Shown here piece after piece: positions 1 through 64,000 of a stretch of 64,000 nucleotides of DNA (its first letter is position 1; each line of letters begins with the position of its first letter). Source of the stretch: an uncultured Gammaproteobacteria bacterium (lineage in GTDB: Bacteria > Patescibacteriota > Microgenomatia > Levybacterales > UBA12049); assembly GCA_964483115.1 (NCBI GenBank), contig CAYZZF010000001.1, forward strand, positions 19,907-83,906, given 5' to 3'. The translations under genes were made by a program, and so were the position numbers. The notes below the pieces were generated by a model. That model worked only from the letters and a program-made list of their open reading frames with translations. It did not search any database and was not told where the DNA came from.

Positions 1-1389
1 ATTTCCGATTTTGGAATTACGGTATCACAGGCAAGCTGGATTGCTACCGCGTATATCATTGCAAATGCGATTTTTGTCCCAATTTTTGGAAAACTGGGGG
101 ATTTGACAGGAAGGAAACCATTATATCTTTTTGGGATTGTCGGATTTGTTGTTTCATCGATGTTGGCAGGACTCTCTTCAAACCTTCAGATGCTTATAAT
201 CTTTAGGATTTTACAGGCGATTACCGTTTCCATAGACTATCCTTTGGCACTTTCGATTATAGCTTTTACTTTTGAGGATAGAGGAAGAAGAGCACAGGCG
301 ATGGGGCTTTGGTCTGCAGTTTTCGGTGTTGCAGTAGTATTTGGCCCACTTATAGGAGGGCCTCTTATAGATAGTTTTTCTTGGAGGTCAATATTTTATA
401 TCAATGTTCCCTTAGGAGCACTGGCAACTTTTATGGCCTGGAGGTTTATTGAAGAGCCGGTACAAAAGATAAAAGGGATTAAAAATTTTGATGTGTGGGG
501 TTCGATACTTTTGGGATTAGCTCTGGGCGCATTGGTTTTAGTATTGGATCAAGGACAGAGTTGGGGATGGATAAGTTTCAATAGTATAATTTTCTATCTA
601 GTGACTGTCTTATCGTTAGTTCTTTTCGTCTTTATAGAAAAAAGACAGATTGAACCTATTGTAGACCTTAAATTTTTTAGAATCACCGAATTTACAGCGT
701 CTTTGATAGTCTCTTTCATAACTTTTATGGGCTTAATCGGAGGAATATTCCTTCTCCCTCTTTTCGTTCAGACTTATCTTGGGTACGATGTTACCAAATC
801 AGGATATTTATTCATACCGATGGCTATAGGAATGTTGATGTCTGCCCAGGTCGGCGCAAGACTTTCAGTCAGATTTCTACCAAGATACGTTGTAATGGTA
901 GGACTTTTATGGGCATCTTTCATACTTTATCTTTTTTCTAGCATAGACTTAACTTGGTCATTTGTTCATATAGCAATTCTATTATTCTTTTTCGCTGTGG
1001 GTCTTGGTTTTACTTTTGCGCCCTTAACAAATGCGGCCATATCAAGCGTCCCTATGCAAGAGGTAGGAGTAGCTTCTTCTATTCTTGCGTTGGCTCGAAA
1101 CATAGCTGGTGCATTCGGAATTGCTATCTTTGCCACAATTCTTACAAATAGCGCAAGTTCCGCAATAGTTAATGTACAAAAATATACTATTATTAATAAT
1201 TTTGACCCAAATATATTAAGACAAGCCGCATACCTTATGGTGATTAAGGCAAATTTAGTTTCTTTTAGTACAGTATTTTTTTATTCTATGATATTTACCT
1301 TAATAGGTGCTGGTGCTGCGTTTCTTCTTAGAGAACCAAGAAAAGATTACGAAGGCAAAATAGAATTTTCAAGCCAAGGAACAATGTAG
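1..1389 (+). CDS. MFS transporter, DHA2 (EmrB/QacA-like) efflux permease; 5' end lies outside the window
   Basis: The reading frame is open from base 1. It shows the MFS motif GKLGDLTGRKP followed by more than 10 hydrophobic helices. The ORF-track start at 103 is an internal Met. Confidence 0.75.
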   Translation: MSDFGITVSQASWIATAYIIANAIFVPIFGKLGDLTGRKPLYLFGIVGFVVSSMLAGLSSNLQMLIIFRILQAITVSIDYPLALSIIAFTFEDRGRRAQAMGLWSAVFGVAVVFGPLIGGPLIDSFSWRSIFYINVPLGALATFMAWRFIEEPVQKIKGIKNFDVWGSILLGLALGALVLVLDQGQSWGWISFNSIIFYLVTVLSLVLFVFIEKRQIEPIVDLKFFRITEFTASLIVSFITFMGLIGGIFLLPLFVQTYLGYDVTKSGYLFIPMAIGMLMSAQVGARLSVRFLPRYVVMVGLLWASFILYLFSSIDLTWSFVHIAILLFFFAVGLGFTFAPLTNAAISSVPMQEVGVASSILALARNIAGAFGIAIFATILTNSASSAIVNVQKYTIINNFDPNILRQAAYLMVIKANLVSFSTVFFYSMIFTLIGAGAAFLLREPRKDYEGKIEFSSQGTM

Positions 1390-1451
1390 TATAATTAAAG
1401 CCTGCATTTTCCATTATTCCAAGTATTTCGCTGATTATAAAGGTACTTACT

Positions 1452-2411
1452 ATGCATAAGGAACAAGAATCAAAAAAATCTAATAAAATTCTTAAAGTTA
1501 GTTCTTTAGGAGGTATTGTGCTAGCATTTAGCGCAATCATGTTCGGATCTACCGATAGAGAAGACAATAATGTATATCGTCCTTCAATCGTTATTACACC
1601 ATCAATTTCAGACTTAGACAAACCAAATGTAGAAGTTAGAAAGATGCCTACTCTGGATCCCCGTAATCTTTTAGGGCCGGATTCTTTGTTATCTCGTCCT
1701 CCAACTGAGTCTCCAGCCGAGATTCCCGCGGCGACCCCAACCGAAACCACTTCCTTGGAACTTAAATTAGATAGAATATCCAGTTTAATTTCTGATTTAT
1801 CAATAATTTTACCAAGAGCGGTAGAACCTTTAACCCCGGCTGAAGAACAAAATATTACGGATATTTTATCACGTTATTTTAACCTTAAGATTACCGCAGA
1901 ACTTGACGGGAAAAGATTAGACAGAAACTATGGTATTATTGGTAAAGAGCAACATCTTCCTCGTTACCCTGGAGACTCTATTGATACACATTTTGATAAT
2001 GAGGAAGATGTAAGACAATTCATGCAAGTTGATATGTCATCCAATCTGGGTGCATGGGGATATTTTGCTCCGTCCCGCGCACAAATGACCAAGCAGGATA
2101 GCGAGCGCGAAAAGTATTACATTGCAGTACAAACCTTTTTATCTCCCGGTTTTAATGAGCATGTTGCGGAATATTACAATTTTTTCAAATACAGAAAAAT
2201 ACTTGTTGTTAATCCCCAAAACGGGAAAGCTGTGGTTGCAGTAATTGGCGATTCCGGTCCTGCTACTTGGACAGGAAAACAGATTGGCGGTTCGCCGGAA
2301 GTTATGAGCTATTTGGAAAGATTGGATGGAGCGGAGCGCGGACCTGTTCTCTACTTTTTTGTTGATGATCCTCAGGACAAAGTGCCTCTAGGCCCAATTA
2401 CTACACAATAA
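1452..2411 (+). CDS. membrane-anchored/secreted protein with a Pro/Thr-rich linker and a C-terminal RlpA-like double-psi beta-barrel (lytic-transglycosylase/expansin-like) domain
   Basis: Has an N-terminal hydrophobic anchor and a PTESPAEIPAATPTETT linker. The C-terminus KILVVNPQNGKAVVAVIGDSGP...IGGSPEVMSYL matches the RlpA/DPBB core (V-N-x-NG-K-x-V-V-x-I-x-D-x-GP). There is an AAAGG Shine-Dalgarno 8 nt upstream of the ATG. Confidence 0.45.
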   Translation: MHKEQESKKSNKILKVSSLGGIVLAFSAIMFGSTDREDNNVYRPSIVITPSISDLDKPNVEVRKMPTLDPRNLLGPDSLLSRPPTESPAEIPAATPTETTSLELKLDRISSLISDLSIILPRAVEPLTPAEEQNITDILSRYFNLKITAELDGKRLDRNYGIIGKEQHLPRYPGDSIDTHFDNEEDVRQFMQVDMSSNLGAWGYFAPSRAQMTKQDSEREKYYIAVQTFLSPGFNEHVAEYYNFFKYRKILVVNPQNGKAVVAVIGDSGPATWTGKQIGGSPEVMSYLERLDGAERGPVLYFFVDDPQDKVPLGPITTQ

Positions 2412-2425
2412 CTATGAAGTTGTGA

Positions 2426-3370
2426 TTACTGTGCCTTTTGGAAAAAATCCCAGACCAGGTGGGTTAATTTATCCCCCAATTCATATCTGTCCGTATCATA
2501 CATATATATATCTTCTGCTTCATCAGATTGAGCCATAAAGCTAACAGCATATACTCCTTTTTCTGTAACAACTAAACCGGCATCAACTAAAATATTATCA
2601 AGCCAGCCGGGTTTATGGAAAACTTTTGCTTCATCTTCGAAATAAATTATTTTAACCGTGGGGAGTTGAGCATAGGAAAGAGCAAGTTCTGTAAACTCTT
2701 GAGAGAGAATTTCTCCTTGATAAAGTTTAATCCAAAATAAATTTAAGTCATTAGTTGTAGAATAGTTTTCTCCATAGCCCAAATAAGGATAGTCATCACT
2801 TCCGTCACTAAATCCATTATAAAAACCACTGTCCTGCATTCCCAACTGCGAAACAAAATTATGAAGTTTTTCAAGTCCAGTTTTCACGATTAACTCATCT
2901 GTTGCGGAATTGTCAGATTCTTCCATCATTTGTCTAATTAGAAAATCAATATTAGTGTCTAAAGCATAAAGTCCGACTTGCACATCTTTTAAAACTGAAG
3001 CAAGAACCAAGCTCTTAATTGCAGATGCCGGATAAAATTGTAAGTCCCCATTAATAGAAATTGATTCTTGACTATTCAGATCAGTAATAGAAATTGCCGC
3101 TGTTCCAGAAAACTGTTTAATCTCTTTTTGAAGATTATTTTTAAGTTCCTCCCATTCTCCGGTATTAAAGATTTCAAGTGGAGTAGATGAGGAGGACATT
3201 GGGTTTAACTCTGGAATTGACGTTGGAGTAACGATTGTAGGATAAGATACTCGTTTACTTTCTCTATCAGTACATCCAGATAAACCAGCAGTAGTTATCA
3301 GTACCAAGCTTCCTAAAAAAGAAGTAGTTTTAAATACTCTAGATTTTCTTGTTTCTTGCTCTTTAGACAT
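2426..3370 (-). CDS. class A beta-lactamase-fold serine hydrolase lipoprotein
   Basis: Signal peptide plus lipobox (LSGC). Carries the S-x-x-K motif (SAIKS), and the stretch MMEESDNSATDELIVKTGLEKLHNFVSQLGM aligns with the TEM SDN-loop region (MSDNTAANLLL...LTAFLHNMGD). A KPG triad stands in for KTG. Confidence 0.6.
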   Translation of the reverse strand: MSKEQETRKSRVFKTTSFLGSLVLITTAGLSGCTDRESKRVSYPTIVTPTSIPELNPMSSSSTPLEIFNTGEWEELKNNLQKEIKQFSGTAAISITDLNSQESISINGDLQFYPASAIKSLVLASVLKDVQVGLYALDTNIDFLIRQMMEESDNSATDELIVKTGLEKLHNFVSQLGMQDSGFYNGFSDGSDDYPYLGYGENYSTTNDLNLFWIKLYQGEILSQEFTELALSYAQLPTVKIIYFEDEAKVFHKPGWLDNILVDAGLVVTEKGVYAVSFMAQSDEAEDIYMYDTDRYELGDKLTHLVWDFFQKAQ

Positions 3371-3426
3371 ACAGATAATTTTATATGAGCTTTTCGTTAT
3401 CTTCCTTTAAACTTATAACTTTATAT

Positions 3427-4374
3427 TTATTTTATTCCTTCTCTCATTGTAATCATTTGCCAATTATTGGCATTTGCAGCTCCTATAATAGATGGAAGTG
3501 CAATTATATCATCAGGAATAGCATGTTGAAGAATAATGGTTCCTTGAAAAAAATTTTCAAATACGTTTCCAAGAATGTAGTTTATAGCGTCTTGATCAGT
3601 TCTTGGATATACTCGCCATCCGTTTGAATCTGAAGACCACATTGCAACCTTTAAACCTAGTTCCCCGCAAACTTTTAAAAGAAGAGGATTTTGATAGCCA
3701 AATATACCAGCACCGCCGGGTGGCCTTAAAAAGTACTGCCTGTAATCGCCCCCTACAGCTTCTTGTACAGCTTCTTGTTGTTTTAATATCTGATATCTTA
3801 TTTCATCTTCTGAAATATTTTCTAGCCATTCATGACTCCATGTATGATTTTCAATTGCATGCCCTTGCGCAACAGCTCTTTTATAGAGTTCTGGAGCAAA
3901 TCCTATAGTTCTACCGACTGGGTAGAATGTAAGATGTACATTATATTTTTGAGCAACATCAAGAGCTTGTTCTACTTGTGCGGGGTCCCAACCGTCATCA
4001 ATGGTAAGATATATTTGAGGTTTGTCTGCATTCCCTCTCCATACCACCTCTGCCGGTTTTGGTACTTCGATAGAAGCCGTGGGTTCGGGGGTAGGTTCTG
4101 GTATTGGTGTAGATTTAGGAGTAGAAGTTGATTCTGGAGTAGGTGATGGTTCTGGTGTTTTTGGCATAAGTTCCGAAATAGAAGTTGGTGTAGAAGCAAA
4201 AGGAGGTGCTTGATTACGACCTAGAAGTGGGTTAGGTGCATCTGGCTTTTCTGGCATGCCACAAGCGATTGTTATCAATCCTATACTTGTCGAGAGCGCA
4301 CCTTTTAAAATTTGTCGCCTAGAAAACTGCCGATTAAATATAAAGGTTTTTCGAATTTCTTTGTTGTTGCCCAT
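3427..4374 (-). CDS. polysaccharide deacetylase (CE4/NodB domain) lipoprotein with a Tat-type signal and a Pro/Thr linker
   Basis: NodB motifs TIDDG, HTWSH and LRPPGG. Leader contains SRRQILKG (twin-arginine motif) and ITIACG. Linker is TPEPSPTPESTSTPKSTPIPEPTPEPT. I chose the internal ATG at 4372-4374 because the longer ORF starts with TTG at 4416. Confidence 0.75.
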   Translation of the reverse strand: MGNNKEIRKTFIFNRQFSRRQILKGALSTSIGLITIACGMPEKPDAPNPLLGRNQAPPFASTPTSISELMPKTPEPSPTPESTSTPKSTPIPEPTPEPTASIEVPKPAEVVWRGNADKPQIYLTIDDGWDPAQVEQALDVAQKYNVHLTFYPVGRTIGFAPELYKRAVAQGHAIENHTWSHEWLENISEDEIRYQILKQQEAVQEAVGGDYRQYFLRPPGGAGIFGYQNPLLLKVCGELGLKVAMWSSDSNGWRVYPRTDQDAINYILGNVFENFFQGTIILQHAIPDDIIALPSIIGAANANNWQMITMREGIK

Positions 4375-4522
4375 ATTAGGGCAGCGTTTTATAGGATAAT
4401 AGATGGATACTATCAAATTACAGTCAATACGTCAAGGCCACAGCTTGACAAAGGTAATAGATCTATGATATTAAATTATTCAACTGTCTCAAAACTTCTA
4501 CGTTTCTGACTGCCCCAAAAAA

Positions 4523-5755
4523 ATGAAAAAAGAACGTAATTCTTCAGTTAAAAATTCTACTATTCCAGAAAACCTTTACAGGTCTAAGTTTTTAGAAGCT
4601 GTAAAGATTGTTTCCGACTCAAAAAATAAACTAGGTTTTATGCGCAAATTGGCAATTAGAGCCGCTATTTTGGCTCCAGCCTTTCTCTATGCTGCCTGTG
4701 CTGCAAGAGGCAATAACGATGAGGATTCTTTACCAAAATCATTCGCGAGTAATATCCCAAACGCAGCAAGTATTTTTGAGCCATCTCCTAGTCCAACTTT
4801 TGAAATCGTTTCTACACCAACTCCAACACCTGAATTAACTCTTGAGCCGACTCCACAACCAATCCCAAGTCCTACTCCTGAGCCAACGTTAGAGCCAACC
4901 CCAGAACCACCACAGGTTGATCTAAGTATTTGTCAACCCCAAGATACAAAGAAGGAAGGAACGCTCTATGTTACACCCAATATAGGTGTTAAAAAGAGAG
5001 TTTTTCCTTCTTTAGACTCGGTTTTTAATGGAGGAACTGCTTTAAATACAGAGCTTCTAATTGAATGTGAGAGAGATACCGATGGAGGGGTATGGTTTAG
5101 AGTTAATAGTTCTTACGGGGAATTTTGGATATCACAGCTTTATACAAGCAATGAACCGGTTTCAGTTCCGACACAGACGACATACACAGTACCACCAGAT
5201 AATTCCCGGTCGGAAATTAGACCAGGTGACGGCAACAAGATTATTCTGACATTTGATGATTCAGGGATGATGGAACAGATACTTGATATCTTAGACAGTT
5301 ACGGTGCCAAAGCCATTTTCTTCCCTACAGGTGACTATGCGAACAGTGTGCCCGATATTATACAGCGAGCCGAAAAAGAAGGCCATCTTGTCTGTAATCA
5401 CACAAAAGATCACGCAGATTTAACAACGCTTTCAGGTGAAGGAGTAAAGGAGGAAATTTTAGGTGGTGCTGGTGTGGGCGAATGTAATTTTCTTAGGCCT
5501 CCGTACGGGGCACACAATAATTTTGTTGATTCTATTGCAGAGAGTCTTGGTTATACAATTTTTATGTGGGATATAGATACAATGGATTGGGCAAGGCGCT
5601 ATCCCGGTGGTGATCAAGAGATTTTGAATATTGCATTATCCCAAGCTTATCCGGGTGCTGTCATATTGATGCACATGCACGTTCCTAATACAATAATTGC
5701 GCTTCCAGCAATACTTAAGGGATTAAAAGATGCTGGCTACGAATTACATTGGTAA
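4523..5755 (+). CDS. polysaccharide deacetylase (CE4/NodB domain) with a Pro/Thr linker and an SH3b-like middle domain
   Basis: NodB motifs LTFDDSG, HTKDHAD and LRPPYGA. Linker is TPTPTPELTLEPTPQPIPSPTPEPTLEPTPEPP. Hydrophobic leader ends in YAAC. An alternative start at the Met at 4640 (MRKLAIRAAIL) is possible. Confidence 0.75.
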   Translation: MKKERNSSVKNSTIPENLYRSKFLEAVKIVSDSKNKLGFMRKLAIRAAILAPAFLYAACAARGNNDEDSLPKSFASNIPNAASIFEPSPSPTFEIVSTPTPTPELTLEPTPQPIPSPTPEPTLEPTPEPPQVDLSICQPQDTKKEGTLYVTPNIGVKKRVFPSLDSVFNGGTALNTELLIECERDTDGGVWFRVNSSYGEFWISQLYTSNEPVSVPTQTTYTVPPDNSRSEIRPGDGNKIILTFDDSGMMEQILDILDSYGAKAIFFPTGDYANSVPDIIQRAEKEGHLVCNHTKDHADLTTLSGEGVKEEILGGAGVGECNFLRPPYGAHNNFVDSIAESLGYTIFMWDIDTMDWARRYPGGDQEILNIALSQAYPGAVILMHMHVPNTIIALPAILKGLKDAGYELHW

Positions 5756-5799
5756 GGTTGGTCTCCAAATTGTGTTGAGAATTTTTTTCTAGTATAATT

Positions 5800-6561
5800 T
5801 TGAATGTGGATAGAGTTTTTCTTTCTATTGTGGTCCCCTCTTATAATGAAATGGCAAATCTTCAAAAAGGAGTCTTAGATAAGGTTGCACATTTTTTAGA
5901 AAAACAAAAGTATCGGTATGAAGTTATTATTGTTGATGATGGGTCTACGGATGGAAGTGTGGAGTTTGTCGAAAACTTTATAAAAGATAACATAAACTTT
6001 AAAATTATTAAAGATAATCATCTTGGTAAAGCAGGAGCAGTGACTGATGGAGTACTTGAAGCAAGGGGTGAATATATACTTTTTGCCGATATGGATCAGG
6101 CAACCCCAATTGAGGAAATCGATAAACTCCTACCGCCTTTGAGAAACGGTTTTGATATTGCAATTGGTTCAAGACATTCCCAAAGGAAAGGTGCTCCCTG
6201 GACAAGACTTATTATGGCGAAAGGTATGATATTTCTCAGAACTTTGTTAATCGGCATTTCGGGAATTTCTGATACTCAATGTGGGTTTAAAATGTTTAGA
6301 CACGATATTGCAAAAAAACTTTTCGAGAAGATAAAAAATATTCATAAGGGTTTTAAAGAAATATCCGGATCTAATGTATCTGCAGGATTTGACATCGAGC
6401 TTTTGTATTTAGCACAGAAGCTAGGTTATAAGATTAAAGAGGTCTCCGTAAATTGGCTTTATGTTGAAACGCGAAGAGTAAATCCTGTAAGAGATTCGAT
6501 CGATGGTTTACTAGATCTTATTGGAATTAAGATTAATTCTATAAAAGGAATCTACAAATAG
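5800..6561 (+). CDS. GT2 polyprenyl-phosphate sugar synthase (DPM1/GtrB/CsbB-like)
   Basis: LSIVVPSYNE, IVDDGSTDGS, the DxD element ADMDQ and TQCGFKMFR, which are typical of dolichyl-phosphate mannose/glucose synthases. Confidence 0.75.
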   Translation: MNVDRVFLSIVVPSYNEMANLQKGVLDKVAHFLEKQKYRYEVIIVDDGSTDGSVEFVENFIKDNINFKIIKDNHLGKAGAVTDGVLEARGEYILFADMDQATPIEEIDKLLPPLRNGFDIAIGSRHSQRKGAPWTRLIMAKGMIFLRTLLIGISGISDTQCGFKMFRHDIAKKLFEKIKNIHKGFKEISGSNVSAGFDIELLYLAQKLGYKIKEVSVNWLYVETRRVNPVRDSIDGLLDLIGIKINSIKGIYK

Positions 6562-6562
6562 A

Positions 6563-7753
6563 ATGTCAAATCTCAAATCTCAAATCTCAAATCTCAAAAC
6601 TTTGGCATCTTTTTATTTGATAACAATTATTGCTTTATTCTTTTATTCTTTTACCCAAGTTGACTTAAATCTTACCTTGTCCAGGTGGTCTGTTTGGCAG
6701 GTAATTGAGAAATTTTTTCAGCATATAGGTTATTTTAACCGGCCACTCTCAACAAGTTTCTTTATTGCAATTATTGCATCGTTGTTTATCTTTTACATGA
6801 TATTTCTTTTCCTTTCTTACAAAAATAAGATTAGTGAAAAACAGGTATGGTATTTAATTATATTAACAGCTGTAATTTTATTATTTTCCTACAATGCATT
6901 TTCTTACGATTTATTCAACTATATCTTTGATGCAAAAATAATAACTTATTACCGTCAAAATCCGTATTTGCATCGTGCCCTTGATTTTCCTGCTGACCCG
7001 ATGCTTTCTTTTATGCGTTGGACGCATAGGTTTTATCCATACGGTCCGGTTTGGCTTGTCTTAACAGTTCCTCTATCGTTTGTTGGGTTTAATCACTTTC
7101 TTCCTACTTTTTTTCTTTTTAAGTTTCTCGGAGTCTTGAGTTTTCTAGGAACAGCCTTTTTTATAGGAAGGATTCTGCGCAAGATTTCTCCAGAAGATAA
7201 AATTTTTGGACTTATTCTTTTTGCATTTAACCCCCTAGTTATTATAGAAGGATTAGTATCGGCACATAATGATATGCCTATGATGTTTTTTGCCATATTG
7301 TCGCTATATCTCTTTTTAGAGAGGAAACATTTTTATTCATTTGTATCACTTCTTTTATCAATTGGGATTAAGTTTGCTACGGCATTTATAATTCCCGTTT
7401 ATGTTTATTTGCTTTTTAAGAGAAGACAAAAAGAGATCAACTGGAACAAAATCTTTATTTCGATAATTTTGCTTATGATTGTACCTATTATTATTGCAAC
7501 AATTAGGACCAATTTCCAACCATGGTATTTACTATATGTTCTGTCATTTACAGCTTTTATCAAAAAAAGTTTCTATGTGATTATTCCAGTTATCGTTTTA
7601 TCCTTTTTTTCTCTTTTAGAATATGTTCCTTTTCTATATCTTGGGAATTGGAATCCGCCGGTGCCGTTTATATTAAATTTGATTATGGTTATCTCAATTA
7701 TCGTCTCGATAGTTTTAATTATCGGCTGGAGATTTAGGCAAAAATATGCTTAA
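6563..7753 (+). CDS. polytopic membrane protein (about 10 TM), putative GT-C/DUF2029-like glycosyltransferase
   Basis: Hydrophobicity pattern. It is coupled 1 nt after the upstream DPM1-like gene. It begins with an in-frame (TCAAATC)x4 tract. Confidence 0.45.
   Translation: MSNLKSQISNLKTLASFYLITIIALFFYSFTQVDLNLTLSRWSVWQVIEKFFQHIGYFNRPLSTSFFIAIIASLFIFYMIFLFLSYKNKISEKQVWYLIILTAVILLFSYNAFSYDLFNYIFDAKIITYYRQNPYLHRALDFPADPMLSFMRWTHRFYPYGPVWLVLTVPLSFVGFNHFLPTFFLFKFLGVLSFLGTAFFIGRILRKISPEDKIFGLILFAFNPLVIIEGLVSAHNDMPMMFFAILSLYLFLERKHFYSFVSLLLSIGIKFATAFIIPVYVYLLFKRRQKEINWNKIFISIILLMIVPIIIATIRTNFQPWYLLYVLSFTAFIKKSFYVIIPVIVLSFFSLLEYVPFLYLGNWNPPVPFILNLIMVISIIVSIVLIIGWRFRQKYA
6566..6600 (+). repeat. (TCAAATC)x4 perfect plus one variant unit, in-frame immediately after the ATG of the CDS at 6563
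   Basis: Read directly: tcaaatc tcaaatc tcaaatc tcaaatc tcaaaac. Encodes SNLKSQISNLKT. Confidence 0.95.
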
Positions 7754-9278
7754 CTATTGGTATAATCTTTTTATGATAGTCAAAAAATACAGGTTTGAAA
7801 TTATTGCTGGTATCGCAATTTTTGTACTTTACTTTGTAACTCGCCTGTACAATATCATGTCTCTTCCAATTTTCACCGATGAGGCTATTTATACTCGATG
7901 GTCTCAGATTGCAAGATTTGATGCAAGCTGGCGATTTATTTCTTTGACAGACGGCAAACAGCCACTTTTTGTCTGGCTTAATATGACGGTGATGAGAATT
8001 ATTCGTGATCCTTTAATGGCAGGAAGAATAGTCTCGGTTTTTGCAGGATTTTTTACAATGCTCGGGCTTTTCTTTTTGGGCAATGAAATATTTAAAAATC
8101 GCTCCATAGGAATTTTATCTGCCACTGTCTATATTATTTTTCCGTTTGCTCTCGTTTACGACCGGATGGCACTTTATGACACTTTAGTGGGAACTTTTAC
8201 TGTCTGGAGCTTGTATTTTGAAATCCTTTTAATAAGGTATATTCGTCTTGATGTAGCATTAATTCTGGGAATAATACTGGGCGGCGGAGTTCTCACTAAG
8301 ACTTCAGGATTTTTTAATATCTATCTTGCTCCTTTTTTACTTCTTATTTTTGATTGGGGGAGCAAAAATAAATTAAAAAAATTAATAAAGTGGGCAGTAC
8401 TTATGGTCGTTGCTGTTATTCTTGCCTATGGATATTATTCTATTTTAAGACTCTCGCCTTTTTTCTACATCATAAATGAAAAAAATACAATTTTTATTTA
8501 TTCTTTTCGTGATTGGCTTTCTCACCCGTTTAATTTTTTCATAGGTAATATTAGAGGACTTTGGGATTGGTTTATAACATATATCACCTGGCCTTTTTTT
8601 ATTCTTATAATTTTATCTTTTTTCATTTCGCTAAAATTCACAAGAGAAAAAATTATTCTTGTAATTTGGTTTACTGTTCCTTTTGTCGCTCTTGCTCTTT
8701 TTGGAAGAGTCTTGTATCCCAGATTTATTCTTTTTATGACCTTGTCGCTCATTCCTCTTATAGCATTTTCCCTCACTGAAATATTTAAAATTTTGAAAAA
8801 TAAATATATATTGGTTGCACTTCTAATAGTCTTTTCTGTCCTGGCAATTCGGTCTGACTATCTAGTCCTCTCCGATTTTGCAAAAGCCCCGATTCCTCAG
8901 TCAGATCTTGGCCAGTATATAAATGATTGGCCCTCAGGGGGAGGAATAAGAGAGATAATTAATTATCTCTTGGATGAATCAAAAAAGGGTAAAATTTATG
9001 TTGCGTCACTTGGAACTTTTGGGTCTCTTCCCACATATTCCGTTGAAATTTATTTAGGAGATGATAAGAATATCGAAAAACGAGGAATATATCCTATTCC
9101 TGCAGAGATTCCTAAAGATTTAATTGAGAAGTCTAAAATAATGCCTACTTTTGTGCTTTTCTCAAATCAACATGAATTTGAAAAAGCTATTAAAAACTGG
9201 CCAATCTATCCTGTTATTGAGTACAAAAAAGGAATTAAAGATTCCTACTCAAGGCTATACAGGGTCCAATCAATCTAA
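7746..9278 (+). CDS. GT-C membrane glycosyltransferase, PMT/ArnT (GT39/GT83)-like
   Basis: Many TM helices. A TDEAIYTRWS loop-1 DE motif sits near the N-terminus. Confidence 0.55.
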   Translation: MLNYWYNLFMIVKKYRFEIIAGIAIFVLYFVTRLYNIMSLPIFTDEAIYTRWSQIARFDASWRFISLTDGKQPLFVWLNMTVMRIIRDPLMAGRIVSVFAGFFTMLGLFFLGNEIFKNRSIGILSATVYIIFPFALVYDRMALYDTLVGTFTVWSLYFEILLIRYIRLDVALILGIILGGGVLTKTSGFFNIYLAPFLLLIFDWGSKNKLKKLIKWAVLMVVAVILAYGYYSILRLSPFFYIINEKNTIFIYSFRDWLSHPFNFFIGNIRGLWDWFITYITWPFFILIILSFFISLKFTREKIILVIWFTVPFVALALFGRVLYPRFILFMTLSLIPLIAFSLTEIFKILKNKYILVALLIVFSVLAIRSDYLVLSDFAKAPIPQSDLGQYINDWPSGGGIREIINYLLDESKKGKIYVASLGTFGSLPTYSVEIYLGDDKNIEKRGIYPIPAEIPKDLIEKSKIMPTFVLFSNQHEFEKAIKNWPIYPVIEYKKGIKDSYSRLYRVQSI

Positions 9279-9286
9279 AATTTCAT

Positions 9287-11665
9287 ATGTTTTACAAAAA
9301 ACTTAAGGATCTATTCCTTAAGAATAGTTACTGTTTTTTGTTTCTCGTCATTGTCCTTTTTTTCTTCAGACCGGTGTTTATAGGTAAAATTCCTTTTCCA
9401 GGCGATCTTTTGATAAATGAAAACCCATATAAAACATTAGAAAGCTATCCAAATAAAGCCCAAGGAGCGGATGTTATAAAAGAAATATACCCCTGGAGAT
9501 TTTTTTCTATAAATCAAATAAAAAATGGCGATATTCCGTTTTGGAATCCTCATAATTTTTCTGGAAATCCGCAGCTTGCAAATTTTCAAACTGCAATTTT
9601 TTACCCTTTTAATATTTTATATTTCATATTTTCTTTTAATACTGCTTGGACAATTATTATTATGCTTCAGCCATTCTTAGCAGCCATATTTATGTATTTG
9701 TTTTTGTCAAAAGGACTGCTTCTTAAGAAATTCACTTCTTTTATTGGGGGAATTGTTTTTGCTTTTTCATCGTATATGATAGTTTGGCTTGAGTATGGGA
9801 ACATTGGGAGTACTTTATTGTGGCTTCCGCTAGCATTATTATTTACTAAATGGATTTTAGATAAACCATCTATTTTTAATTTTTTGTCATTGACATTTAC
9901 TCTAACTTTCAGCATTCTTGCAGGTTATATACAAGGAGTTTTTTATATTTATGTACTTTGCTTTTTTTACTTTTTATTTTTGTTAGTATTTGAAAGAAAA
10001 AAGAAAATAAAAATACGGAACATATCTATATTTTTAATTAGCATAATATTGCCAATTTTTCTATCGGCGTTCCAGTTTTTACCGACCTACAAATTATTTC
10101 TTAATTCAACAAGAGGAAGTTATTCAATTTCCCAAATATCCAATTTACTTTTACCATCGTTTTATTGGATTACGGCTTTTGCATCTGATTTTTTCGGCAA
10201 CCCAGCAACGCGTAATTATTGGATCAGTGGGACTTATATAGAAAGAGTGATGTATGTTGGTGTACCGATTATTTTTTTTGCTTTCTACGGAGTATCCAAA
10301 TCAAAAATTTTAGAAAAAAGATTTTTTTTAGTCTTGGGCACTTTGTCTTTGATATTAGCAACTAATCTGCCGCTTGTTAAATTTTTCTATCTTATACCTT
10401 TACCTGTAATATCAACCACTGTGCCAACAAGAGAGCTAAGTATTTTTATATTCAGTCTTATCGTCTTATCTTCGATGGGTATAGATTACTGGCTTATTAA
10501 TAAAGAGAATAAGAGCAAAATTTCCATAATTTTTTTGTTAATTTATGTAGCAATTTGGCTTGCAGTAATCATTTTATCCAAGTTAGGACCGGTGAATTAT
10601 CAATATCTGCAAATAACGCGACACAATCTTATTTTACCGAGTTTTTTAGCGATCGCGACGATAATAGTTTTTTACCTTAAAAGAAAAGCAAAAACATTAG
10701 GTTTAATTTTTCTTACTTTAATTGTTATTCTTGATTTGTTATATTTTTTCAATAAAATCACACCATTTTCTCCTACTACTTTTGTTTACCCAAAGACCTC
10801 AGTTGTCTCGTTTTTACAGAAAAATGCTGGGATTAATAGGTTTTGGGGTTATGGATCTGCTTATATTCCCGCTAATTTCCAGACCATTGACGGCACGTAT
10901 TCTCCAGAGGGCAATGATCCATTACATATAGAGTCTTACGGGCAACTTCTTGCTTCATCAGCAAAGGGTACGCTACCAAACGTCTTGCCAAGACCAGATG
11001 CAAATATTGTGCCGGGATTTGGAACTAATGATTTAAAAAATAATTATTACAGACAAAGAATTATTAATCTTTTGGGAGTTAAATATATATTGAATAAAAA
11101 TGATAGTCTTTTGAAAGAATATGTGCCTGACTATGATACCTTTGCGCAAAATTATTATAAGCTAGTTTGGCAGGATTCCCCTTGGCAGATTTATGAAAAT
11201 AAAAATGCTCTTCCAAGGTTTTTTATGACAGGAAGCTATGTTATTATTAAGGATAAAAATTCCGTAATTTCAGCCATTTACAACAAAAATCTTGATTTAC
11301 AAAAAACTTTAATTTTAGAAGAAAAACCATCAATGTCAATAGACGGAGATTCTTTAGGTATCGCAAAACTTTTATCTTATACGCCTAACAAAGTCTCATT
11401 TTCTACAAAAAGTAATGGTAACAGTCTTTTATTTCTATCCGATAATTATTGGGATGAATGGCAGGCACTTATTGACAACAAGCCCGTAAAAACATATATT
11501 GCTGATTATTCTTTTAGAGCAGTTGAGGTGCCTAAAGGCCAGCATACTTTTGTATTTTCTTACAATCCTGCCTCTTTTTTTCTTGGACTTAAAATATCAT
11601 CAATCAGTCTTTTAATTCTAATACTGATACCTTTATGGATAAAAAAATATGGTAAAGAAATATAA
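9287..11665 (+). CDS. yfhO: YfhO-family GT-C membrane glycosyltransferase
   Basis: Signature YPW-x(6-12)-PxWNP-x-xFSG-P-x-AN-x-Q-x-A-x-FYP (IYPWRFFSINQIKNGDIPFWNPHNFSGNPQLANFQTAIFYP). Length 792 aa with a C-terminal extracytoplasmic domain. Confidence 0.75.
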   Translation: MFYKKLKDLFLKNSYCFLFLVIVLFFFRPVFIGKIPFPGDLLINENPYKTLESYPNKAQGADVIKEIYPWRFFSINQIKNGDIPFWNPHNFSGNPQLANFQTAIFYPFNILYFIFSFNTAWTIIIMLQPFLAAIFMYLFLSKGLLLKKFTSFIGGIVFAFSSYMIVWLEYGNIGSTLLWLPLALLFTKWILDKPSIFNFLSLTFTLTFSILAGYIQGVFYIYVLCFFYFLFLLVFERKKKIKIRNISIFLISIILPIFLSAFQFLPTYKLFLNSTRGSYSISQISNLLLPSFYWITAFASDFFGNPATRNYWISGTYIERVMYVGVPIIFFAFYGVSKSKILEKRFFLVLGTLSLILATNLPLVKFFYLIPLPVISTTVPTRELSIFIFSLIVLSSMGIDYWLINKENKSKISIIFLLIYVAIWLAVIILSKLGPVNYQYLQITRHNLILPSFLAIATIIVFYLKRKAKTLGLIFLTLIVILDLLYFFNKITPFSPTTFVYPKTSVVSFLQKNAGINRFWGYGSAYIPANFQTIDGTYSPEGNDPLHIESYGQLLASSAKGTLPNVLPRPDANIVPGFGTNDLKNNYYRQRIINLLGVKYILNKNDSLLKEYVPDYDTFAQNYYKLVWQDSPWQIYENKNALPRFFMTGSYVIIKDKNSVISAIYNKNLDLQKTLILEEKPSMSIDGDSLGIAKLLSYTPNKVSFSTKSNGNSLLFLSDNYWDEWQALIDNKPVKTYIADYSFRAVEVPKGQHTFVFSYNPASFFLGLKISSISLLILILIPLWIKKYGKEI

Positions 11666-13211
11666 TTTGATATTTATATTACTGGTAATTTTGGCTGCAA
11701 TACCGAGCGTTTTAGCTCTTTTTCATCCCGGGTTTTTCCAAACTGCTGATGGGACGTGGATGATTATTAGATTTTCAGCTTTTCATCAAGCGCTTCGTGA
11801 TGGTCAATTTCCTGTAAGGTTTTTAGGGAGGCTAAACTTCGGATATGGTTACCCAGTTGCGGATTTTTTATATCCGGGGTTTATGTATCTTGCGGAAATT
11901 CCAAAAGTTTTGGGTTTTGGGTTTATCAATTCCATAAAAATCATTTTGGGATTATCTATAATTACGTCAGCTATTTTTGTTTACTTTTGGCTGGCAAAGT
12001 TATTCGATCGTTTATCAAGCCTTCTGGGCGCACTTATATATATTTACGTTCCCTACTATTTATATGATCTTTATAACCGTGGATCAGTTGGAGAAGTTCT
12101 TGCCCTTTCGGTGGTCCCATTTATTCTTTGGCAAATAGAAAGAAAGAGTTTTTTTTGGACAACCGTAGGCTTAGGATTTTTAGTACTTTCGCATAATACT
12201 CTTGCAGTTTTATTTTTACCTCTTATAATATTCTACCTTACTCTTGATGTCTTAAACTCCTCAAATAAACGGGTGCTAATATATCGATATGCTAGTATGT
12301 TGGCGCTGGGTTTGGGATTAGCATCTTTTTTTTGGTTGCCTGCTATTTTTGATTTACAATATACAATTTTTCAAAAAACTCCTATTTCTGATTTTAATAT
12401 GTATTTTGTAGGTATAAATTTAATAGGCTTTTCTACATTATTTATTTTTTTGTTGACTTTTGTACTATTTTTAATCGGGAAAATTAAGTTTTCAAAACAT
12501 CGGTTGACAGTGTTACTGTTTATTATCGGAATTATTTCTGTATTTTTCGCAACTTCGTTAAGTGTTCCATTATGGAAAATTCTTCCAGTTTCTTTTATTC
12601 AGTTTCCTTTTCGGTTTTTATCGATCGCTATATTATGTGCGGCTTTTCTCGTAGCCTTCGCAATTTCGGTTTTACCAAATAGGGCAAAAATCATAATGGT
12701 ATTGCTTATCTTTGTTCTTGCATTTTTATCATCAAAATCTTATTTGATTCCATCCCAATTCTTTGAGAGGGATGATCTTTATTATTCAACTAATGAAGGA
12801 ACAACTACAGTGCAAAATGAATATATGCCAAAATGGGTAAAGAATCAGCCCAATCAACATTTTAAAGAGAAAGTAGAACTAATAGAAGGAAAAGCAAATA
12901 TAAATAATTTAGATTATAATTCTAAACAAGTGGTGTTTGATATTAATTCTTCGGGAAACTCAAAAGTCAGGATAAATACAATTTATTTTCCAGGCTGGAA
13001 GTCCACTATCGATGGAAATCCGTCCAATATTGAATACACCAACGACCGGGGGGTCATAGATCTGTCGGTTCCAAAAGGAGAACACAAAATAAAACTCAAG
13101 TTTTCAGAAACCCCTCTTCGCCTTTTAGCAGATCTTATCTCCTTATTTAGTCTAATAATCTTAATTGGTATTACATTAAAAGCAGTTTATATCCATAGGG
13201 TGTCAAGCTAA
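11649..13211 (+). CDS. polytopic membrane protein, GT-C-like family A (possibly PTPS-related membrane protein family), paralog 1
   Basis: N-terminus LFHPGFF..DG...R..EF..ALRDGQFPVR....NFGYGYP is conserved with the CDSs at 13332 and 39704. The C-terminal beta-sandwich-like tail (YFPGWK...VPKGEHKIKL) matches the others. I cannot confirm the family assignment without a search. Confidence 0.5.
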   Translation: MVKKYNLIFILLVILAAIPSVLALFHPGFFQTADGTWMIIRFSAFHQALRDGQFPVRFLGRLNFGYGYPVADFLYPGFMYLAEIPKVLGFGFINSIKIILGLSIITSAIFVYFWLAKLFDRLSSLLGALIYIYVPYYLYDLYNRGSVGEVLALSVVPFILWQIERKSFFWTTVGLGFLVLSHNTLAVLFLPLIIFYLTLDVLNSSNKRVLIYRYASMLALGLGLASFFWLPAIFDLQYTIFQKTPISDFNMYFVGINLIGFSTLFIFLLTFVLFLIGKIKFSKHRLTVLLFIIGIISVFFATSLSVPLWKILPVSFIQFPFRFLSIAILCAAFLVAFAISVLPNRAKIIMVLLIFVLAFLSSKSYLIPSQFFERDDLYYSTNEGTTTVQNEYMPKWVKNQPNQHFKEKVELIEGKANINNLDYNSKQVVFDINSSGNSKVRINTIYFPGWKSTIDGNPSNIEYTNDRGVIDLSVPKGEHKIKLKFSETPLRLLADLISLFSLIILIGITLKAVYIHRVSS

Positions 13212-13226
13212 TCCACCCTTAGGGTG
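13205..13226 (+). promoter_or_regulatory. conserved post-stop motif AAGCTAATCCACCCTTAGGGTG (copy 1), a small hairpin CACCC-tta-GGGTG
   Basis: 15 of 15 nt identical to the copy at 24210-24232. Both copies overlap or follow a stop codon and precede a GT-C gene. Confidence 0.4.
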
Positions 13227-13315
13227 TCTTGGGGTGCCTTGCGATTACACTTAGCACTTTACAGCTAAACGTTGAGTTAGCTAAAATTCTATTTTATAAC
13301 TAGTTGAATTGTCTA

Positions 13316-13321
13316 TATAAT
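13316..13321 (+). promoter_or_regulatory. TATAAT -10-like hexamer 10 nt upstream of the ATG at 13332
   Basis: gtctatataatacgagttagtATG. There is no clear -35 or Shine-Dalgarno, so this may be a short-leader transcript. Confidence 0.25.
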
Positions 13322-13331
13322 ACGAGTTAGT

Positions 13332-15077
13332 ATGAATTTTTTGAAAAAGTATCTAGGACTTCTAGTGGTTATTTTTCTTTCGATACCCTCTATTCTTTCT
13401 CTTTTTCACCCTGGGTTTTTCCCAATGCATGATGATACGCAAGTGGCGAGAGTTTTTGAGATAGGGAAGGCACTAAGAGATGGAATGTTTCCCGTGCGCT
13501 GGGTTGCAGATCTTGGATATGGATATGGTTACCCAATTTTTAATTTTTATGCACCGCTTGCTTATTATTTTGGAGGACTTCTAAGTATTTTAGGGTTTAA
13601 CGCACTTACCTCAACGAAAATTATGATGGGAACAGGAATTCTACTTTCAGGTATTTTTATGTATTTTTTTGCTCAGGAATTGTTTGGGAAGCTTGGAGGA
13701 GTAGTTTCAGGGTTATTTTATGTTTATGCGCCATATCATGCTGTTGATGTTTATGTTAGGGGCGATGTTGCGGAATTCTGGGCATACGCATTTATACCTT
13801 TAATGTTTCTTGGATTCTACAAATTAATCTCAAATCTTCCGCCTCGCAGCCAGACGAGTAAATCTAAAAACTTGAGATGGGTAATTGTTGGAGCGATTGG
13901 ATTTGCGGGAATTGTTCTATCTCATAATTTAACAGCTATGATGATAATACCATTTTTAATAATTATTCTATTATTCTATTGCTTCGTCGCTTTTAGAAAC
14001 AAGAACCTATTTACTATTTACTATTTACTATTTACTATTTTTTTGGGTTTACTTTTGTCTGCCTTTTATTGGTTACCTGCTCTTTTTGAAATGAAATCTA
14101 CAAATGTACTATCTCAAATTGGAGGAGGGGCAAATTTTCGAGATCACTTTGTTTGTTGGCAGCAGCTTTGGAGCTCTCCTTGGGGTTTTGGAGGTTCAAC
14201 CTCAGGGTGTATTGATGGAATATCTTTTATGGTTGGTAAATTATATATACTTATGTCTACAGCCGCAATTGTCTTAGCAACTTCTTTAATAAATAAAAAT
14301 TTAATCAGAAAAAAAGATAATAGCAAGATATTTTTTATTTTATTTTCAATTTTTGGACTGCTCGTTTCAGTATTCTTGACACTTGAAATATCTAAACCTG
14401 TTTGGGAGTTAATTTTCCCTATGGCATTTTTGCAATACCCATGGAGATTTCTTCTATTTACTTCGTTTTTTACTTCAGTTCTTGCCGGAGCGCTTTTCTG
14501 GTTTTTACGAATTTTATTTTATAAGTTTAGGCACTTTAATACTATATATTATTTAAGCGCAGTAATTGTGATCTTAGCTCTTATTTACCTTAACGCAAAA
14601 CTTTTTATACCACAAATAATTATTAACAAAAATAACAATGATTACACAAATAATGTTGCTCTCAAGTGGATCGCCTCAAAAATATCCGATGAGTATATGC
14701 CAAAAAACTTTAATAAACCTAAATCAGAAAACCAGATTGTAAATAACAAAATATTACCCGCAGAATCTAGTGTAAAAATTTTATACGGCGTTCAAGATAC
14801 TAAAAGTTTACAAGCTTTTATCGATGTTCCTAAAGATACAAAAGTTAAGATAAACACCGCCTTTTTTCCCGCATGGACTGCTTTTGTAGATGGTAAAAAA
14901 GCTGAGCTGTATGCAACAAATCAAGGAGTGAACATTTTTATGTCTTCGGGAAAACATACATTTAATATGGAGTTTATAGAAACGCCGATAGAAAAATTGG
15001 CTAATTTTATCTCTCTTACTGGCTTATTTATACTTATTATTGGTATAATTCCTCTAAAGAGAAGCCTATATAAATGA
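13332..15077 (+). CDS. polytopic membrane protein, GT-C-like family A, paralog 2
   Basis: Same N-terminal signature (LFHPGFFPMHDDT...GMFPVRWVADLGYGYGYP). Contains an in-frame (CTATTTA)x4 tract. Confidence 0.5.
   Translation: MNFLKKYLGLLVVIFLSIPSILSLFHPGFFPMHDDTQVARVFEIGKALRDGMFPVRWVADLGYGYGYPIFNFYAPLAYYFGGLLSILGFNALTSTKIMMGTGILLSGIFMYFFAQELFGKLGGVVSGLFYVYAPYHAVDVYVRGDVAEFWAYAFIPLMFLGFYKLISNLPPRSQTSKSKNLRWVIVGAIGFAGIVLSHNLTAMMIIPFLIIILLFYCFVAFRNKNLFTIYYLLFTIFLGLLLSAFYWLPALFEMKSTNVLSQIGGGANFRDHFVCWQQLWSSPWGFGGSTSGCIDGISFMVGKLYILMSTAAIVLATSLINKNLIRKKDNSKIFFILFSIFGLLVSVFLTLEISKPVWELIFPMAFLQYPWRFLLFTSFFTSVLAGALFWFLRILFYKFRHFNTIYYLSAVIVILALIYLNAKLFIPQIIINKNNNDYTNNVALKWIASKISDEYMPKNFNKPKSENQIVNNKILPAESSVKILYGVQDTKSLQAFIDVPKDTKVKINTAFFPAWTAFVDGKKAELYATNQGVNIFMSSGKHTFNMEFIETPIEKLANFISLTGLFILIIGIIPLKRSLYK
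14007..14041 (+). repeat. (CTATTTA)x4 perfect plus one variant unit, in-frame in the family-A gene at 13332
   Basis: Read directly: ctattta x4 then ctatttt. Encodes LFTIYYLLFTIF. Confidence 0.95.
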
Positions 15078-15811
15078 AAGATAAGACTTTAGAAATAACA
15101 CTCCCTGTTTACAACGAAGAAAAAGAATTAGAAAAAAATATTTTAATTCTTTATAAATTTTGTACCGATTCGCTAAAAAGTTATGACTGGAATATAACCG
15201 TAGTGGACAATGCCTCAAATGATAAAACTTCTGTTGTTGGCGCTAAGCTAGCAAAAGAAAAAGAAAGGATTGAATATTTAAGACTTGATCATAAAGGAAG
15301 AGGTAGAGCTGTTAAAAGGGCATGGAGCCAGTCAGGTAAAGACTTCTGTTTTTATATGGATTTGGATCTTTCAACAAATCTTGTCCACCTGCCTAGAATT
15401 CTGAAAGCCTTAGAAAACGGTTTTGATATCGGAGTAGGTTCAAGACTTGCAAAGGGCGCAAAAGTTGAAGGAAGAACAATAGTTCGTGAGTTTATCTCAA
15501 GAGTTTTAAACTTCTTTTTTATTCGTTTTCTCTTCGGGACCCATTTTACCGATGCTCAATGCGGTTTTAAAGGAGTAACAAGAAAAGTTGTGGTTGAGCT
15601 AATTCCAAAAATTCAGGACAGTGGCTGGTTTTTTGATGGAGAGCTTCTAATTGTTGCCGAAAAAAGTGGTTATAAGATTTATGAAGAGCCTATTCATTGG
15701 ATTGATAATCCTGGTTCCACAGTCAGGCTTTATTCTACAATATTTGGAGACATCAAGGCTATTTTAAGACTGCTTTTGACAAAACCTTGGGTGCAAAAGC
15801 ACAAAATCTAA
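15074..15811 (+). CDS. GT2 polyprenyl-phosphate sugar synthase (DPM1/GtrB-like)
   Basis: LEITLPVYNEE, VVDNASNDKT, a DxD element and AQCGFKGV. Overlaps the upstream GT-C gene by 4 nt. Confidence 0.7.
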   Translation: MKDKTLEITLPVYNEEKELEKNILILYKFCTDSLKSYDWNITVVDNASNDKTSVVGAKLAKEKERIEYLRLDHKGRGRAVKRAWSQSGKDFCFYMDLDLSTNLVHLPRILKALENGFDIGVGSRLAKGAKVEGRTIVREFISRVLNFFFIRFLFGTHFTDAQCGFKGVTRKVVVELIPKIQDSGWFFDGELLIVAEKSGYKIYEEPIHWIDNPGSTVRLYSTIFGDIKAILRLLLTKPWVQKHKI

Positions 15812-15822
15812 GCCCTTTATTT

Positions 15823-17277
15823 ATGGAAGAAATTGATGTCTCACTTATTACAAAAAGATCTATCCGTGGAGTTTTTGCTTTAGTTTATCGTACTTTTACA
15901 ATACAGTTGATAGGGTTTGTTGCAAATTTTTTATTAACTATCTTTTTGTCCCCGTCTATTTTTGGAGTTTTTTTTGTGGTGTCGGCGGCAATCGCTTTTT
16001 TGTCATATTTTTCAGACATCGGACTTGCTGCAGCACTTATTCAGAAAAAAGAGACAATTACACAGGAAGAGCTTCGTACTACATTTACGATTCAGCAGAT
16101 TCTTGTAATAGGAGTTGTTCTGGTTGCACTAGGTCTATCAAAATTTGTAGGTTCTTTTTACCAATTGCACAGTGATGGAGTTTTGCTTTTTCAGGCTCTA
16201 GTTTTTGCTTTTTTCCTTTCGTCTCTTAAAACAATTCCATCAATTATTTTAGAGCGGAATCTTGATTTTCAAAGACTGGTTATCCCACAAGTCGTTGAAA
16301 ATCTTTTTTTTAATGTTGTAGCTGTGGCTCTAGCCATCAAAGGTTTCGGAGTTACAAGTTTTACTTTTGCAGTATTAGCACGAGGGATTTCTGGAGTTAT
16401 TGCAATTTATTTGATAAGTCCATGGAAAATTAGACTTGGCTTCTCCAAAAAATCAGCCTCAAGACTTCTGTCTTTTGGTATTCCTTTTCAAGCGAATAGT
16501 TTTTTGGCTCTTATTAAAGACGACCTTCTTATTGTTTATCTTGGTAAGATTTTGCCGATTGCTCAAGTTGGTTATATAGGCTTTGCTCAGAAATGGGCTT
16601 TTACGCCTCTTAGACTTATAATGGATAATGTTATACGTATCACTTTTCCTTCTTTTTCAAGACTGCAGCAAAATAAAGAGGTTCTTGGTAAAGCTTTGGA
16701 AAAGTCAATATTTGCAGTATGTTTTTTTATTTTTCCTTCTCTTACAGGGCTTGTAATTCTTGCGCCTTATTTTGTAAACCTTATACCAAAATATACTAAA
16801 TGGGAGCCTGCGCTTTTTTCTCTTGCATTTTTTGCTCTCAATGCAGGATTATCTTCTATATCAACTCCACTGACCAATGTCCTTTCAGCAATTGGTAAGA
16901 TTAAGACAACTTTATATCTTATGGTTTTTTGGACAATTCTAACATGGGTATTAACGCCTATTTCCATATTTACATTAGGATTTAACGGCGTTTCTATAGC
17001 ATCTTTTGTTATTGCAACTTCGGTAGTTATTGTAGTTTACTTAGTAAGAAGACATATAGATTTTAATGTCTTAAGTACTGTAAGATATCCACTTTTTTCC
17101 TCAGTTATTATGGGAACCATGCTATATTTTGTAAGCCCATTGGTAATCAAAAATTTACTTACATTAATAGTTATAATTATCTTGGGTGCTATACTATATT
17201 TTGCAGCAGTCTTTATTTTTGCAAGAAAACAAATATTGTCTGATATACGGTTTGTTCGAAAAAATTTAACAGAATAA
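15823..17277 (+). CDS. polysaccharide/oligosaccharide flippase, Wzx/MOP superfamily
   Basis: About 14 TM. The N-terminal region is typical of polysaccharide biosynthesis (Wzx) proteins. The ORF-track start 15787 overlaps the upstream gene by 25 nt, so I prefer the ATG at 15823 (MEEIDV). Confidence 0.6.
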   Translation: MEEIDVSLITKRSIRGVFALVYRTFTIQLIGFVANFLLTIFLSPSIFGVFFVVSAAIAFLSYFSDIGLAAALIQKKETITQEELRTTFTIQQILVIGVVLVALGLSKFVGSFYQLHSDGVLLFQALVFAFFLSSLKTIPSIILERNLDFQRLVIPQVVENLFFNVVAVALAIKGFGVTSFTFAVLARGISGVIAIYLISPWKIRLGFSKKSASRLLSFGIPFQANSFLALIKDDLLIVYLGKILPIAQVGYIGFAQKWAFTPLRLIMDNVIRITFPSFSRLQQNKEVLGKALEKSIFAVCFFIFPSLTGLVILAPYFVNLIPKYTKWEPALFSLAFFALNAGLSSISTPLTNVLSAIGKIKTTLYLMVFWTILTWVLTPISIFTLGFNGVSIASFVIATSVVIVVYLVRRHIDFNVLSTVRYPLFSSVIMGTMLYFVSPLVIKNLLTLIVIIILGAILYFAAVFIFARKQILSDIRFVRKNLTE

Positions 17278-17280
17278 TTT

Positions 17281-18192
17281 ATGATCAGATTTTCTGTTGT
17301 TATAACTGCATATAATGAGGAAAATAAGATTGAAGAATGTCTTAAATCTGTCGGGTTTGCTGATGAGATAATTTTGATTAACAATTCCTCAACCGATAAA
17401 ACAATTGAAATTGCCAAAAGATACACATCAAATATCTTTACAAAACCAAATTATCCAATGCTAAACATTAACAAGAATTTTGGTTTTTCAAAGGCAAATG
17501 GAGAATGGATTTTAAACTTAGACGCTGATGAGAGAGTCACTCCGGAATTGGAAAAAGAAATTAAATCTGAAATCCAACAGCCAAAGTCCGAAATAAATGG
17601 ATATTGGATTCCAAGAAAAAATATTATTTTTGGCAAGTGGATCAAACATACGGGTTGGTATCCGGACCATCAGCTGAGGCTTTTTAAGAAAGGAAAAGGG
17701 CAGTTCCCCGAGAAGCATATTCATGAAATGATTAAACTTACCGGAAAAACAAACTATCTAAAAAATCCAATACTTCATTATAATTATGAAACTATCGAGC
17801 AGTTTTTAAATAAACTGATTAATATTTATACCCCGAATGAAGCAGAGCAACTGCTTGCGAATGGGTATATTCTTGATCTAAGAGATGCAATAAGATTCCC
17901 GGCACGTGAGTTCGTAAGCCGTTTTTTCGCAAGAGAAGGCTATAAAGATGGGTTTCATGGTTTAATACTATCTCTTCTTATGGCCTTTTATCATTTTGTA
18001 GTCTTTGTCAATATTTGGCAAAAAGAGGGTTTTAAGAGTATTGAGGATAAAGACTTACTGAAAGATATAGAAGATGAATTTAGGAAGACAAATAAAGAAT
18101 TGTTTTTTTGGTTTTCTAAAGAGAAGATGAAGACAGTTAAGAGCCCTTTTAGGAGATTAATTTACCGTGCTATCCAGAAACTTACTTTATGA
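17281..18192 (+). CDS. GT2 glycosyltransferase (WaaE/KdtX-like subgroup)
   Basis: FSVVITAYNEE...ADEIILINNSSTDKT. Paralogous to the CDSs at 19100 and 41352. Confidence 0.65.
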   Translation: MIRFSVVITAYNEENKIEECLKSVGFADEIILINNSSTDKTIEIAKRYTSNIFTKPNYPMLNINKNFGFSKANGEWILNLDADERVTPELEKEIKSEIQQPKSEINGYWIPRKNIIFGKWIKHTGWYPDHQLRLFKKGKGQFPEKHIHEMIKLTGKTNYLKNPILHYNYETIEQFLNKLINIYTPNEAEQLLANGYILDLRDAIRFPAREFVSRFFAREGYKDGFHGLILSLLMAFYHFVVFVNIWQKEGFKSIEDKDLLKDIEDEFRKTNKELFFWFSKEKMKTVKSPFRRLIYRAIQKLTL

Positions 18193-19103
18193 GAAATATT
18201 TTTATTTCTATCGTAAATTTTAATGGTAGAAAAAATACTCTTGAGTGCCTGAATTCTATCAAAAAACTTGCACAAACAAACTTCAAATTGCAGGTTGTCT
18301 TAGTCGATAATGGATCAAGGGAAGCTCTTAAAATCGATGAGACTTATCTAGAAGCTATCCCTTTAAAAATTATTAAAAATAAAGATAACTTAGGTTTTTC
18401 AGGCGGACATAATACAGGAATTAAATACGCCATTTCTCGCAATGCAGATTATATCTTGATTTTAAACAATGATACTGTTGTTGATAAAAATTTAATTTTG
18501 GAGCTTACTAAAACTTTTAATAATAATGACGTTGGAATTGCTGCGCCAAAAATCTATTTTGCCCCTGGATTTGAATTCCATAAGAAAAGATACAAGAAAG
18601 AAGATTTAGGCAAGGTAATTTGGTATGCAGGAGGAGATATGGATTGGAAAAACGTTATTGGCAGACATCGAGGGGTTGACGAGGTGGACTACGGTCAGTA
18701 TGATAAGGCTTTGGAAATAGATTATGCAAGCGGCGCATGCTTTCTTATCAAAAAAAATGTAATAGAGCAGGTTGGTATGCTTGATGAAAAATATTTTCTC
18801 TACTACGAAGATAGCGATCTATCCTGGAGGGTCAAAAAGGCAGGATGTAAAGTTGCCTACGTCCCAACTGCTTTTCTTTGGCACAAAAATGCAGCATCAG
18901 TAGGCGGTTCAGGATCGAGTCTTCAGGATTATTACATAACTCGAAATCGTCTTTTATTTGGTATTAGGTATGCTCCTTTCAAATCAAAACTTGCACTTTT
19001 ACAGGAGAGCTTAAATTTATCAATCAAAGGACGACGGTGGCAAAAAAGAGGAGTTTTGGATTTCTATTTAGGGAAATTTGGGAAAGGGAGTTATTCAATA
19101 TGA
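18189..19103 (+). CDS. GT2 glycosyltransferase (rhamnosyltransferase-like)
   Basis: ISIVNFNG, VDNGS, LNNDTVV and DYASGACFLIKK. Overlaps the upstream gene as ATGA. Confidence 0.65.
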   Translation: MRNIFISIVNFNGRKNTLECLNSIKKLAQTNFKLQVVLVDNGSREALKIDETYLEAIPLKIIKNKDNLGFSGGHNTGIKYAISRNADYILILNNDTVVDKNLILELTKTFNNNDVGIAAPKIYFAPGFEFHKKRYKKEDLGKVIWYAGGDMDWKNVIGRHRGVDEVDYGQYDKALEIDYASGACFLIKKNVIEQVGMLDEKYFLYYEDSDLSWRVKKAGCKVAYVPTAFLWHKNAASVGGSGSSLQDYYITRNRLLFGIRYAPFKSKLALLQESLNLSIKGRRWQKRGVLDFYLGKFGKGSYSI

Positions 19104-19873
19104 ATAAAATATCAGCTATAGTTATTGCAAAGAATGAAGAGGATATGATTGTAGATTGCCTTGAGTCTCTTACTTTTTGCGATGAAATTATTGTTATCGA
19201 TAACGGTTCAATCGATAGAACAAGAGATATCGCAAAGAAGATTGGTGCGAAAGTTTTTGAATACAAATCAAACGATTTTTCGCAGTTAAGGAATTTTGGA
19301 CTAAGCAAAACAACAGGCAATTGGATTTTATATGTTGATGCAGATGAAAGAATCTCGTCTCCTCTGGCAGACGAGATTCAATTCAAAATTCAAAATTCCC
19401 CCGCCTCTCCAAGCGAAGTGGAGCAGGTAAAATTCAAAATTTATAGATTGAAGAGAAAAAATTTTTACCTTGGGAATAATGAATGGCCTTATATTGAGAG
19501 ACTGGAAAGATTATTCAAAAAGGAAAGTCTTAAAGGCTGGAAAGGAAAATTACATGAAAGTCCTATTGTGGAGGGCAAAATAGGTGAGCTCGACGGATTT
19601 TTACTTCACTATACGCATATGAACCTTGCATCAATAGTAAATAAAACAATCGAATGGTCGAAGATTGAAGCAGAATTAAGGCTTAAAGCAGGGCATCCCA
19701 AAATGACATGGTGGCGTTTTCCGCGTGTTATGCTTTCTGCTTTTTTGGATTCTTATATTAAACAGGGAGGGTGGAGAGTGGGAACAGCAGGACTTATCGA
19801 AAGTATTTACCAGTCATTTAGCATATTTATAACCTACGCAAGACTTTGGGAAATGCAGAATAAGAAAAAGTAG
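19100..19873 (+). CDS. GT2 glycosyltransferase (WaaE/KdtX-like subgroup)
   Basis: ISAIVIAKNEEDMIVDCLESLTFCDEIIVIDNGSIDRT. I chose the ATG at 19100 (ATGA overlap with the upstream stop) rather than the ORF-track start 19037. Confidence 0.65.
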   Translation: MNKISAIVIAKNEEDMIVDCLESLTFCDEIIVIDNGSIDRTRDIAKKIGAKVFEYKSNDFSQLRNFGLSKTTGNWILYVDADERISSPLADEIQFKIQNSPASPSEVEQVKFKIYRLKRKNFYLGNNEWPYIERLERLFKKESLKGWKGKLHESPIVEGKIGELDGFLLHYTHMNLASIVNKTIEWSKIEAELRLKAGHPKMTWWRFPRVMLSAFLDSYIKQGGWRVGTAGLIESIYQSFSIFITYARLWEMQNKKK

Positions 19874-19946
19874 ACTAAATCACTAGAAGATAATAAAAAT
19901 AAAAATATTTGTAAGCCCATTAATTCCGCAGTATAATTCAAAATAA

Positions 19947-20513
19947 ATGAATCAGAATCAGCCGAAAGAAGAAATAGAAAAACTTATTGCTAGGTACAAA
20001 CAACTAAAGTCTTCTGGGAAAGCCAAAAGCTACACAGAGGAAGCCACAAAAAAAGATTTCGTCCTTCCCTTATTTAAGCTTTTAGATTGGAAGGTGGAGG
20101 AAGATGAAGTATCCGCAGAAGAATATATTAAGTCGTCAGGAAAGGCAGATTGCGGTTTTTATCTGACTGATAGAATCCAGTTCTATTTAGAGACAAAACA
20201 GTTAAAAGCTGATTTAGATAAGGAAGAATATGCTAATCAAACAATTAGGTATTCCTTCAATAAGGGCGCTACTTGGGCAGTTCTAGCTAATTTTGAAAGC
20301 ATTAAAGTTTTTAATGCGCAAGGTCTTTTTAAATATTTAGGCGATAAATTATATTTTGAAATAAAGTATTATTCAGAGTATTAAGATCGTTTTGATCAGT
20401 TGTGGTTATTATCAAGGGAGTCATTCAGCAACGATATAATTGATAAAGAAGGTAAAAAAATAGGTAAAAAGATACAAAAAGTCCCAATAACAGAGCAGCT
20501 TTATATCAAGTAG
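19947..20513 (+). pseudogene. remnant of a restriction-enzyme gene (HsdR N-terminal-like domain) with an in-frame TAA, truncated after about 190 codons
   Basis: TEEATKKDFVLPLFKLLDW resembles the HSDR_N domain. The frame continues in phase through a TAA at 20382-20384 (...DRFDQLWLLSRESF...) to a TAG at 20511. Confidence 0.4.
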
Positions 20514-20514
20514 T

Positions 20515-22854
20515 ATGTTTAAAAATTTTATTTTGAGGTTTTGGCCGGTTATTTTTATTTTTTTAATCTGGTTTATTTTTTCAAGTCCTTATTTTCTTAA
20601 AAATAGAGTCCCGTTCGCTTCGACTTATCAAGTTAATTTTTTTCCTCCTTGGAGCGCTTACCCCCAGTTTGCGGGTCCGGTTAAAAATAATGCAATGCCT
20701 GATGTTATTACTCAAATTTACCCATGGAAGCATTTTACAATAGAAACTTATAAACAAGGCCATATCCCTCTTTGGAATCCCTATAGTTTTTCAGGAACCC
20801 CACATCTTGCAAATTATCAGTCAGCAGTACTTTCCTCATTTAATTTATTGTTTTTTATAATGCCTTTTGTTGATGCATGGAGCATTCTTGTCCTTCTTCA
20901 ACCTCTTTTAGCTGGTATTTTTATGTATTTATTTACCAGAAGTCTTGAGAGGAGTAAATTTGCAAGCCTTATCGCATCTATCTCGTTTATGTTTTCTGGA
21001 TTTATTACTGTTTGGATGGGTTATGCGACTTTAGGATACGCCATTTTATTTTTACCTCTTTGCCTTTTTGCAATAGAAAAATATTATAAGACAGCCAAGT
21101 TCAAGTTCTTAATTCTACTTTCTATAACTATTCCCCTATCTTTCTTCAGCGGTCATTTCCAAATTAGCTTATATTTTTTAGCGACAATCTTTATTTACGT
21201 TATTTATAAATTTATCACTACTAAAAATATACATAATACTTTATATGTAATACTTTATACTTTTTTTGGTCTGCTTTTGGCAATGCCGCAGCTACTCCCA
21301 TCAATAGAGTTCTATTCTCAATCATTCAGAAGTAAATTATTCCAGATACAAGAAGCAATTCCTTGGCAATATATCCCAACATTTTTAGCTCCTGATTTTT
21401 TCGGCAACCCTGTTACTAGAAATGATTGGTTCGGACATTATGCCGAATGGAATGGTTATATAGGAGTTTTACCTATAATGCTTGCTTTTTATAGTATTTT
21501 AGGTAAAAAAAAAGTTCAAACACTTTTTTTATTCATTTTTGGCATTATCACCATTTTTTTGGCGTTTAATACACCCTTATTAAATCTTATCATAAATCTT
21601 CATATACCTGTTTTATCTACCAGTGCCGCAAGCAGAATTATAGTTATCTATAGTTTTCTTTTTACTACCTTGTCAGCTTTTGGGTTTGATCAACTTATTA
21701 AAGATATAAAATATGGAAATTTGAAGAAAATCATTATTTGGTTTGTTGCATTTTTATTAGTTTTTATAGTTTTATGGGCGATAGTTATTTTAAAATTATT
21801 TATACCGGCCGAACGAATTATCGTTGCTAGACAAAATCTTATTCTACCAACACTTATTTTTCTTGTTTCTTATTTCTTAATTTTTATCGGAGTTGTTTTT
21901 AGAAGATACAGTAAAAACTCCCTTTTTATATTGTCACTTTCTATAATTTTAATTTTTGTCGTTTCTTTTGATATGCTCAGATTTACGTTAAAATGGCAAG
22001 CTTTCGACCCTAAAAATTTAGTTTTTCCTGATGTTAAAACTACTAGGGAATTCTCTAAAATTTTAGGATACGAACGAGTGTTAGGCAATCTTGAAGGAGA
22101 AGATACTGTTTATTATAGCATTCCCTCTGTTGATGGATACGATGCTTTGTACATTAAAAGATATGGTGAATTTATAGCTTCGCTTGACAATGGAAAAATT
22201 AAAGAATCTTACCGTTCTGTAGTCGCTTTTCCAAAAAATGGTATATATACCCCAAAAGCAATTAACCTTTTAGGAATTAAATATATTATCCATAAGGTAG
22301 CCGATAATAATAAAGCTTGGGCTTTCCCGTTTGGGTCTTATCCAAAGGGAAACTTTAATCTTATTTATGATGACGGCAGGTATCAAATTTTTGAAAACAA
22401 AACTGTTTTTCCCCGCGTGTTTTTAGTAGGCGAGTATAAAGTTATTACAGACCCTCAAAAGATTATTGATACAATGTTTAGTGATAATTTTAATTTAAAG
22501 AAAGAAATTGTCTTAGAAAAAGACCCGGGTATTAAGAAAACAAAACAAGATATAGGCAGTGCAAATATTACCAATTACAGTCCAGATCAAATAGATATTG
22601 ATGTTGCCGTAAATAATCAAGGGCTGCTTTTTTTGTCTGATAGCTATTACAGAGACTGGAAAGCCGAGATTGATGGGGTAGATACACCGATTTATAGAGC
22701 TGATTATACTTTTAGAGCAATTAAGGTTCCTTCAGGAAAGCACATAATTAGATTTATTTATGACCCAAAGAGTTTTAGATTAGGAATCTATCTAGCAGTT
22801 TTGGGGATAATTCTTATTTTAGTACTAGTACCTAGGCATGATCCCAAAATTTAA
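20515..22854 (+). CDS. yfhO: YfhO-family GT-C membrane glycosyltransferase (paralog)
   Basis: QIYPWKHFTIETYKQGHIPLWNPYSFSGTPHLANYQSAVLS. Confidence 0.75.
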   Translation: MFKNFILRFWPVIFIFLIWFIFSSPYFLKNRVPFASTYQVNFFPPWSAYPQFAGPVKNNAMPDVITQIYPWKHFTIETYKQGHIPLWNPYSFSGTPHLANYQSAVLSSFNLLFFIMPFVDAWSILVLLQPLLAGIFMYLFTRSLERSKFASLIASISFMFSGFITVWMGYATLGYAILFLPLCLFAIEKYYKTAKFKFLILLSITIPLSFFSGHFQISLYFLATIFIYVIYKFITTKNIHNTLYVILYTFFGLLLAMPQLLPSIEFYSQSFRSKLFQIQEAIPWQYIPTFLAPDFFGNPVTRNDWFGHYAEWNGYIGVLPIMLAFYSILGKKKVQTLFLFIFGIITIFLAFNTPLLNLIINLHIPVLSTSAASRIIVIYSFLFTTLSAFGFDQLIKDIKYGNLKKIIIWFVAFLLVFIVLWAIVILKLFIPAERIIVARQNLILPTLIFLVSYFLIFIGVVFRRYSKNSLFILSLSIILIFVVSFDMLRFTLKWQAFDPKNLVFPDVKTTREFSKILGYERVLGNLEGEDTVYYSIPSVDGYDALYIKRYGEFIASLDNGKIKESYRSVVAFPKNGIYTPKAINLLGIKYIIHKVADNNKAWAFPFGSYPKGNFNLIYDDGRYQIFENKTVFPRVFLVGEYKVITDPQKIIDTMFSDNFNLKKEIVLEKDPGIKKTKQDIGSANITNYSPDQIDIDVAVNNQGLLFLSDSYYRDWKAEIDGVDTPIYRADYTFRAIKVPSGKHIIRFIYDPKSFRLGIYLAVLGIILILVLVPRHDPKI

Positions 22855-23068
22855 GTTCTTCTAGTTTCATTTTCTTTTTTGCAAAAGCAAAAAGATAGAC
22901 AATTTCAAGCACCCCAATAGAATTAACAATTAAAAGTACAATAAACCAATTTCTTTGGTCTTGTTTTGATGACTTCCATAAAGCAAGACCTTTCCACAAA
23001 AGAGACCAGAGAAAAACAATAAAAATGGCCACTGGGGGAACTTGATTGAACTGACCAAAATAGTTCAT
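22832..23068 (-). CDS. small 2-TM membrane protein (78 aa)
   Basis: MNYFGQFNQVPPVAIFIVFLW...; the Met at 23068 was chosen because the longer ORF (to 23413) would overlap the downstream GT4 gene by 280 nt. Confidence 0.35.
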   Translation of the reverse strand: MNYFGQFNQVPPVAIFIVFLWSLLWKGLALWKSSKQDQRNWFIVLLIVNSIGVLEIVYLFAFAKKKMKLEELKFWDHA

Positions 23069-23132
23069 GTTTAGAGAATAACATAGAGTAAAGAGCTTTG
23101 CAAGAGGTAGAAAAGTTGATAGAATTAAGACT

Positions 23133-24203
23133 ATGAAGATCGGGATTTTCGATCCATATCTTGATACATTAGGAGGCGGAGAAAAATATATATTTTCAAT
23201 TGTAAAATGCTTAGCAGAAAATAATGATGTTTTTATATTTTGGAAGGTAGATGATGAGCGTAAGATAAAAAGTAGAGCAGAAGAGCGTTTTGGTGTTGAC
23301 CTTTCCGGAATAAGATTTACAGATAATATCTTTGATAAAAATACTTCATTTATTAAGCGAATGTTAAGGACTAGAAATTTCGATGTCATTATATTTTTAA
23401 GCAATGGCAGCATTCCACTTCTACTGGCGAAGAAAAATATTTTGCTTTTTCAGTTTCCTGTGAATTGGGTAGATGGAAAAAAATTTCTAACCAGACTAAA
23501 GTTAAGAAAAATCAATAAAGTAATTTGTTATTCTAATTTTGTTAAAAATTATCTTGATAAGACTTTCTTAATTAATAGCTTGGTTTTGTCTCCTTATGTT
23601 GAAGAAATAGGTTTTAAATATTCAAAAAAAGAAAATATTATTTTGACAGTAGGACGTTTTACAAAATCTATAAATACAAAAAAACAAGAAGTTTTAATTG
23701 ATGCCTTTAAAAAAGTTTATAAAAAAGAATTTATCGGATGGAAGCTCTTTGTTATTGGTTCTGTTCTACCTGGTGATATTTCTTATGTGAAAGATTTAAA
23801 AAATAGAACAAGAGATTTTCCAATTGAGGTATTGGAAAATGTTTCAATATCAGAGATAAATAATTATTATAAAAGAGCCAAAATTTATTGGCATGCTTCA
23901 GGATTTGGCGAAAATTTGGAAAAGCATCCGGAGCGTGCTGAACATTTTGGAATATCAACCGTTGAGGCAATGATGGCAGGTTCTGTTCCTGTTGTGATAA
24001 AGGAAGGAGGACAGAAGGAAATTATTGATGATGGGGAAAATGGATTTTTGTGGAGTAGTTTGGACGAATTAATAAAAAAAACAAAATCATTAATGGAAGA
24101 TAGAAAGTTATGGATGAAGATGTCTGAGGAAGCAGTTAAAAAAGCAAAGACATTTAGTGAGGATAGATTTTGTAAAGAGCTCTCAAAACTTATCAATACT
24201 TGA
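23133..24203 (+). CDS. GT4 (GT-B fold) glycosyltransferase
   Basis: C-terminal HFGISTVEAMMAGSVPVV...EGG (E-x7-E-like region). Confidence 0.7.
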   Translation: MKIGIFDPYLDTLGGGEKYIFSIVKCLAENNDVFIFWKVDDERKIKSRAEERFGVDLSGIRFTDNIFDKNTSFIKRMLRTRNFDVIIFLSNGSIPLLLAKKNILLFQFPVNWVDGKKFLTRLKLRKINKVICYSNFVKNYLDKTFLINSLVLSPYVEEIGFKYSKKENIILTVGRFTKSINTKKQEVLIDAFKKVYKKEFIGWKLFVIGSVLPGDISYVKDLKNRTRDFPIEVLENVSISEINNYYKRAKIYWHASGFGENLEKHPERAEHFGISTVEAMMAGSVPVVIKEGGQKEIIDDGENGFLWSSLDELIKKTKSLMEDRKLWMKMSEEAVKKAKTFSEDRFCKELSKLINT

Positions 24204-24209
24204 TGTGTT

Positions 24210-24232
24210 AAGCTAATCCACCCTAAAGGTGG
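24210..24232 (+). promoter_or_regulatory. conserved post-stop motif AAGCTAATCCACCCTAAAGGTGG (copy 2), a hairpin CCACC-ctaaa-GGTGG
   Basis: Second copy of the same motif. Runs into the TTG start of the YfhO gene at 24234. Confidence 0.4.
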
Positions 24233-24233
24233 T

Positions 24234-26558
24234 TTGGTAGTTATGAAGAAAAAATTACCGTATTTTTTAATTATAACAATTTCTATTTTATTTTTCTGGC
24301 AATTTATCTTTAAGGAGTTCTTACCTATTCCTTCGGACACCATTGTTGGACTTTATCATCCTTTTCGTGACTTTTACGCAAAAGATTATCCAAGAGGCAT
24401 TCCGTTTAAGAATTATTTAATTACAGATCCCGTAAGAGAACAGTATCCGTGGAGATATTTAACCATTAATATTGAAAAAAAAATTAATTTGCCGTTATGG
24501 AATCCATATAATTTTGCAGGAACACCGCTTCTTGCCAATTATCAATCTGGCGCATTTTATCCCTTAAATATACTGTTCTTCTTTATGTCATTTTATAAAG
24601 CATGGAGTATTCTTATATTTTTTGAGCCTCTTTTGGCAGGATTTTTTTTGTATCTCTATCTTGATAATTTAAGATTAAATAAATGGGCAAGCTTTTTTGG
24701 ATCGTTATCCTTGATGTTTTCTGGTTTTTTTGTTGCCTGGATGGAATGGGGAACTGTAATTAATACCGTACTGTGGTTGCCACTTATATTGCTATCGATA
24801 GATAAAATATTTAAAAATCAACAGATCTTAAATTTAAAATCTCAGATCTCAAAACTACAACTTAAATCTCAAAATCTAATAACTTGGAGTTTAATTTTCA
24901 TTTTTTCAATTAGTTCTTCTTTTTTGGCTGGGCATCTTCAAATTTTCTTTTACCTTTTTATTGTCACAACGCTATATATTCTTGCTCGGTGGTTGCAGCT
25001 ACAACAAAGAAATTCAAAATTTTTACTTATATTCTTAGTTTCTTATATTTTATTTTTTATATTGACTTCAATTCAATGGATTCCAACTTTTCAATTTATC
25101 CTTCGTTCAGCGCGAAATGTTGATCAGCTACCTTTCCAGAATTCTGGATGGTTTATTCCTTGGCAAAACCTTATTCAGTTTATTGCCCCTGATTTTTTTG
25201 GAAACCCTACGACTCTTAATTATTGGGGAATTTGGAACTATGGGGAATTCGTTGGCTATATAGGTATCTTACCTATTATTATGGCTCTATTTTCTTTATT
25301 TTTTCGTCATGATAGAAAAACTTTGTTTTTTGGAAGTATATTTTTTCTGTCTCTTATCTTTTCTCTTCCGACGATCTTTGCGAATCTTCCATTTTTACTT
25401 CAAATCCCCTTTATTGATACTGCACAGCCGACCAGACTCTTATTTATAACAGATTTTTCTCTTGCCGTTCTTGCGGCTTTTGGTTTTGATTATTTTCTAA
25501 GGACAAAAAGCAAAAAAGAGATCTTATATCCTTTAGGTTTTATAGCAATCTTTTTTTCACTTTTATGGGTCTTTGTTCTATTTGGAGTTTATATAACAAG
25601 GCTGGTTTCGCAAGAGAATTTATTTGTTGCAAAACACAATCTCATTTTACCTACAAGTATATTTTTGATGCTAAGCCTATTTATTTTCATATTGTCGTTT
25701 CTTAAAAAGCTCAGTAAAAATGTCATTCTAATAGTGTATATTATCATAGTGGGCTTGACTGTTTTCGATTTATTGAGATTTAGTTTTAAGTTTACCCCAT
25801 TTATAAAAAGACAATATCTTTTTCCAACTACAAAGACGCTTTCTTTTCTTGAAAAACAAAAAGGGAATTTTAGGATTATGACAACAGACTCAAAAATCCT
25901 GCCGCCCAATTTTTCTATTATGTACAATTTACAAAGTATTGATGGTTACGATCCTTTATATCTTAAAAGATATGCAGAACTTATTGCCGCATTAGAGAGA
26001 GGACGGCCCGATATAGCTCCACCTTTTGGATTTAACAGAATTATTACGCCGCATAATTATTCATCAAAAATTATAGATCTTTTAGGAGTGAAATATATAT
26101 TAAGTCTTTCTGATATTTCCTCAAGTAGCCTTGTTAAAATTTTTCAAGAAGGTCAGACAAAAGTCTATAAAAATTTAAACGCTTTACCCCGGTCATTCTT
26201 CGTTAATCAAGTTAGGTTAACAAAGAATAAGAATGAAACAATAGAAGAAATGTTTAGAAAAGATTTTGATCCGTTAGAAACAGCAATAGTCGAAAATTTC
26301 CAAAGTGTCCTATCTATTCCATTTCTAGGGTGGAATAGGGGGAAGGCAGAAATTACTAATTATTCTGAAAATGAAATTATAATTAGAACAGAAAATAAAG
26401 GTGAAGGGTTCTTGGTTTTAGTTGATAGTTATTATCCTACATGGCATGCATTTATCGATGGAAAAGAGACAAAAATTTTTTTAACTGACTATAATTTTAG
26501 AGGCATAATTGTTCCAGAAGGGAAACATCAGGTTGTTTTTTATAATTCATTATTATGA
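24234..26558 (+). CDS. yfhO: YfhO-family GT-C membrane glycosyltransferase (paralog)
   Basis: EQYPWRYLT...LPLWNPYNFAGTPLLANYQSGAFYP. TTG start at 24234, or ATG at 24243. Contains a degenerate heptamer tract. Confidence 0.7.
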   Translation: MVVMKKKLPYFLIITISILFFWQFIFKEFLPIPSDTIVGLYHPFRDFYAKDYPRGIPFKNYLITDPVREQYPWRYLTINIEKKINLPLWNPYNFAGTPLLANYQSGAFYPLNILFFFMSFYKAWSILIFFEPLLAGFFLYLYLDNLRLNKWASFFGSLSLMFSGFFVAWMEWGTVINTVLWLPLILLSIDKIFKNQQILNLKSQISKLQLKSQNLITWSLIFIFSISSSFLAGHLQIFFYLFIVTTLYILARWLQLQQRNSKFLLIFLVSYILFFILTSIQWIPTFQFILRSARNVDQLPFQNSGWFIPWQNLIQFIAPDFFGNPTTLNYWGIWNYGEFVGYIGILPIIMALFSLFFRHDRKTLFFGSIFFLSLIFSLPTIFANLPFLLQIPFIDTAQPTRLLFITDFSLAVLAAFGFDYFLRTKSKKEILYPLGFIAIFFSLLWVFVLFGVYITRLVSQENLFVAKHNLILPTSIFLMLSLFIFILSFLKKLSKNVILIVYIIIVGLTVFDLLRFSFKFTPFIKRQYLFPTTKTLSFLEKQKGNFRIMTTDSKILPPNFSIMYNLQSIDGYDPLYLKRYAELIAALERGRPDIAPPFGFNRIITPHNYSSKIIDLLGVKYILSLSDISSSSLVKIFQEGQTKVYKNLNALPRSFFVNQVRLTKNKNETIEEMFRKDFDPLETAIVENFQSVLSIPFLGWNRGKAEITNYSENEIIIRTENKGEGFLVLVDSYYPTWHAFIDGKETKIFLTDYNFRGIIVPEGKHQVVFYNSLL
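24827..24878 (+). repeat. degenerate 7-nt periodic tract (cttaaat ttaaaat ctcagat ctcaaaa ctacaac ttaaatc tcaaaat) in the YfhO gene at 24234
   Basis: Read directly: 7-nt periodicity of [ct]t[ca]aaat-like units. Encodes LNLKSQISKLQLKSQN. Confidence 0.7.
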
Positions 26559-27502
26559 ACGTAAGCATTATTATTCCAAATTATAATGGAGAAAAGCTTT
26601 TAAAGAAAAATTTGCCGGAGGTTTTTAAAGCAGCAGTTAATTATAAAAATGGGGAAGTAGAAATTATTTTTGTTGACGATGGCTCCATTGATAAAAGTAC
26701 AACTTTTATCAAATCTCAAATCTCAAAACTCAAGACTCAAAACTTCGAATTGAAACTTCTTAAAAACCAGAAAAATCTTGGGTTTTCATCGACGGTAAAT
26801 CATGGGGCAAGAGAAGCAAAAGGAGATATTTTGGTTTTGCTGAATACAGATGTTATTCCGGAGAAAAATTTCCTGGAGCCATTGATAGAGCATTTTAAAG
26901 ATAATGATGTATTTGCGGTTGGGTGCATGGATAAAAGTGTTGAGGACAATCAAGTCATTTTAAGAGGTAGAGGTATTGGAAAATGGCAAAGAGGATTTTT
27001 GGTTCATGAAAGGGGGGAGGTTAATAAAAACAATACTCTTTGGGTAAGTGGCGGGAGCGGAGCTTTTAGAAAATCAATTTGGGATAAGCTTTCTGGGCTT
27101 AATGAGCTTTATAATCCATTTTACTACGAAGATATTGATTTATCCTACAGGGCTCTTAAGTCAGGATATAAATTATTGTTTGAACCCGACAGCGTAGCTT
27201 TGCACGAACATCAAAAAGGTATAATAAGAAGAAAATATTCAAACTTTAAAGTAAAGACAATTGCATATAAAAATCAATTTATTTTTGTTTGGGAGAATGC
27301 TACAGATATTGATATTCAATTTTTACATTTTTTATGGTTACCATACCATTTTATTAAGGCTGTTATAAGATTAGATTGGGCCTTTTTTCTTGGTTTTTTT
27401 GAAGCTTTTATTTTACTGCCGAAGGTTATAAAATTTAGTTTTAAGGCGCAAAAATTATTTATTAAATCAGATAAGGAAGTGGTGAAAGAATTTGAAAAAT
27501 GA
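26555..27502 (+). CDS. GT2 glycosyltransferase
   Basis: VSIIIPNYNGEKLL, FVDDGSIDKS and LLNTDVIPE. Has a heptamer tract inserted between DDGS and the NLGFS motif. Confidence 0.7.
   Translation: MNVSIIIPNYNGEKLLKKNLPEVFKAAVNYKNGEVEIIFVDDGSIDKSTTFIKSQISKLKTQNFELKLLKNQKNLGFSSTVNHGAREAKGDILVLLNTDVIPEKNFLEPLIEHFKDNDVFAVGCMDKSVEDNQVILRGRGIGKWQRGFLVHERGEVNKNNTLWVSGGSGAFRKSIWDKLSGLNELYNPFYYEDIDLSYRALKSGYKLLFEPDSVALHEHQKGIIRRKYSNFKVKTIAYKNQFIFVWENATDIDIQFLHFLWLPYHFIKAVIRLDWAFFLGFFEAFILLPKVIKFSFKAQKLFIKSDKEVVKEFEK
26709..26743 (+). repeat. (TCAAATC)x2 plus three variant units, in-frame in the GT2 gene at 26555
   Basis: tcaaatc tcaaatc tcaaaac tcaagac tcaaaac. Confidence 0.85.
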
Positions 27503-28215
27503 AATTATCAATTATAATGCCTGTTTTTAATGAGGAGAAAACAATACGAGATATTCTTGGAAAAGTGGTTGCTGTAGATATCCAAGGTGTTAGCAAAGAA
27601 ATTATTGTTGTTGATGACGGATCGACTGATGCTAGCGCATCTCAAATCTCAAATCTCAAATCTCAAAACTTAAATTTTAAATTTATACAACATAAAAAAA
27701 ATATGGGGAAAGGAGCAGCTGTTAGGGCAGGAATTGAAAATTCGACAGGGGATTATATCATAATTCAAGATGCGGATTTGGAATATGAGCCAAATGATAT
27801 AAAAAAACTTATTGCGCCAGTTCAAAAGGGCCAAGCACAGGTTGTATATGGGACAAGACTTAATCGCCTGCCGAATTTTACAAGAGATGAGAGAACCTTT
27901 CTTTTTCTGCTGCACTATCTTGGTAACAGATTCTTAAGTCTTGTAACAAGCATTTTATACAGACAGTGGATTACCGATATGGAAACCTGCTATAAACTTT
28001 TTCCCAAAAAAGCTTTAGAGAAAGTAAAACTTAATTCTAGAAGATTTGATTTTGAACCGGAAATCACTTCTAAGTTACTTAAGAAAGAGTATAAAATTTT
28101 AGAAGTACCAATCGTAACTAAACCTAGGGGATACGATGAAGGGAAAAAACTTCACACAATAAGGGATGGATCTATAGCTTTATGGACATTAATAAAATAC
28201 AGATTTATCGATTAA
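27499..28215 (+). CDS. GT2 polyprenyl-phosphate sugar synthase (DPM1/GtrB-like)
   Basis: LSIIMPVFNEE, VVDDGSTDAS and IQDADLEYEP. Has an (ATCTCAA)x4 tract after DDGSTDAS. Confidence 0.7.
   Translation: MKLSIIMPVFNEEKTIRDILGKVVAVDIQGVSKEIIVVDDGSTDASASQISNLKSQNLNFKFIQHKKNMGKGAAVRAGIENSTGDYIIIQDADLEYEPNDIKKLIAPVQKGQAQVVYGTRLNRLPNFTRDERTFLFLLHYLGNRFLSLVTSILYRQWITDMETCYKLFPKKALEKVKLNSRRFDFEPEITSKLLKKEYKILEVPIVTKPRGYDEGKKLHTIRDGSIALWTLIKYRFID
27639..27685 (+). repeat. (ATCTCAA)x4 perfect plus degenerate units, in-frame in the GT2 gene at 27499
   Basis: atctcaa x4 then aacttaa attttaa. Encodes SQISNLKSQNLNFK. Confidence 0.95.
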
Positions 28216-28218
28216 TTT

Positions 28219-29706
28219 ATGGAAAAGATTAGATCATTTATTAAGGAACATTGGTTTGGAATCTGCATTTTTTTAATTATCATTTTGGCTTCATTCCTTG
28301 ACTTTTATAATTATGACAGTCGCTGGGCATTGGCCCATGATCAGGCAAGGGATGCTATAGTTGCAAGGGAGGCTTTAAGGCAGCATAGAGTTCCAACACT
28401 TGGACCATTTTCACAAGCAGGTTCTTTTGTGATGGGTCCTTTATGGTATTGGGAAATAGGAGTGGCGACAGCTATTTATCCAAATGCCGTATTAACTCCA
28501 TGGATTATCCTAACTTTATCTTATATTGTATCTGTCTATTTGATGATTTTAATTGGGAAAGATTTAGGTGGAAAATGGCTGGGTTTGATTATTGGATTTT
28601 TTACTGCAATTTCCCCATCCCTAATTGCACAAAGCGGGAATTTAACAAATCCTTCGGGCGTTGCGATCTTTTCAGTGCTTTCTGTCTTGTTTGCTATTAA
28701 ATACATAAAAACTAAAAGAAATATTTATTTATTTTTAATTCCTTTTTTTGTATCCCTTGCTATAAATATTCATTTACAAGCAATAGGTTTGATAACGCTT
28801 ATACCAGTTGTTTTGATTGTTCAAAGACCCAATCTTAAAAGCATACCATTATTGCTTGCTGGATTTATTCTGCCCTTTGTACCTTTAATCATTTTTGACT
28901 TAAATCATAATTTTTATGACACAAGAGCTTTACTCGATTATTATTTTTTCGGTCAATATAAAATATATAATCCAAATAGATGGTTAACTTATGTTGGGCT
29001 ATATTGGCCTTCAGCCTGGGCATATGTTATTGGGGGGCAAAAGATACTGGGTTATTTTTCAATTGTACTTGTATCAGTAGTTACAGTCTATCTATTTTTA
29101 AAAAGAAAAATAGAGAAACCTTTGCTTTTTGTCATCCTAACTTTCCTTTTAATTTTTGTTATTTTACGGTACTATCGTGGGGTAAGGTTTGATAGTTATC
29201 TAATTTTTGCTCATCCCTTTGTGCTAATTTTGACAGGTTGGGCAACTTATAACTTAATTAAATTTAATAAAATATTAGGCCTTTTATTAGTTATACTATT
29301 AATAATAGGAAGCATGAAGATAAATTTATTAAATATTTTTAATAGTACTAATTATGCTTTAATCCAAGCAAAAGATTGGGAGAGAGTTTTGGCAAAAACT
29401 TATCCTGGTAAGAAATTCAAAATTTATGACTATAGACAAAAATATGGAAGTAATACACTGCCTTTAAGTCTTTATATGAGTTCAAAAAATAAAATAAGTG
29501 ACAATGGAATTAAAATAGGATTGGCAGTTGCAACATCAAGTTCTGACTTTGTCCATCCAGTTGTTTTTGGAGAGATAGGGCGATATCAATTATTTAATTT
29601 AGATAGTTCAACCAGCGGTGAGTTATCCAAAGAAGGATGGTTTCTCGTTAATCCAAGTACTGTCTATCAGGCAACCGAAGAGTGGTATTATGGTAAAAAA
29701 TTATGA
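28219..29706 (+). CDS. GT-C membrane glycosyltransferase (PMT_2-like)
   Basis: Polytopic. N-terminal loop DQARDAIVAREAL...PTLGPF. Confidence 0.45.
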   Translation: MEKIRSFIKEHWFGICIFLIIILASFLDFYNYDSRWALAHDQARDAIVAREALRQHRVPTLGPFSQAGSFVMGPLWYWEIGVATAIYPNAVLTPWIILTLSYIVSVYLMILIGKDLGGKWLGLIIGFFTAISPSLIAQSGNLTNPSGVAIFSVLSVLFAIKYIKTKRNIYLFLIPFFVSLAINIHLQAIGLITLIPVVLIVQRPNLKSIPLLLAGFILPFVPLIIFDLNHNFYDTRALLDYYFFGQYKIYNPNRWLTYVGLYWPSAWAYVIGGQKILGYFSIVLVSVVTVYLFLKRKIEKPLLFVILTFLLIFVILRYYRGVRFDSYLIFAHPFVLILTGWATYNLIKFNKILGLLLVILLIIGSMKINLLNIFNSTNYALIQAKDWERVLAKTYPGKKFKIYDYRQKYGSNTLPLSLYMSSKNKISDNGIKIGLAVATSSSDFVHPVVFGEIGRYQLFNLDSSTSGELSKEGWFLVNPSTVYQATEEWYYGKKL

Positions 29707-30929
29707 GAAAAATTTCACTTGATTCAATTTTGCTTTTTGCACTTGTTGTTCCTTTTATCATGACTTATAGAATAAGTCCTAAAGAAACTCCTTATTGGCT
29801 TTTTGGGTTTATTTTTTTAGGGCTTCTTATTTATATAATTTTAGATTTCATAAAACTAAAAGAAAAATTATATTTCTTACTAAAACACAGCTTACTTTGG
29901 GTGCTCATAGTAGTGGTTATAGGAAGTGCATATATTTCCGCTATTATTGTGCGACATCAAACCTCTCCTATCTATAATATTAACGATATAATAATTCAGC
30001 AAGAATCCGCAATACGATTTTTACTTCATGGTAAAAATCCCTACGCTATTACATATTTTGGAACTCCGCTTGAAAAATGGAATTATTCAGATACAGAACT
30101 TAATCCGGCTCTTTATCATTTTGTTATGCAACCTTTTTATTTACTTTTTGCAACTCCTTTTTATCTTTTTTTCGGTCATATTGTTGGATTTTTTGATGGG
30201 CGCATACCTTTGTTATTCTTATTTTTCGTGCTATTGGTAATGGCAGATAAGCTTGTAAAGGAACGATCTAAAAAACTTGAATTTTTAATATTGCTGGCCT
30301 TTAATCCGGCTACCCTTGGTTATTTTCTTGAAGGAAGAGATGATATTTTTATGTTTACTTTTTTATTTACTGCCCTCTTTTTGCTTCATAAGAAGAAAGA
30401 TTTATTAGCTGGAATTTTTATGGCGCTTGCTTTTTCCATAAAACAATCAGCTTGGCCACTTTTTCCGTTTTATTTTGTCTATCTTTATTTTAAAAACAAA
30501 AATCTCAAAAAAACTATTATATCTCTAATTCCGTTTGCTGCAACTTTTTCTGTAATCGTTCTACCATTTTTTTTCTGGAATCCAAATGCATATCTTTCAA
30601 GCACCATATTTTATCTTTCTGGAAATACGGCGCACAGTTATCCGATTTCAGGATATGGATTAGGAGCGCTCCTTAATCAGCTAGGTTTTATAAAAGATGT
30701 GCATTCCTATTATCCTTTTTGGCTCTGGCAGCTTTTGATAGGATTGCCATTTTTAATTTGGTTAGTCAATTGGCAAAAAAAAGAAAATAGCATTTCAAGA
30801 CTTATAATAGTCTATGGACTCTTTCTTTTTGTATTTTGGTATTTGTCTCGCTATTTTAACAACAGCCACCTTGGTTATCTATCAATGATTTTTATAACTG
30901 CCTATTTCTGGCCAGAAAGTAATAAATAG
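29703..30929 (+). CDS. polytopic membrane protein, putative GT-C (DUF2029/GT87-like)
   Basis: Hydrophobicity. Overlaps the upstream gene by 4 nt. Confidence 0.35.
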   Translation: MRKISLDSILLFALVVPFIMTYRISPKETPYWLFGFIFLGLLIYIILDFIKLKEKLYFLLKHSLLWVLIVVVIGSAYISAIIVRHQTSPIYNINDIIIQQESAIRFLLHGKNPYAITYFGTPLEKWNYSDTELNPALYHFVMQPFYLLFATPFYLFFGHIVGFFDGRIPLLFLFFVLLVMADKLVKERSKKLEFLILLAFNPATLGYFLEGRDDIFMFTFLFTALFLLHKKKDLLAGIFMALAFSIKQSAWPLFPFYFVYLYFKNKNLKKTIISLIPFAATFSVIVLPFFFWNPNAYLSSTIFYLSGNTAHSYPISGYGLGALLNQLGFIKDVHSYYPFWLWQLLIGLPFLIWLVNWQKKENSISRLIIVYGLFLFVFWYLSRYFNNSHLGYLSMIFITAYFWPESNK

Positions 30930-32713
30930 GAAGATAAAGGTCTGATAGATTTTATTATATCATCAATTACTTTTTTATCGCATTTGTTTTTAACTACGAT
31001 ACAACTTACTTTTATTTTTCCATTGGTAAGTTTTTTAACAGAGACTTTATAGCCATCTCCATTTAATAAAATTTCACCATCGACTTGTTTAGCACTCCAA
31101 TGCTCTGGATAAAAAAATCTTATTTTAGCTTGTCCATAAACATATTCTTTCTTAAAATTCTTCGAAAGATAATCTTGGTAAATTAATTTATATATTCGTT
31201 CAAATTGTGGATTGGCTTTGTTTTTTTTGGCAAGCTTATCCAAACTTTCAAGAGTTGGTAGATTCCTAGAATAATAAGAGAGGAGTTCTTGTTCTACTCT
31301 GGGATCACGGGTTCCTTCTTGTAGTTTTTGTTCTAATTCTTCTGCTCTTTTTTCATTTTCATTGCCGTAAAGTATGCGGCCAAGTGGTAAGTAACCATAT
31401 AAATAATTTAGAGGAATATAACTTGAAAGAAACATCTGGTTATAATCTGGATAGCTTTGTAAGCCCTTCAATCTATTTTTTACAATCCTTTCTGATGAAA
31501 GAAAAGTGGCACCATAATCTCCTTTTAACCCTCCCAAACTATTTATTAAGCTAAAAAAAGCACCATTGAATAAAATAGAAGTTAAGACTAATGTAAGAAA
31601 CAAGAGTATTGCCAGCGATTTAACAATTAAATTTTTCTTTTCAATAAAAAAAATAAAAGAAGTTGCTAGAAAAATAAACAAAAGTGGTAGAAGAATTATA
31701 AAATAATGCATAAGAGGGTCAATTTTTAAAAGAAAATATATTATCGGTAAGGTTATGCTTGCATAGGCCAAGAAAGAAACTTTTTTAAATTTTTTAATAA
31801 AGACTAAAAGACCGAAAGGCAAAAGTAGATATTCAAGATAAAACACTTTCCTTAATTGAAAAATAATGGGAAATTTTTCTGAAAAAGTTAATAAATCATT
31901 TCCCATTACAAAATTGAAATTTCCTTGACTAGTAATTTGGAGAGGTCTTAAAAATATAGAAAAATTGTAAAAAGCACTTAATCTATTATTTGCTAAGACA
32001 ATGGTCTTAAAATCAGGGAAACTACTTGAGATTTCATAAACAAAATAAGGGATTAAAGGAGACAACCCTATCAATAAGCCCAAAAAGGTATATTTTAAAT
32101 TTAATTTGACCTTTTGAAACAGAAGAAAGATTGTAATAATACTAATAAAGATAATACTTGTTTGATGGAGCTCTATAAGAAATAGAGCAACTGCTGTATA
32201 TATCAGCCAATAGAACGTTTTTCTTTCCAGAACTAGTTTATGCAGGCTATAAAATAAAGGAACAAAAAATGGTGCTAATAAATCTTGGGTCCAAATTTTT
32301 CTTGAGTAAAGGATTGCCCATGGGGAAAAAGCAAAAAGAATAGTTGAAATTAAGGCTATCCTTATTCCGTAATAACGTTTTATTATTAAAAACAAAAATC
32401 CAATACTTAGCGAATTTATAAGTCCTATAAAAAAAGAAATTCCTCTTGGATCAAGGGTTATAAGAGTAAAGGGAAAAAGAAGATAATTAAAAAAAGGGGG
32501 GTTTAAGATTCCAACGCTTGAAACTGTTCCTCCTGGGGTAAATGGATGACCAAATAAAGGTCTTGAGGAAAGAAGCAAATTTACTGCTTCATCAGTTTTG
32601 AACTCAATAAGATTAAGGTTGGTTAAACGGAAAACCAAAGATGCAAGAAAAATAATTGCAAATAATAAAAAAGTTTGAGAAAAAAATAGCTTGTTAACTT
32701 TTTTTATTAGCAC
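30902..32713 (-). CDS. GT-C membrane glycosyltransferase (ArnT/PMT-like) with a C-terminal soluble domain
   Basis: EFKTDEAVN DE-motif loop and more than 12 TM. One of only two long minus-strand genes in the cluster. Confidence 0.5.
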   Translation of the reverse strand: MLIKKVNKLFFSQTFLLFAIIFLASLVFRLTNLNLIEFKTDEAVNLLLSSRPLFGHPFTPGGTVSSVGILNPPFFNYLLFPFTLITLDPRGISFFIGLINSLSIGFLFLIIKRYYGIRIALISTILFAFSPWAILYSRKIWTQDLLAPFFVPLFYSLHKLVLERKTFYWLIYTAVALFLIELHQTSIIFISIITIFLLFQKVKLNLKYTFLGLLIGLSPLIPYFVYEISSSFPDFKTIVLANNRLSAFYNFSIFLRPLQITSQGNFNFVMGNDLLTFSEKFPIIFQLRKVFYLEYLLLPFGLLVFIKKFKKVSFLAYASITLPIIYFLLKIDPLMHYFIILLPLLFIFLATSFIFFIEKKNLIVKSLAILLFLTLVLTSILFNGAFFSLINSLGGLKGDYGATFLSSERIVKNRLKGLQSYPDYNQMFLSSYIPLNYLYGYLPLGRILYGNENEKRAEELEQKLQEGTRDPRVEQELLSYYSRNLPTLESLDKLAKKNKANPQFERIYKLIYQDYLSKNFKKEYVYGQAKIRFFYPEHWSAKQVDGEILLNGDGYKVSVKKLTNGKIKVSCIVVKNKCDKKVIDDIIKSIRPLSSYLLLSGQK

Positions 32714-32834
32714 ATCGTATAAGATTTAGTTAGTACAATAAACCTATTGTAGAGACTTTAGTAATCATTATCAATGAAGAAATCGTTCAATTTTGTTGCC
32801 GGTTATGATAAATAAAAATTGAGATTAAGTAATT

Positions 32835-34568
32835 TTACTCAAGTTTAGTAATAAATGTAACACAAAACTTCTTTTCAGGTAGATCTTCTACATTAAAATC
32901 ACTAAGAGATAAATTTTCAGGGTATCTTCTAAAATTATATTTACTACATATTTTATCGTTAAATATTTTATAAATCTCTCCTCCATCTGAAAGTCTTGCA
33001 ATAGTTAAATTTTTTGCCGTTTTATCTACTGTCTTACAATTAAAGTCACGCTCGGCAATTAGGACAGTATTTTTTTCTAATTTTTTTGGGCATGAACCAA
33101 AGACAACGTTATCATATCTGAATTGGTAGTTATTTATATTTTGTGCTATTAAATTTGCACTTTTTGAATTGTAGTTATTGGTATAGAATAAATACTGTCT
33201 AAAAAGAGAAGGAATTATTTTGCTGTTTTTGTTTGTTAAAACGAATACTTTTTGTCCATTATTTTCTGCAGACTTAATGTATTTTGAAACTACTCTGTTT
33301 GAAAAACCAAAGCCTTCAGAATTGTAGACTGGATTTCTAAATAAATATATATACATAAAATTGGCAACAGACAGAGAATAAAAAATGATCAATAACAGAG
33401 TTATTGTCCTTTTATATTTAGCAATAGTTTGGGAGTCTAAAAAATACCATATTCCAAAACCTGTAATAATTATTAAAAAAGGAAACGCAAGAGATGACCT
33501 TATTGGGTAGGATGTTCCAACATTGCTTAAAACAGACGGTAAAGGTGTGATTAGGAGCATACTAAGGAAAAGAAAAAAAACTTCTTTATATTTTCTGTAA
33601 AGCCCATAGAATCCTATAATCAAGAAAATTATATCAAGGTAATAAAACATTCCATGATTCCAGATAGAGAAAGTAGATCTTGAATCACCATATGAAAACA
33701 AAAATTGACTAGAATAAAAGCCTAAGAATTTATTTATGGAATCCTGACTAATCAATGTTAATTTATTTGAAAATAAATTGCTTAGCGGATTTTCTATTGT
33801 GTTTTTTCTTGCTTCATTCACAGCTTGTGCTGTCTTGCCGAGATTTAAAATGCTTATCTCAGACAGTCTTGCAGATGTAGCCGTGCGCATAGAAACAAAG
33901 AAATAAAAAATAGTAGCTAAAGACAAGAGGAGTACAATGACATATTGGAAAGTATACTTCTTTTTATAAATATATTTCCAGACAAACAGTATTGCAATGA
34001 TGACAAATGGTATAAATATAATTTTTGTACCGATATAAGTATAAAATCCCAAGAATAGAAAAGGGAAGGAAAAAATAATTTTCCAGCCTTTTTTTATCAA
34101 TAAGATATAAAAACTTAATAAGAAAAAGAATACAGCCAGAGGTGCATCAAAAGAGGTTCTACCAAAGTATATAGACCAAGGATTAATTGCTGCAACAAGA
34201 CCAATTATAAATGCCTGTTTTTCTCCAAACAGTCTTTTTCCTACTAAATATAAAACAATTATCAGTAAAACACTAGATAATGCATAAGGAAAACGCGCGG
34301 CTAAAAGAGAAAAATTTAAAGCCCCTATAAAAGGAGCAATTAAGATATAAGGTAATTCGGCTTTTGGGTTTTCATAGGGAGGAATAGTAAGCGAAAAAGG
34401 AGACCATGTTTGACTGATGTCTTTTCCTGTTAAGAATATTGATTTGGCATTCAATATATAATCTAGTTCATCGTCACTTATTCCAATTGGAATTCTGTCT
34501 AGTAAAGATAGGCGAAGAACTAAAGAAAGGGAAATTATTGCAAAAAGAGGGAGAAATTTAATTTTCAT
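32835..34568 (-). CDS. GT-C membrane glycosyltransferase (ArnT/PMT-like)
   Basis: GISDDELDY DE-motif. Polytopic. Confidence 0.5.
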   Translation of the reverse strand: MKIKFLPLFAIISLSLVLRLSLLDRIPIGISDDELDYILNAKSIFLTGKDISQTWSPFSLTIPPYENPKAELPYILIAPFIGALNFSLLAARFPYALSSVLLIIVLYLVGKRLFGEKQAFIIGLVAAINPWSIYFGRTSFDAPLAVFFFLLSFYILLIKKGWKIIFSFPFLFLGFYTYIGTKIIFIPFVIIAILFVWKYIYKKKYTFQYVIVLLLSLATIFYFFVSMRTATSARLSEISILNLGKTAQAVNEARKNTIENPLSNLFSNKLTLISQDSINKFLGFYSSQFLFSYGDSRSTFSIWNHGMFYYLDIIFLIIGFYGLYRKYKEVFFLFLSMLLITPLPSVLSNVGTSYPIRSSLAFPFLIIITGFGIWYFLDSQTIAKYKRTITLLLIIFYSLSVANFMYIYLFRNPVYNSEGFGFSNRVVSKYIKSAENNGQKVFVLTNKNSKIIPSLFRQYLFYTNNYNSKSANLIAQNINNYQFRYDNVVFGSCPKKLEKNTVLIAERDFNCKTVDKTAKNLTIARLSDGGEIYKIFNDKICSKYNFRRYPENLSLSDFNVEDLPEKKFCVTFITKLE

Positions 34569-34616
34569 TCGTTTTTAATTATGATATCATACTAATGTTG
34601 TTTATTTCCAAACTTT

Positions 34617-36302
34617 GTGAAGAGAACTAATTTTATCTTAATTTTTATTATTATAGTAGCCGCTTTTTTACGCTTTTATCAACTTGGGACAAATCCTCCT
34701 TCATTGACCTGGGATGAAGTGGCCTGGGGATATAATGCTTACTCTTTGGGACTTGATGGGAAAGATGAATTTGACAGATTTTTACCCGTTGATTATTTAG
34801 AGTCATTTGGGGATTTTAAGCCTCCTGTTTATGCATATCTAGATGTCATTCCGATAAAATTATTTGGACTCACCACCTTTGCGGTGAGATTCCCCTCTGC
34901 TTTTTTTGGCGTTCTTACGGTTTTACTAACTTATTTTTTGGTAAAAAGAATATTCTATAATTCAAAAAATAAAGAACTTTATGCTTTATTCTCCACTTTT
35001 ATTCTTGCAATATCTCCTTGGCATATTTTGCTCTCTCGTGCGGCATTTGAGGCAAACGTTGCATCATTTTTCATCGTAATGGGCATGTTTCTTTTTTTCA
35101 AGGCAATATCTCAAGGTGTAGCCTCTATATCACCTCGGAGGTGGGGTTATATTTACACCTTAGGATTTTTTCTTATCTTGTCTGTTATCTCTTTTATTCT
35201 TTCTATGTATACTTTTAGCACCGCAAGAATTATTGCTCCTCTTTTAATTATAATTTTAGCAGTAGGTTTTAGAAAAGAGCTTCTTTCGCGAAAAAAAGAA
35301 ATAGCTCTTGCAATTATTCTCGGATTTTTTTTGCTATTGCCACTTATAAATTTTTTATTTACACCAGCTGCAAGTCTTAGGTTTAGAGAGGTAAATATTT
35401 TTTCCGATATAGCTGTTATTGAGAATACAAATCAGGAAATTACCAATGATAATGATGCTATTTGGTCAAAAGTAATTCACAATAGACGCTTTGCTTATGC
35501 TGTATCTTATTTCAGACATTATTTTGATAATTTAAGTCCAAGCTTTCTTTTTATAAAAGGAGATGGAAATCCTAAGTTTTCAACTCAAACAGTTGGAGAA
35601 ATGTACTTATGGGATTTGCCATTTTTCATTGTTGGTGTTTTTCTGCTTATTAAAAGAAAAGAAGGCAATTGGTGGATTATTCCCGCTTGGCTTATCTTAG
35701 GAATAATTCCTGCCGCGACTGCTCGTGAAACCCCCCATGCTTTAAGAATCGAAGCAACACTTCCGACTTTCCAAACCATAACCGCAATTGGAGTAAGTTC
35801 GTTTATAATCTGGATAAAGAATCTAAGACTAAAAAAATATTTTAAATCTTTAATTGTCATTTTTATATTTTCATTTTTAATTTTTAATTTTGTATATTTT
35901 TATCATGATTATTTTGCGCATTATTCAAGAATTTATTCGGGAGAATGGCAGTATGGATACAGAGATTCAATTGAGTATGTAAAAAGCGTTCAAAATCAAT
36001 ATGACGAAATCCGCATTACAAATAAATTGGGAAGACCATATATATATTATCTATTTTATACAAATACAAACCCTAAGATATTTAGAAAAACTGCACAAAT
36101 TAAAAGAGATTCTTTTGGATTTGTGACCATCCGCGGATTTTCTAAATATCGTTTTTCGGACAGTCTTTTGTCAATAAAAGATAAAGCAAGGAGAGTCCTT
36201 TATATCGATATTCCAGCAAGAGTTCCAAAAAAAGTAGAGATTTTGAAATCGTTTTACTTACTTAACGGAGAGAAAATGCTGGTTGCCTATAGAGAAAATT
36301 GA
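34617..36302 (+). CDS. GT-C membrane glycosyltransferase (ArnT/PMT_2-like), first of three tandem paralogs
   Basis: GTNPPSLTWDEVAWGYNAYSL...DEFDRFLPV...FKPPVYAYL. GTG start. Confidence 0.6.
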   Translation: MKRTNFILIFIIIVAAFLRFYQLGTNPPSLTWDEVAWGYNAYSLGLDGKDEFDRFLPVDYLESFGDFKPPVYAYLDVIPIKLFGLTTFAVRFPSAFFGVLTVLLTYFLVKRIFYNSKNKELYALFSTFILAISPWHILLSRAAFEANVASFFIVMGMFLFFKAISQGVASISPRRWGYIYTLGFFLILSVISFILSMYTFSTARIIAPLLIIILAVGFRKELLSRKKEIALAIILGFFLLLPLINFLFTPAASLRFREVNIFSDIAVIENTNQEITNDNDAIWSKVIHNRRFAYAVSYFRHYFDNLSPSFLFIKGDGNPKFSTQTVGEMYLWDLPFFIVGVFLLIKRKEGNWWIIPAWLILGIIPAATARETPHALRIEATLPTFQTITAIGVSSFIIWIKNLRLKKYFKSLIVIFIFSFLIFNFVYFYHDYFAHYSRIYSGEWQYGYRDSIEYVKSVQNQYDEIRITNKLGRPYIYYLFYTNTNPKIFRKTAQIKRDSFGFVTIRGFSKYRFSDSLLSIKDKARRVLYIDIPARVPKKVEILKSFYLLNGEKMLVAYREN

Positions 36303-38026
36303 TGTTTGGGTTGAAAATGAATAAAAAAATTGTTTATCTTTGTCTTTTTTTGATTATTATTACTGCCTCAATATTAAGATTATGGCAGTTAGGAAATGTT
36401 CCGCCTTCTCCAGATTGGGATGAGGCTGCTCTTGGGTATAATGCATATTCGATTTTACATACAGGCCGCGACGAGTATGGAAAGTTATTGCCGATTGTAC
36501 TTAGGTCATTTGATGATTATAAGCCTGCTTTATATGCATATTTAGTCATTCCATTTATCAAAATAATTGGTCTAAATGTAGTCGCGGTAAGATTACCTTC
36601 AGTAATCTTTGGCATACTGACTGTTATTGCAACATATTTCTTGGTTAAAGAATTACTCGGCGAAAAACTCAAAGCTCAAAATGCAAATCTCAAAATTGTA
36701 ACTCAAAACTCAAAAGTTGAACCACTTGCTCTTTTAACAGCGTTTTTACTTGCAATTTCTCCCTGGCACATCCAATTTTCAAGAATTGCGTTCGAATCAA
36801 ATGTTGGTCTTGCATTTAATGTTTTCTTTGTATTTTTCTTTCTCAAAGGTCTTAAAAAACCATGGTTGCTTATTTTATCTGCTTTCTTTATGGGAATAAA
36901 TATATATGTCTATCAGAGTGAAAAAGTTTTTACCCCGCTTTTACTTTTAGCGCTTGTCGTGATATTTAGAAAAGAGCTTTTTTCTATTCCTAAAAAATAT
37001 ATTATTTATGCAGTAGTTATTGGTATTTTGGTGTTTTTACCAATGGCAGGATATATCATTAGCAACAAAAACGTTTTTGAAAGAGCGCAAGGAGTCAGTA
37101 TCTTTGCAGAGTCCTCACAGCTTTTGGAAGAAAATTCTAAAAAACTTCTTGTTGATAGGCAAAACAATGATTTCTTAGGTCTCATACTAGATAACCGCCG
37201 TATCGTTTTTGCCAAAGAGATTATATCAGGATATGTTTCGCACTTTAATCTTAATTGGCTTTTTATAACTGGTGATATTGCAAGGCATCATGCTCCTAAT
37301 ATGGGACTTTTGTATCTTTTCGAATTACCATTCTTGTTTGTTGGTATCTATGAGTTGATTTTTGGTAAGTTTGATAAAAAAATAAAGTTTTTAATATTTT
37401 CGTGGTTTCTTATTGCACCTATACCAGCGTCAATTACAAGTGGAGTGCCTCATGCGGTTAGGTCCCTCAATTTTCTTCCCATGTTCCAAATATTTATAGC
37501 ATTAGGAATAGTTAGCAGTATTGCTTTAATTTCAAATTTTAAATTTAAAATTTTAAATTTTAAAATATGGAAACTATTTGCTATTTGCTATTTGCTATTT
37601 GCTATTTTTAATTTTTTATATTATTTAGACCAATATTTTGTTCAGCTTAATTATTTTAACTCAAAAGATTGGCAGTATGGCTATAAACAAACAATAGATA
37701 CCGTTAAGCAGATAGAAGTAAAATATAAAAAAATTATTGTATCTAACCAGCCATATTTAGATCAGTCTTATATGTTTTTTCTCTTTTACTTAAAATACCC
37801 ACCCGAATTGTATCAGAAAGAATCAAAATTTGCTTCTGGGGGTTTTAGAGAAAATCATAAATTTGGAAAATTTGAATTTAGGCCATTTAATTTTGAAAAT
37901 GAAAAAGAAACAGAAGTTTTGTATATAGGAAGACCGCTTGATTTTCCGCAAAATGACTTAGGACAAGTAAAAACCATAAATTTTTTAGATGGAACTCCGG
38001 CAATAAAAATGGTTGAAAGATTATGA
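36299..38026 (+). CDS. GT-C membrane glycosyltransferase (ArnT/PMT_2-like), second tandem paralog
   Basis: GNVPPSPDWDEAALGYNAYSIL...DEYGKLLPI...YKPALYAYL. Carries a degenerate heptamer tract plus (AAATTTT)x4 and (CTATTTG)x4 tracts. Confidence 0.6.
   Translation: MMFGLKMNKKIVYLCLFLIIITASILRLWQLGNVPPSPDWDEAALGYNAYSILHTGRDEYGKLLPIVLRSFDDYKPALYAYLVIPFIKIIGLNVVAVRLPSVIFGILTVIATYFLVKELLGEKLKAQNANLKIVTQNSKVEPLALLTAFLLAISPWHIQFSRIAFESNVGLAFNVFFVFFFLKGLKKPWLLILSAFFMGINIYVYQSEKVFTPLLLLALVVIFRKELFSIPKKYIIYAVVIGILVFLPMAGYIISNKNVFERAQGVSIFAESSQLLEENSKKLLVDRQNNDFLGLILDNRRIVFAKEIISGYVSHFNLNWLFITGDIARHHAPNMGLLYLFELPFLFVGIYELIFGKFDKKIKFLIFSWFLIAPIPASITSGVPHAVRSLNFLPMFQIFIALGIVSSIALISNFKFKILNFKIWKLFAICYLLFAIFNFLYYLDQYFVQLNYFNSKDWQYGYKQTIDTVKQIEVKYKKIIVSNQPYLDQSYMFFLFYLKYPPELYQKESKFASGGFRENHKFGKFEFRPFNFENEKETEVLYIGRPLDFPQNDLGQVKTINFLDGTPAIKMVERL
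36665..36714 (+). repeat. degenerate 7-nt periodic tract (aaactca aagctca aaatgca aatctca aaattgt aactcaa aactcaa) in the GT-C gene at 36299
   Basis: Read directly. Confidence 0.75.
37534..37608 (+). repeat. two adjacent heptamer tracts, (AAATTT[T/A])x4 then (CTATTTG)x4 plus one variant unit, in-frame in the GT-C gene at 36299
   Basis: aaatttt aaattta aaatttt aaatttt ... ctatttg x4 ctatttt. Encodes FKILNFKIWKLFAICYLLFAIF. Confidence 0.9.
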
Positions 38027-39714
38027 GAAATCTTAAGATTCTTTTTCTTTTAAGTATTATTCTTTTGGCCGTATTCTTACGTTTTTATAAATTAAATACC
38101 GTTCCACCGAGTGCCTCTTTAGACGAGGCAAGCATTGGTTTTAATGCTTACTCAATTCTTCAAACAGGAGAGGATGAGTACGGATATAAATTTCCCATTC
38201 TTCTCAGAGCTTACGATGATTGGCGCCCTGCGCTTTACGTTTATCTTGTCATTCCATTTGTAAAAATTTTTGGTCTTGATGCTATATCGGTGCGCTTACC
38301 TTCGGTGATTCTTTCAGTTCTAACTATTTTAGCAACTTATTTTTTGGTAAAAAAACTTTTTAAACTCAAAACTCAAAACTCAAAACTCAAAAATACAATT
38401 CAAAATTCAAAAGAATCAGAAATTAGTAGTTTGAGATTAGAAATTTTAGCTTTGCTTTCAATAGGATTGTTCGCGATATCCCCATTGAGTGTATATATTT
38501 CAAGACTTGGCCACGAAGCAAATCTAGGACTATTTTTTGTTGTTTTTGGAATTTTATTTTTTCTGCTTTCGCAAAGAAAAAAAACGTTTCTTATTCTTTC
38601 TGCAATTTTTTTTGCTCTATCTTTATATTCATATCAGAGTGAAAAAATATTTGCCCCGCTTATAGTTATTGCTCTGGGTATTATATACAGAAAAGAGCTT
38701 TATAAGATAAAAAAAACTCTTTTACTATCTATTGTTATAGGATTATTAATTTCGATTCCAATTTTAGCTGCTTCTTTTTCTCCGCAAGCGCTTATTAGAT
38801 TTAAAGGAACCAGCGCATTTGATGCTTCTAATCCTTTATATAGTCAAAGCGCAAAACGTCTTCTTATAAGTCGGCAGAAGAGCGATATTATTGGTGAGGT
38901 TCTAAACAATAGACGAATAACAAGCGTATATATTTTTATTTCCCAATATTTTTCAAATTTTAATCCGCAATGGATTTTTGAGAATCGTGGAAACGAATCA
39001 TTTAAAGCGCCAGGAGTTGGACTTTTATATTTTTGGGAGGCTCCGTTTCTTTTGGTTGGGATATTTTCCCTTTTCAAAAATAAATATTCATCAAAGACAA
39101 AAGCTGTTGTCGCTTCTTGGGCTCTAATAGCTTTTGTTGCTCCTTCTATAACAACTCAAGCCCCTCATGCTATGAGATCTTACAATGTATTGCCAATACC
39201 TCAGATTTTGATTGGCCTTGGGATCCTTGAAATGGGTAAATTCTTCCCTAAAAAGCTTGGAATTATTTTGCTTGCCATTTTAGTGGTTTCTCAACTTTAC
39301 TACTTCTTTAATCAATATTTTTTTGTTTTTCCAAGAACGGAATCATCTTCATTTCAATATGCTTTATCAAATGTAATGCCTTATGTTTCTAGAGTCAAAA
39401 ATAAATATAAAACTGTTGTAATTTCAAATAGGGATAACTTATACCAATCTTATATGTTTTATCTTTTTTATACTAGATATAAGCCAACATTGTATTTAGG
39501 AAACGGAGGTACTGTATCTGGCGGATTTGCTCAAACGCATAAAATTGACAATCTTTTGTTTAAGCCCATTTCTTTTAAAGATAATGCAATAGAAGGGAAA
39601 ACCCTTTATGTAGGTAATCCTTCGGATTTTCCAAAATCCGAAGCTAGTCTTCTTATGTTTGAAAACCTTGATGGAAAACCTGCCGTAGAAGTGGTATCAA
39701 AAAATGAAAATTAA
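38023..39714 (+). CDS. GT-C membrane glycosyltransferase (ArnT/PMT_2-like), third tandem paralog
   Basis: NTVPPSASLDEASIGFNAYSIL...DEYGYKFPI...WRPALYVYL. Carries an (AAACTCA)x4 tract. Confidence 0.6.
   Translation: MRNLKILFLLSIILLAVFLRFYKLNTVPPSASLDEASIGFNAYSILQTGEDEYGYKFPILLRAYDDWRPALYVYLVIPFVKIFGLDAISVRLPSVILSVLTILATYFLVKKLFKLKTQNSKLKNTIQNSKESEISSLRLEILALLSIGLFAISPLSVYISRLGHEANLGLFFVVFGILFFLLSQRKKTFLILSAIFFALSLYSYQSEKIFAPLIVIALGIIYRKELYKIKKTLLLSIVIGLLISIPILAASFSPQALIRFKGTSAFDASNPLYSQSAKRLLISRQKSDIIGEVLNNRRITSVYIFISQYFSNFNPQWIFENRGNESFKAPGVGLLYFWEAPFLLVGIFSLFKNKYSSKTKAVVASWALIAFVAPSITTQAPHAMRSYNVLPIPQILIGLGILEMGKFFPKKLGIILLAILVVSQLYYFFNQYFFVFPRTESSSFQYALSNVMPYVSRVKNKYKTVVISNRDNLYQSYMFYLFYTRYKPTLYLGNGGTVSGGFAQTHKIDNLLFKPISFKDNAIEGKTLYVGNPSDFPKSEASLLMFENLDGKPAVEVVSKNEN
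38362..38410 (+). repeat. (AAACTCA)x4 perfect plus three degenerate units, in-frame in the GT-C gene at 38023
   Basis: aaactca x4 then aaaatac aattcaa aattcaa. Encodes KLKTQNSKLKNTIQNSK. Confidence 0.95.
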
Positions 39715-41335
39715 GTATTTAATTTTTCTTATATTGCTTTGTGTTATCCCTATAATCTCGTTATTCCACAGCGGATTGCCAATTACTCATGATGGACAGG
39801 ATCATGTGGCAAGAATTGCCAATTTTTATCAAAATTTAAAAGAAGGTGTAATTATTCCTCGCTGGGCGGGAAATCTAAATTGGGGATATGGCCATCCTAT
39901 TTTGGAGTTTTTGTATCCGCTCCCATCATATATCGCATCCCTGTTCCATTTTATAGGATTTTCTTTGGTTGATTCTACAAAGATAGTTTTTGGCCTTTCT
40001 ATGGTTTCGTCTTTGATATTTATGTACTTGTGGTTATCCTCTTTTCTTTCAAGGAATTCTGCTATTTTAGGCGCAGTTTTATATGCTTATGCACCTTATA
40101 GATTTGTCGACCTTTATGTAAGAGGAGACATAGGTGAGAATTTAGCTTTTGCATTTATTCCATTAGTTCTCCTTTTTATTTATAGAATTTCTAAAGAAAA
40201 AAATTTCAATAATGTTCTTTTTGGAGGGATATCTCTTGCCTTTCTAATTCTTTCCCACAACGCAGTAAGCCTTATATTTATACCGTTTATCCTTTTTTAT
40301 ACACTTTTTTTAATCGCAAAAGATAAAAACAGAAAAAGAAAACTTATTTACTATTATACTATTATATTAGTATTAGGTTTTGCTTTATCTGCCTTTTTTT
40401 GGATTCCAGGTCTTTTTGAAGCAAAATACACACTTAGAAATATTGTAACAAAAGGCGCGTATTTAGAAAGATTTGTAAATTTAAAAGATTTAATTTACGG
40501 TTCATGGAAATACGACATCACAGGTCAATTTACCGTTCAAGTTGGAATCATCAATTGGTTATCATTAATAGTTTCTCCAATTGTTGGATTTTATCTTTAC
40601 AAAAAAACCAATAAGGATTATATATTAATCTTGGGTCTTATTATTTATACTCTTATTGCTATATTTTTGATGCTTCCTGTCTCTAACTTTATTTGGTCAA
40701 GAATTATGCTTTTGCAAAACTTTCAATTTCCCTGGCGATTTTTGGCAATAACTATTTTTACAACTGCTGTTCTAGGAGCTTTTTTTGTTTCACTTATTCC
40801 TCAAAAATTTCAGATTTGGTTTTCGCTAGTTCTTATAGCTTTGATTTTGATTCTTAGTAAAGATTACATAAAGCCTAAAGGATATCTTTATAAACCAGAA
40901 AGTTTTTACACAGGAATTTATAAGGGAACTACAGATACAGGTGAGAGTGCACCAATTTGGTCTGTGAGATTTATGGAAAAAGAGCCAAAAGCGCATCTGG
41001 AAGTAGTGGATGGCGAGGCTAAAATAACAGAGATAAAAAGAACCTCAATTTATCACGAGTATAAGATAGCGGCAAGAAAGAAAACGATGTTTTTGGAGAA
41101 TACTTTATATTTTCCGGGTTGGCAAATAATTGCCAACAACAATCCTGTACAAATCGAATTTCAAAATCCACAATATAGAGGGCTTATGACTTTTGTTCTT
41201 GGAAAAGGCAATTATAAATTAGCGGTTCTTTATAAAGAAACAAAAGTAAGAGCTTTTGCAGATGCTATTTCTATAGTGGTATTTTTAAATATTTTGGGAC
41301 TCTTTACTTTTAAGTTTGTAAAAGTTAAATTTTAA
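39704..41335 (+). CDS. polytopic membrane protein, GT-C-like family A, paralog 3
   Basis: LFHSGLPITHDGQDHVARIANF...GVIIPRWAGNLNWGYGHP plus the C-terminal tail motif. Confidence 0.5.
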   Translation: MKIKYLIFLILLCVIPIISLFHSGLPITHDGQDHVARIANFYQNLKEGVIIPRWAGNLNWGYGHPILEFLYPLPSYIASLFHFIGFSLVDSTKIVFGLSMVSSLIFMYLWLSSFLSRNSAILGAVLYAYAPYRFVDLYVRGDIGENLAFAFIPLVLLFIYRISKEKNFNNVLFGGISLAFLILSHNAVSLIFIPFILFYTLFLIAKDKNRKRKLIYYYTIILVLGFALSAFFWIPGLFEAKYTLRNIVTKGAYLERFVNLKDLIYGSWKYDITGQFTVQVGIINWLSLIVSPIVGFYLYKKTNKDYILILGLIIYTLIAIFLMLPVSNFIWSRIMLLQNFQFPWRFLAITIFTTAVLGAFFVSLIPQKFQIWFSLVLIALILILSKDYIKPKGYLYKPESFYTGIYKGTTDTGESAPIWSVRFMEKEPKAHLEVVDGEAKITEIKRTSIYHEYKIAARKKTMFLENTLYFPGWQIIANNNPVQIEFQNPQYRGLMTFVLGKGNYKLAVLYKETKVRAFADAISIVVFLNILGLFTFKFVKVKF

Positions 41336-41351
41336 AGGTATTATACGAATT

Positions 41352-42179
41352 ATGAGAGAAACTCTGTCTGTTGTCTTGGCAACATACAACGAGGAAGGAA
41401 ATCTGAAAAAATGCCTTGATTCTGCCAAAGATTTAGCCGATGAAATTATTGTAGTTGATGGATTTTCAACTGATAGGACGGTTGAGATAGCAAAAAATTA
41501 TGGTGCTAGGATAAAGGTAACAACAAATAAGCCTAACTTTCATATCAATAAACAAATGGCAATTGATATGGCAATTTGCGATTGGATTCTTCAGCTTGAC
41601 GCGGACGAACGAGTTACACCGGAACTTAAAGAGGAAATACTAAAAATATTGACTTATGACTTAGGACCTAAGACTGAAGACCTAAGCCATAAATCAGAAG
41701 TCGTAAGCCCGAATGGTTATTGGATGCCAAGAAAAAATTGGTTCTTAGGAAGATTTCTTATGAAAGGCGGGCAATATCCGGATTACACCTTAAGACTTTA
41801 TAGAAGAGGTAAAGGAAGACTCCCGCAAAAAGATGTTCACGAGCAAGCAGAGGTTGAAGGAAAAGTTGGTTATCTTAAAAATGCTCTCTTGCATTACCCA
41901 TATAAAAATTTTTCGCACTACCTTTCTAAATGGGGTAATTATAATGATTTTTTCGCTCCGCAGATAAGGGAAGAGCAGAAAAACAAAAATATTATTCAAA
42001 AAATTTTTTATGGGTTAGGGTATATTTTTGTAAAACCGATTTATTGGTTCTTGATTACATATGTAAGACATAAAGGTTTTATAGATAGCTGGCAGGGTTT
42101 TGTTTTTTCTCTTTTCTCTTCCCTCAGATTTCCTGTATCATATATTAAGTATTTAGGACTGAGGACGATAAGACAATGA
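41352..42179 (+). CDS. GT2 glycosyltransferase (WaaE/KdtX-like subgroup)
   Basis: LSVVLATYNEEGNLKKCLDSAKDLADEIIVVDGFSTDRT. Confidence 0.65.
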   Translation: MRETLSVVLATYNEEGNLKKCLDSAKDLADEIIVVDGFSTDRTVEIAKNYGARIKVTTNKPNFHINKQMAIDMAICDWILQLDADERVTPELKEEILKILTYDLGPKTEDLSHKSEVVSPNGYWMPRKNWFLGRFLMKGGQYPDYTLRLYRRGKGRLPQKDVHEQAEVEGKVGYLKNALLHYPYKNFSHYLSKWGNYNDFFAPQIREEQKNKNIIQKIFYGLGYIFVKPIYWFLITYVRHKGFIDSWQGFVFSLFSSLRFPVSYIKYLGLRTIRQ

Positions 42180-42523
42180 GAAACAGATTTGAGGAACTTG
42201 ACGTTTATAAAAAGGCGCATCTTTTAGTTCTTAAAATTTACAAAATAACTGAAAAATTTCCTAAGTCAGAAATATTGGGTTTAATAAGTCAAATAAGAAG
42301 AGCATCTATATCTGTAGTCGCGAATATAATGAAAGGAAACACAAGAAGCTATAAAAAAGAATTTATTAAGTTTTTATATCTTTCTAGGGGTTTGTTATAA
42401 GAAGTTAAATATTACTTTATTCTTGGATTAAATTTAAAGTATATTAGCAAAAATGATTGCGATAAGCTTTAAGAAAAATCAGAAAAAGTTGGTAAAATGT
42501 TATCAGGTTTAATAAAATATTGA
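42176..42523 (+). pseudogene. four-helix-bundle protein (23S rRNA intervening-sequence protein family) with two in-frame TAA nonsense codons
   Basis: FPKSEILGLISQIRRASISVVANI...FLYLSRG matches the family core. The frame continues in phase through TAA (42398-42400) and TAA (42470-42472) to a TGA at 42521, restoring the expected length of about 115 aa (…EVKYYFILGLNLKYI…KMLSGLIKY). Confidence 0.5.
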
Positions 42524-42562
42524 AAAATAATTCTTAGGTCATAAGTCCTAAGCCATAGATTT

Positions 42563-43552
42563 ATGAGAATTTTACTTACCGGCGGCGCAGGATATATTGG
42601 TAGTTTTGTGGTAAAAAGACTTCTTGAAAAAGGAGACGAGGTTATAGTTTTGGATAGTCTTGAGAGAGGAGAGGAAAGAAATATAGACAAAAGGGCAATT
42701 TTTATAAAGGCAAATCTGTGGGATCGAGACAAGTTGGAGGACGCGTTTAGAAAATACAATTTCGAAGCAGTAATGCATTTTGCAGGCTTAATTTCTATGG
42801 AAGAGTCTATGGAAAATCCTGGAATCTATTTCTATAACAATACAGGAGGGTCACTAGAATTAATTGAACATGCAACTAAAAATAATGTAAAATATTTTAT
42901 TTTCTCTTCAACTGCTGGTGTTTACGGAAATCCAATAAAAACCCCAATCCCAGAAGATCATCCTACAAACCCCACAAATCCCTATGGAGAAAGCAAGCTT
43001 ATGGTTGAAAAAATCCTTCCCTGGTATAACAGAATTTATGGATTAAATTTTATAAGCCTTCGATATTTTAATGCTGCAGGAGCATCTTTAGATGGTTCAA
43101 TGGGGGAAGGTCATGATCCTGAAACACATATAATTCCTTTGGCAATAAAAGCAGCTTTAGAAAATAAAGAATTTACACTTTATGGCGATAACTATAATAC
43201 AAAAGATGGGACATGCATTAGAGATTATATACATGTAATAGACCTTGTAGAATTTCATATATTAGCTCTTGAAAAATTAAAGAAAGAGCAAGGAGGTTTC
43301 TTTTATAATGTCGGAACAGGACAAGGTTATTCTAATAGAGAAGTTATTGAAATGATAAAAAAAGTTTCAGGTATTGGGTTAAAAGTTAAAATTGCCGCAA
43401 GAAGACCTGGGGATGCAGAAGTATTAATTGCTGATCCAACAAAGATTAAAAATGAACTTGGCTTTAACCCCAGATATTCAGATTTAGAAACGATAATTAA
43501 AACTGCATGGAAATGGTACAAAAATAGTTCAAACCTCAAAATTGAAAATTAA
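42563..43552 (+). CDS. galE: UDP-glucose 4-epimerase
   Basis: MRILLTGGAGYIGS Rossmann N-terminus, a YxxxK element (YGESK) and an extended-SDR fold throughout. Confidence 0.85.
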   Translation: MRILLTGGAGYIGSFVVKRLLEKGDEVIVLDSLERGEERNIDKRAIFIKANLWDRDKLEDAFRKYNFEAVMHFAGLISMEESMENPGIYFYNNTGGSLELIEHATKNNVKYFIFSSTAGVYGNPIKTPIPEDHPTNPTNPYGESKLMVEKILPWYNRIYGLNFISLRYFNAAGASLDGSMGEGHDPETHIIPLAIKAALENKEFTLYGDNYNTKDGTCIRDYIHVIDLVEFHILALEKLKKEQGGFFYNVGTGQGYSNREVIEMIKKVSGIGLKVKIAARRPGDAEVLIADPTKIKNELGFNPRYSDLETIIKTAWKWYKNSSNLKIEN

Positions 43553-43862
43553 AAATGAGACATTATTATTAAACAAGCTAATTCTACGAGATATGTTTTT
43601 CAAACATATCTTAAGAGTATATGGTTATATTATTAACATAGTATATTTTTTTGGTTGGTATGCTATTGTAGATAATAGGCCCTCATTGTTAGAGCCTACA
43701 AAAAATGGGTTAATTAAACTGACTGTTTTAAGAGGGAAATATAATATCGAAGTTAAATTTGTAAAAACTCCTGTCAGAAAATTTTCAGATACGGTTTCTT
43801 TATTATCATTCTTAATACTTTTAATAATTCTTGTAAAAGCTGTATATTTAAAACAGGTATGA
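43542..43862 (+). pseudogene. orphan C-terminal fragment of a family-A GT-C membrane protein
   Basis: YFFGWYAIVDNRPSLLEPTKNGLIKLTVLRGKYNIEVKFVKTPVRKF...LLIILVKAVYLKQV aligns with the last 90 aa of the CDS at 11649 (YFPGWKSTIDGNPSNIEYTNDRGVIDLSVPKGEHKIKLKFSETPLRLL...ITLKAVYIHRV). The upstream 450 aa are absent. Confidence 0.45.
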
Positions 43863-44917
43863 ATATAGCAATAGATATCTCGCCCCTTAAGAGCGGACAT
43901 TTTTTACAACACAGAGTTAGAGGAACAGGTTTTTATATAGATAATTTAAAAAGATCATTAATGAAATATTTTCCAGACAATAAATACACTTTTTTTACTC
44001 GAGGAGAAAAACTGTCCAAAGATATAGACTTAGTTCACTATCCTTATTTTGAGCCATTTTTTTTGACACTTCCTCTAGTTAAAAATCGCAAATCAGCTAT
44101 TACAATTCATGATTTGACTCCTCTTGTTTTTTCAAATGCTTTTCCAAGAGGAATAAGAGGAGAAATTAAATGGCAAATTCAAAAAAAACTTTTGGAAAGA
44201 GCAGATGTAATTATTACAGATTCAGAATGTTCAAAAAAAGACATTACTAGGTATACTGGTATACCTGACAAAAAAATTAATGTCGTTTATCTTGCAGCAG
44301 GAGAACAGTTTAAAAGAATCAAGAATCAAGAATCAAGAATCAGGGATCTGAAAACAAAATATGGATTGCCTGAAAGGTTCGTACTCTATGTAGGCGATGT
44401 TACCTGGAATAAAAATCTGCCAAGGCTGATCGAAGCGATAAAAAAGATTAATGCTACTTTGGTTATGACTGGCAGGACTTTAGCAAGTAAAGATTTTGAC
44501 CGCAATAATCCTTGGAACCAAGATCTAGTTCGGGTTCAAGAATTGGCAAAAGACGATAAAAGAATTATCCGCTTGGATTTTGTTCCGACAGGAGATTTAG
44601 TCTTTCTCTACAATATGGCCACTGTCTTTGCAATGCCCAGCTTATATGAGGGGTTTGGCTTGCCGATTCTCGAGGCTATGAGCTGCGGTTGCCCTGTTGT
44701 AACATCAAAAGAGGGTTCTTTGGAAGAAATTGCAAAAGATGCAGCTTTTTATGTAGATGCATATAATGTCGAAAGCATTGCAAAAGGGATTAAACAATTA
44801 TTTGCAAGCGACAGCCTGAGAAGAGAATTTTCAAAAAAAGGACTGGAACAGGCGAAAAAATTTTCATGGAAAAAAACAGCAGAAGATACTTTAAAAGTAT
44901 ATAAGAAAGTATTGTAA
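43859..44917 (+). CDS. GT4 (GT-B fold) glycosyltransferase
   Basis: EGFGLPILEAMSCGCPVVTSKEGSLEEI. Carries an (AAGAATC)x4 tract. Confidence 0.7.
   Translation: MNIAIDISPLKSGHFLQHRVRGTGFYIDNLKRSLMKYFPDNKYTFFTRGEKLSKDIDLVHYPYFEPFFLTLPLVKNRKSAITIHDLTPLVFSNAFPRGIRGEIKWQIQKKLLERADVIITDSECSKKDITRYTGIPDKKINVVYLAAGEQFKRIKNQESRIRDLKTKYGLPERFVLYVGDVTWNKNLPRLIEAIKKINATLVMTGRTLASKDFDRNNPWNQDLVRVQELAKDDKRIIRLDFVPTGDLVFLYNMATVFAMPSLYEGFGLPILEAMSCGCPVVTSKEGSLEEIAKDAAFYVDAYNVESIAKGIKQLFASDSLRREFSKKGLEQAKKFSWKKTAEDTLKVYKKVL
44314..44341 (+). repeat. (AAGAATC)x4 perfect, in-frame in the GT4 gene at 43859
   Basis: aagaatc x4. Encodes KNQESRIRD. Confidence 0.95.
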
Positions 44918-46224
44918 TGAATTTAATAAAAAGTCTTATTAACCATGAGTTGATAAGCGGAAGTTCTTACATATTTATTGGTTCAATGGTAGCCAATGTT
45001 TTGGCATTTCTTCTTAATCTTTTTTTGGCAAGAAACCTTTCGTATGCAGATTACTCCATATTTGCGTCCCTTTTGTCTGTAATCACATTAGCATCCATAC
45101 CGGCGGGGTCGATTAGCACTATTATTGTAAAATTTGCCACGCATTATTTTGTAAAGGAGGAAAACGAAAAACTTAAACAGCTTTATTTGACATTTTTCAA
45201 AATGATTTTGGGGATTTCAATTCTTATTATTGTTTTGTTTCTTGCCCTGTCGGTTCCAATTTTAAATTATTTGAATTTGGATAATGTCTGGTACGTTATT
45301 ATAACAGGATTTGCCATATCTTCATTTTATTTAAATGCGTTAAATACGGCATTTCTTCAAAGCCTTCTTAAATTTGGTTTTATTTCTTTTTTGAACGCAT
45401 TTGGAGGAGTAGTAAAACTTGCCTTTGGTATTTTGTTGGCTATTTTGGGTTATCGGGCTTTTAGCGGTTTATGGTCTGTTTTTTTTATGACTCTTGGGAT
45501 GTTTTTTCTTGCATTTATCCCACTTTCAAAGATTTTGAGTGCTAAATCAACAGTTAAAAAGGTGAGTTTAAACACAAGAGAGATTTTTTTATACGCTGTT
45601 CCAACTTTCACAACCGTGCTTTTTCTAACGTCGTTTACATCAACAGACGTAATTTTGGTAAAGCATTTTTTTGAGCCACGGCTCGCGGGTTTTTATGCAG
45701 GGCTTTCATTAATAGGCAAGGTAATTTTTTATTTTACATTTCCAATCCCAGTGGTGATGTTTCCACTCCTTGTTAAAAGACATTCAACAGGCAGAGAATT
45801 TGTGAACCTTTTTTATCTTGCTCTTTTTTTGGTAATGTTTCCATCGATTGCAATCACTGCATTTTATTTTATAAGACCCGAGTTTGTCATTAATTTTTTC
45901 CTAGGCGGAAGGGAATATTTGTATGTTGCAAAATACCTTGGAGTCTTTGGTTTATACCTTACCGTTTTTAGTATGGTAAACGTATGCGTCAATTTCTTTC
46001 TTTCTTTAAATAAAACAAAAATAGCCTTTTTTGTTATCCCGGCTGCAATTCTACAAATTATTTTAATATATTTTTATCACTCAAATTTTTACCAGGTTAT
46101 AGGAGTATCCCTTTTTGTTTCAAGCGTGCTTTTGGTTTTGCTTTTGATCGCCTTTTTTAGAAATTACTGGAGTTTTGGAGAAATAAAGGAAAGGATAGCA
46201 TTTTTAACGAACCCTTCAGTTTAG
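44917..46224 (+). CDS. oligosaccharide flippase (Wzx-like, MOP superfamily)
   Basis: 12-14 TM. The N-terminal region is typical of O-unit flippases. Confidence 0.55.
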   Translation: MNLIKSLINHELISGSSYIFIGSMVANVLAFLLNLFLARNLSYADYSIFASLLSVITLASIPAGSISTIIVKFATHYFVKEENEKLKQLYLTFFKMILGISILIIVLFLALSVPILNYLNLDNVWYVIITGFAISSFYLNALNTAFLQSLLKFGFISFLNAFGGVVKLAFGILLAILGYRAFSGLWSVFFMTLGMFFLAFIPLSKILSAKSTVKKVSLNTREIFLYAVPTFTTVLFLTSFTSTDVILVKHFFEPRLAGFYAGLSLIGKVIFYFTFPIPVVMFPLLVKRHSTGREFVNLFYLALFLVMFPSIAITAFYFIRPEFVINFFLGGREYLYVAKYLGVFGLYLTVFSMVNVCVNFFLSLNKTKIAFFVIPAAILQIILIYFYHSNFYQVIGVSLFVSSVLLVLLLIAFFRNYWSFGEIKERIAFLTNPSV

Positions 46225-46235
46225 TTCATGAAATA

Positions 46236-46802
46236 TTGTATAATCGATTTATGGAATTTGTCACCCTTAAAAATAAAGACAAAATAAGGCTTATCGAAAA
46301 TGTTTTAATCTATCCTCTAAAAATAAATCAAGATGAATCTGGTGGTATTTTGGTAGAAACACTTAGAACTGATTGGCCACAAATCTATGGTCCTAAGCGA
46401 GAGTTTTTTATGCAATATTACTCAATTACTCCAAGTGGCAAGGCCCGAGATGAAAATGTCTGGCATTATCACCCAAACTATCAAGAAGACAGATTTGTAG
46501 TTGCTCAAGGCGAAATTATTGTTGCAGTCGCAGACCAAAGAGAAAATTCTTTCACCAACGGATTTTTAAATCTTTTTTATATGCAGGGAAATAAAGATCC
46601 CTACATTTTGCTAGTTCCCAAAAGAACCCTTCATGGATTTATGGTTGTCTCAAAAGAGCCAGTCATCTTATTAAATTACCCAACAGGTCTTTATAATCCG
46701 AAAGAGGAAGGAAGAGTCCCTTATGAGAAGGCGAATGTAAAATTTGAAGATGGCTCGGAATTTTCATGGAACAAAGTTAGAGAGTTCTTCCTTCAAAAAT
46801 AA
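46236..46802 (+). CDS. cupin-fold NDP-sugar epimerase/isomerase (dTDP-4-dehydrorhamnose 3,5-epimerase RmlC-like)
   Basis: 188 aa. Cupin core VWHYHPNYQEDRFVVAQGEIIVAVAD. Sits immediately upstream of rmlD. Confidence 0.45.
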   Translation: MYNRFMEFVTLKNKDKIRLIENVLIYPLKINQDESGGILVETLRTDWPQIYGPKREFFMQYYSITPSGKARDENVWHYHPNYQEDRFVVAQGEIIVAVADQRENSFTNGFLNLFYMQGNKDPYILLVPKRTLHGFMVVSKEPVILLNYPTGLYNPKEEGRVPYEKANVKFEDGSEFSWNKVREFFLQK

Positions 46803-47659
46803 TGAAAATACTTTTAATTGGAAAGAATGGACAGTTGGGCAGCGAAATTGATAAGCAATCACATGAAAGAGCATATAAGACTTATGCATTTGGACATGAG
46901 GAGCTCGATATTACTGATTTTGAAAAAGTTAGATCTAAAATTGAATTATTAAAGCCGAATATAGTGATAAATGCCTCTGCTCTTAACAATGTTTCTTTAT
47001 GCGAAGAACAACTGGGAGACGCATTTCTAATAAATGCCAGTTCATTAAAGCCGATCGTACAATTCTGTTTTGAGAAGAATATAAAATTTGTGCACTATTC
47101 AACGGATTATGTTTTTGACGGACTTAAAGGTTCACCTTATAAAGAAGATGATAAGCCTAATCCTTTACAAATTTACGGTCTATCAAAACTTGTAGGAGAA
47201 TACGTTGTCTTAAATTACTCAAATACGGGAGTTATAATTAGAACTTGCGGAGTTTATGGAAAAAAAGAAGGAAGTATGTCTAAGAAAGGTAATTTTGCTT
47301 TAAAAATTTTAGAACAAGCAAAAGATAAAGATTCAATTGAAGTAGCTAGTGAGCAGATCGTTAATCCGACTTATGCAGTCGATTTGGCAAAAGCCACATT
47401 TGAGCTTTTAGTCCACAAAGATGTCAGTGGTATCTATCATTTAGCAAGTCAGGGATATTGTTCATGGGCACGGTTCGCAAGCGAAATTATAAAAATAAGA
47501 AAGCTTCGGACTAAAATAATTCCGGTTAACAGAAAAGGAATTTTAGGTTCATTAAGAAGACCATTTTTTTCCGCACTTGACAATACGAGAGCAGCAAGAT
47601 TTGGAATAAAACTTCCCCCATGGCAAGACGCAATAAAAAGATATATAGTCAGTCTTTGA
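46802..47659 (+). CDS. rmlD: dTDP-4-dehydrorhamnose reductase
   Basis: MKILLIGKNGQLG...HYSTDYVFDG.KGSPYKEDD.PNPLQIYGLSK is the RmlD substrate-binding signature. Confidence 0.8.
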   Translation: MKILLIGKNGQLGSEIDKQSHERAYKTYAFGHEELDITDFEKVRSKIELLKPNIVINASALNNVSLCEEQLGDAFLINASSLKPIVQFCFEKNIKFVHYSTDYVFDGLKGSPYKEDDKPNPLQIYGLSKLVGEYVVLNYSNTGVIIRTCGVYGKKEGSMSKKGNFALKILEQAKDKDSIEVASEQIVNPTYAVDLAKATFELLVHKDVSGIYHLASQGYCSWARFASEIIKIRKLRTKIIPVNRKGILGSLRRPFFSALDNTRAARFGIKLPPWQDAIKRYIVSL

Positions 47660-47670
47660 AAATAAAATAA

Positions 47671-48426
47671 ATGAGAAGAAAAAGACTTCTGTCTATTGTT
47701 ATCCCTGTCGGAAGACAAGAAAGAACTATTGTAAAAGACATTAAGAGTATAGATGAAACTCTTTCTCAACTTAACTGTCGCCATGAAATCATCGTAGTTG
47801 CGGATGGGTTTTTGGATAGGATATATGAGATTCTTAACAAACAGAAAAGAACAAACAAAAATCTTAAAGTACTAGGTTATGAAGAAAATCATGGTAAAGG
47901 ATATGCGGTTAAATATGGAATGCTTAAGGCAAAAGGAGATATCGTGGGTTTTATTGATGCAGGGATGGATATTGATCCTTCGGAAATATCCATCGCCTTG
48001 GATCTGATGGACTGGAATAATGCGGATATTGTCATCGGCAGCAAACTTCATCCTGAATCAAAAGTGAACTATCCATTAGTTAGGAAGGTTCTTTCCTGGG
48101 GTTACCGGACTCTAGCTCATACTTTGTTTGGATTTAAGGTTCGTGATACTCAGGTTGGGCTTAAGCTTTTTAAAAGACAAGTTGCTTACGATATTTTCTC
48201 CAGAATTCTGGTTAAGAGTTTTGCTTTTGATGTTGAAGTTTTGGCAGTTGCATATGCATTTGGATATCATAGAATTTACGAGTCGCCTATTAAATTAAAT
48301 TTTAAAAACGCCAGCACAATTACATCCTTAAATTTTTGGAGGATAATCTTTTGGATGCTTTGGGATACAGCCGCAGTTTTCTACAGATTAAAAATACTTC
48401 ATTATTATGATAGAATTGAAAAATAA
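47671..48426 (+). CDS. GT2 glycosyltransferase (DPM1-like)
   Basis: LSIVIPV, IIVVADG, a DAGMD DxD element and the NHGKGYA motif. Confidence 0.6.
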   Translation: MRRKRLLSIVIPVGRQERTIVKDIKSIDETLSQLNCRHEIIVVADGFLDRIYEILNKQKRTNKNLKVLGYEENHGKGYAVKYGMLKAKGDIVGFIDAGMDIDPSEISIALDLMDWNNADIVIGSKLHPESKVNYPLVRKVLSWGYRTLAHTLFGFKVRDTQVGLKLFKRQVAYDIFSRILVKSFAFDVEVLAVAYAFGYHRIYESPIKLNFKNASTITSLNFWRIIFWMLWDTAAVFYRLKILHYYDRIEK

Positions 48427-48429
48427 ATT

Positions 48430-49464
48430 ATGACTAAAAATGTTCTTATTATTGGAGGGGCAGGTTTTATCGGTATAAACTGCGCATCTTATTATTTATT
48501 AAAGGGTGACAAAGTTACAATTTTTGACAACTTTTCAAGAGAAGGAAGTAGGAAAAATATAGAATGGTTGAAAGGTGAATTTACAGATAAGAAAGTTAAT
48601 ATAATAATAGGAGATATAAGACATGATTTACATAAACTTGAAAAATTAATAAAATCTGCGGATTTGATTTTTCATTTGGCAGCGCAGGTTGCCGTAACCA
48701 GTTCAGTTGAAAATCCCCGGGAGGATTTTGAAATAAACGCCTTGGGTACTTTTAATGTGTTGGAAGCTGTAAGAAAATCTGCAAGCAAAGCCGTTTTAAT
48801 TTACAGTTCCACAAACAAGGTATATGGAGGATTAGAGGACCTAAAAATTGCAGAAGGGAAAACAAGGTATAAATTTAAAAATTTGCCAAATGGAGTTTCA
48901 GAGGAAAGGAGTTTGGATTTTCATTCGCCGTATGGTTGCAGCAAGGGTACGGCAGACCAGTATGTAAGAGATTACGCAAGGATTTACGGCCTTAATACAA
49001 TAGTTTTCAGACAGTCTTGCATTTACGGTCCGCATCAATTTGGCATAGAGGATCAGGGGTGGGTTGCCTGGTTTATTATTGCTCTAACATTAGGGAAAAA
49101 AATAACAATTTACGGAAACGGAAAACAAGTAAGGGATTTATTGTACGTTGATGATTTGATTAGTGCCTACGACATAGCTGCAAAAAATATTAAAAAAACA
49201 AAAGGACAGATTTATAACATAGGCGGAGGGATAAAAAACACTATTTCTATATGGTACGACTTTAAGCCTATTTTAGAGAAATTGTTTAACAGAAAGTTAT
49301 CTCCCAATTTTTCTAAGTGGAGGCCGGGCGACCAGCCGATTTATGTCTCAGATATCAGAAAAGCCAAGAAAGATTTCGGATGGGAGCCAAAAGTGGAAGT
49401 AAAGGAAGGAATAAAAAAACTCTATGATTGGGTTTTGTCAAACAGGAATTTGTTTAATGCTTAA
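48430..49464 (+). CDS. NDP-sugar epimerase of the CDP-paratose 2-epimerase (RfbE/Tyv) family
   Basis: VTIFDNFSREGSRKNIEWL, IYSSTNKVYGG and LDFHSPYGCSKGTADQYVRDYARIYGLNTIVFRQS...DQGWVAWF closely parallel Salmonella RfbE. Confidence 0.65.
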   Translation: MTKNVLIIGGAGFIGINCASYYLLKGDKVTIFDNFSREGSRKNIEWLKGEFTDKKVNIIIGDIRHDLHKLEKLIKSADLIFHLAAQVAVTSSVENPREDFEINALGTFNVLEAVRKSASKAVLIYSSTNKVYGGLEDLKIAEGKTRYKFKNLPNGVSEERSLDFHSPYGCSKGTADQYVRDYARIYGLNTIVFRQSCIYGPHQFGIEDQGWVAWFIIALTLGKKITIYGNGKQVRDLLYVDDLISAYDIAAKNIKKTKGQIYNIGGGIKNTISIWYDFKPILEKLFNRKLSPNFSKWRPGDQPIYVSDIRKAKKDFGWEPKVEVKEGIKKLYDWVLSNRNLFNA

Positions 49465-50570
49465 TGGAAATTCTTATCTTAAACTGGAAAGATGTTAAAA
49501 ATCCCCATGCCGGCGGAGCGGAAATAATTGCCTTTGAATTTGCCAAACGTTTGGTAGAAGACGGACATAAGGTGACATTTTTTTCAAGAGCTTTTCCTAA
49601 CTGTCTAAAAGAAGAAAGGTTGGATGGCGTAAAGATAATAAGAAAAGGTAACAGATTCAGCGTTTATTTTGAAGTTTTTCTATACTACAAAAATCTTAAA
49701 AATAAACCAGATAGGGTAATAGACATGATAAATACACTTTGCTGGCAAACCCCTCTGTATGTACCTAAAAAAAATCGGATAGCTTACGTAAATCAGTTGG
49801 CAAAGGAAGTTTTTTTCTTTGAATTGTCAAGGCCTTTATCATACATAGCATATTTTTTAGAGGAATTACAGTATTTAACCTACAGGAATACAAGGTTTTT
49901 ATGCTATTCGGAAAGCACAAAAAAAGATTTGCAGGAATTTGGGATTAAAGGAAAAAATATAAGCATATTTTCTATGGGTTTGGATCATCAAAGGTATAAA
50001 AAAAACGGCAAGAAAACAAAGTACCCATTATTTATATATGTGGGAAGATTAGTAAGAATGAAGCGGGTGGATTTTTGCATAAGGGCTTTTTACGATGTTA
50101 TTAAAAAACATAAAAACGCAAAACTGGTAATTGTGGGGAACGGGCCTGACGAGAATAGGCTTTTTGACTTGACTAAAAAACTCAAACTTTCGAAAAATAT
50201 AGTTTTTGTAAATAAAAATAATTTTTTTCTCAAAAAACATAAAAATGACGTAAAAGTAAAACTTATGCAAGAAGCCTGGTGTTTACTTCTCCCCTCCGTT
50301 AAAGAAGGGTGGGGAATGGTGGTAACCGAAGCAGCAGCCTGCGGAACGCCGTCAATAGTTACTAACGTAACAGGGCTTAGGGATTCGGTTATAAAAGATA
50401 AGACAGGCCTGGTTTTATCGGAAAAACCGCCAATAAAAGAATTTTCAGATGCAATAATCAGAGTCATTGAGGATAATGGCTTAAGAGAAAGATTATCAAA
50501 AGAAGCCGTTTTATGGGCCGAAAATTTTAACTGGGACAAAAGTTACAAAGAATTTAAAAAATTAATATGA
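49464..50570 (+). CDS. GT4 (GT-B fold) glycosyltransferase
   Basis: EGWGMVVTEAAACGTPSIVTNVTGLRD. Confidence 0.7.
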   Translation: MEILILNWKDVKNPHAGGAEIIAFEFAKRLVEDGHKVTFFSRAFPNCLKEERLDGVKIIRKGNRFSVYFEVFLYYKNLKNKPDRVIDMINTLCWQTPLYVPKKNRIAYVNQLAKEVFFFELSRPLSYIAYFLEELQYLTYRNTRFLCYSESTKKDLQEFGIKGKNISIFSMGLDHQRYKKNGKKTKYPLFIYVGRLVRMKRVDFCIRAFYDVIKKHKNAKLVIVGNGPDENRLFDLTKKLKLSKNIVFVNKNNFFLKKHKNDVKVKLMQEAWCLLLPSVKEGWGMVVTEAAACGTPSIVTNVTGLRDSVIKDKTGLVLSEKPPIKEFSDAIIRVIEDNGLRERLSKEAVLWAENFNWDKSYKEFKKLI

Positions 50571-51397
50571 AGACTAATCCTTTAATATCGGTTATTGTTA
50601 GTACAAAAAACGAAGAAAAAAATATAAATAGTTGTTTAAAAAGCATAAAAAACCAAACATATAAAAACTTAGAAATAATTGTTGTTGATAATAACTCGCA
50701 GGATAAAACAGTTAAAATTGCTAAAAAATACACAAAATTGGTTTTTAATAAAGGCCCGGAAAGAAGCGCGCAGAGAAACTTCGGGGTATTAAAAGCAAAA
50801 GGGAAATATTTCTTATTTATTGACAGCGATATGGAACTATCAAAAGAAGTTGTAGAGGACTGTATTCAACTAGTTGAAAATTATAAAACAGTAGGAGGAG
50901 TGATTATTCCGGAAGAGTCAGTCGGCGAAGGATTTTGGACAAAATGTAAAGCCTTAGAAAGGAGTTTTTATATTGGAATTGACTGGATAGAGGCTCCCAG
51001 ATTTTTTTCTAAAAAGATATTTAATGAATTTAAAGGATACGACGAAAAGCAGACCGGGACTGAAGATTATGACTTGCCGCAGAGGATAAAACAAAGAATG
51101 GGAGAGAAATCAATTTCAAGAGTAAATAGTTTTATATATCACCATGAAGGGAGATTAAAACTTTGGTATACGCTGAAAAAAAAATATTACTACGCAAAAA
51201 CCGCTAATGTATACGCAAAAAAGAAATCAAATAAGGCATATTTTAATAAACAGGCAAATATCTTAGAAAGATACAAATTATTTTTTTCAAGACCTAAAAA
51301 ATTATTTAAAAATCCATTAGTTGGATTGGGTATGCTTTTTATGAAAACCACAGAGTTTGCCGCGGGAGGGTTAGGTTATTTTCTTTCGACTTTTTAA
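50567..51397 (+). CDS. GT2 glycosyltransferase
   Basis: ISVIVSTKNEE...IIVVDNNSQDKT and a DSD element. Confidence 0.65.
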   Translation: MKTNPLISVIVSTKNEEKNINSCLKSIKNQTYKNLEIIVVDNNSQDKTVKIAKKYTKLVFNKGPERSAQRNFGVLKAKGKYFLFIDSDMELSKEVVEDCIQLVENYKTVGGVIIPEESVGEGFWTKCKALERSFYIGIDWIEAPRFFSKKIFNEFKGYDEKQTGTEDYDLPQRIKQRMGEKSISRVNSFIYHHEGRLKLWYTLKKKYYYAKTANVYAKKKSNKAYFNKQANILERYKLFFSRPKKLFKNPLVGLGMLFMKTTEFAAGGLGYFLSTF

Positions 51398-51436
51398 AAT
51401 ATTGTATTTTAAAATGGTTTATATATAATTGAGTTT

Positions 51437-52618
51437 ATGATTAAGCTTATCAAATCAACATTTTATAAAGAAAAAGAAACAAAGAAAAAGCTTGTTGAAT
51501 TTATAAACAGTGCCAGCCAGCTAAGTATTGGCAAGGAGTGCAAAAAATTTGAAGAAAATTTCGCCAAATGGCAGAAAAGAAAATATTGCGTTTTTGTAAA
51601 CAGCGGAAGTTCCGCAAATCTTGCTGTAGTTCAATCTCTTTTAAACCTTGGGAAAATTAAAAAGGGTGATTATGTAGGTTTTTCTGCGGTTACATGGTCA
51701 ACAAACGTTATGCCTCTTATTCAGCTTGGGCTCAATCCTGTCCCGATAGATGTAGAACTTGATACTCTAAACGTATCAAGCAAAAAGCTTCTTGAAACAC
51801 TTAAAAAATATCCGATAAAAATGCTGTTTCTCACAAATTTATTAGGGTTTTGCGATGACATCGATAAAATTGTTAAGGTTTGTAAAAAGAACAAAATTAT
51901 TTTAGTAGAAGACAATTGTGAAGCATTAGGAACAGTTTATAAAGGTAAAAAACTTGGAAATTTCGGACTGGCTTCCACTTTTTCGTTTTATGTCGGTCAC
52001 CATCTGTCAACTGTCGAAGGAGGGGCGGTATGTACGGACAGCTCCGAGTTTGAAACCATGCTTCAGATGGTAAGAGCTCATGGTTGGGATAGAAACCTAA
52101 CAAAGCAAAAACAACTTAAAATAAGAATAAAACATAATGTCAATTCAACTTTTTACTCAAGGTACACCTTTTACGATTTGGGTTACAACTTAAGGACAAC
52201 GGAGATAAACGGTTTTATTGGCAATATTCAGCTTAAATACACAGATGAAATTATTGAAAAAAGACGGGATAATTTTTTAAGATTAGCGTCCCCAATTTAT
52301 AAAATAAAAGATAAGTATTATCCTCTTAAATACGATCATATCGAGCTTCTTTCTAATTTTGCAGTGCCAGTTATCTGTAAGTCAAAAAAAATAAGGGATA
52401 AGTTGGTTGAGAAATGCAAAGACAAAGTAGAGATCAGGCCGATTGTCGGGGGAGATATGGTTGTCCAGCCGTTTTTTAAAAAATACATGCCCGATGTTGT
52501 AAAAAATTTCAACAATTCAAATGCCAGACTTGTTCACGAGCAGGGACTTTACTTTGGAAACAATCCAGAATTGACAAAAAAAGAAATTGACGAAATTGTA
52601 GAAATATTTACAAAGTAA
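51437..52618 (+). CDS. PLP-dependent NDP-4-keto-6-deoxyhexose 3-dehydratase of the DegT family (ColD/E1-like, His in place of the Schiff-base Lys)
   Basis: SGSSANL and LVEDNCEALGT are DegT-family elements. FSFYVGHHLSTVEGGAV has His where aminotransferases carry Lys, as in RfbH/ColD. The CxC...C Fe-S motif of E1 is absent, and 393 aa fits ColD. Confidence 0.55.
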   Translation: MIKLIKSTFYKEKETKKKLVEFINSASQLSIGKECKKFEENFAKWQKRKYCVFVNSGSSANLAVVQSLLNLGKIKKGDYVGFSAVTWSTNVMPLIQLGLNPVPIDVELDTLNVSSKKLLETLKKYPIKMLFLTNLLGFCDDIDKIVKVCKKNKIILVEDNCEALGTVYKGKKLGNFGLASTFSFYVGHHLSTVEGGAVCTDSSEFETMLQMVRAHGWDRNLTKQKQLKIRIKHNVNSTFYSRYTFYDLGYNLRTTEINGFIGNIQLKYTDEIIEKRRDNFLRLASPIYKIKDKYYPLKYDHIELLSNFAVPVICKSKKIRDKLVEKCKDKVEIRPIVGGDMVVQPFFKKYMPDVVKNFNNSNARLVHEQGLYFGNNPELTKKEIDEIVEIFTK

Positions 52619-52619
52619 T

Positions 52620-53597
52620 ATGAATAATTTTTGGAAAGATAAAAAAGTTTTGATAACAGGCGGAGCAGGTTTTATAGGAAGCCATTTAGTTGAAAAATTA
52701 GTTAAAAGAAAAGCCAAAGTTTCGGTTTTGGATAACCTTGTAAGTGGTTCATTGGATAATCTTAAAAGTGTTGAAAAACAGATTAAATTTATTAAGGGCG
52801 ACTGCGCAAATTTAGAAGTTGCGCAGAAAACCTGCAGAAGGCAGGATGTGGTAATGAATTTGGCTGCCAGAGTAGGAGGAATTGAGTATAACAGAACGCA
52901 TCATGCAACTATGTTTAAGGACAATCTTCCGATAGAAGCTACAATGATAGAAGCAGCAAGGCTTGAGAGGGTGGAGAGGTTTTTGGTGGTTTCTTCGGCG
53001 TGCGTTTATCCGCATGATTGCTCAATACCAACTCCTGAATCGGAAGGATTTTTAGACGAACCCGAGCCGACAAACGGAGGCTACGGCTGGGCAAAAAGAA
53101 TGGGAGAAAAATTAGGAGAATACTATGCGAAGGAGTTTGGAATGAAGGTTGGGATAGTCAGGCCTTATAATTGCTACGGGCCCCGAGATCATTTTGAACC
53201 TGATAAGTCGCACGTAATTCCTGCTCTTATCAAAAGAGTTTTTGACGGGGAAAATCCGGTTAAAGTTTGGGGAAGCGGTAGTCAGACAAGAGCCTTTTTA
53301 TATGTAGAAGATTTGGCAGAAGGTATGATACTGGCAATAGAAAAGTATACAAAACCAGACCCGATTAATTTAGGAACAGACGAGGAAATTTCCATAAAAG
53401 ATTTAATAAAAAAAATAATTGAAATAAGCAAGAAAAGTGTAAAGGTTGAGTTTGATACAACAAAACCGGACGGGAGCCCAAGGAGAAACAGTAACAATAA
53501 AAAGGCAGTGGAAAAAATCGGTTTTAAGCCGACCATAAAACTTAATGAAGGTCTTAGAAAAACAATAAATTGGTATAAAGAATACGCCAACTTATGA
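52620..53597 (+). CDS. GDP-4-keto-6-deoxyhexose 3,5-epimerase/4-reductase (GDP-L-fucose synthase Fcl / GDP-L-colitose synthase ColC-like)
   Basis: LAARVGGI, VSSACVYP, EPTNGGYGWAKRMGE (YxxxK), VRPYNCYGPRDHFEPDKSHVIPALI, VWGSGSQTRAFLYVEDLA and TKPDGSPRR all parallel E. coli Fcl. Confidence 0.65.
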   Translation: MNNFWKDKKVLITGGAGFIGSHLVEKLVKRKAKVSVLDNLVSGSLDNLKSVEKQIKFIKGDCANLEVAQKTCRRQDVVMNLAARVGGIEYNRTHHATMFKDNLPIEATMIEAARLERVERFLVVSSACVYPHDCSIPTPESEGFLDEPEPTNGGYGWAKRMGEKLGEYYAKEFGMKVGIVRPYNCYGPRDHFEPDKSHVIPALIKRVFDGENPVKVWGSGSQTRAFLYVEDLAEGMILAIEKYTKPDPINLGTDEEISIKDLIKKIIEISKKSVKVEFDTTKPDGSPRRNSNNKKAVEKIGFKPTIKLNEGLRKTINWYKEYANL

Positions 53598-54739
53598 GCC
53601 TCAAAAATTCCACCTTTGTTATTGTAACGCACGTTTACGCAACTGGACCGGCCTTCCGGCTTGAGGAATATCTTCAAAAAAAAATAAAAAATCTGATATT
53701 CATCGGACATGCTTTTTCTTACACAAAAGACACGCGTTCTTTTTTAAAAATTTATAAAAACGGAAAACTTATCAAGGAAACTAAATTTAGAAAGTGGAAA
53801 GGTCCGGAATTATCTTTTTATTTTAAAGATATTTTTTTGACAATTTGGTGGGTATTAAAATTTGCTCCAAAAGTCGATTACTTTGTAGGGGTGGACAACC
53901 TGAATGCTTTTAGCGGACATACTTTAAAATTGATAGGTAAAGTAAGGCACATAATTTTTTATACTATAGATTATATACCCAACCGTTTTGAAAATAAAAC
54001 GTTAAACTATATTTATCATTTTCTTGACAGACTAGCGGTAAGAAAAAGCGATAAAGTCTGGAACCTTTCTGCGATAATGGTAAAAGAAAGGGAAAAAAGA
54101 GGCGTTGAAGTTAATTGTCGGGATAAACAAATAGTTGTCCCCATTGGTACGGATATTCCAAGCAAAATATTAAATTTCAAGAATATAGACAGATACAAAA
54201 TAGTTTTTATGGGACATCTTAGAGAGGGACAGGGAGTTGAGCTTTTGCTGGAGGCGATGCCTGATGTTATAAAAAAAATTCCAAAGGCTCATTTTTTTAT
54301 CATTGGCGGTGGACCATTAGGGGATAAGTACAAAAAAATTGCGGATAGGAAAAGACTTACAAGGCATGTCAAGTTTTCAGGTTTTGTTAAGGAGTATTCA
54401 GACGTAGAGAAACTTTTAAAAGATTCTGCAGTTGCTGTTGCACCGTATGTTGACGATGATAGAACTTATACTAGATACACAGACCCTGGAAAGCCTAAAG
54501 ATTATTTGGCAAGTGGTTTACCCGTTGTTATAACAAAAGTTCCCCAGGTTGCATACGAGATAGAAAAAAATAAATGCGGAATTGCAATAAGCGATAATAA
54601 AAAAGAGCTAACGGAAGCGCTTGTAAAACTATTAACGGATGATAAAATGCTTTCCGAGTTTAGAAAGAACGCCTTAAAAATGGCCAAAAAATATACTTGG
54701 GACAAAATTTTTGCTAAAGCATTAAAAGAAACACTGTGA
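53594..54739 (+). CDS. GT4 (GT-B fold) glycosyltransferase
   Basis: GHLREGQGVELLLEAM...DYLASGLPVVIT. Confidence 0.6.
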   Translation: MSLKNSTFVIVTHVYATGPAFRLEEYLQKKIKNLIFIGHAFSYTKDTRSFLKIYKNGKLIKETKFRKWKGPELSFYFKDIFLTIWWVLKFAPKVDYFVGVDNLNAFSGHTLKLIGKVRHIIFYTIDYIPNRFENKTLNYIYHFLDRLAVRKSDKVWNLSAIMVKEREKRGVEVNCRDKQIVVPIGTDIPSKILNFKNIDRYKIVFMGHLREGQGVELLLEAMPDVIKKIPKAHFFIIGGGPLGDKYKKIADRKRLTRHVKFSGFVKEYSDVEKLLKDSAVAVAPYVDDDRTYTRYTDPGKPKDYLASGLPVVITKVPQVAYEIEKNKCGIAISDNKKELTEALVKLLTDDKMLSEFRKNALKMAKKYTWDKIFAKALKETL

Positions 54740-55761
54740 AAAAATTAGTTTCCGTAATTATTGTTAATTGGAATGGGAAGAGGTTCTTAAAGGAATGTTT
54801 ATCATCCTTATTTGCACAAGACTACAAAAATATTGAAGTTATTTTTGTAGATAATGCGTCTACGGATGATTCTGTTGACTATGTTAAGAAAAATTTTCCA
54901 AAAACAAAGATAGTTTCAAACAAGAAAAATCTAGGTTTTGCAGAAGGTAATAATATCGGGTATAAAAATGCAACAGGCGATTATATTTTATTTTTAAATA
55001 ACGATACCAAGGTTACAAAAAGTTTTTTAACGGAATTGGTAAAAGTTTTGGAAAGTGATAAAAAAATAGGAGGAGTGCAAAGTAAAATTTTGTTAATGGA
55101 CGACCCGACCCGGCTTGATTCAGTAGGTGCATTTTTAACAAACACCGGCTTTTTGTACCACTACGGTATAGCAAAAAAAGATTCTCCGAAATACAATAAA
55201 CAGATTGACATATATTCCGCAAAAGGGGCTTGCATGATTTTTAAAAGAGAAGTGTTGGAAAAAATAAAAGTAGACGGGGAAATTTTTGACAGCCGATATT
55301 TTGTATATTTTGAAGAAACAGATATGTGTCACCGAATTTGGCTAGCGGGATACAAAATTGTTTTTGTCCCTAAATCAGTTGTTTATCATAAAATGGGCGG
55401 CACAAGCGCAAAACTTGATAATGCGTTTGTTCAATATCACTCATTTAAAAACAGAATAAATTCTTATATCAAGAATTTAGGAACATTGGAACTATTAAAA
55501 ATTCTACCGCTTCATATTTTAATGTGCGAAGCGTTTGCGCTAATACTTCTTATAAAATTAAAATTTTCTTTATTTCTCTCAATCCAGAAAGCAATAGTCT
55601 GGAATCTAGCAGTTCTAAATGCAACCTTAATTAAAAGAAAGCAAATACAAAAATATATAAGAGAGGTAAACGACATGCGTTTGCTACATAAAGTTTTAAG
55701 AAACGTTAGGTTTACTTATTACTACCATTTATTCGGCGGGCTTAAGAATTACAATGAATAG
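54736..55761 (+). CDS. GT2 glycosyltransferase
   Basis: VSVIIVNWNGKRFLKECLSSL...FVDNASTDDS...LNNDT. Confidence 0.7.
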   Translation: MKKLVSVIIVNWNGKRFLKECLSSLFAQDYKNIEVIFVDNASTDDSVDYVKKNFPKTKIVSNKKNLGFAEGNNIGYKNATGDYILFLNNDTKVTKSFLTELVKVLESDKKIGGVQSKILLMDDPTRLDSVGAFLTNTGFLYHYGIAKKDSPKYNKQIDIYSAKGACMIFKREVLEKIKVDGEIFDSRYFVYFEETDMCHRIWLAGYKIVFVPKSVVYHKMGGTSAKLDNAFVQYHSFKNRINSYIKNLGTLELLKILPLHILMCEAFALILLIKLKFSLFLSIQKAIVWNLAVLNATLIKRKQIQKYIREVNDMRLLHKVLRNVRFTYYYHLFGGLKNYNE

Positions 55762-56998
55762 AAAAAATAAAATTGCCTTTATTACACCAATTTATCTGCC
55801 TGCAAATTTAACGGGCTCTTCAGGAATAATTAGGGAAATTTCGGAATATCTAGCAAAAATAGGTTTTGATGTTTCTATTATTACCTCTAATGCTTTAACT
55901 GGTAGATATTGGTATGATCCAATCTTTGGTAAAAAAATTGATAAAAAATTTGAGAAGATCAATGGTGTAAAAGTGTTTCGACTTTCCTGCAATCAATTTA
56001 TTTCCAGTTCTTGTTTTATTCTGGTTAGGTATCTGAATTTTTTATTGTCTCAAAAGCTTTTAGATAAACTAGAAATTATATCAAATGGCCCATTTCTAAA
56101 TGGGTTAGGAAGCATCTTAGCAAAAGAGAAATTTGATATTATCCACTCTTCACCATTTCCTTTGAATATTAACAGGCAAGTAGTTAGCGAAATAAAAAAA
56201 CTTGATAATAAACCAAAACTAATTTTTACCCCCTTTTTGCATACGGAATTGAAAGAATTTAAAAATCCAGAACTTGCTAAGATTATTTCTAATGCGGATA
56301 TAGTACATGTAGTTACTAATGCAGAAAAGTTGTATGTAGAAAAAAAATTAAATCTGAAAAATAAAAAAATTGTGGTAATAGCATTATTTATTAATTTCAA
56401 AAAGCTTAGTCCTATTGAAAAATTGAACGAAGATATTAAAAGATTCAAAGATAAATATAAACTCAACGGTAAGAAAATAGTTCTATTTGCAGGCATTAAG
56501 GGATACATGAAGGGCGCAATTACTCTTCTTAATGTAATAAATGAGATATATAGAAAAAATTCCTCTTACGTCTTAATAACTATTGGTAATGATACTCCTG
56601 AGTGGGTGAAAGAAAAAAAGAAGATTAATCCTAAATTTCTTTTGGACTTTGGATATGTTGATGATAAAACTAAAGAAATCATTTTTTCAGCCTGCGATGT
56701 ATTTTGTATGCCCTCGATTAGTGAATCCTTTGGGTTAACCTATCTTGAAGCGTGGCATAAGAAAAAAATGGTTATTGGAGCTTATGTGCCTGCTGTTAGA
56801 GAAATTATAACCAAAGCAAAAGGTGGTTTGCTTGTAAAATTTAATGACTCTAAAGATCTCCAGCTAAAAATTTATGAATCCTTTAAGAAAAATAACAATT
56901 CTTCAAGAATGGGCATGAATGGCTATAAATATTTGCTTAAAAACTACGAAAACTTAAAAATCTTTGATAAATATAGTAAGTTATTTTCTATAAGCTAA
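55754..56998 (+). CDS. GT4 (GT-B fold) glycosyltransferase
   Basis: SESFGLTYLEAWHKKKMVIGAYVPAVREII. Confidence 0.6.
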   Translation: MNRKNKIAFITPIYLPANLTGSSGIIREISEYLAKIGFDVSIITSNALTGRYWYDPIFGKKIDKKFEKINGVKVFRLSCNQFISSSCFILVRYLNFLLSQKLLDKLEIISNGPFLNGLGSILAKEKFDIIHSSPFPLNINRQVVSEIKKLDNKPKLIFTPFLHTELKEFKNPELAKIISNADIVHVVTNAEKLYVEKKLNLKNKKIVVIALFINFKKLSPIEKLNEDIKRFKDKYKLNGKKIVLFAGIKGYMKGAITLLNVINEIYRKNSSYVLITIGNDTPEWVKEKKKINPKFLLDFGYVDDKTKEIIFSACDVFCMPSISESFGLTYLEAWHKKKMVIGAYVPAVREIITKAKGGLLVKFNDSKDLQLKIYESFKKNNNSSRMGMNGYKYLLKNYENLKIFDKYSKLFSIS

Positions 56999-57002
56999 TA
57001 TC

Positions 57003-58214
57003 ATGAAAGTTGCTTTGTTATTTTATTCATTAACAATAAAAGGGGGGGGTTCAAGGCAGTTTTTACAATTAGCCAACTACCTACAAGATAAAGGCAACGA
57101 AGTAACTGTTTTTGCAATAGAATACAATTCCAGAGAATGTTTTCCGGAGCTTTGTAAAAAATTAAATATAATATCTCTTAATAAGGATAAGGAATTTTTT
57201 AACCACTCACAAGATTTTTCCATAAAGGAACAAATAAGAAATTTCTTTCTCGTATTTAAACTGGGATATTTAGTTTCCAAATATGATTTTCGTCTTTTAA
57301 ATCCTCATGAGTGGCCGGCTAGTTGGGCAGCGGTGGTAGCGAAGTTATTAAAATTAGGTAAACCTAAAATAATTTGGATGTGTAATGATTTATGGCATGT
57401 ATATAATCCCTACATAAAAAATTATAGCCTTAACTTCAAACTTAGAAGGATGCTTGATGTTTTTGTTACTAAGTATTTTGTTAATGACATAGTGGTTCTA
57501 GACAACAGAATTAAAAAATTGGTAAAGATTTTTTATAAAAAAAACGCAAAAGTGGTAAGAAGTGGAATTGATATCAAAAATTTTTTGTCTTTTAAGCATT
57601 CTGACTATAAAAACAAAACGATTAGAAAAAAATTAGGCATAGGAAGTCACGAATGTTTACTTATGTCTTTTGGTATTTTTTATCCTCAGAGAAGGTTTGA
57701 GGATGCAATTTTATCGGTCAAAAGTGTTAAAGATGACTTAAAAGTAAAAAAAGATTTTAAATATGCGATAATAGGGTCCAACAAGAGAGATCCTGATTAT
57801 TTTAATAAGATTAAATTAATGACTAATGAATATAAACTTGATAATTCTGTAAAATTTATTACAAGTTCGGTTAGTGATAAAGAATTGTTGTATTTTTACG
57901 ATTCATGTGACGTATTTATTTTTCCTAATGATAAGCAAACTTGGGGGTTGGCTGTAATAGAGGCAATGGCATTGGGAAAACCCTGTGTGGTATCTACAGG
58001 GTCGGGTGTTTCAGAGGTGCTTACCAATGAAGAAAATGCTCTTCTTGTGAAACCTAGAAACCCATCTCAACTGGCTTTAGCTTTAAAAAAACTCATCGAA
58101 AATACTGAAGATAGAAAAAAAATTGGAATTAACGGTAAAAAGCTTGTTTTATCCAATTTCTCTTGGGAAAAATATTCTTCAGGCATGTTAAATATCATGA
58201 GTAAATATGTCTAA
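57003..58214 (+). CDS. GT4 (GT-B fold) glycosyltransferase
   Basis: QTWGLAVIEAMALGKPCVVSTGSGVSEVL. Carries a G8 homopolymer at codons 13-15. Confidence 0.65.
   Translation: MKVALLFYSLTIKGGGSRQFLQLANYLQDKGNEVTVFAIEYNSRECFPELCKKLNIISLNKDKEFFNHSQDFSIKEQIRNFFLVFKLGYLVSKYDFRLLNPHEWPASWAAVVAKLLKLGKPKIIWMCNDLWHVYNPYIKNYSLNFKLRRMLDVFVTKYFVNDIVVLDNRIKKLVKIFYKKNAKVVRSGIDIKNFLSFKHSDYKNKTIRKKLGIGSHECLLMSFGIFYPQRRFEDAILSVKSVKDDLKVKKDFKYAIIGSNKRDPDYFNKIKLMTNEYKLDNSVKFITSSVSDKELLYFYDSCDVFIFPNDKQTWGLAVIEAMALGKPCVVSTGSGVSEVLTNEENALLVKPRNPSQLALALKKLIENTEDRKKIGINGKKLVLSNFSWEKYSSGMLNIMSKYV
57042..57049 (+). repeat. G8 homopolymer in the first 15 codons of the GT4 gene at 57003
   Basis: aaa ggg ggg ggt encodes KGGG. 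It is the only long G/C homopolymer I saw in this AT-rich window. Confidence 0.9.
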
Positions 58215-61200
58215 TAAGATAAAAAGCGCAATAAATTTGTTAATATTGTTTGCAATTTCAATACCATTTTTATGGTTTAAGAACGGTTATTTTATAGCTT
58301 GGGCCGATGGAACTTTACCACTTAGGCCCCTTAAGTATCTGGAAACACTAATATATATGTGGTCTGGTATTCCAAATAGTGGCAACCCGAATGTTGTTTC
58401 TCCTACCGCATTTATTTTATTTGGACCACTTTACTTGGTAAACTTTGTCGTTTTTCACTTTAACGTGGTTTCTTTACAAAAGATTTTCTTCTCTTTATGG
58501 TTATTTTTACCAATTCTAGCAACTCTTCTTTTGTATAACTATTTGTTTAAAGCAGATACAAAAAAATATCTATACATTTTTTTTGCAATTTTATTCTACT
58601 CATTCAACCTGTATCGCGCGGGAATGTTTGGCGATGTTGCTAATATGTCAATTTATGCGGCAGAGCCATTAGTCCTCCTTTTAGTAATTAAAGCAGTAAA
58701 TGAAAACAAAAACTTTTTAAAATATTCGATACTGATTGCCTTATCTTCTCTTATTGCCTCCGGAGCAGGCGCTAATCCGCCTATGTACGCAGTGTTTTTA
58801 CTACCGCCCCTTTTATATATTTTTCTAATATTAATTGAAAGTTTTATTAAAAAAAATTTCTTATCTAAATTTTACTCAATAGCAAAATTTATTGTTCTTT
58901 CCACTTTTATGTTTTTACTTGTAAATGCTTATTGGATTTTGCCATTTCTCTATCAATATCTGGGAGTCGCCGCGTCAAGCGGTTTAAAAGGAGCTAATCT
59001 TCTAGATTGGAGTTTAGGGACAAGTTCTGTAACAAGCCTTGCCAATATCATAAGAATGCAGGGGGCGTGGGATTGGTATTCGGGTGTCGGAAGCGATCCG
59101 TATGTCCCGTATGCAGCAAATTACCAGAATAACCCCGTTTTATTGTTTTTAGGTTTTTTGCTTCCTATTCTCGCCTTTGTGGCTGTTTATTTTGTCCGAA
59201 ACAGATATACAATATTTTTTACGCTTATTACTCTAATTGGAATTATTTTTAGCCAAGGATCGCATTCTCCTTTTGGGCCAATTTACAATTTTTTAACGGC
59301 TCGCCTTCCACTTTTTTGGATGTTTAGAAGCAGCTGGTATAAATTTAGTTTTTTGGTTGCGCTTGGCTATAGTTTTCTTGGAGCAGTGTCGGTTGCATAT
59401 ATTTTTGACATTTTGATTAAGCAAAAAAGAAAATTTCTAAATTTAAAATTAGCATACGCATTTCTTGTTTTTGTTATTGCGGGAACCCTAATTTATGCAT
59501 ATCCGTTTATAGACGGAGAAAAATTTCCAAAACCCGGCGTCCATAAAATTTTACCGGCAAGTCACATAAAAGTCCCGGATTATGTTTATAAATCTGCAGA
59601 TTGGATAAACAATCAAAAGGAAACTTTTAGAACTTTTGTATTTCCTAATATGCCTTCCTTTATCTATACTTGGGATTTTAACGGCCTGACCGATGTTTCT
59701 TTTTATCTTTATGATAAAGGAGAATTATTTACGTCAAATCAGGTGGGGACAACCGGATTGGGGAATTCTGTCGGCGATATTAATTCTCAAATATATAATG
59801 GAATTTATTTTAATGACTATGCTAATGCGCTAAGACTGGCAGGAATTTTGGGCGCAAAGTATTTGGTCGAGCGAAAAGACATAAGATATAATTTTTATGG
59901 AGGATACGATTCTCCCGCATTTGTTAACAAACAATTGCAAAATGCGCAAGGTTTAAAGCAGACAAATACCTTTGGAGAATGGAATTTCTACAAACTTTCG
60001 AATAATTACTTTTTACCCCTCTTTTATGTGCCAGAAAATTTAACTTATTCGGAATCTAGTGTATCTTCGATCGGAGATATATTAACTTTAAGTGATTCTC
60101 TAAAACAGCAAATTCTATTCTCCGATTTTAAAAATAACAGAGAAAATGTCGAAATTAGACCGTTAATAAATAATTATGTGCTAAAAGCAAATTGCATATT
60201 GTGTAAAAGCAATGGCCTAAAAGAAATAGAAGACAAAATTCAAATGCCTTTTGTGCAACTTTTGCCCGATTCTCCGTTTTACTTCTTGGTAAAAAACAAA
60301 GAGCAGAAACAACTCGCTACCTATAAGGGATTGCCTGATAAGGAGATTAGTCTTAATTTAGATTTATCTAATAGAAGGCTGGTAGAATTATCAAAAGTTT
60401 TGACAAGAGAGCAAAAAGATAATTCTGATACATTAATTAAAAATTTAATACAAAAATATAAAAATCATATTCAAGAAGCATTAGGTAAAATAAATAATCT
60501 TTCCGGAATTGAAAAAAATGAGAAACTAATAGAAATACTTGCCTATCTGAAAGTCCAAGACAAATTTTTAGAATTGTTGCCGGACACAGATAAAATTCCG
60601 CAATCTTTACTGCAGGACTTGTCTGTTTTTATTAGCGACACATTGAATAACTTAAGGTCTGAGATTTGGATGACGACAGAGAATACGGATGAAAAATTAT
60701 TTTTCAATATTAATGAAGACGGGAATTATTCTTTTAATATAAAAAATTCTCCGACCCCACCCTCAAAAATATTAATAGATGGAACAGAATACATAAAGGT
60801 AAAAGACATTCAGCTTACAAAAGGAACGCATAAGCTGGAATTAATCTATCCGCAGCCAGATAATCTTCTTGTCGCAGATAACGCTTCATCAAGCGGAGAG
60901 TTTGTTTTAAACTATGGAGAAAAGAAAACATTCGCAGTTAAGAGTTTCGACTATAAAAATACTTACTTAATAAAATTTGAATATAAAGTTTCAGAAGGAA
61001 AGGCGCCTAATATTATACTAGCTCAAGATAACGATCAAAAAGACTGGGACGGAAATTACAGCAGAACTTTGAATTCGGTTCTAAACGGTGACGGAAAATG
61101 GCATACATTTGAGTATGCTTTTACGCCAAACTTGGGAGCAAAAAACGCTTTTTTGCAATTTTATTCGTCCGGTTTTGATTATTCGCAAAGTAAATTTTCA

Positions 61201-61764
61201 ATAGAAAATTTTAATATTATCAACACTTTTGTCCCAGATGTATATTTAATAAAGAACATAAACCCCGTGCAGAATCTTATTCCTGGTATAACTTTTACAA
61301 AAATTAATCCTACGGAGTATATACTTAATATAAGTGATGCACAAAAACCGTTTATTCTAAATTTCGGAGAAAATTACGACAACGGTTGGAAAGCATACAT
61401 TGTTCAAAGTCGAAATTTCCGCCAAGAGCGAAGCTCGCCAGATGCGGCAAAATTAAAAAGTAAAAATAAAAACATTGTTGCAAGTTATTTTAATGGCAAA
61501 ATTAAGGAGTTGGGACCAGAAAATAATTTTATCGATAACAATTTTATCTCAACGCTTTTTTCAAAATCTGTATCCGAAGAAAATCATTTGAAAACAAACG
61601 GTTATGCAAACGGTTGGATAATAGACAAAAAAGGAGACTACGATATAATAATTCAGTATTGGCCGCAGAGACTATTTTATTTAGGCAGTACAATTTCATT
61701 TTTTAGCGTGGTCAGTTTATTAATTATTTTAGTTTTTAAAGCTATTAGTCATGAAAAAAATTAA
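58207..61764 (+). CDS. large (1185 aa) membrane protein: N-terminal polytopic GT-C-like domain, a roughly 700-aa extracytoplasmic beta-rich/carbohydrate-binding-like region and a C-terminal TM anchor
   Basis: About 12 N-terminal TM helices, then a long hydrophilic region, then a final TM (LFYLGSTISFFSVVSLLIILVF). The layout recalls AftD-type arabinofuranosyltransferases, but I cannot confirm that. Confidence 0.4.
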   Translation: MSNKIKSAINLLILFAISIPFLWFKNGYFIAWADGTLPLRPLKYLETLIYMWSGIPNSGNPNVVSPTAFILFGPLYLVNFVVFHFNVVSLQKIFFSLWLFLPILATLLLYNYLFKADTKKYLYIFFAILFYSFNLYRAGMFGDVANMSIYAAEPLVLLLVIKAVNENKNFLKYSILIALSSLIASGAGANPPMYAVFLLPPLLYIFLILIESFIKKNFLSKFYSIAKFIVLSTFMFLLVNAYWILPFLYQYLGVAASSGLKGANLLDWSLGTSSVTSLANIIRMQGAWDWYSGVGSDPYVPYAANYQNNPVLLFLGFLLPILAFVAVYFVRNRYTIFFTLITLIGIIFSQGSHSPFGPIYNFLTARLPLFWMFRSSWYKFSFLVALGYSFLGAVSVAYIFDILIKQKRKFLNLKLAYAFLVFVIAGTLIYAYPFIDGEKFPKPGVHKILPASHIKVPDYVYKSADWINNQKETFRTFVFPNMPSFIYTWDFNGLTDVSFYLYDKGELFTSNQVGTTGLGNSVGDINSQIYNGIYFNDYANALRLAGILGAKYLVERKDIRYNFYGGYDSPAFVNKQLQNAQGLKQTNTFGEWNFYKLSNNYFLPLFYVPENLTYSESSVSSIGDILTLSDSLKQQILFSDFKNNRENVEIRPLINNYVLKANCILCKSNGLKEIEDKIQMPFVQLLPDSPFYFLVKNKEQKQLATYKGLPDKEISLNLDLSNRRLVELSKVLTREQKDNSDTLIKNLIQKYKNHIQEALGKINNLSGIEKNEKLIEILAYLKVQDKFLELLPDTDKIPQSLLQDLSVFISDTLNNLRSEIWMTTENTDEKLFFNINEDGNYSFNIKNSPTPPSKILIDGTEYIKVKDIQLTKGTHKLELIYPQPDNLLVADNASSSGEFVLNYGEKKTFAVKSFDYKNTYLIKFEYKVSEGKAPNIILAQDNDQKDWDGNYSRTLNSVLNGDGKWHTFEYAFTPNLGAKNAFLQFYSSGFDYSQSKFSIENFNIINTFVPDVYLIKNINPVQNLIPGITFTKINPTEYILNISDAQKPFILNFGENYDNGWKAYIVQSRNFRQERSSPDAAKLKSKNKNIVASYFNGKIKELGPENNFIDNNFISTLFSKSVSEENHLKTNGYANGWIIDKKGDYDIIIQYWPQRLFYLGSTISFFSVVSLLIILVFKAISHEKN

Positions 61765-62131
61765 TATTTCTTTTACAGAAGCTAAAAATTACTTTATTTT
61801 TCACCAGCCGCATTTTTTATTCTTATTAATATTTGGATTAACATTATTGCTTTTTTCGACTCTGCCGTATTTCAATATAATACTCGTGCCGGAATTAATA
61901 ATAACATTTTTCTTTTTAATGTCTGTAATTGTTTTTAAGTTTAATGAGACTAAAATTTTTTATTCCGCCTTAGGATTATTAATATTAATTCCATTCTTCT
62001 TCAGTATCAAAAATAATTTTCTTGCTGAAAAAACAGGAGACATCGCATTTTTTATATTGATTATCGGATTTTTAAAGAGTTTTTGGAGATACTTAAAAGA
62101 GATAAAAACAAGAAGTGAAAAACTATTTTAA
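61751..62131 (+). CDS. small 4-TM membrane protein (GtrA-like size class)
   Basis: 126 aa with four hydrophobic helices, embedded between GT-C genes. Confidence 0.3.
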   Translation: MKKINISFTEAKNYFIFHQPHFLFLLIFGLTLLLFSTLPYFNIILVPELIITFFFLMSVIVFKFNETKIFYSALGLLILIPFFFSIKNNFLAEKTGDIAFFILIIGFLKSFWRYLKEIKTRSEKLF

Positions 62132-64000
62132 ATTATTTCTATTTGTATTTATTTTATTAACGCTAACAGTTTTTAAAAATTGGTTTTTTTTAAATCCCCT
62201 TTCTTCGGGTGACTGGAGTTATAACTTCAGCGAGTCTATAAAAACTTTTACAATTTTTCCTTACTCTTGGTTTTTTAACTTAAATGCAGGACTTGGGGGC
62301 ACAAGCCTTTTTATTTTGTCTTTGAGTTCTTATTTTTTATTTACAACATCTTTTTTGTTTAATTTTTTCAAAATTCCCTGGGTTTTAATAGAAAGATTGG
62401 TCTGGTTTTGGCCGTTTTTATTAATTTCTGCTTTCTCCTCTTATTTTTTGTTTAAAAAATTATTTTCTGAAAAGTTCGCATTACTCTCATCTTTTATTTT
62501 TCTTTTTAACTCCTACATCTTAATGATCGTCGGAGGCGGGCAAATGGGTGTAGCATTTGCTTATGCCATGGCTCCGCTAGTTTTATATGTTTTTATTAAA
62601 ACCATTGATTTTTTTAATTTTTCAAAAAATAATATTCAATTTTCAATTTTCAATTTTCAATTACCTTTACTTTCAGGGTTATTATTTTCAATTCTGGTTT
62701 TGTTTGATTTAAGGATTGCGTATATATGCATAACTTCCGTAATGCTGTATTTGGTATTAAATATAAAGTATAAAGTATCAAAAAATAACTTTTTGCGTAT
62801 CTTAAATTTAATTTCTTATTCTTTGATAATTCCGGCGGTAATTACATTTCTTTTGAATTCTTTTTGGATAATTCCGTTGATAGCAGGCGGGAAAAATCCA
62901 CTTGTAGAACTAGGCAGTGTTTACAGCTCTTTAGAGTCGGTTAAATTTTTCAGTTTTGCTAAATTTGAGAATTCTATCGGACTTCTGCATCCAAATTGGC
63001 CGGAGAATATTTTCGGAAAAGTCGGTTTTATGAGACCTGAGTTTCTATTTCTACCAGTACTTGCTTATGCAAGTCTGTTTTTTGCAGCAAAGATTAAAGA
63101 TTCAAGATTAAAGACTTATGTTATTTATTTTGCGTTATTAGGGTTAATCGGAGCTTTTTTGGCAAAAGGGGTAAACGAACCTTTTGGCAGAATATACCTT
63201 TGGCTTTTTAATCATTTCACGGGATTTGTGATGTTTAGGGACCCGACTAAGTGGTACACGCTAGTTGCAGTTTCATATTCAGTTTTAATTCCATTCACTG
63301 TATGGAAGTCTTATGAGTGGTTGAAGTCGCAATCAAAATTTCAAATCTCAAATTTCAAATTTCAAATAAGGTCCAAATCTCAAATTCTCAATTTTCAAAA
63401 CTTATTTTTTTTGCTTGTTACCGGTTACTTGTTGTTCTTAATTAGACCGGCATTTTTTGGTCAATTAACAGGCACATTTAAGCCCCATGAAATTCCAAAG
63501 GATTATATAAGGCTTGAAGAATTTTTAAGCAGTAAAAAAGACTTCTTCAGAATCCTTTGGGTTCCAGAGTGGCAGCGGTTCGGTTTTTTTTCCAATAACC
63601 ACCCGGCAATAGGAGGAGGGGAGATTTTTAAGAAAGATGCAGAAAATCAGATAAAACAGCTTAAACAAAAAGGTACAGAAGGCTTGCTTGAAGATCTGTC
63701 AGTCAAGTATATTATTATTCCTTATGATTCGGAGAAAGAGATATTTCTAAGAGACAGAAAGTATGATGATAAATTGTATGAGAAGAGCATAACTGAAACT
63801 AGGAAAATTAAATGGCTCAGGGAGATTGACGGCTTTGGAAAAATCAAAGTTTTTGAAGTCCCAAATCCCAAAGATCATTTTTGGAGCCCCTCGACTAACC
63901 TTCAAGTTAAATACAGGTATGTTAATCCGACGAAATATGAAGTTTATGTAAAAAATGCAAAAAAGGGAGACTTATTAGTATTCTCGGAGGGTTTTGATAA
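62115..64000 (+). CDS. polytopic GT-C-like membrane protein, 3' end outside the window
   Basis: The frame is open from a GTG at 62115 (VKNYFKLFLFVFILL...) to the window edge (more than 628 codons, no stop) and is not in the ORF track. It has multiple TM helices followed by a hydrophilic C-terminal region, and carries two degenerate heptamer tracts. Confidence 0.5.
   Translation, partial: MKNYFKLFLFVFILLTLTVFKNWFFLNPLSSGDWSYNFSESIKTFTIFPYSWFFNLNAGLGGTSLFILSLSSYFLFTTSFLFNFFKIPWVLIERLVWFWPFLLISAFSSYFLFKKLFSEKFALLSSFIFLFNSYILMIVGGGQMGVAFAYAMAPLVLYVFIKTIDFFNFSKNNIQFSIFNFQLPLLSGLLFSILVLFDLRIAYICITSVMLYLVLNIKYKVSKNNFLRILNLISYSLIIPAVITFLLNSFWIIPLIAGGKNPLVELGSVYSSLESVKFFSFAKFENSIGLLHPNWPENIFGKVGFMRPEFLFLPVLAYASLFFAAKIKDSRLKTYVIYFALLGLIGAFLAKGVNEPFGRIYLWLFNHFTGFVMFRDPTKWYTLVAVSYSVLIPFTVWKSYEWLKSQSKFQISNFKFQIRSKSQILNFQNLFFLLVTGYLLFLIRPAFFGQLTGTFKPHEIPKDYIRLEEFLSSKKDFFRILWVPEWQRFGFFSNNHPAIGGGEIFKKDAENQIKQLKQKGTEGLLEDLSVKYIIIPYDSEKEIFLRDRKYDDKLYEKSITETRKIKWLREIDGFGKIKVFEVPNPKDHFWSPSTNLQVKYRYVNPTKYEVYVKNAKKGDLLVFSEGFD
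62636..62663 (+). repeat. (TCAATTT)x3 plus one variant unit, in-frame in the terminal GT-C-like gene
   Basis: tcaattt tcaattt tcaattt tcaatta. Confidence 0.9.
63341..63400 (+). repeat. degenerate (TCAAAT[C/T])n tract (tcaaatc tcaaatt tcaaatt tcaaata ... aaatctc aaattct caatttt) in the terminal GT-C-like gene
   Basis: Read directly. Encodes KFQISNFKFQIRSKSQILNFQN. Confidence 0.8.

Follow-up and report, generated by a model that had tools for sequence, protein, structure and literature searches.

The window analysed here, a 64-kb stretch of low-GC DNA (30-37% GC in 4-kb bins), encodes proteins whose named homologues come from Candidatus Levybacteria and other Patescibacteria. Close to its left end lie two open reading frames, ORF A (1452..2411, forward strand, 319 residues) and ORF B (2426..3370, reverse strand, 314 residues), placed exactly as the preliminary description had them. 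The two genes are convergent, with their stop codons 14 nt apart, and the same layout occurs in two independent Logan assemblies with 0-1 mismatches. Upstream of the pair are genes for MgtE, Lon, MarR, two YknX-like MFP proteins and an MFS pump. Beyond B come two lipoprotein-like peptidoglycan/polysaccharide deacetylases and then about 55 kb of genes for surface-glycan biosynthesis. No second copy of A or B was found in the window. The features of the locus are as follows.

1452..1619, forward strand: leader of A (codons 1-56), comprising the n-region MHKEQESKKSNK, the hydrophobic core VSSLGGIVLAFSAIMFG, Ser33 and the tether TDREDNNVYRPSIVITPSISDLD
1548..1550, forward strand: Ser33 codon TCT of A, one transversion from the TGT lipobox codon of B
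1620..1751, forward strand: Pro/Thr/Ser/Glu-rich linker of A (residues 57-100, approximately), with no counterpart in alignments to B or to A-family relatives; pLDDT 46-64
1752..2411, forward strand: conserved body of A, in which two helices precede an RlpA-like double-psi beta-barrel (DPBB)
2426..3202, reverse strand: body of B, a predicted divergent serine hydrolase of class A beta-lactamase fold, with motifs S116-A-I-K119, S152-D-N154 and K253-P-G255
3203..3370, reverse strand: leader of B (codons 1-56), comprising the n-region MSKEQETRKSR, a hydrophobic core, the lipobox L-S-G-C33 and the tether TDRESKRVSYPTIVTPTSIPELN
3272..3274, reverse strand: Cys33 codon TGT of B, the predicted lipidation site and the sole Cys in B
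3427..4374, reverse strand: polysaccharide/peptidoglycan deacetylase adjoining B, with an RR-containing lipoprotein-like signal (…LITIAC) and a P/T-rich tether
4523..5755, forward strand: second deacetylase, with a lipobox-like LYAAC and a P/T-rich tether

Homology and anatomy of the two leaders

By BLASTP, A and B align over residues 1-56 only, with 25 of the 56 residues identical (45% at the amino-acid level, E=2e-9), in agreement with the earlier picture of homologous leaders placed before unrelated catalytic bodies. Aligned by Smith-Waterman, the leaders score 104, whereas shuffled sequences average 21.2 with a standard deviation of 4.2; none of 2000 shuffles reached the observed value. 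In a six-frame tblastn search of the 64-kb window the leaders find each other at E=1e-9, with the next best match at E=0.09. The DNA tells the same story: the leaders share 64% ungapped identity over 168 nt, about equally at all three codon positions, and an independent repeat search returned them as inverted repeats at 1451-1482/3340-3371 (81%) and 1545-1619/3203-3277 (73%). The homology begins at the ATG and ends near codon 57. Upstream of the start codons the DNA of A cannot be aligned with that of B, and no shared promoter or 5'-UTR was seen; a promoter scan, with 12 matches compared with 7.3±2.9 in shuffles, was uninformative. Each leader forms an open frame that runs on into its enzyme body; at this composition, a stretch of 58 codons would escape stop codons by chance with a probability of about 0.014. 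Given the alignment scores, the repeat blocks in the DNA and the open, in-frame leaders, we conclude that the leaders are truly homologous.

One alternative is that two ordinary signal peptides have come to look alike by chance or convergence, as signal peptides share composition and other leader pairs in the neighbourhood reach p values of about 0.01-0.1. The observed score, however, lies about 20 standard deviations above the shuffles, the DNA blocks are 73-81% identical with synonymous positions included, and the similarity runs 23 residues past the cleavage site. We regard coincidence as exceedingly improbable, and it was rejected on the BLASTP result, the Smith-Waterman shuffles and the DNA repeat blocks alike.

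The inverted arrangement of the leaders raises another reading, in which they are the arms of an invertible DNA segment (a shufflon or phase-variation device) that swaps the bodies between promoters and leaders. Invertible systems of this kind are found at mycoplasma lipoprotein loci, and the geometry fits, with the leaders bracketing exactly the two bodies as inverted repeats. Yet the arms are no more than 64% identical, their longest block being 32 nt at 81%; no recombinase gene was found within 8 kb upstream or in the 64-kb window; both genes already possess a start codon and a complete leader; and the two assemblies show one and the same orientation. With diverged arms, no recombinase found and a single orientation in two assemblies, site-specific inversion is effectively refuted, and we give it hardly any credence.

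The leaders share a basic n-region of about 15 residues (M-x-KEQE-x-x-KS), a hydrophobic core of 17-18 residues and, past position 33, a tether of about 23 residues with the pattern TDRE…P(S/T)IVxTP(S/T)SIx(D/E)L. Kyte-Doolittle hydropathy, averaged over 15 residues, peaks at 2.01 in A (residues 16-30) and at 1.62 in B (residues 18-32), and in the AlphaFold2 (AF2) model of A the leader has pLDDT below 50 at residues 2-56. In both proteins K3 supplies a Lys/Arg within the first seven residues, followed by an uncharged hydrophobic stretch, as the lipoprotein rule demands. The remainder of that PROSITE PS51257-type rule calls for a lipobox [LIVMFWSTAG]2-[LIVMFYSTAGCQ]-[AGS]-Cys with the Cys at positions 15-35. 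The sequence …TAGLSG-C33 of B conforms to it. A has M-F-G-S33 at the same position and falls outside the rule; since Ser33 replaces the Cys and the whole protein is free of Cys, A was not filed as a lipoprotein and could not be lipidated. The lipobox, which the preliminary description had left to be predicted, is thus present in B and lacking in A.

The layout of B matches that of bacterial lipoprotein signals recognised by signal peptidase (SPase) II: a K/R-rich n-region, a hydrophobic core, L-S-G-C33 and a disordered tether. Compared with a typical lipoprotein signal, A has Ser in place of Cys, and the n-region of the shared leader, at about 15 residues, is long. From the basic n-region, the hydrophobic core, the lipobox of B and the tether we therefore take the leader, as read from its sequence, to be a signal peptide of Sec/lipoprotein type with a short tether behind it, the predicted lipidation site being lost in A. 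No good small-x-small site for SPase I was seen in A by eye. Its motif suggests that B would be exported by Sec, acylated by Lgt at Cys33 and cleaved by LspA, with the tether spacing the lipid-anchored enzyme from the membrane. The Pfam families of Lgt and LspA were not found among about 45 ORFs scanned in the 64-kb window, and lipoprotein processing in this organism is accordingly assumed.

Folds and families of the two enzyme bodies

The body of B scores 106.5 bits with PF13354 (Beta-lactamase2), above the gathering threshold of 22 (E=1.6e-30), in line with the class A beta-lactamase fold proposed for it before. Its matches in the PDB include 4ewf (1.6e-7) and the penicillin-binding protein PBP-A Tll2115. 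With Tll2115 of Thermosynechococcus and other penicillin-binding proteins of class A beta-lactamase fold, B shares PF13354 and the SxxK, SDN and K-x-G motifs; it differs from them in having KPG for KTG/KSG and a shortened all-alpha region. The motifs SAIK, SDN and KPG are invariant between B and its relative P0122, including the third motif, K253-P-G255, where KTG or KSG is typical. Against the NCBIfam equivalog for class A beta-lactamases, NF033103, B scores 40.9 bits, far below the cut-off of 200. The most fitting description of B is a divergent serine hydrolase with a beta-lactamase fold, which may be a peptidoglycan peptidase.

The B family is rare, with seven members found by a two-sequence profile. 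Three relatives carry lipobox Cys signals of their own: P0122 (…LLFGC), P0124 once its ORF is re-extended upstream in locus L016 (…AVFGC), and P0128 (…ITSC). In L016 and L018 the B-family genes adjoin Polysacc_deac_1 genes, as B does in the window, and the orthologue of the 4523..5755 deacetylase adjoins a B-family gene in L016. Two Beta-lactamase2 genes of the B family stand in tandem in L018, so B paralogues do occur. The lipobox signals of the relatives and their deacetylase neighbours make both the leader type and the location of B look ancestral.

The body of A presents a different case. AF2, supplied with 120 homologues, models A confidently from residue 110 onwards and gives the double-psi beta-barrel fold, yet there is no sequence match to PF03330. 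Searches of A against Pfam gave nothing even at E<=10, NCBIfam gave nothing, and a 120-sequence profile found no meaningful match among PDB sequences. The name 'RlpA-like DPBB' given to A in the preliminary description is thus borne out at the level of fold but not at that of sequence. In fold, A can be likened to the RlpA-like DPBB proteins Pseudomonas aeruginosa PA4485, fungal loosenin, expansin domain 1, kiwellin and cerato-platanin; it is set apart from them by an additional N-terminal subdomain of helices and beta-strands, as well as by its lack of PF03330, other Pfam or NCBIfam matches. We found 4712 homologues of A in the databases, every named one of them annotated as hypothetical; this Patescibacteria family of about 4700 proteins has no Pfam model. 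A further difference from the DPBB proteins named above lies in the His, Asp and Glu residues that are invariant in the family (H168, D175, H180, E220 and D267).

The homologues match A only from about residue 100 on. All 119 relatives that were retrieved begin instead with the canonical N-terminus of the family, HYxxLKxKWxxRHKxLQxxLWxKHKDSLxWL…, a conserved, positively charged cytoplasmic helix of about 45 residues, followed by a transmembrane (TM) helix, LAVGSLGGLxLL. A lipobox occurs in none of the 119. In each of five relatives checked, the A-family gene is followed, 3' and on the same strand, by a small partner gene encoding a conserved helical protein of 96-109 residues without a signal sequence, which would be cytoplasmic. 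Neither the partner gene nor a remnant of it was found in the window, and no remnant of the canonical N-terminus lies upstream of A or elsewhere in the window. The different N-terminus of the relatives and the missing partner and remnant together indicate, by sequence comparison, that the N-terminus of A is a replacement and that its location is derived.

Distribution of and constraint on the leader

A leader profile was searched with HMMER against 1.84 billion (1.84e9) representative proteins and returned only A (P0001) and B (P0121), both at E~1e-32, together with P0123, a spurious repeat protein that was rejected on inspection as a third carrier. A back-translated scan of JGI metagenome contigs yielded no relative. 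Six-frame scans revealed no third copy in the 64-kb window, in the 6.8 kb upstream of it or in any of the fetched loci. A wider leader family is ruled out by these profile, contig and local scans, and the further leader-bearing proteins that the preliminary description had envisaged did not appear. Being confined to A and B in the searched databases, the leader is best explained as a one-off swap of a 5' end and not as a new sorting signal. The proposal of a 'shuffled targeting or anchoring module' consequently survives in part: an element did move between genes, as the differing N-termini of the 119 A relatives show, but no module extends beyond the pair. Likewise, the contrary possibility raised at the outset, that these are ordinary low-complexity signal peptides with no conservation beyond this pair, is right about the pair and wrong about the look-alikes, the homology being real.

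Over the 56 leader codons dN and dS are both 0.50, giving a dN/dS of 0.97 (95% bootstrap interval 0.45-2.09), a constraint far weaker than that on ordinary proteins, and so no pointer to a conserved sorting or processing motif. Nucleotide identity is uneven along the leader, at 76% in the n-region and 73% in the lipobox-plus-tether block, third codon positions included, against 45% in the hydrophobic core (Fisher p=0.0002). The better-kept n-region and post-lipobox block could reflect some constraint on the tether. Within the tether block, however, dN is 0.36 and dS 0.23; with dN no lower than dS, selection does not appear to act on the peptide motif as such.

These values bear on a reading in which the leader, and especially its TDRE…P(S/T)IVxTP(S/T)SIx(D/E)L box, serves as a dedicated signal for sorting, processing or the docking of a partner, co-localises two peptidoglycan-active enzymes and is kept similar by selection. 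The contrast between the well-kept blocks and the core speaks for it. So does precedent from Borrelia, where the residues directly after the lipoprotein Cys bear sorting information (PMC10016077). A faint echo of the box is also found next door: TPTSISELMP in the tether of the 3427..4374 deacetylase weakly resembles TPTSIPELNP of B (tblastn E=0.09; shuffle p=0.013). Against it stand the lack of a third carrier in 1.84e9 proteins or the metagenome contigs, the rates of substitution in the tether with an overall dN/dS of about 1, and the general likeness in composition of P/T/S-rich tethers. The YPxIVxTPxSI box, raised earlier as a possible sorting or processing motif, has no carrier besides A and B, and with the leader dN/dS near unity that possibility finds no support. 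We consider a selected sorting signal improbable, and we would give equally little weight to its more specific form, in which the box TDRE-x4-5-P-S/T-I-V-x-T-P-S/T-S-I-x-D/E-L would be a lineage-specific docking or sorting element bringing a DPBB glycan-binding or glycan-cleaving protein and a PBP-A-like peptidase to the same envelope site. If that were true, the leader swap would have rewired a DPBB protein that is normally coupled to the cytoplasm into a peptidoglycan-remodelling cluster.

The joining of a conserved lipoprotein leader to mature parts that are unrelated has been described before, most fully for the erp genes of Borrelia. There, among the OspE, OspF and Elp proteins with their 'OspE/F-like leader peptide', a conserved lipoprotein leader and the first mature residues have been recombined onto independent mature parts (PMC10016077; PMC12242104). 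The Borrelia Erp proteins form large multicopy families encoded on prophage plasmids, with common promoter and operator DNA. The A/B leader differs in having only two copies, both chromosomal, with upstream regions that cannot be aligned and a dS of about 0.5 that marks the copies as old; the many leader paralogues and the shared promoter/operator DNA that characterise the Erp type are lacking from this pair.

Proposed direction and mechanism of the swap

We favour, as a likely though not assured explanation, a lineage-specific duplication of the 5' end of a gene and its fusion to another, by which a lipoprotein-type leader came to stand on two adjacent envelope enzymes. The leader would have been duplicated once, in this lineage alone. 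It would most likely have come from gene B, which encodes the beta-lactamase-fold lipoprotein, or from a paralogue of B since lost, and the copy would have been fused to the relocated or incoming catalytic body of the DPBB protein A. The direction was probably that of a B-type 5' end onto A. In A the residues before position 33 are still 'FG', as they are before the Cys in P0122 (LFGC) and the re-extended P0124 (VFGC). Compared with the leaders of other B-family members, the A and B leaders show no significant similarity (p=0.06-0.15 for B; p=0.09-0.75 for A), and the sequences by themselves are no proof of which way the transfer ran.

The opposite direction was weighed on the same material. 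Under it, the leader of A would be its own canonical N-terminus, diverged or truncated in place, and B would have exchanged its original lipoprotein signal for a duplicate of A's and so acquired, or reacquired, the lipobox Cys. KKSNKILKVSSLGGIVLA of A and FLGSLVLITT of B do resemble the canonical A-family TM segment (…NSKQLAVGSLGGLMLL(TT)), and MAFFT places the hydrophobic core of A on that segment. The full N-terminal A-family profile gives A 6.4 bits, the top score among 55 ORFs of the window, with 2 of 500 shuffled A leaders scoring higher. This weak signal vanished when a TM-only profile was set against 1662 natural ORF segments as the null: A and B both lay outside the top 30, with all scores below 1.3 bits. 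The idea that the leader of A is a diverged canonical N-terminus was accordingly rejected. Members of the B family are, moreover, already lipoproteins, so B would need to have lost and regained a lipobox at the same place, and of the two genes only A has left the genomic setting customary for its family. Reverse transfer is in our judgement unlikely, although of the alternatives considered it is the one we discount least.

In A, the leader with its Cys-to-Ser change would most likely act as an uncleaved signal-anchor, or else as a substrate of SPase I. A would probably be an N-in/C-out signal-anchor protein, given the lack of a good SPase I site; it would thereby have the same topology as its relatives but lack the cytoplasmic segment and the partner that they have. 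The DPBB domain would then lie outside the membrane, uncoupled from the cytoplasmic N-terminal segment and the partner protein that accompany it in the relatives.

The leader of A and B is, in sum, a genuine but private swap, and no new targeting system. It provides a clean case of exon-shuffling-like evolution in a streamlined genome of the candidate phyla radiation (CPR). As we read it, a member of a large uncharacterised DPBB family lost its cytoplasmic helix, TM anchor and partner gene and took the lipoprotein leader of its neighbour, the lipidation Cys of which is now mutated. The pair carries a caution for annotation, in that N-termini are unsafe for inferring function or family, and it offers a natural experiment in which the function of a lipoprotein leader may be set against that of a signal-anchor.

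Leader divergence and candidate donors

Across the hydrophobic-core part of the leader that the RlpA-like DPBB protein A shares with the beta-lactamase-fold protein B (1483-1544 against 3278-3339), dN is 0.98 and dS 1.03, so that synonymous and non-synonymous sites are both near saturation. The alignment here is probably shifted by two compensating one-codon indels. The blocks flanking the core, the n-region and the lipobox plus tether, retain 73-76% nucleotide identity, third positions included, and the leader may have a mosaic history, for example through patchy gene conversion.

In a relative, at locus L018 (1983-4041), a Polysacc_deac_1 gene is immediately followed by two tandem Beta-lactamase2 genes of the B-family. 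Genes of the B type thus do occur as local paralogues, one of which could have donated the leader. The database start of P0124, a B-family protein (L016, 1261-2274), lies 56 codons too late; extended upstream, the ORF reaches MGSKERLFSLIALAGLGTSAVFGC…, a typical lipoprotein signal. Next to the extended ORF, in divergent orientation, lies an orthologue of the 410-aa deacetylase found in the window; the two deacetylases share the C-terminus …LKDAGYELHW.

Within the tether of the deacetylase neighbouring B, PFASTPTSISELMPKTPEPSP (4141-4203, minus strand) resembles PTIVTPTSIPELNPMSSSSTP of B, with 10 of 21 residues identical (E=0.09 in a search of the window; shuffle p=0.013). This likeness could reflect common ancestry of the tethers or P/T/S composition alone.

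Surface-glycan genes of the window

Positions 5800-62131 hold a nearly unbroken block of surface-glycan genes, about 55 kb and mostly on the plus strand. For a small CPR genome, a block of this size is unusual.

Among the genes within 5800-62131
many GT2 and GT4 enzymes
13 GT-C-type membrane glycosyltransferases, comprising the four kinds listed next
seven PMT_2-like GT-C enzymes, five of them contiguous (32835-41335)
three YfhO GT-C-type glycosyltransferases
two GT87 GT-C-type glycosyltransferases
one AftD-like GT-C-type protein (1185 aa) with DUF5667 and CBM_4_9
two Wzx-like flippases
RmlC/RmlD, epimerases and one DegT aminotransferase

The A-family and its partner gene

A-family proteins with 61-64% identity to A are encoded in three MAG records that bear the title 'uncultured Gammaproteobacteria bacterium'. 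These titles look taxonomically wrong, because every other named A-family case belongs to Patescibacteria.

MAG records
CAZSUZ010000005.1 (L010)
CAYSZW010000002.1 (L011)
CAZOSM010000003.1 (L015)

The A-family DPBB has about 4700 homologues and lacks a Pfam model. Directly after its gene, at every locus listed below, lies a conserved gene for a helical protein of about 100 aa, apparently cytoplasmic, with the consensus …HxxILDxxLxELxxxDKxxFLxxLxxxDHxKIWxxLxxKxENIEEKIKKTA….

Partner genes
L004, 6925-7248
L006, 6894-7220
L008, 7002-7292
L019, 3917-4243
L020, 3961-4290

This constant partner, together with the conserved cytoplasmic N-terminal helix of the A-family, suggests that the cell-wall biology of Microgenomates includes a two-gene transmembrane module, so far uncharacterised.

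Follow-up and report, generated by a model that had tools for sequence, protein, structure and literature searches.

Four consecutive genes, here called A, B, C and D, were predicted from their sequences to code for enzymes that are exported, stay tethered to the membrane, and belong to types known for cleaving or modifying the bacterial cell wall. The genes lie at positions 1452-5755 of the window, the whole 64,000-nucleotide stretch of DNA that was analysed. The best reading of the cluster, with a probability of about 0.6, is remodelling of the producer's own envelope by four tethered wall enzymes, in which the substrates, the cleavage chemistry and the choice of the producer, not a host, as target are what we infer. 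The families, folds, motifs, leaders and linkers, the homology of two leaders and the statistics on gene neighbourhoods are what the analysis shows. The cluster itself is a lineage-specific grouping and not a conserved operon. It comes from an uncultured ultra-small bacterium, for which the spread of the gene A family makes a Levybacteria-type Patescibacterium the most likely identity.

Organisation of the four-gene region

ORF calling recovered the four consecutive genes that the sequence-only reading had described. Gene A (1452-2411, plus strand) encoded 319 aa, gene B (2426-3370, minus strand) 314 aa, gene C (3427-4374, minus strand) 315 aa, and gene D (4523-5755, plus strand) 410 aa. An independent gene caller, run on two other assemblies, placed the start of gene C at 4374 and not at the alternative TTG at 4416. 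The genes fall into three predicted transcription units: A; C then B; and D then a GT2 gene. Gene C is upstream of gene B, 56 nt away and in the same orientation, and their co-transcription is assumed. The GT2 gene follows 44 nt downstream of gene D, which may be co-transcribed with the genes of the glycan island. The 148 nt between the divergent genes C and D (4375-4522) contained promoter-like hexamers on both strands, which are consensus matches only. Directly upstream of gene A are MarR, two membrane-fusion-protein genes, and an MFS transporter, while a surface-glycan biosynthesis island of ~56 kb with >35 envelope-glycan genes borders the cluster and runs on after gene D on the same strand (GT2, GT4, GT-C, flippase, and rhamnose genes). 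These neighbours are efflux and glycan-biosynthesis genes, and no secretion system, toxin, immunity gene or adhesin was among them.

Each of the four proteins had been credited with a signal or anchor, and this was borne out for 4/4: the strongest hydrophobic segment was N-terminal and followed a positively charged n-region. Each protein has this single hydrophobic leader, then a Pro/Thr/Ser/Glu-rich linker. All four contain 20 residues in a row of which 70% or more are P/T/S/E, as against 0/42 of the other ORFs in the window, and the common architecture is thus not a matter of chance. The (T/E)P(E/T)P-type linkers described earlier for the whole set held in part, as all four linkers are P/T/S/E-rich but true repeats of that type were present in C and D only. 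The lipobox pattern applied was [LVI][ASTVI][GAS]C after the h-region. A canonical lipobox (LSGC) was found in B only, those of C (TIAC) and D (YAAC) were relaxed, and A was without any cysteine.

Gene A

Gene A had been described as an RlpA-like DPBB (double-psi beta-barrel) protein. The full-length protein gave no match against Pfam at E<=1, DPBB_1 (PF03330) included, and the isolated domain gave none at E<=10. Searches against NCBIfam, PHROG, and PDB sequences also produced no match, even at E<=10, and no DPBB chain in the PDB was matched by the A sequence or by the A-family profile. Failure of the DPBB assignment in a profile search had been named beforehand as grounds for dropping it, and such a failure is literally what was obtained; we let the predicted-structure evidence override it, by which A is predicted to be a DPBB at the level of the fold only.

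The leader of A (aa 1-56, 1452-1619, plus strand) is homologous to the lipoprotein leader of B, as seen by BLASTP, inverted repeat I1, and DNA alignment. The linker (aa 57-104, 1620-1763, plus strand) was assigned as low-confidence or disordered from pLDDT and its PTSE fraction. It holds the P/T/E-rich stretch PPTESPAEIPAATPTETT, with a PTSE fraction of 0.75, and is shorter than those of C and D. The pLDDT was <50 over most of aa 1-82 and climbed only from about aa 95. The folded domain (aa 105-319, 1764-2408, plus strand) contains a pair of long helices and, ahead of the predicted barrel with which the protein terminates, a conserved insert (EQHL, D175, THFD). Within it lies a D267-S-G-P motif (2250-2261, plus strand), of which D267, G269, and P270 were invariant across 40 A-family sequences. 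From this alignment, D267 is a candidate equivalent of the active-site Asp of the RlpA 'NDRGP' motif, and would be the counterpart of the RlpA 'DRGP' Asp and of Asp70 in PA4485. The stretch VVNPeNGKavVVvIGDaGP of the A-family HMM aligned to ITNLANGRMIVVRINDRGP of E. coli RlpA with a weak score of 2.6 bits, and hhalign between the A family and RlpA was likewise weak (probability 19%). Many DPBB proteins are non-enzymatic, among them expansins, loosenins, and kiwellins. In DPBB enzymes the catalytic Asp is conserved (PMC3539698, PMC8820737).

Compared with RlpA-like DPBB_1 proteins (P. aeruginosa PA4485, PDB 4avr; lytic transglycosylase RlpA), gene A has no profile-level homology. It carries an extra conserved N-terminal extension of ~95 residues, in which EQHL, D175, and THFD are invariant, and it has GGSPEV in place of the last 'IDLS' motif. 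RlpA proper, the septal lytic transglycosylase that acts on denuded glycan strands, has a C-terminal SPOR domain and a lipoprotein anchor, whereas A has neither. No SPOR domain was found in a Pfam search, and A has no Cys and hence no lipobox (GST where B has GCT), so that the copy seen here is no lipoprotein. Canonical A-family members also differ from RlpA-like proteins: they are bitopic in the membrane, their cytoplasmic N-terminus is basic, and a conserved partner ORF of ~100 aa accompanies them.

A total of 4712 homologues of A were found, all titled 'hypothetical' and with no Pfam domain, and a search of 1.84e9 representatives gave 313 clusters at 50% identity. The family was present in 327 species genomes, and among the 80 listed, those with informative titles were mostly Levybacteria. 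Gene A is a signal-anchored, atypical paralogue within this largely Levybacteria family, which is of predicted DPBB fold and has no annotation. The canonical N-terminus, HYxxLKxKWxxRH..KHK, was present in 39/39 aligned homologues; together with the partner ORF it was found at 86/87 other A-family loci, and neither was found at the window locus. Elsewhere the family adjoins housekeeping genes, such as SecA, PrfB, FtsEX, and sigma-70. One member carries a fused LCP wall-glycopolymer ligase domain, and a LytR_C protein comes after the A-partner pair in about nine loci.

In the window copy, the B-like leader stands in place of the canonical N-terminus. The A and B leaders share 45% identity over 56 aa (BLASTP, E 2e-09), as compared with 27% between B and its own closest relative (counted from invariant alignment columns), and the DNA of the two leaders forms inverted repeat I1. 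In the DNA alignment, the lipobox Cys of B (TGT) is Ser (TCT) in A. The GC3 at gene A is native and thus gives no hint that the gene was recently acquired by horizontal transfer. Gene A may derive from a DPBB gene of this mostly Levybacteria family whose catalytic part shed its cytoplasmic N-terminus and small partner gene; it would then have gained a copy of a B-type lipoprotein leader, with the lipidated Cys lost later.

Gene B

The description of gene B as a lipoprotein of beta-lactamase/transpeptidase fold was confirmed by Beta-lactamase2 (PF13354), with a score of 106.5 bits (cut-off 22; E 1.6e-30). The leader (aa 1-56, 3203-3370, minus strand) carries the lipobox L-S-G-C33 (3272-3283), which fits the Sec/Lsp lipoprotein pattern, and the linker is merely S/T/P-rich. 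Both motifs reported earlier were present, S116-A-I-K119 (SxxK, 3014-3025) and S152-D-N154 (2909-2917), both on the minus strand. The third motif is K253-P-G255 (2606-2614, minus strand), replacing the K-T/S-G of class A enzymes. KPG was found in B and in two relatives (P0271 and L095_b), and KSG in one relative only (L096). In a TEM-1 alignment with low confidence in the loop, no equivalent of the omega-loop Glu166/Asn170 was found in B and its relatives; in the same low-confidence alignment the B loop was shorter than, and different from, the RWEPELN segment of TEM-1. The score against NCBIfam bla_class_A was 40.9 bits, below the cut-off of 200.

The omega-loop Glu divides beta-lactamases from PBP-A, whose reference enzyme is a DD-carboxy/endopeptidase of class A beta-lactamase fold (PMC11189452). 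As B has neither KTG nor an evident omega-loop Glu, its sequence looks closer to PBP-A DD-peptidases than to beta-lactamases. The closest solved structures were 3cjm, Tll2115 (PBP-A), and 4ewf. PBP-A of Thermosynechococcus elongatus (Tll2115, PDB 2j7v) was among these closest solved sequences, with E 8.5e-06 and 6.8e-06, and appears to share with B the SxxK and SDN motifs and the want of an evident omega-loop catalytic Glu. Unlike PBP-A, to which the similarity is only about 28 bits, B has KPG and not KTG as its third motif, and it is a lipoprotein with an S/T/P-rich tether from a very rare family. One relative was found at E<=1e-3 in a search of 5.8e9 proteins, and a metagenome scan added three more loci. 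The family includes a subtype without the catalytic Ser and Lys. The substrate of B could be other than peptidoglycan.

Genes C and D

The two divergent CE4 deacetylases of the sequence-only reading were confirmed by Polysacc_deac_1 (cut-off 23.1 bits), with E 1.2e-28 (100 bits) for C and E 1e-23 (84 bits) for D. The CE4 motif set tested was TFDD, H-S/T-x-x-H, R-P-P-Y, D-x-x-D-W, and L-x-H. Gene D has the complete set of five (TFDD, HTKDH, RPPYG, DIDTMDW, LMH) in its NodB/CE4 catalytic domain (5225-5752, plus strand). The catalytic domain of C (3430-4035, minus strand; Pfam and motifs) has a near-full set (TIDDG, HTWSH, RPPGG, DSNGW, ILQH), with Y changed to G in RPPGG and with the variant DSNGW. 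The reference enzymes considered were SpPgdA (2c1i), B. subtilis PdaC (6h8l) and PdaA (1w17), and B. cereus Bc1960. Gene C differs from these in having RPPGG for RPPYG and an altered motif 4, and both C and D differ in their long TPEP-type tethers and their Tat-like or lipobox-like leaders. All peptidoglycan-deacetylase equivalogs of NCBIfam scored far below their cut-offs (for example, PdaA 119 against 298 and PgdA 89 against 800), and therefore no orthology to any characterised CE4 enzyme is claimed. The fold matches include xylan and chitin esterases, and the CE4 fold does not reveal whether the substrate is peptidoglycan or another acetylated glycan such as chitin or xylan.

A Tat motif had been proposed for C. 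The motif S-R-R-Q-I-L-K, to be compared with the Tat pattern S/T-R-R-x-F-L-K, is present (4303-4323, minus strand), but the TAT_signal score was 12.4 bits, below the cut-off of 22.7, and E. coli TatA and TatC queries matched neither the window nor any of 1.44 Mb of related loci. The relaxed lipobox T-I-A-C38 comes next (4261-4272), followed by the Pro/Thr/Glu/Ser linker (aa 56-113, 4036-4209, minus strand), with a PTSE fraction of up to 0.92. In D, a basic n-region of 41 residues, which is kept in orthologues, precedes a hydrophobic anchor ending in Y-A-A-C59 (aa 43-59, 4649-4699, plus strand), and a Pro/Thr/Glu linker follows (aa 82-131, 4766-4915, plus strand).

The SH3b-like domain proposed for D had no Pfam SH3 match in D itself, but remote evidence from orthologues, hhalign, and GW repeats points to a predicted SH3b/GW-like, beta-rich wall-binding domain at aa 133-216 (4919-5170, plus strand). 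SH3_3 was sub-threshold in two orthologues (P0274, E 0.002; P0275, E 0.015) and significant in P0300 (1.6e-07), in the slot aligned with the D domain. Against SH3_3 sequences from the same slot in related deacetylases, the D domain gave an hhalign probability of 73% (E 3e-05), and its profile matched the GW repeats of InlB (E 5.9e-4). In another orthologue (P0277), the slot is occupied by LysM. Like the SH3b (SH3_3) and GW domains of Gram-positive wall-binding proteins, among them Listeria InlB and lysostaphin-type enzymes, the domain is a beta-rich module of ~70 residues, placed in D between tether and catalytic domain, with predicted beta strands. Unlike them, it stays below the Pfam threshold and has two invariant cysteines, C137 and C182.

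Conservation of the cluster

The domain assignments of the sequence-only reading held in essence. The four are fairly described as a set of exported enzymes that could cut, trim, and deacetylate the wall, but they are not a conserved module. No B-, C- or D-like gene was found at any of the 87 other A-family loci (flanks up to 10 kb per side). As the four-gene arrangement is unique to the lineage, synteny gives no support to co-function. The only recurring pair was a B-like gene lying divergently beside a D-orthologue in two other contigs (L093 and L097), and these B-like genes belong to the subtype without SxxK and SDN. The D-orthologues elsewhere adjoin ribosomal-protein genes and not glycan genes.

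Possible roles of the cluster

If the enzymes remodel the producer's own envelope, A-D would sit on the outer side of the cell membrane, each tied to it at the N-terminus through a lipoprotein signal or a signal anchor, and the flexible Pro/Thr-rich tether would let the catalytic domains reach into the producer's own wall. Genes C and D would act as metal-dependent CE4 de-N/O-acetylases on GlcNAc/MurNAc of peptidoglycan or of a wall-linked glycan, with the SH3b/GW-like domain aiming D at the wall; such targeting is suggested by the SH3b/GW-like slot and by the LysM found there in one orthologue. Gene B, as a PBP-A-type serine acyl-enzyme hydrolase of class A fold, would most likely trim or cleave D-Ala-containing stem peptides. 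Gene A, a DPBB of the RlpA/MltA/expansin kind, would most likely cut glycan strands via Asp267, or possibly only loosen them. The four would jointly edit the envelope in growth or division, beside the large surface-glycan island. A self-directed role is suggested by the occurrence of the A family in 327 genomes, the named ones mostly Levybacteria, with housekeeping neighbours, by its LCP fusion and LytR_C neighbours, and by the adjoining envelope-glycan genes. The B-like gene beside the D-orthologue in two contigs argues for a functional link.

That A-D are instead independent exported enzymes and chance neighbours, with C and D serving the glycan island by modifying a secreted or wall-linked polysaccharide, is rather doubtful, although it would agree with the 0/87 count, with the three separate transcription units, with the run from D over 44 nt to the GT2 gene and then ~56 kb of same-strand glycan genes, and with the xylan and chitin esterases among the CE4 matches. 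It fits poorly with D-orthologues that adjoin ribosomal-protein genes and carry peptidoglycan-type binding modules (SH3b/GW-like or LysM), with the B-like/D-like adjacency seen again in two contigs, with the sequence exchanged between the A and B leaders, and with a linker architecture common to A-D and these only. Sequence alone cannot decide between self and host as target, but no finding points to a host wall. Cultivated Patescibacteria are epibionts (PMC11665869, PMC10633639), which would suit the speculation of the sequence-only reading that an episymbiont's toolkit acts on its host, taken here as an offensive set that opens or modifies host peptidoglycan at the contact site, as would tethers of 50-60 residues that could extend past the producer's thin wall. 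The loss from A of the family's cytoplasmic N-terminus and partner could mean release from internal control, and B and the window form of A have hardly any relatives and are confined to this lineage. Nevertheless, such an attack seems quite improbable, as all four proteins are anchored in the producer membrane and not released, the A family is core and keeps company with housekeeping genes, peptidoglycan deacetylation usually protects the wall and does not destroy it, and secretion-system, toxin, immunity or adhesin context is lacking. To our knowledge, Levybacteria have no known host.

PgdA-type peptidoglycan deacetylases are classical lysozyme-resistance factors, and the cluster could be a defence or resistance island, in which C and D would counter lysozyme-type attack and B would be a true beta-lactamase working with MarR-MFP-MFS efflux. 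We consider this very unlikely: class A beta-lactamase models do match B, which carries SxxK and SDN, but the bla_class_A score is 40.9 bits against 200, KPG stands in place of KT/SG, and no Glu166/Asn170 equivalent was seen when B was aligned with TEM-1 and its own relatives. The efflux genes are directly upstream of A, but A lies between them and B, which is on the opposite strand.

Organisation and export of the four proteins

Genes A to D occupied window positions 1452-5755. Gene A (1452-2411, plus strand, an ORF of 319 aa) converged on gene B (2426-3370, minus strand, 314 aa) across a gap of 14 nt. Gene C preceded B on the minus strand at a spacing of 56 nt; it was an ORF at 3427-4416, and an independent gene caller, run on two further assemblies of this DNA, started it at 4374, giving 315 aa. 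C and gene D (4523-5755, plus strand, 410 aa) were divergent, with 148 nt between them, and a GT2 gene started 44 nt past D. Because of these orientations and spacings, A to D are predicted to form three transcription units rather than a single operon. Each of the four proteins falls within a known superfamily. Overall GC was raised across the genes (0.37-0.41 versus about 0.32), while GC3 (0.22-0.30) did not differ from that elsewhere in the window; the excess therefore came from Pro, Thr, Ala and Gly codons, that is, from amino-acid composition, and recent horizontal transfer was ruled out. A recent duplication of C and D was also ruled out, their identity being just 30%, and a phage or defence origin found no support in PHROG searches, which gave no meaningful matches.

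The top hydrophobic segment of each protein was N-terminal and followed a positively charged n-region. B had a canonical lipobox (LSGC33), and the leader of D comprised a basic n-region of 41 residues, kept in orthologues, and a hydrophobic segment with YAAC59 at its end. The leader of C contained SRRQILK and then TIAC38; the Tat motif proposed for it by the sequence-only reading was present as a string, and its Pfam TAT_signal score was sub-threshold. A had no cysteine in the whole protein. All of A to D (4/4), and none of the other window ORFs (0/42), contained a stretch of 20 residues made up of at least 70% Pro/Thr/Ser/Glu. The Pro/Thr linkers described for all four proteins therefore held as P/T/S/E-rich stretches, with true TPEP-type repeats restricted to C and D.

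Deacetylases and the serine peptidase candidate

The assignment of C and D as CE4 deacetylases was confirmed by Polysacc_deac_1 matches (E 1.2e-28 and 1e-23, respectively). Residues 133-216 of D formed a beta-rich module previously read as an SH3b-like domain, a reading that was borne out in part: D itself received no Pfam call, and its close orthologues gave sub-threshold SH3_3 matches. A more distant deacetylase (P0300) had a significant SH3_3 domain at the aligned slot, the hhalign probability of the D domain against SH3_3 sequences was 73%, and the D-domain profile also matched internalin B GW repeats at E 5.9e-4. The orthologue P0277 had LysM instead at this slot, and this interchange with LysM argues for a GlcNAc-containing wall component as the likely ligand. 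The two invariant cysteines of the domain are consistent with an extracytoplasmic location.

The beta-lactamase/transpeptidase fold claimed for B was likewise recovered (Pfam Beta-lactamase2, E 1.6e-30), with SxxK and SDN present; the motifs were S116-A-I-K, S152-D-N and K253-P-G. B was a near-orphan with a single relative (47% identity) in a search of 5.8 billion proteins, and relatives elsewhere were found in three loci of a metagenome scan and in one related locus (L093). The nearest solved structures were 3cjm, Tll2115/PBP-A and 4ewf (about 20-34 bits). The NCBIfam class A beta-lactamase model gave 40.9 bits, below its cut-off of 200, and no counterpart of the omega-loop Glu166/Asn170 appeared in an alignment with TEM-1 that was of low confidence in this loop. 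The omega-loop Glu is what sets class A beta-lactamases apart from PBP-A, a DD-carboxy/endopeptidase (PMC11189452). B is therefore better described as a candidate PBP-A-like serine DD-peptidase than as a beta-lactamase.

The B-like proteins fell into an active subtype (SxxK, S-D/S-N, HK-P/S-G) and a degenerate subtype (GCxxN and SxP) that had lost the nucleophile-lysine pair. Degenerate genes were located at L093 8763-9887 (minus), L097 1882-2616 (plus) and L095 21-764 (plus), all with the SxxK Ser/Lys and SDN lost. The Tat-like SRRxFL leader was kept wherever the N-terminus was present (L093 and L097). The degenerate genes stood beside D-type CE4 genes in L093 and L097 and formed a tandem with an active-type copy in L095, and their products may be pseudoenzyme partners.

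The A family and its partner gene

The RlpA-like DPBB assignment of A failed in profile searches: no match was found in Pfam, including with the isolated domain at E<=10, nor any NCBIfam, PHROGs or PDB-sequence match, the PDB being queried with the single protein and with a 40-sequence profile. When 1.84e9 representatives were searched exhaustively by profile, the A family alone was returned. With all sequence-profile routes failing, clues to function came from structure prediction only. In a weak alignment, the A-family HMM paired VVNPeNGKavVVvIGDaGP with ITNLANGRMIVVRINDRGP of E. coli RlpA, and local hhalign, also weak, paired GAWGYF with GLAAIY and IAVQTFL with TAAHPTLP. D157N is reportedly an active-site mutant of P. 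aeruginosa RlpA. Residues D267, G269 and P270 of A were invariant. Enzymatically active DPBB proteins are typified by a conserved catalytic Asp (PMC3539698; RlpA D145A in PMC8820737).

The family contained 4712 sequences at 90% clustering, all named hypothetical and all lacking a Pfam domain. Among the 1.84 billion representatives it made up only 313 clusters at 50% identity, and nothing bridged it to another family. Matches occurred in 327 species-level genomes, and informative titles among the matches listed were mostly Levybacteria/Levyibacteriota; the closest match among the scanned species representatives was 66% identical to the window's A. Many MAG records with an A-family gene were titled "uncultured Gammaproteobacteria bacterium" (e.g. 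L010, L012, L013), which is probably a placeholder or mislabel and not evidence of gammaproteobacterial occurrence.

Canonical members began with a conserved basic segment (HYxxLKxKWxxRH...KHK) and then a transmembrane helix. In 86 of the 87 other loci a conserved ORF of about 96-108 aa lay 3' of the A-family gene at a median spacing of 20 nt (L003 8894-9220; L006 8917-9243; L008 9002-9292; and 83 further loci). It was helical, without signal peptide or Pfam match, and its product probably partners the basic N-terminus in the cytoplasm. The usual neighbours were housekeeping genes such as SecA, PrfB, FtsEX and sigma-70. One A-family protein (P0203, 644 aa) was fused to a LytR_cpsA_psr (LCP) domain, and a LytR_C-domain protein followed the A-partner pair in about nine loci (L006 9245-10315; L043, L027, L037, L078, L061, L042, L050, L036), which ties the family to wall-glycopolymer biology and attachment. 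A literature search found no publication on the A-type DPBB family or on Levybacteria wall enzymes.

Probable leader exchange and possible gene association

The window's A had neither the canonical basic N-terminus nor the partner ORF. Its residues 1-56 were 45% identical to residues 1-56 of B (E 2e-09); the similarity showed at DNA level as an inverted repeat, and the lipobox codon TGT of B was TCT (Ser) in A. The leaders of B and its closest relative (P0271) were about 27% identical as counted from the alignment, whereas their catalytic domains exceeded 50% identity. Because the A and B leaders are more alike than those of B and P0271, their similarity looks like a sequence exchange inside this genome. 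The A core was not unusually divergent (63% identity to other members versus 66% among those), and it deviated at six positions near-invariant in other members.

The four genes had been proposed as a module. As a conserved unit this was not supported: B-, C- and D-like genes were absent from the available flanks (up to 10 kb per side) at all 87 other A-family loci, a survey that ruled out conserved four-gene synteny, and the A-B-C-D set as such is lineage-specific. D-orthologues were usually placed between a MerR-type HTH gene and rplJ/rplL. In L093 a B-like lipoprotein gene was divergent from, and beside, a D-orthologue, and the pairing recurred in L097 with one small gene in between; the B-like genes of both pairings were of the degenerate subtype. 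The B-like/D-like adjacency, the common tethers and the A/B leader exchange suggest a functional association.

A was preceded by Lon, MarR, two genes for membrane-fusion proteins and an MFS transporter. On the downstream side, nearly every gene from 5.8 kb to at least 62 kb was for surface-glycan synthesis. This glycan island (5800-61764, about 56 kb, almost wholly on one strand) contained many GT2/GT4 enzymes, seven enzymes of PMT_2 type, three of YfhO type and two GT87-like ones, an AftD-like GT-C of 1185 aa with a CBM_4_9 region, two flippases, RmlC/RmlD-type and other sugar-nucleotide enzymes and a DegT aminotransferase. Speculatively, the PMT-like enzymes could O-glycosylate the Pro/Thr tethers of A to D. 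Two island ORFs, 13332-15077 (581 aa) and 28219-29706 (495 aa), had no Pfam match at E<=1e-3.

Interpretation of the locus

Patescibacteria are ultra-small, mostly uncultured bacteria, and to our knowledge almost nothing is known of how their envelopes are built and remodelled. The best-supported reading is that A to D are a membrane-tethered enzyme set editing the producer's own wall, their substrates, chemistry and target cell being inferred. C and D would deacetylate glycan, D being directed by its own binding domain, while B would trim or cleave stem peptides and A would cut or loosen glycan strands. Three rival explanations, which are not mutually exclusive, were weighed against this. The four genes could have no functional tie to one another, C and D then working for the adjoining glycan island; the predicted separate transcription units and the lack of the set at other A-family loci sit easily with this, and the shared tethers, the leader exchange and the recurrent B-like/D-like pairing point to association. 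A resistance island with B as a true beta-lactamase would suit the fold of B and the upstream transporter genes, and is disfavoured by the motifs of B. The host-directed toolkit raised by the sequence-only reading is speculation that the gene context disfavours.

A broader proposal, to which we give roughly one chance in eight, is that the A family is an undescribed wall-remodelling system under transmembrane control and that the window's A is a de-regulated offshoot. In this scheme an extracellular glycan-cleaving barrel, acting with LCP-type wall-glycopolymer ligases, would be gated from the cytoplasm by the basic N-terminus and the small partner protein. The window's A would have lost both controls, taken a lipoprotein leader from its PBP-A-like neighbour B, and now partner the B peptidase and the deacetylases C and D in a lineage-specific peptidoglycan-editing set, possibly acting on a partner cell's wall.

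New elements were the large, profile-invisible DPBB family (its named genomes mainly Levybacteria), together with its partner gene and LCP-ligase link; the atypical A copy, a clear case of leader swapping between adjacent exported genes; the rare PBP-A-like B family with its KPG motif, active and degenerate subtypes and recurrent CE4 deacetylase link; and the tether architecture common to A to D beside many PMT-type glycosyltransferases. The enzymes are of familiar kinds that would not surprise specialists, and current views are not overturned; the value of the locus lies in improved annotation and a short list of biochemical candidates.

Heptanucleotide repeats in the window

No tRNA genes were found in the window, and no Rfam family reached the gathering threshold. 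Cumulative GC skew climbed steadily across it, and the plus strand carried nearly all genes. Tandem repeats with units of exactly 7 nt and 4-9 copies were observed. Perfect arrays were located at 6566-6598, 14007-14040, 27639-27667, 37574-37607, 38362-38392, 44314-44342 and 62635-62662, and imperfect ones at 26709, 35839, 36664, 37528, 63089 and 63336. Among perfect arrays of at least 4 copies, seven had period 7 and none had periods 5, 6 or 8-11, and 30 simulated windows contained none. Glycan-island ORFs housed six of the seven perfect arrays, five of them in glycosyltransferase genes and the sixth in an unannotated ORF. A 7-nt unit is not divisible by three, so gain or loss of copies would cause a frameshift, and the arrays are candidate slipped-strand phase-variation switches. 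A literature search found no publication on heptanucleotide repeats in CPR. Related loci totalling 1.42 Mb again showed period 7 as the sole enriched period (8 arrays), at a density about 20-fold lower. The array at 6566-6598 began 3 nt after the start codon of a GT87-like gene (6563-7753), and the short-read contigs L001 and L002 both terminated within it.

Follow-up and report, generated by a model that had tools for sequence, protein, structure and literature searches.

The 64,000-nucleotide stretch of DNA analysed here (the window) probably carries, as read from its genes, multi-component transmembrane glycosylation systems gathered in one supercluster, which would assemble envelope glycopolymers or add sugars to them outside the membrane. 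Gene families, fold, motifs and synteny were observed, and the reading we lean towards is that of a conserved envelope-glycan supercluster of Candidatus Levybacteria, arranged in three synthase-anchored modules.

The closest relatives of three of its proteins (sGT2c, PTPS2 and GT87a) are Levybacteria MAGs and, by these best matches, the source is therefore a Candidatus Levybacteria genome (Microgenomates, Patescibacteria/CPR). The bacterium is uncultivated and has a tiny genome of ~1 Mb. Between 5800 and 64000 (~58 kb), 34 of ~46 ORFs are glycosyltransferases, namely 17 GT-C, 4 short GT2, 7 other GT2 and 6 GT4. Bacterial genomes mostly have just a handful of GT-C genes in several Mb of sequence. 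Nearly all cluster genes are co-directional, with reading frames that overlap or abut. The cluster's neighbours in the window are deacetylases and an MFS transporter, pilus genes not being among them; in the closest relative, the cluster starts directly 3′ of a type IV pilus operon. The features are as follows.

5800-6561, + strand: sGT2a, short TM-less GT2 of 253 aa, candidate polyprenyl-phosphate-sugar synthase, first cluster gene; Pfam Glycos_transf_2, 100 bits; best PDB matches DPMS 5mlz (1.5e-17), GtrB 5ekp and ArnC
6563-7753, + strand: GT87a, MptA_B/GT87-like GT-C of 396 aa; heptamer array at codons 2-12
7746-9278, + strand: PMT2a, PMT_2-type GT-C; Pfam PMT_2, 42.4 bits; 9 TM; TDE motif after TM1
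9287-11665, + strand: YfhO1, YfhO-family GT-C with C-terminal beta domain and terminal TM; Pfam YfhO, 114.5 bits; 33-34% identity to the other two YfhO ORFs (BLASTP); D62 invariant
11649-13211, + strand: PTPS1, PTPS_related GT-C; Pfam PTPS_related, 39.8 bits
13332-15077, + strand: PTPS2, PTPS_related GT-C by homology (30-32% identity to PTPS1/PTPS3, orthologs with PF10131), itself with no Pfam match; D34 invariant; heptamer array 14007-14040
15074-15811, + strand: sGT2b, synthase candidate, a short TM-less GT2 whose gene overlaps that of the flippase; best PDB match DPMS 5mlz (2.9e-16) over residues 6-234, then ArnC
15787-17277, + strand: Wzx1, MOP/Wzx-type flippase; Pfam Polysacc_synt_3, 162.8 bits; 11 TM
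17281-18192, 18189-19103 and 19037-19873, + strand: three cytoplasmic GT2 genes of the conserved core; Pfam Glycos_transf_2; most loci keep orthologs in this order
20515-22854, + strand: YfhO2, YfhO-family GT-C; Pfam YfhO, 76.9 bits; orthogroup in 29 loci
23133-24203, + strand: GT4 between YfhO2 and YfhO3; Pfam Glycos_transf_1, 89.8 bits; position conserved
24234-26558, + strand: YfhO3, YfhO-family GT-C, the most conserved GT-C in the cluster; Pfam YfhO, 90.8 bits; orthogroup in 55 loci
26555-27502, + strand: GT2 of 315 aa with one C-terminal hydrophobic segment; Pfam Glycos_transf_2, 96 bits; heptamer array 26709-26744; always 5′ of sGT2c in relatives
27499-28215, + strand: sGT2c, short TM-less GT2, synthase candidate; top PDB matches ArnC 9hwj, DPMS 5mlz and GtrB; heptamer array 27639-27675
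28219-29706, + strand: PMT2b, PMT_2-like GT-C; weak Pfam PMT_2, 18.6 bits; Asp after TM1 conserved
29703-30929, + strand: GT87b, GT87-like GT-C; Pfam GT87, 28.5 bits, above cut-off; orthogroup in 15 loci
30902-32713, - strand: PMT2c, accessory PMT_2 GT-C; Pfam PMT_2, 42.1 bits; orthologs rare
32835-34568, - strand: PMT2d, accessory PMT_2 GT-C; Pfam PMT_2, 27.6 bits; orthologs rare
34617-36302, 36299-38026 and 38023-39714, + strand: PMT2e, PMT2f and PMT2g, tandem PMT/PMT_2 GT-C paralogs; Pfam PMT 47.7 and PMT_2 ~30 bits; 33-44% mutual identity; D-E pair after TM1 invariant; several heptamer arrays
39704-41335, + strand: PTPS3, PTPS_related/PMT_2 GT-C; Pfam PTPS_related 34.2 and PMT_2 28.3 bits
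41352-42179, + strand: cytoplasmic GT2; Pfam Glycos_transf_2, 77.9 bits
42563-47659, + strand: sugar-nucleotide/backbone module of epimerase/dehydratase, GT4, Wzx-like flippase, RmlC-like and RmlD genes; Pfam Epimerase, Glycos_transf_1, Polysacc_synt_3, dTDP_sugar_isom and RmlD_sub_bind
43542-43862: C-terminal relic of a GT-C gene
44917-46224, + strand: the second Wzx-like MOP flippase; Pfam Polysacc_synt_3
47671-48426, + strand: sGT2d, short TM-less GT2, synthase candidate, adjoining RmlD and a dehydratase; best PDB match DPMS 5mlz (1.4e-9), then GtrB
48430-58214, + strand: further cytoplasmic enzymes by Pfam (2 epimerase/dehydratases, a DegT aminotransferase, 4 GT4, 2 GT2)
58207-61764, + strand: AftD1, AftD-like GT-C of 1185 aa; Pfam GT-C_AftD, 47.3 bits; DUF5667; CBM_4_9
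61751-62131, + strand: small membrane protein (4 TM by count), candidate flippase or partner; no Pfam/NCBIfam match and only 5 homologs in the protein database
62139-64000, + strand: AftD2, ORF truncated by the window end, paralog of AftD1 (BLASTP 25% identity over 472 aa, E 2e-12); no Pfam match; three heptamer arrays

The GT-C count was based on the ORF list, Pfam searches, a Kyte-Doolittle TM count and all-vs-all BLASTP. An earlier note on this DNA had claimed about 15 polytopic GT-C genes in 36 kb, among them three YfhO and three tandem ArnT/PMT-like genes. Exactly 15 were found at 6563-41335, each with 7-11 TM, including YfhO1 to YfhO3 and, at 34617-39714, the tandem PMT2e to PMT2g, whose family profile matches ArnT 5ezm (E 0.004). 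Pfam searches, and BLASTP in the case of PTPS2, placed these membrane ORFs in the YfhO, PMT_2, PTPS_related and GT87 families (7 PMT_2/ArnT-like, 3 YfhO, 3 PTPS_related and 2 GT87/MptA_B-like). Two more, the AftD-like pair, lie outside this range at 58207-64000, so that the window total is 17. Scores exceeded the Pfam gathering threshold in 12 of the 15; GT87a (23 against 25 bits) and PMT2b (18.6 against 26.1 bits) scored below it. By hhalign, every GT-C family was linked to the PMT_2 family, with probabilities of 99.4% (A5, the PMT2b family, against A4, that of PMT_2), 97.8% (the PTPS_related family of PTPS1), 83.5% and 65%. GT-C paralogs are only 25-44% identical, and thus represent an old family set rather than a recent burst. 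AF2 modelling covered 2 of the 17 proteins, PTPS2 and GT87a, from the two least certain families, and the top Foldseek matches of both were GT-C proteins only, as the earlier note had expected of the membrane ORFs at large. The PTPS2 model (pLDDT 86, pTM 0.89) matched AglB, ArnT, STT3, AftA and AftD. Family, profile and predicted fold thus support the assignment of the membrane ORFs as GT-C enzymes.

It is very improbable that many of these ORFs are non-catalytic or serve another function (PIG-U-like scaffolds, polymerases, ligases), which would inflate the transferase count: although PIG-U and GAB1, both non-catalytic GT-C-fold proteins, are among the matches of the GT87a model, the N-terminal Asp of GT87a is missing from GT87b, and the YfhO, PTPS_related and GT87-like profiles matched no solved structure by sequence, an Asp or Asp-Glu right after TM1 is conserved in 13 PMT_2/PTPS/YfhO ORFs and in GT87a orthologs, orthologs persist across species at 45-70% identity, and every module contains a donor synthase.

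The four DPM1/GtrB/CsbB-like GT2 genes previously described are present, one of them (47671) beyond the end of the 5800-41335 interval in which it had been placed. Their best PDB matches are indeed DPMS, ArnC and GtrB, but they are short (238-253 aa, n=4) and without the C-terminal TM helices of GtrB and CsbB, an architecture like that of PpgS, GacI and DPM1. The longest NCBIfam matches cover most of the catalytic domain and are to the PgfS, ArnC, AglJ, Dol-P-hexose transferase and PpgS models, all far below the equivalog cut-offs; for sGT2c, AglJ was best (121 bits, below its cut-off) and the PpgS model matched residues 5-213. These matches support membership of all four in the polyprenyl-phosphate-sugar synthase clade. 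Both flippases that had been proposed were found, and they are of Wzx/MOP type, not of GtrA type; no GtrA-type flippase or GacJ-like partner was recognised in the window.

The synthase/GT-C arrangement recurs across the lineage. Three conserved modules, sGT2a-GT87a-PMT2a, PTPS1-PTPS2-sGT2b-Wzx1-GT2x3 and YfhO2-GT4-YfhO3-GT2-sGT2c, occur in about 160 contigs from Candidatus Levybacteria and their relatives; they are contiguous and unchanged in order across Levybacteria, with stretches of variable GT-C content between them. Accordingly, the expansion reported for this genome is real, but it is a lineage-wide conserved supercluster with variable cassettes rather than a genome-specific feature. 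The claimed interleaving likewise holds, synthase/GT-C adjacency being conserved in >100 independent contigs: an sGT2a ortholog lies immediately 5′ of a GT87a ortholog in 53 of 57 metagenome loci, GT87a is followed by PMT2a in 51 of 54, a PTPS GT-C, a short GT2 and a Wzx gene follow in this order in all 15 covered loci, and a GT-C gene lies directly 3′ of sGT2c in 44 of 61. In the 10 kb flanking sGT2c on each side we counted 75 GT-C orthogroups, few of them core and 44 rare, and gene sets differ among the closest relatives; the GT-C relic at 43542-43862 is a further sign of this variability. The heptanucleotide tracts, which may diversify the cluster's output as the earlier note proposed, are real, lie inside glycosyltransferase genes and keep their positions between species. 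All ~47 perfect arrays in the window and relatives lie in intact reading frames, and no frameshifted state was seen among them.

A simple model would be the following. Lipid-linked glycan precursors would be assembled in the cytoplasm by GT2 and GT4 enzymes, which draw on the Rml-like, epimerase and aminotransferase gene products, and Wzx-type transporters would carry these precursors out. In parallel, the four small, peripheral DPMS/PpgS-like GT2s would load polyprenyl phosphate with single sugars; we infer that these lipid-monophosphate sugars are flipped, probably by the adjoining Wzx-type MOP proteins as with GacK, and that up to 17 GT-C transferases use them as donors when extending or decorating one polymer or several on the membrane's outer face. 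Since the GT-C content of the variable stretches differs between species, they may generate strain-specific glycan structures, and the recurring layout with a variable enzyme set suggests a highly diversifiable cell-surface glycan. Several observations count against the supercluster reading: Pfam searches of the window turned up neither a priming phosphoglycosyltransferase nor a Wzy polymerase, an LCP ligase or an ABC exporter; a GtrA-type flippase and a GacJ-like partner went unrecognised, the one small membrane protein (61751-62131) belonging to no family; and the matches of the short GT2s to named enzymes all fall well short of the equivalog cut-offs.

Glycan acceptors are proposed because of the C-terminal beta-sandwich seen in the PTPS2 model and common to YfhO proteins, with partial Foldseek matches in PTPS2 to glycoside-hydrolase chains and a CBM21, and because of the CBM_4_9 of AftD1. 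A machine acting mainly on proteins (S-layer, pilins or other surface proteins), in the manner of protein O-mannosyltransferases or oligosaccharyltransferases, is unlikely, even though protein acceptors would agree equally well with the D-E pair kept after TM1 in the seven PMT/PMT_2 ORFs, typical of the former, and with the PTPS2 model, for which Foldseek ranked two oligosaccharyltransferases, AglB and STT3, highest, and the pilus operon preceding the closest relative's cluster points the same way. PMT_2 also covers GacL, CsdD/F, GtlB and ArnT, with polysaccharide, teichoic acid and lipid A targets (PMC8035078), six GT-Cs carry a beta-sandwich or CBM-type extracytoplasmic domain, CBM_4_9 is present in AftD1, characterised YfhO enzymes so far act on teichoic acids (PMC5836110), and the window's own neighbours include no pilus genes.

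Somewhat less likely still are several co-located but independent envelope pathways (e.g. teichoic-acid-like polymer, lipoglycan, capsule), each served by a synthase/GT-C pair of its own, without combinatorial interplay. Three separately conserved modules, two Wzx genes and a distinct Rml/DegT/GT4 block at 42563-58214 would suit them, and in B. subtilis and L. lactis several GT-A/GT-C pairs act independently of one another on different polymers (PMC8035078). However, the co-directional, overlapping or abutting frames and the contiguous modules of constant order argue against independent pathways, and no second set of genes for priming or export can be seen in the window.

The known systems nearest to this proposed envelope-glycan supercluster are those of GacIJKL type and, in mycobacteria, Ppm1/PpgS with their GT-C enzymes. 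In S. pyogenes GacI/GacJ/GacK/GacL, a GT-A without its own membrane anchor makes C55-P-sugar, a Wzx-type flippase adjoins it, and a PMT_2-type GT-C sugars a rhamnose-containing wall polysaccharide outside (PMC8035078). The triad PTPS2-sGT2b-Wzx1 and the RmlC/RmlD genes resemble this, whereas the window has 4 synthases and 17 GT-Cs against one of each, no recognised GacJ-like partner, and a PTPS_related rather than PMT_2 GT-C beside sGT2b. Mycobacterial and corynebacterial envelopes use Ppm1 and PpgS with the GT-Cs MptA/MptB, PimE, AftA-D and EmbA-C (PMC3485146, PMC12041525). Many GT-Cs (MptA_B-family, GT87, AftD-like with CBM), polyprenyl-P-monosaccharide donors and large outer glycans would be common to both, and PpgS is a short TM-less synthase whose NCBIfam model matches sGT2c. 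Their genes are, however, scattered over a 4-Mb genome rather than gathered in one ~58-kb cluster in ~1 Mb, sequence identity is marginal, and arabinose-donor genes (DPPR synthase, DprE) were not seen here. CsbB/GtcA/YfhO and GtrA/GtrB/GtrC pair a GT2 polyprenyl-P-sugar synthase with a YfhO- or PMT_2-type GT-C, the specific GT-C varying by strain to give serotype diversity (PMC5836110, PMC11127046). Pairing and a variable GT-C are alike, as extracytoplasmic glycosylation would be. Two C-terminal TM helices, present in CsbB and GtrB, and a small flippase of GtrA type are features that the window lacks; those systems also decorate a finished polymer with one sugar, while the number of GT-Cs here suggests chain building too. 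In the three-component pentofuranose system of the C. youngae O-antigen (GT136), a MOP-family flippase, not GtrA, stands between the lipid-sugar synthase and a CBM-carrying GT-C (PMC11127046); its synthase is a phosphoribosyltransferase instead of a GT2 and its GT-C is single, but the MOP-family flippase and the CBM on a GT-C are shared with the window.

Every ORF of at least 150 aa in the window (G+C ~32%) was scanned with Pfam, together with a hydrophobicity count and an all-against-all BLASTP. Nearly every gene is plus-strand, its frame abutting or overlapping that of its neighbour, and glycosyltransferases account for 34 of the ~46 ORFs between 5800 and 64000: 17 GT-C, four short GT2, seven other GT2 and six GT4. 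By Pfam, hydrophobicity and BLASTP, 15 polytopic ORFs with GT-C affinities lie at 6563-41335, as the earlier note had estimated (about 15), and two AftD-like genes stand beyond the range that it gave. The 15 comprise seven PMT_2/PMT-like, three YfhO (mutual identity 33-35%), three PTPS_related (30-33%) and two GT87/MptA_B-like members.

Predicted membrane glycosyltransferases (GT-C), synthase candidates and flippases of the cluster (window coordinates; minus strand where marked)
5800-6561, sGT2a, short GT2 synthase candidate
6563-7753, GT87a, GT87/MptA_B-like
7746-9278, PMT2a, PMT_2/PMT-like
9287-11665, YfhO1, YfhO family
11649-13211, PTPS1, PTPS_related
13332-15077, PTPS2, PTPS_related
15074-15811, sGT2b, short GT2 synthase candidate
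15787-17277, Wzx1, flippase
20515-22854, YfhO2, YfhO family
24234-26558, YfhO3, YfhO family
27499-28215, sGT2c, short GT2 synthase candidate
28219-29706, PMT2b, PMT_2/PMT-like
29703-30929, GT87b, GT87/MptA_B-like
30902-32713, minus strand, PMT2c, PMT_2/PMT-like
32835-34568, minus strand, PMT2d, PMT_2/PMT-like
34617-39714, PMT2e, PMT2f and PMT2g, PMT_2/PMT-like tandem trio (starts 34617, 36299 and 38023)
39704-41335, PTPS3, PTPS_related
44917-46224, second Wzx-like flippase
47671-48426, sGT2d, short GT2 synthase candidate
58207-61764, AftD1, AftD-like, 1185 aa with a CBM_4_9 module
62139-64000, AftD2, paralog of AftD1 (25% identity over 472 aa), running off the window end

The left flank (1-5755; G+C 0.37-0.40 vs 0.29-0.34 in the cluster) encodes an MFS transporter, a beta-lactamase-family protein and two polysaccharide deacetylases. 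The only sizeable gap in the cluster (19873-20515) is filled by a 145-aa ORF (19947-20384) with weak matches (E ~1e-3) to the N-terminal domain of type I restriction R subunits.

A Kyte-Doolittle scan gave 7-11 hydrophobic segments in each of the 15 ORFs and 9 in AftD1. Twelve of the 15, and AftD1, exceeded the Pfam gathering score for PMT/PMT_2, YfhO, PTPS_related, GT87 or GT-C_AftD, families which we take to be members of the GT-C clan. The other three (GT87a, PMT2b and PTPS2) were below the gathering score or without match and were tied to GT-C families by paralogy, family HMMs, hhalign and PF10131/PF26314 matches on orthologs. Five family alignments (A1-A5) were made from window paralogs and orthologs, and compared by hhalign with the PMT_2 family of PMT2e, f, g and d: PMT2a/b/c reached 99.4%, PTPS_related 97.8% (E 1e-12), GT87-like 83.5% and YfhO 65%. 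In PDB profile searches the PMT_2 profile reached ArnT (5ezm) at E 0.004, and the PTPS, YfhO and GT87-like alignments gave no match at E <= 1; fold evidence for these three was therefore taken from models. The AlphaFold model of PTPS2, which has no Pfam match, was obtained with pLDDT 86 and pTM 0.89, and its Foldseek matches were AglB, ArnT, STT3, AftA, AftD, EmbA/B, DPY19, ALG9/12 and AftB.

An Asp or Asp-Glu directly after the first TM helix is conserved in the PTPS (HDD/ADG), PMT_2 (WDE/TDE/HDQ), YfhO and GT87a families. It is invariant as D34 in PTPS, D62 in YfhO and D33-E34 in PMT2e-g and d, and nearly so as D41 in PMT2a-c (20/21 sequences) and D34 in GT87a (36/37); GT87b lacks the N-terminal Asp of GT87a. 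This residue is a candidate for the catalytic acid of the loop after TM1, a loop presumed to face the extracytoplasmic side. The earlier note had named lack of a GT-C fold on structure prediction as the outcome that would speak against its reading. Prediction on the least certain members (two of the 17 GT-C proteins were modelled) gave the GT-C three-dimensional fold and, the weak cases being backed by hhalign, the PTPS2 model and the conserved Asp, the assignment therefore holds for those members.

The four short GT2s (238-253 aa) all matched Pfam Glycos_transf_2 over their full length with 62-123 bits. Their DXD motif (DAD in sGT2c, DMD in sGT2a) aligned with the DAD of the Pyrococcus Dol-P-Man synthase DPMS (5mlz), which together with ArnC or GtrB provided the best PDB matches for all four. 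On DPMS, sGT2b covered residues 25-247 and sGT2c residues 23-230, so that almost all of the catalytic domain is spanned, with the region of the interface helix. The longest NCBIfam matches, over most of the catalytic domain, were to PgfS, ArnC, AglJ, Dol-P-hexose transferase and PpgS models, all with scores far below the equivalog cut-offs, so that no short GT2 is an ortholog of a named enzyme. The kinship with polyprenyl-phosphate glycosyltransferases, proposed beforehand as DPM1/GtrB/CsbB-like, was thus recovered among the closest PDB relatives; the GtrB/CsbB-type architecture was not. GtrB and CsbB carry two C-terminal TM anchor helices, whereas a C-terminal hydrophobic segment was absent from all four (Kyte-Doolittle). 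They share the TM-less architecture of PpgS, haloarchaeal Dol-P-hexose transferase, GacI and human DPM1 (PMC8035078).

The two flippases that had been announced are present and of Wzx/MOP type (Pfam Polysacc_synt_3). PTPS2, sGT2b and Wzx1 are contiguous and overlapping, a GT-C, a synthase candidate and a flippase being encoded together. No ORF matched a GtrA-family model of Pfam or NCBIfam; the cluster has Wzx/MOP transporters only, as in the GacK variant. Nor did the Pfam scans show a priming phosphoglycosyltransferase, an LCP ligase or a polymerase in the window. A small 4-TM protein (61751-62131) lies between the two AftD-like genes, a position reminiscent of the small flippases and partner proteins that accompany GT-Cs. 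Tested as a GtrA/GacJ candidate, it gave no match in either database and just five homologs among 5.8 billion proteins, and it stays without assignment.

In the scheme that we propose, the short GT2s would make C55-P-sugars in the cytoplasm, Wzx would flip them and the GT-Cs would transfer the sugars outside the membrane. Donors, acceptors, flipping by Wzx and the making of one polymer or several are all inferred here; for the GT-C donor, it is the conserved adjacency to synthase candidates that suggests a lipid-phosphate-linked sugar. Glycan acceptors are favoured, because of the C-terminal beta-sandwich of the PTPS2 model, which is common to YfhO proteins, and the CBM in AftD1. Protein O-glycosylation is the less favoured reading and keeps some plausibility.

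We then compared the cluster with its relatives. A scan of a genome collection with sGT2c returned 80 loci, nearly all from Candidatus Levybacteria/Levyibacteriota MAGs, the best being 76% identical. Many of them (L005, L008, L010, L014 and others) are titled 'uncultured Gammaproteobacteria bacterium' (TPA) and one Pacearchaeota; given Levybacteria synteny and 60-72% identity, these titles are probably taxonomic mislabels. Loci annotated against the window proteins share a conserved core, GT2-GT2-GT2-YfhO2-GT4-YfhO3-GT2-sGT2c, followed by a variable GT-C set. The gene after sGT2c is a GT-C in 44/61 loci, with 2.9 GT-C genes per 10 kb, and 362 GT-C ORFs fell into 75 orthogroups, 44 of them singletons or doubletons; the core orthogroups are YfhO3 (55 loci), PMT2e (38), PMT2f/g (34) and YfhO2 (29). 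A metagenome scan with GT87a added 80 further loci, where sGT2a stands directly upstream of GT87a in 53/57 and a PMT2a-like gene follows GT87a in 51/54. A short GT2 and a PTPS-family GT-C precede Wzx1 in 15/15 loci covering the region, and the window order PTPS2-sGT2b-Wzx1 is kept. In the closest relative a type IV pilus operon (L081, 4705-7915) directly precedes the cluster, which is continued in the locus recovered by the sGT2c scan. A distant Patescibacteria single-cell genome (L076) carries a compact form with four GT-Cs, which suggests that the ancestral cluster was of this kind, and Leptolinea, non-CPR relatives by sGT2c, have no GT-Cs nearby.

The extreme GT-C expansion put forward earlier is real as multiplicity and is not peculiar to this genome, since the conserved core extends across Levybacteria loci. 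From its recurring layout in relatives, the 'expansion' is thus an old, lineage-wide supercluster with variable stretches, consistent with the 25-44% identity among window paralogs (BLASTP). Phage seroconversion modules are unsupported: when viral contigs were scanned with the PMT_2 alignment and sGT2c, no phage-borne relatives appeared, the one match being partial and 27% identical. An assembly artefact or chimera is ruled out because the same gene order recurs in >100 independent contigs.

Gene turnover in this genome is marked by two remnants. A 106-aa ORF (43542-43862), wedged between epimerase and GT4 genes, shares 44% identity with the final 77 residues of PTPS1 (family HMM E 1.6e-17) and looks like a relic of a lost GT-C (PTPS C-terminus) or a separate beta-domain anchored by a TM segment. 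The second (42176-42400), 74 aa long, is a truncated form of the '23S rRNA intervening sequence protein', a four-helix bundle, and also matches Avd weakly; at this position several relatives have a PMT_2-like GT-C between orthologs of the GT2 (41352) and epimerase (42563) genes.

The earlier note had supposed the cluster's output to be diversified by tracts. Homopolymer tracts were unremarkable (maximum A9; G8 at 57042). Tandem Repeats Finder located a dozen heptamer arrays of 4-9 copies.

Heptamer tandem arrays in glycosyltransferase ORFs (window coordinates)
6562-6598
14007-14040
26709-26744
27639-27675
35839-35902
36664-36715
37528-37607
38362-38412
44314-44342
62631-62662
63089-63114
63336-63367

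Perfect period-7 arrays with at least four copies inside GT ORFs numbered 7 vs 0.02 expected, and none was found in the window at periods 4-6 or 8-11. Addition or removal of one unit truncates each ORF carrying an array. Relatives' loci have the same kind of array, almost only of period 7, at positions kept in orthologs: codon 2-3 of GT87a, ~residue 48 of sGT2c, ~195 of YfhO3, ~51 of GT2-26555 (a GT2 ORF) and ~392-426 of PMT2f. Between species the unit sequence is changed in all copies at once, which suggests ongoing repeat turnover. In ~160 related loci the reading frame is intact at every array, and arrays in GT ORFs have 3.1-5.3 copies. A search of metagenomes for copy-number variants of the GT87a array (exact flanks, variable gap) found none, and enrichment of arrays in the cluster against the upstream flank of relatives was not significant (11 vs 2, p = 0.11). 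Heptanucleotide repeats are reportedly discussed in a survey on phase variation and simple sequence repeats of Haemophilus influenzae. The arrays are candidate contingency loci, and phase variation of the GT genes is plausible. In two metagenomic GT87a orthologs (L103, 135-179; L109, 3136-3180) CTG stands in place of the TTG/ATG start that normally overlaps the sGT2a stop, and the frame through the array stays open, suggesting near-cognate or coupled re-initiation.

A life attached to other microbes is generally assumed for Patescibacteria/CPR cells, which makes their surface the site of host recognition and phage attack. To our knowledge almost nothing is known of CPR surface glycans. The literature searched contained no paper connecting GT-C, YfhO or this cluster with CPR/Patescibacteria or Levybacteria, and a recent Patescibacteria perspective makes no mention of polysaccharide, teichoic acid or S-layer, its only 'glycos-' match being glycoside hydrolases. 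The cluster amounts to ~5% of a roughly 1.1 Mb genome (from a Levybacteria chromosome record of 1,142,061 bp), and combines lineage-wide conservation with a variable GT-C content. It offers as candidates four predicted lipid-sugar synthases and 17 predicted outward-facing transferases, among them YfhO and PTPS_related families without solved structure, and it predicts serotype-like glycan diversity in uncultivated bacteria, with a possible repeat-driven switching mechanism. [quoted passage not shown] The structure of this polymer would be reshuffled over evolutionary time by GT-C gene exchange in the variable stretches, and within populations by heptanucleotide repeats at fixed positions switching enzymes on and off. 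If true, the Candidate Phyla Radiation would gain its first described contingency-locus system.

The enzyme kinds and their pairing logic are familiar. The novelty lies in the multiplicity, the packing in one conserved cluster of a ~1 Mb genome, the modules with variable stretches and the in-gene heptamer arrays. The C55-P-sugar of multi-component transmembrane glycosylation comes from a cytoplasmic GT-A; once a flippase has moved it, the sugar is passed on by a GT-C on the outer side of the membrane (PMC8035078). The window layout matches such systems, including the S. pyogenes variant, in which a TM-less GT-A and a Wzx-type flippase serve a PMT_2 GT-C whose target is a rhamnose polysaccharide (PMC8035078). 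Likewise, lipoteichoic acid is glycosylated by YfhO/CsbB (PMC5836110), and a three-component O-antigen system is served by a MOP-family flippase (PMC11127046). In scale, the nearest analogue is the assembly of mycobacterial lipoglycan and arabinogalactan from polyprenyl-P-sugars (PMC3485146, PMC12041525), in view of the four synthases, the 17 GT-Cs including MptA_B-like and AftD-like members, and the RmlC/RmlD, DegT and epimerase genes.
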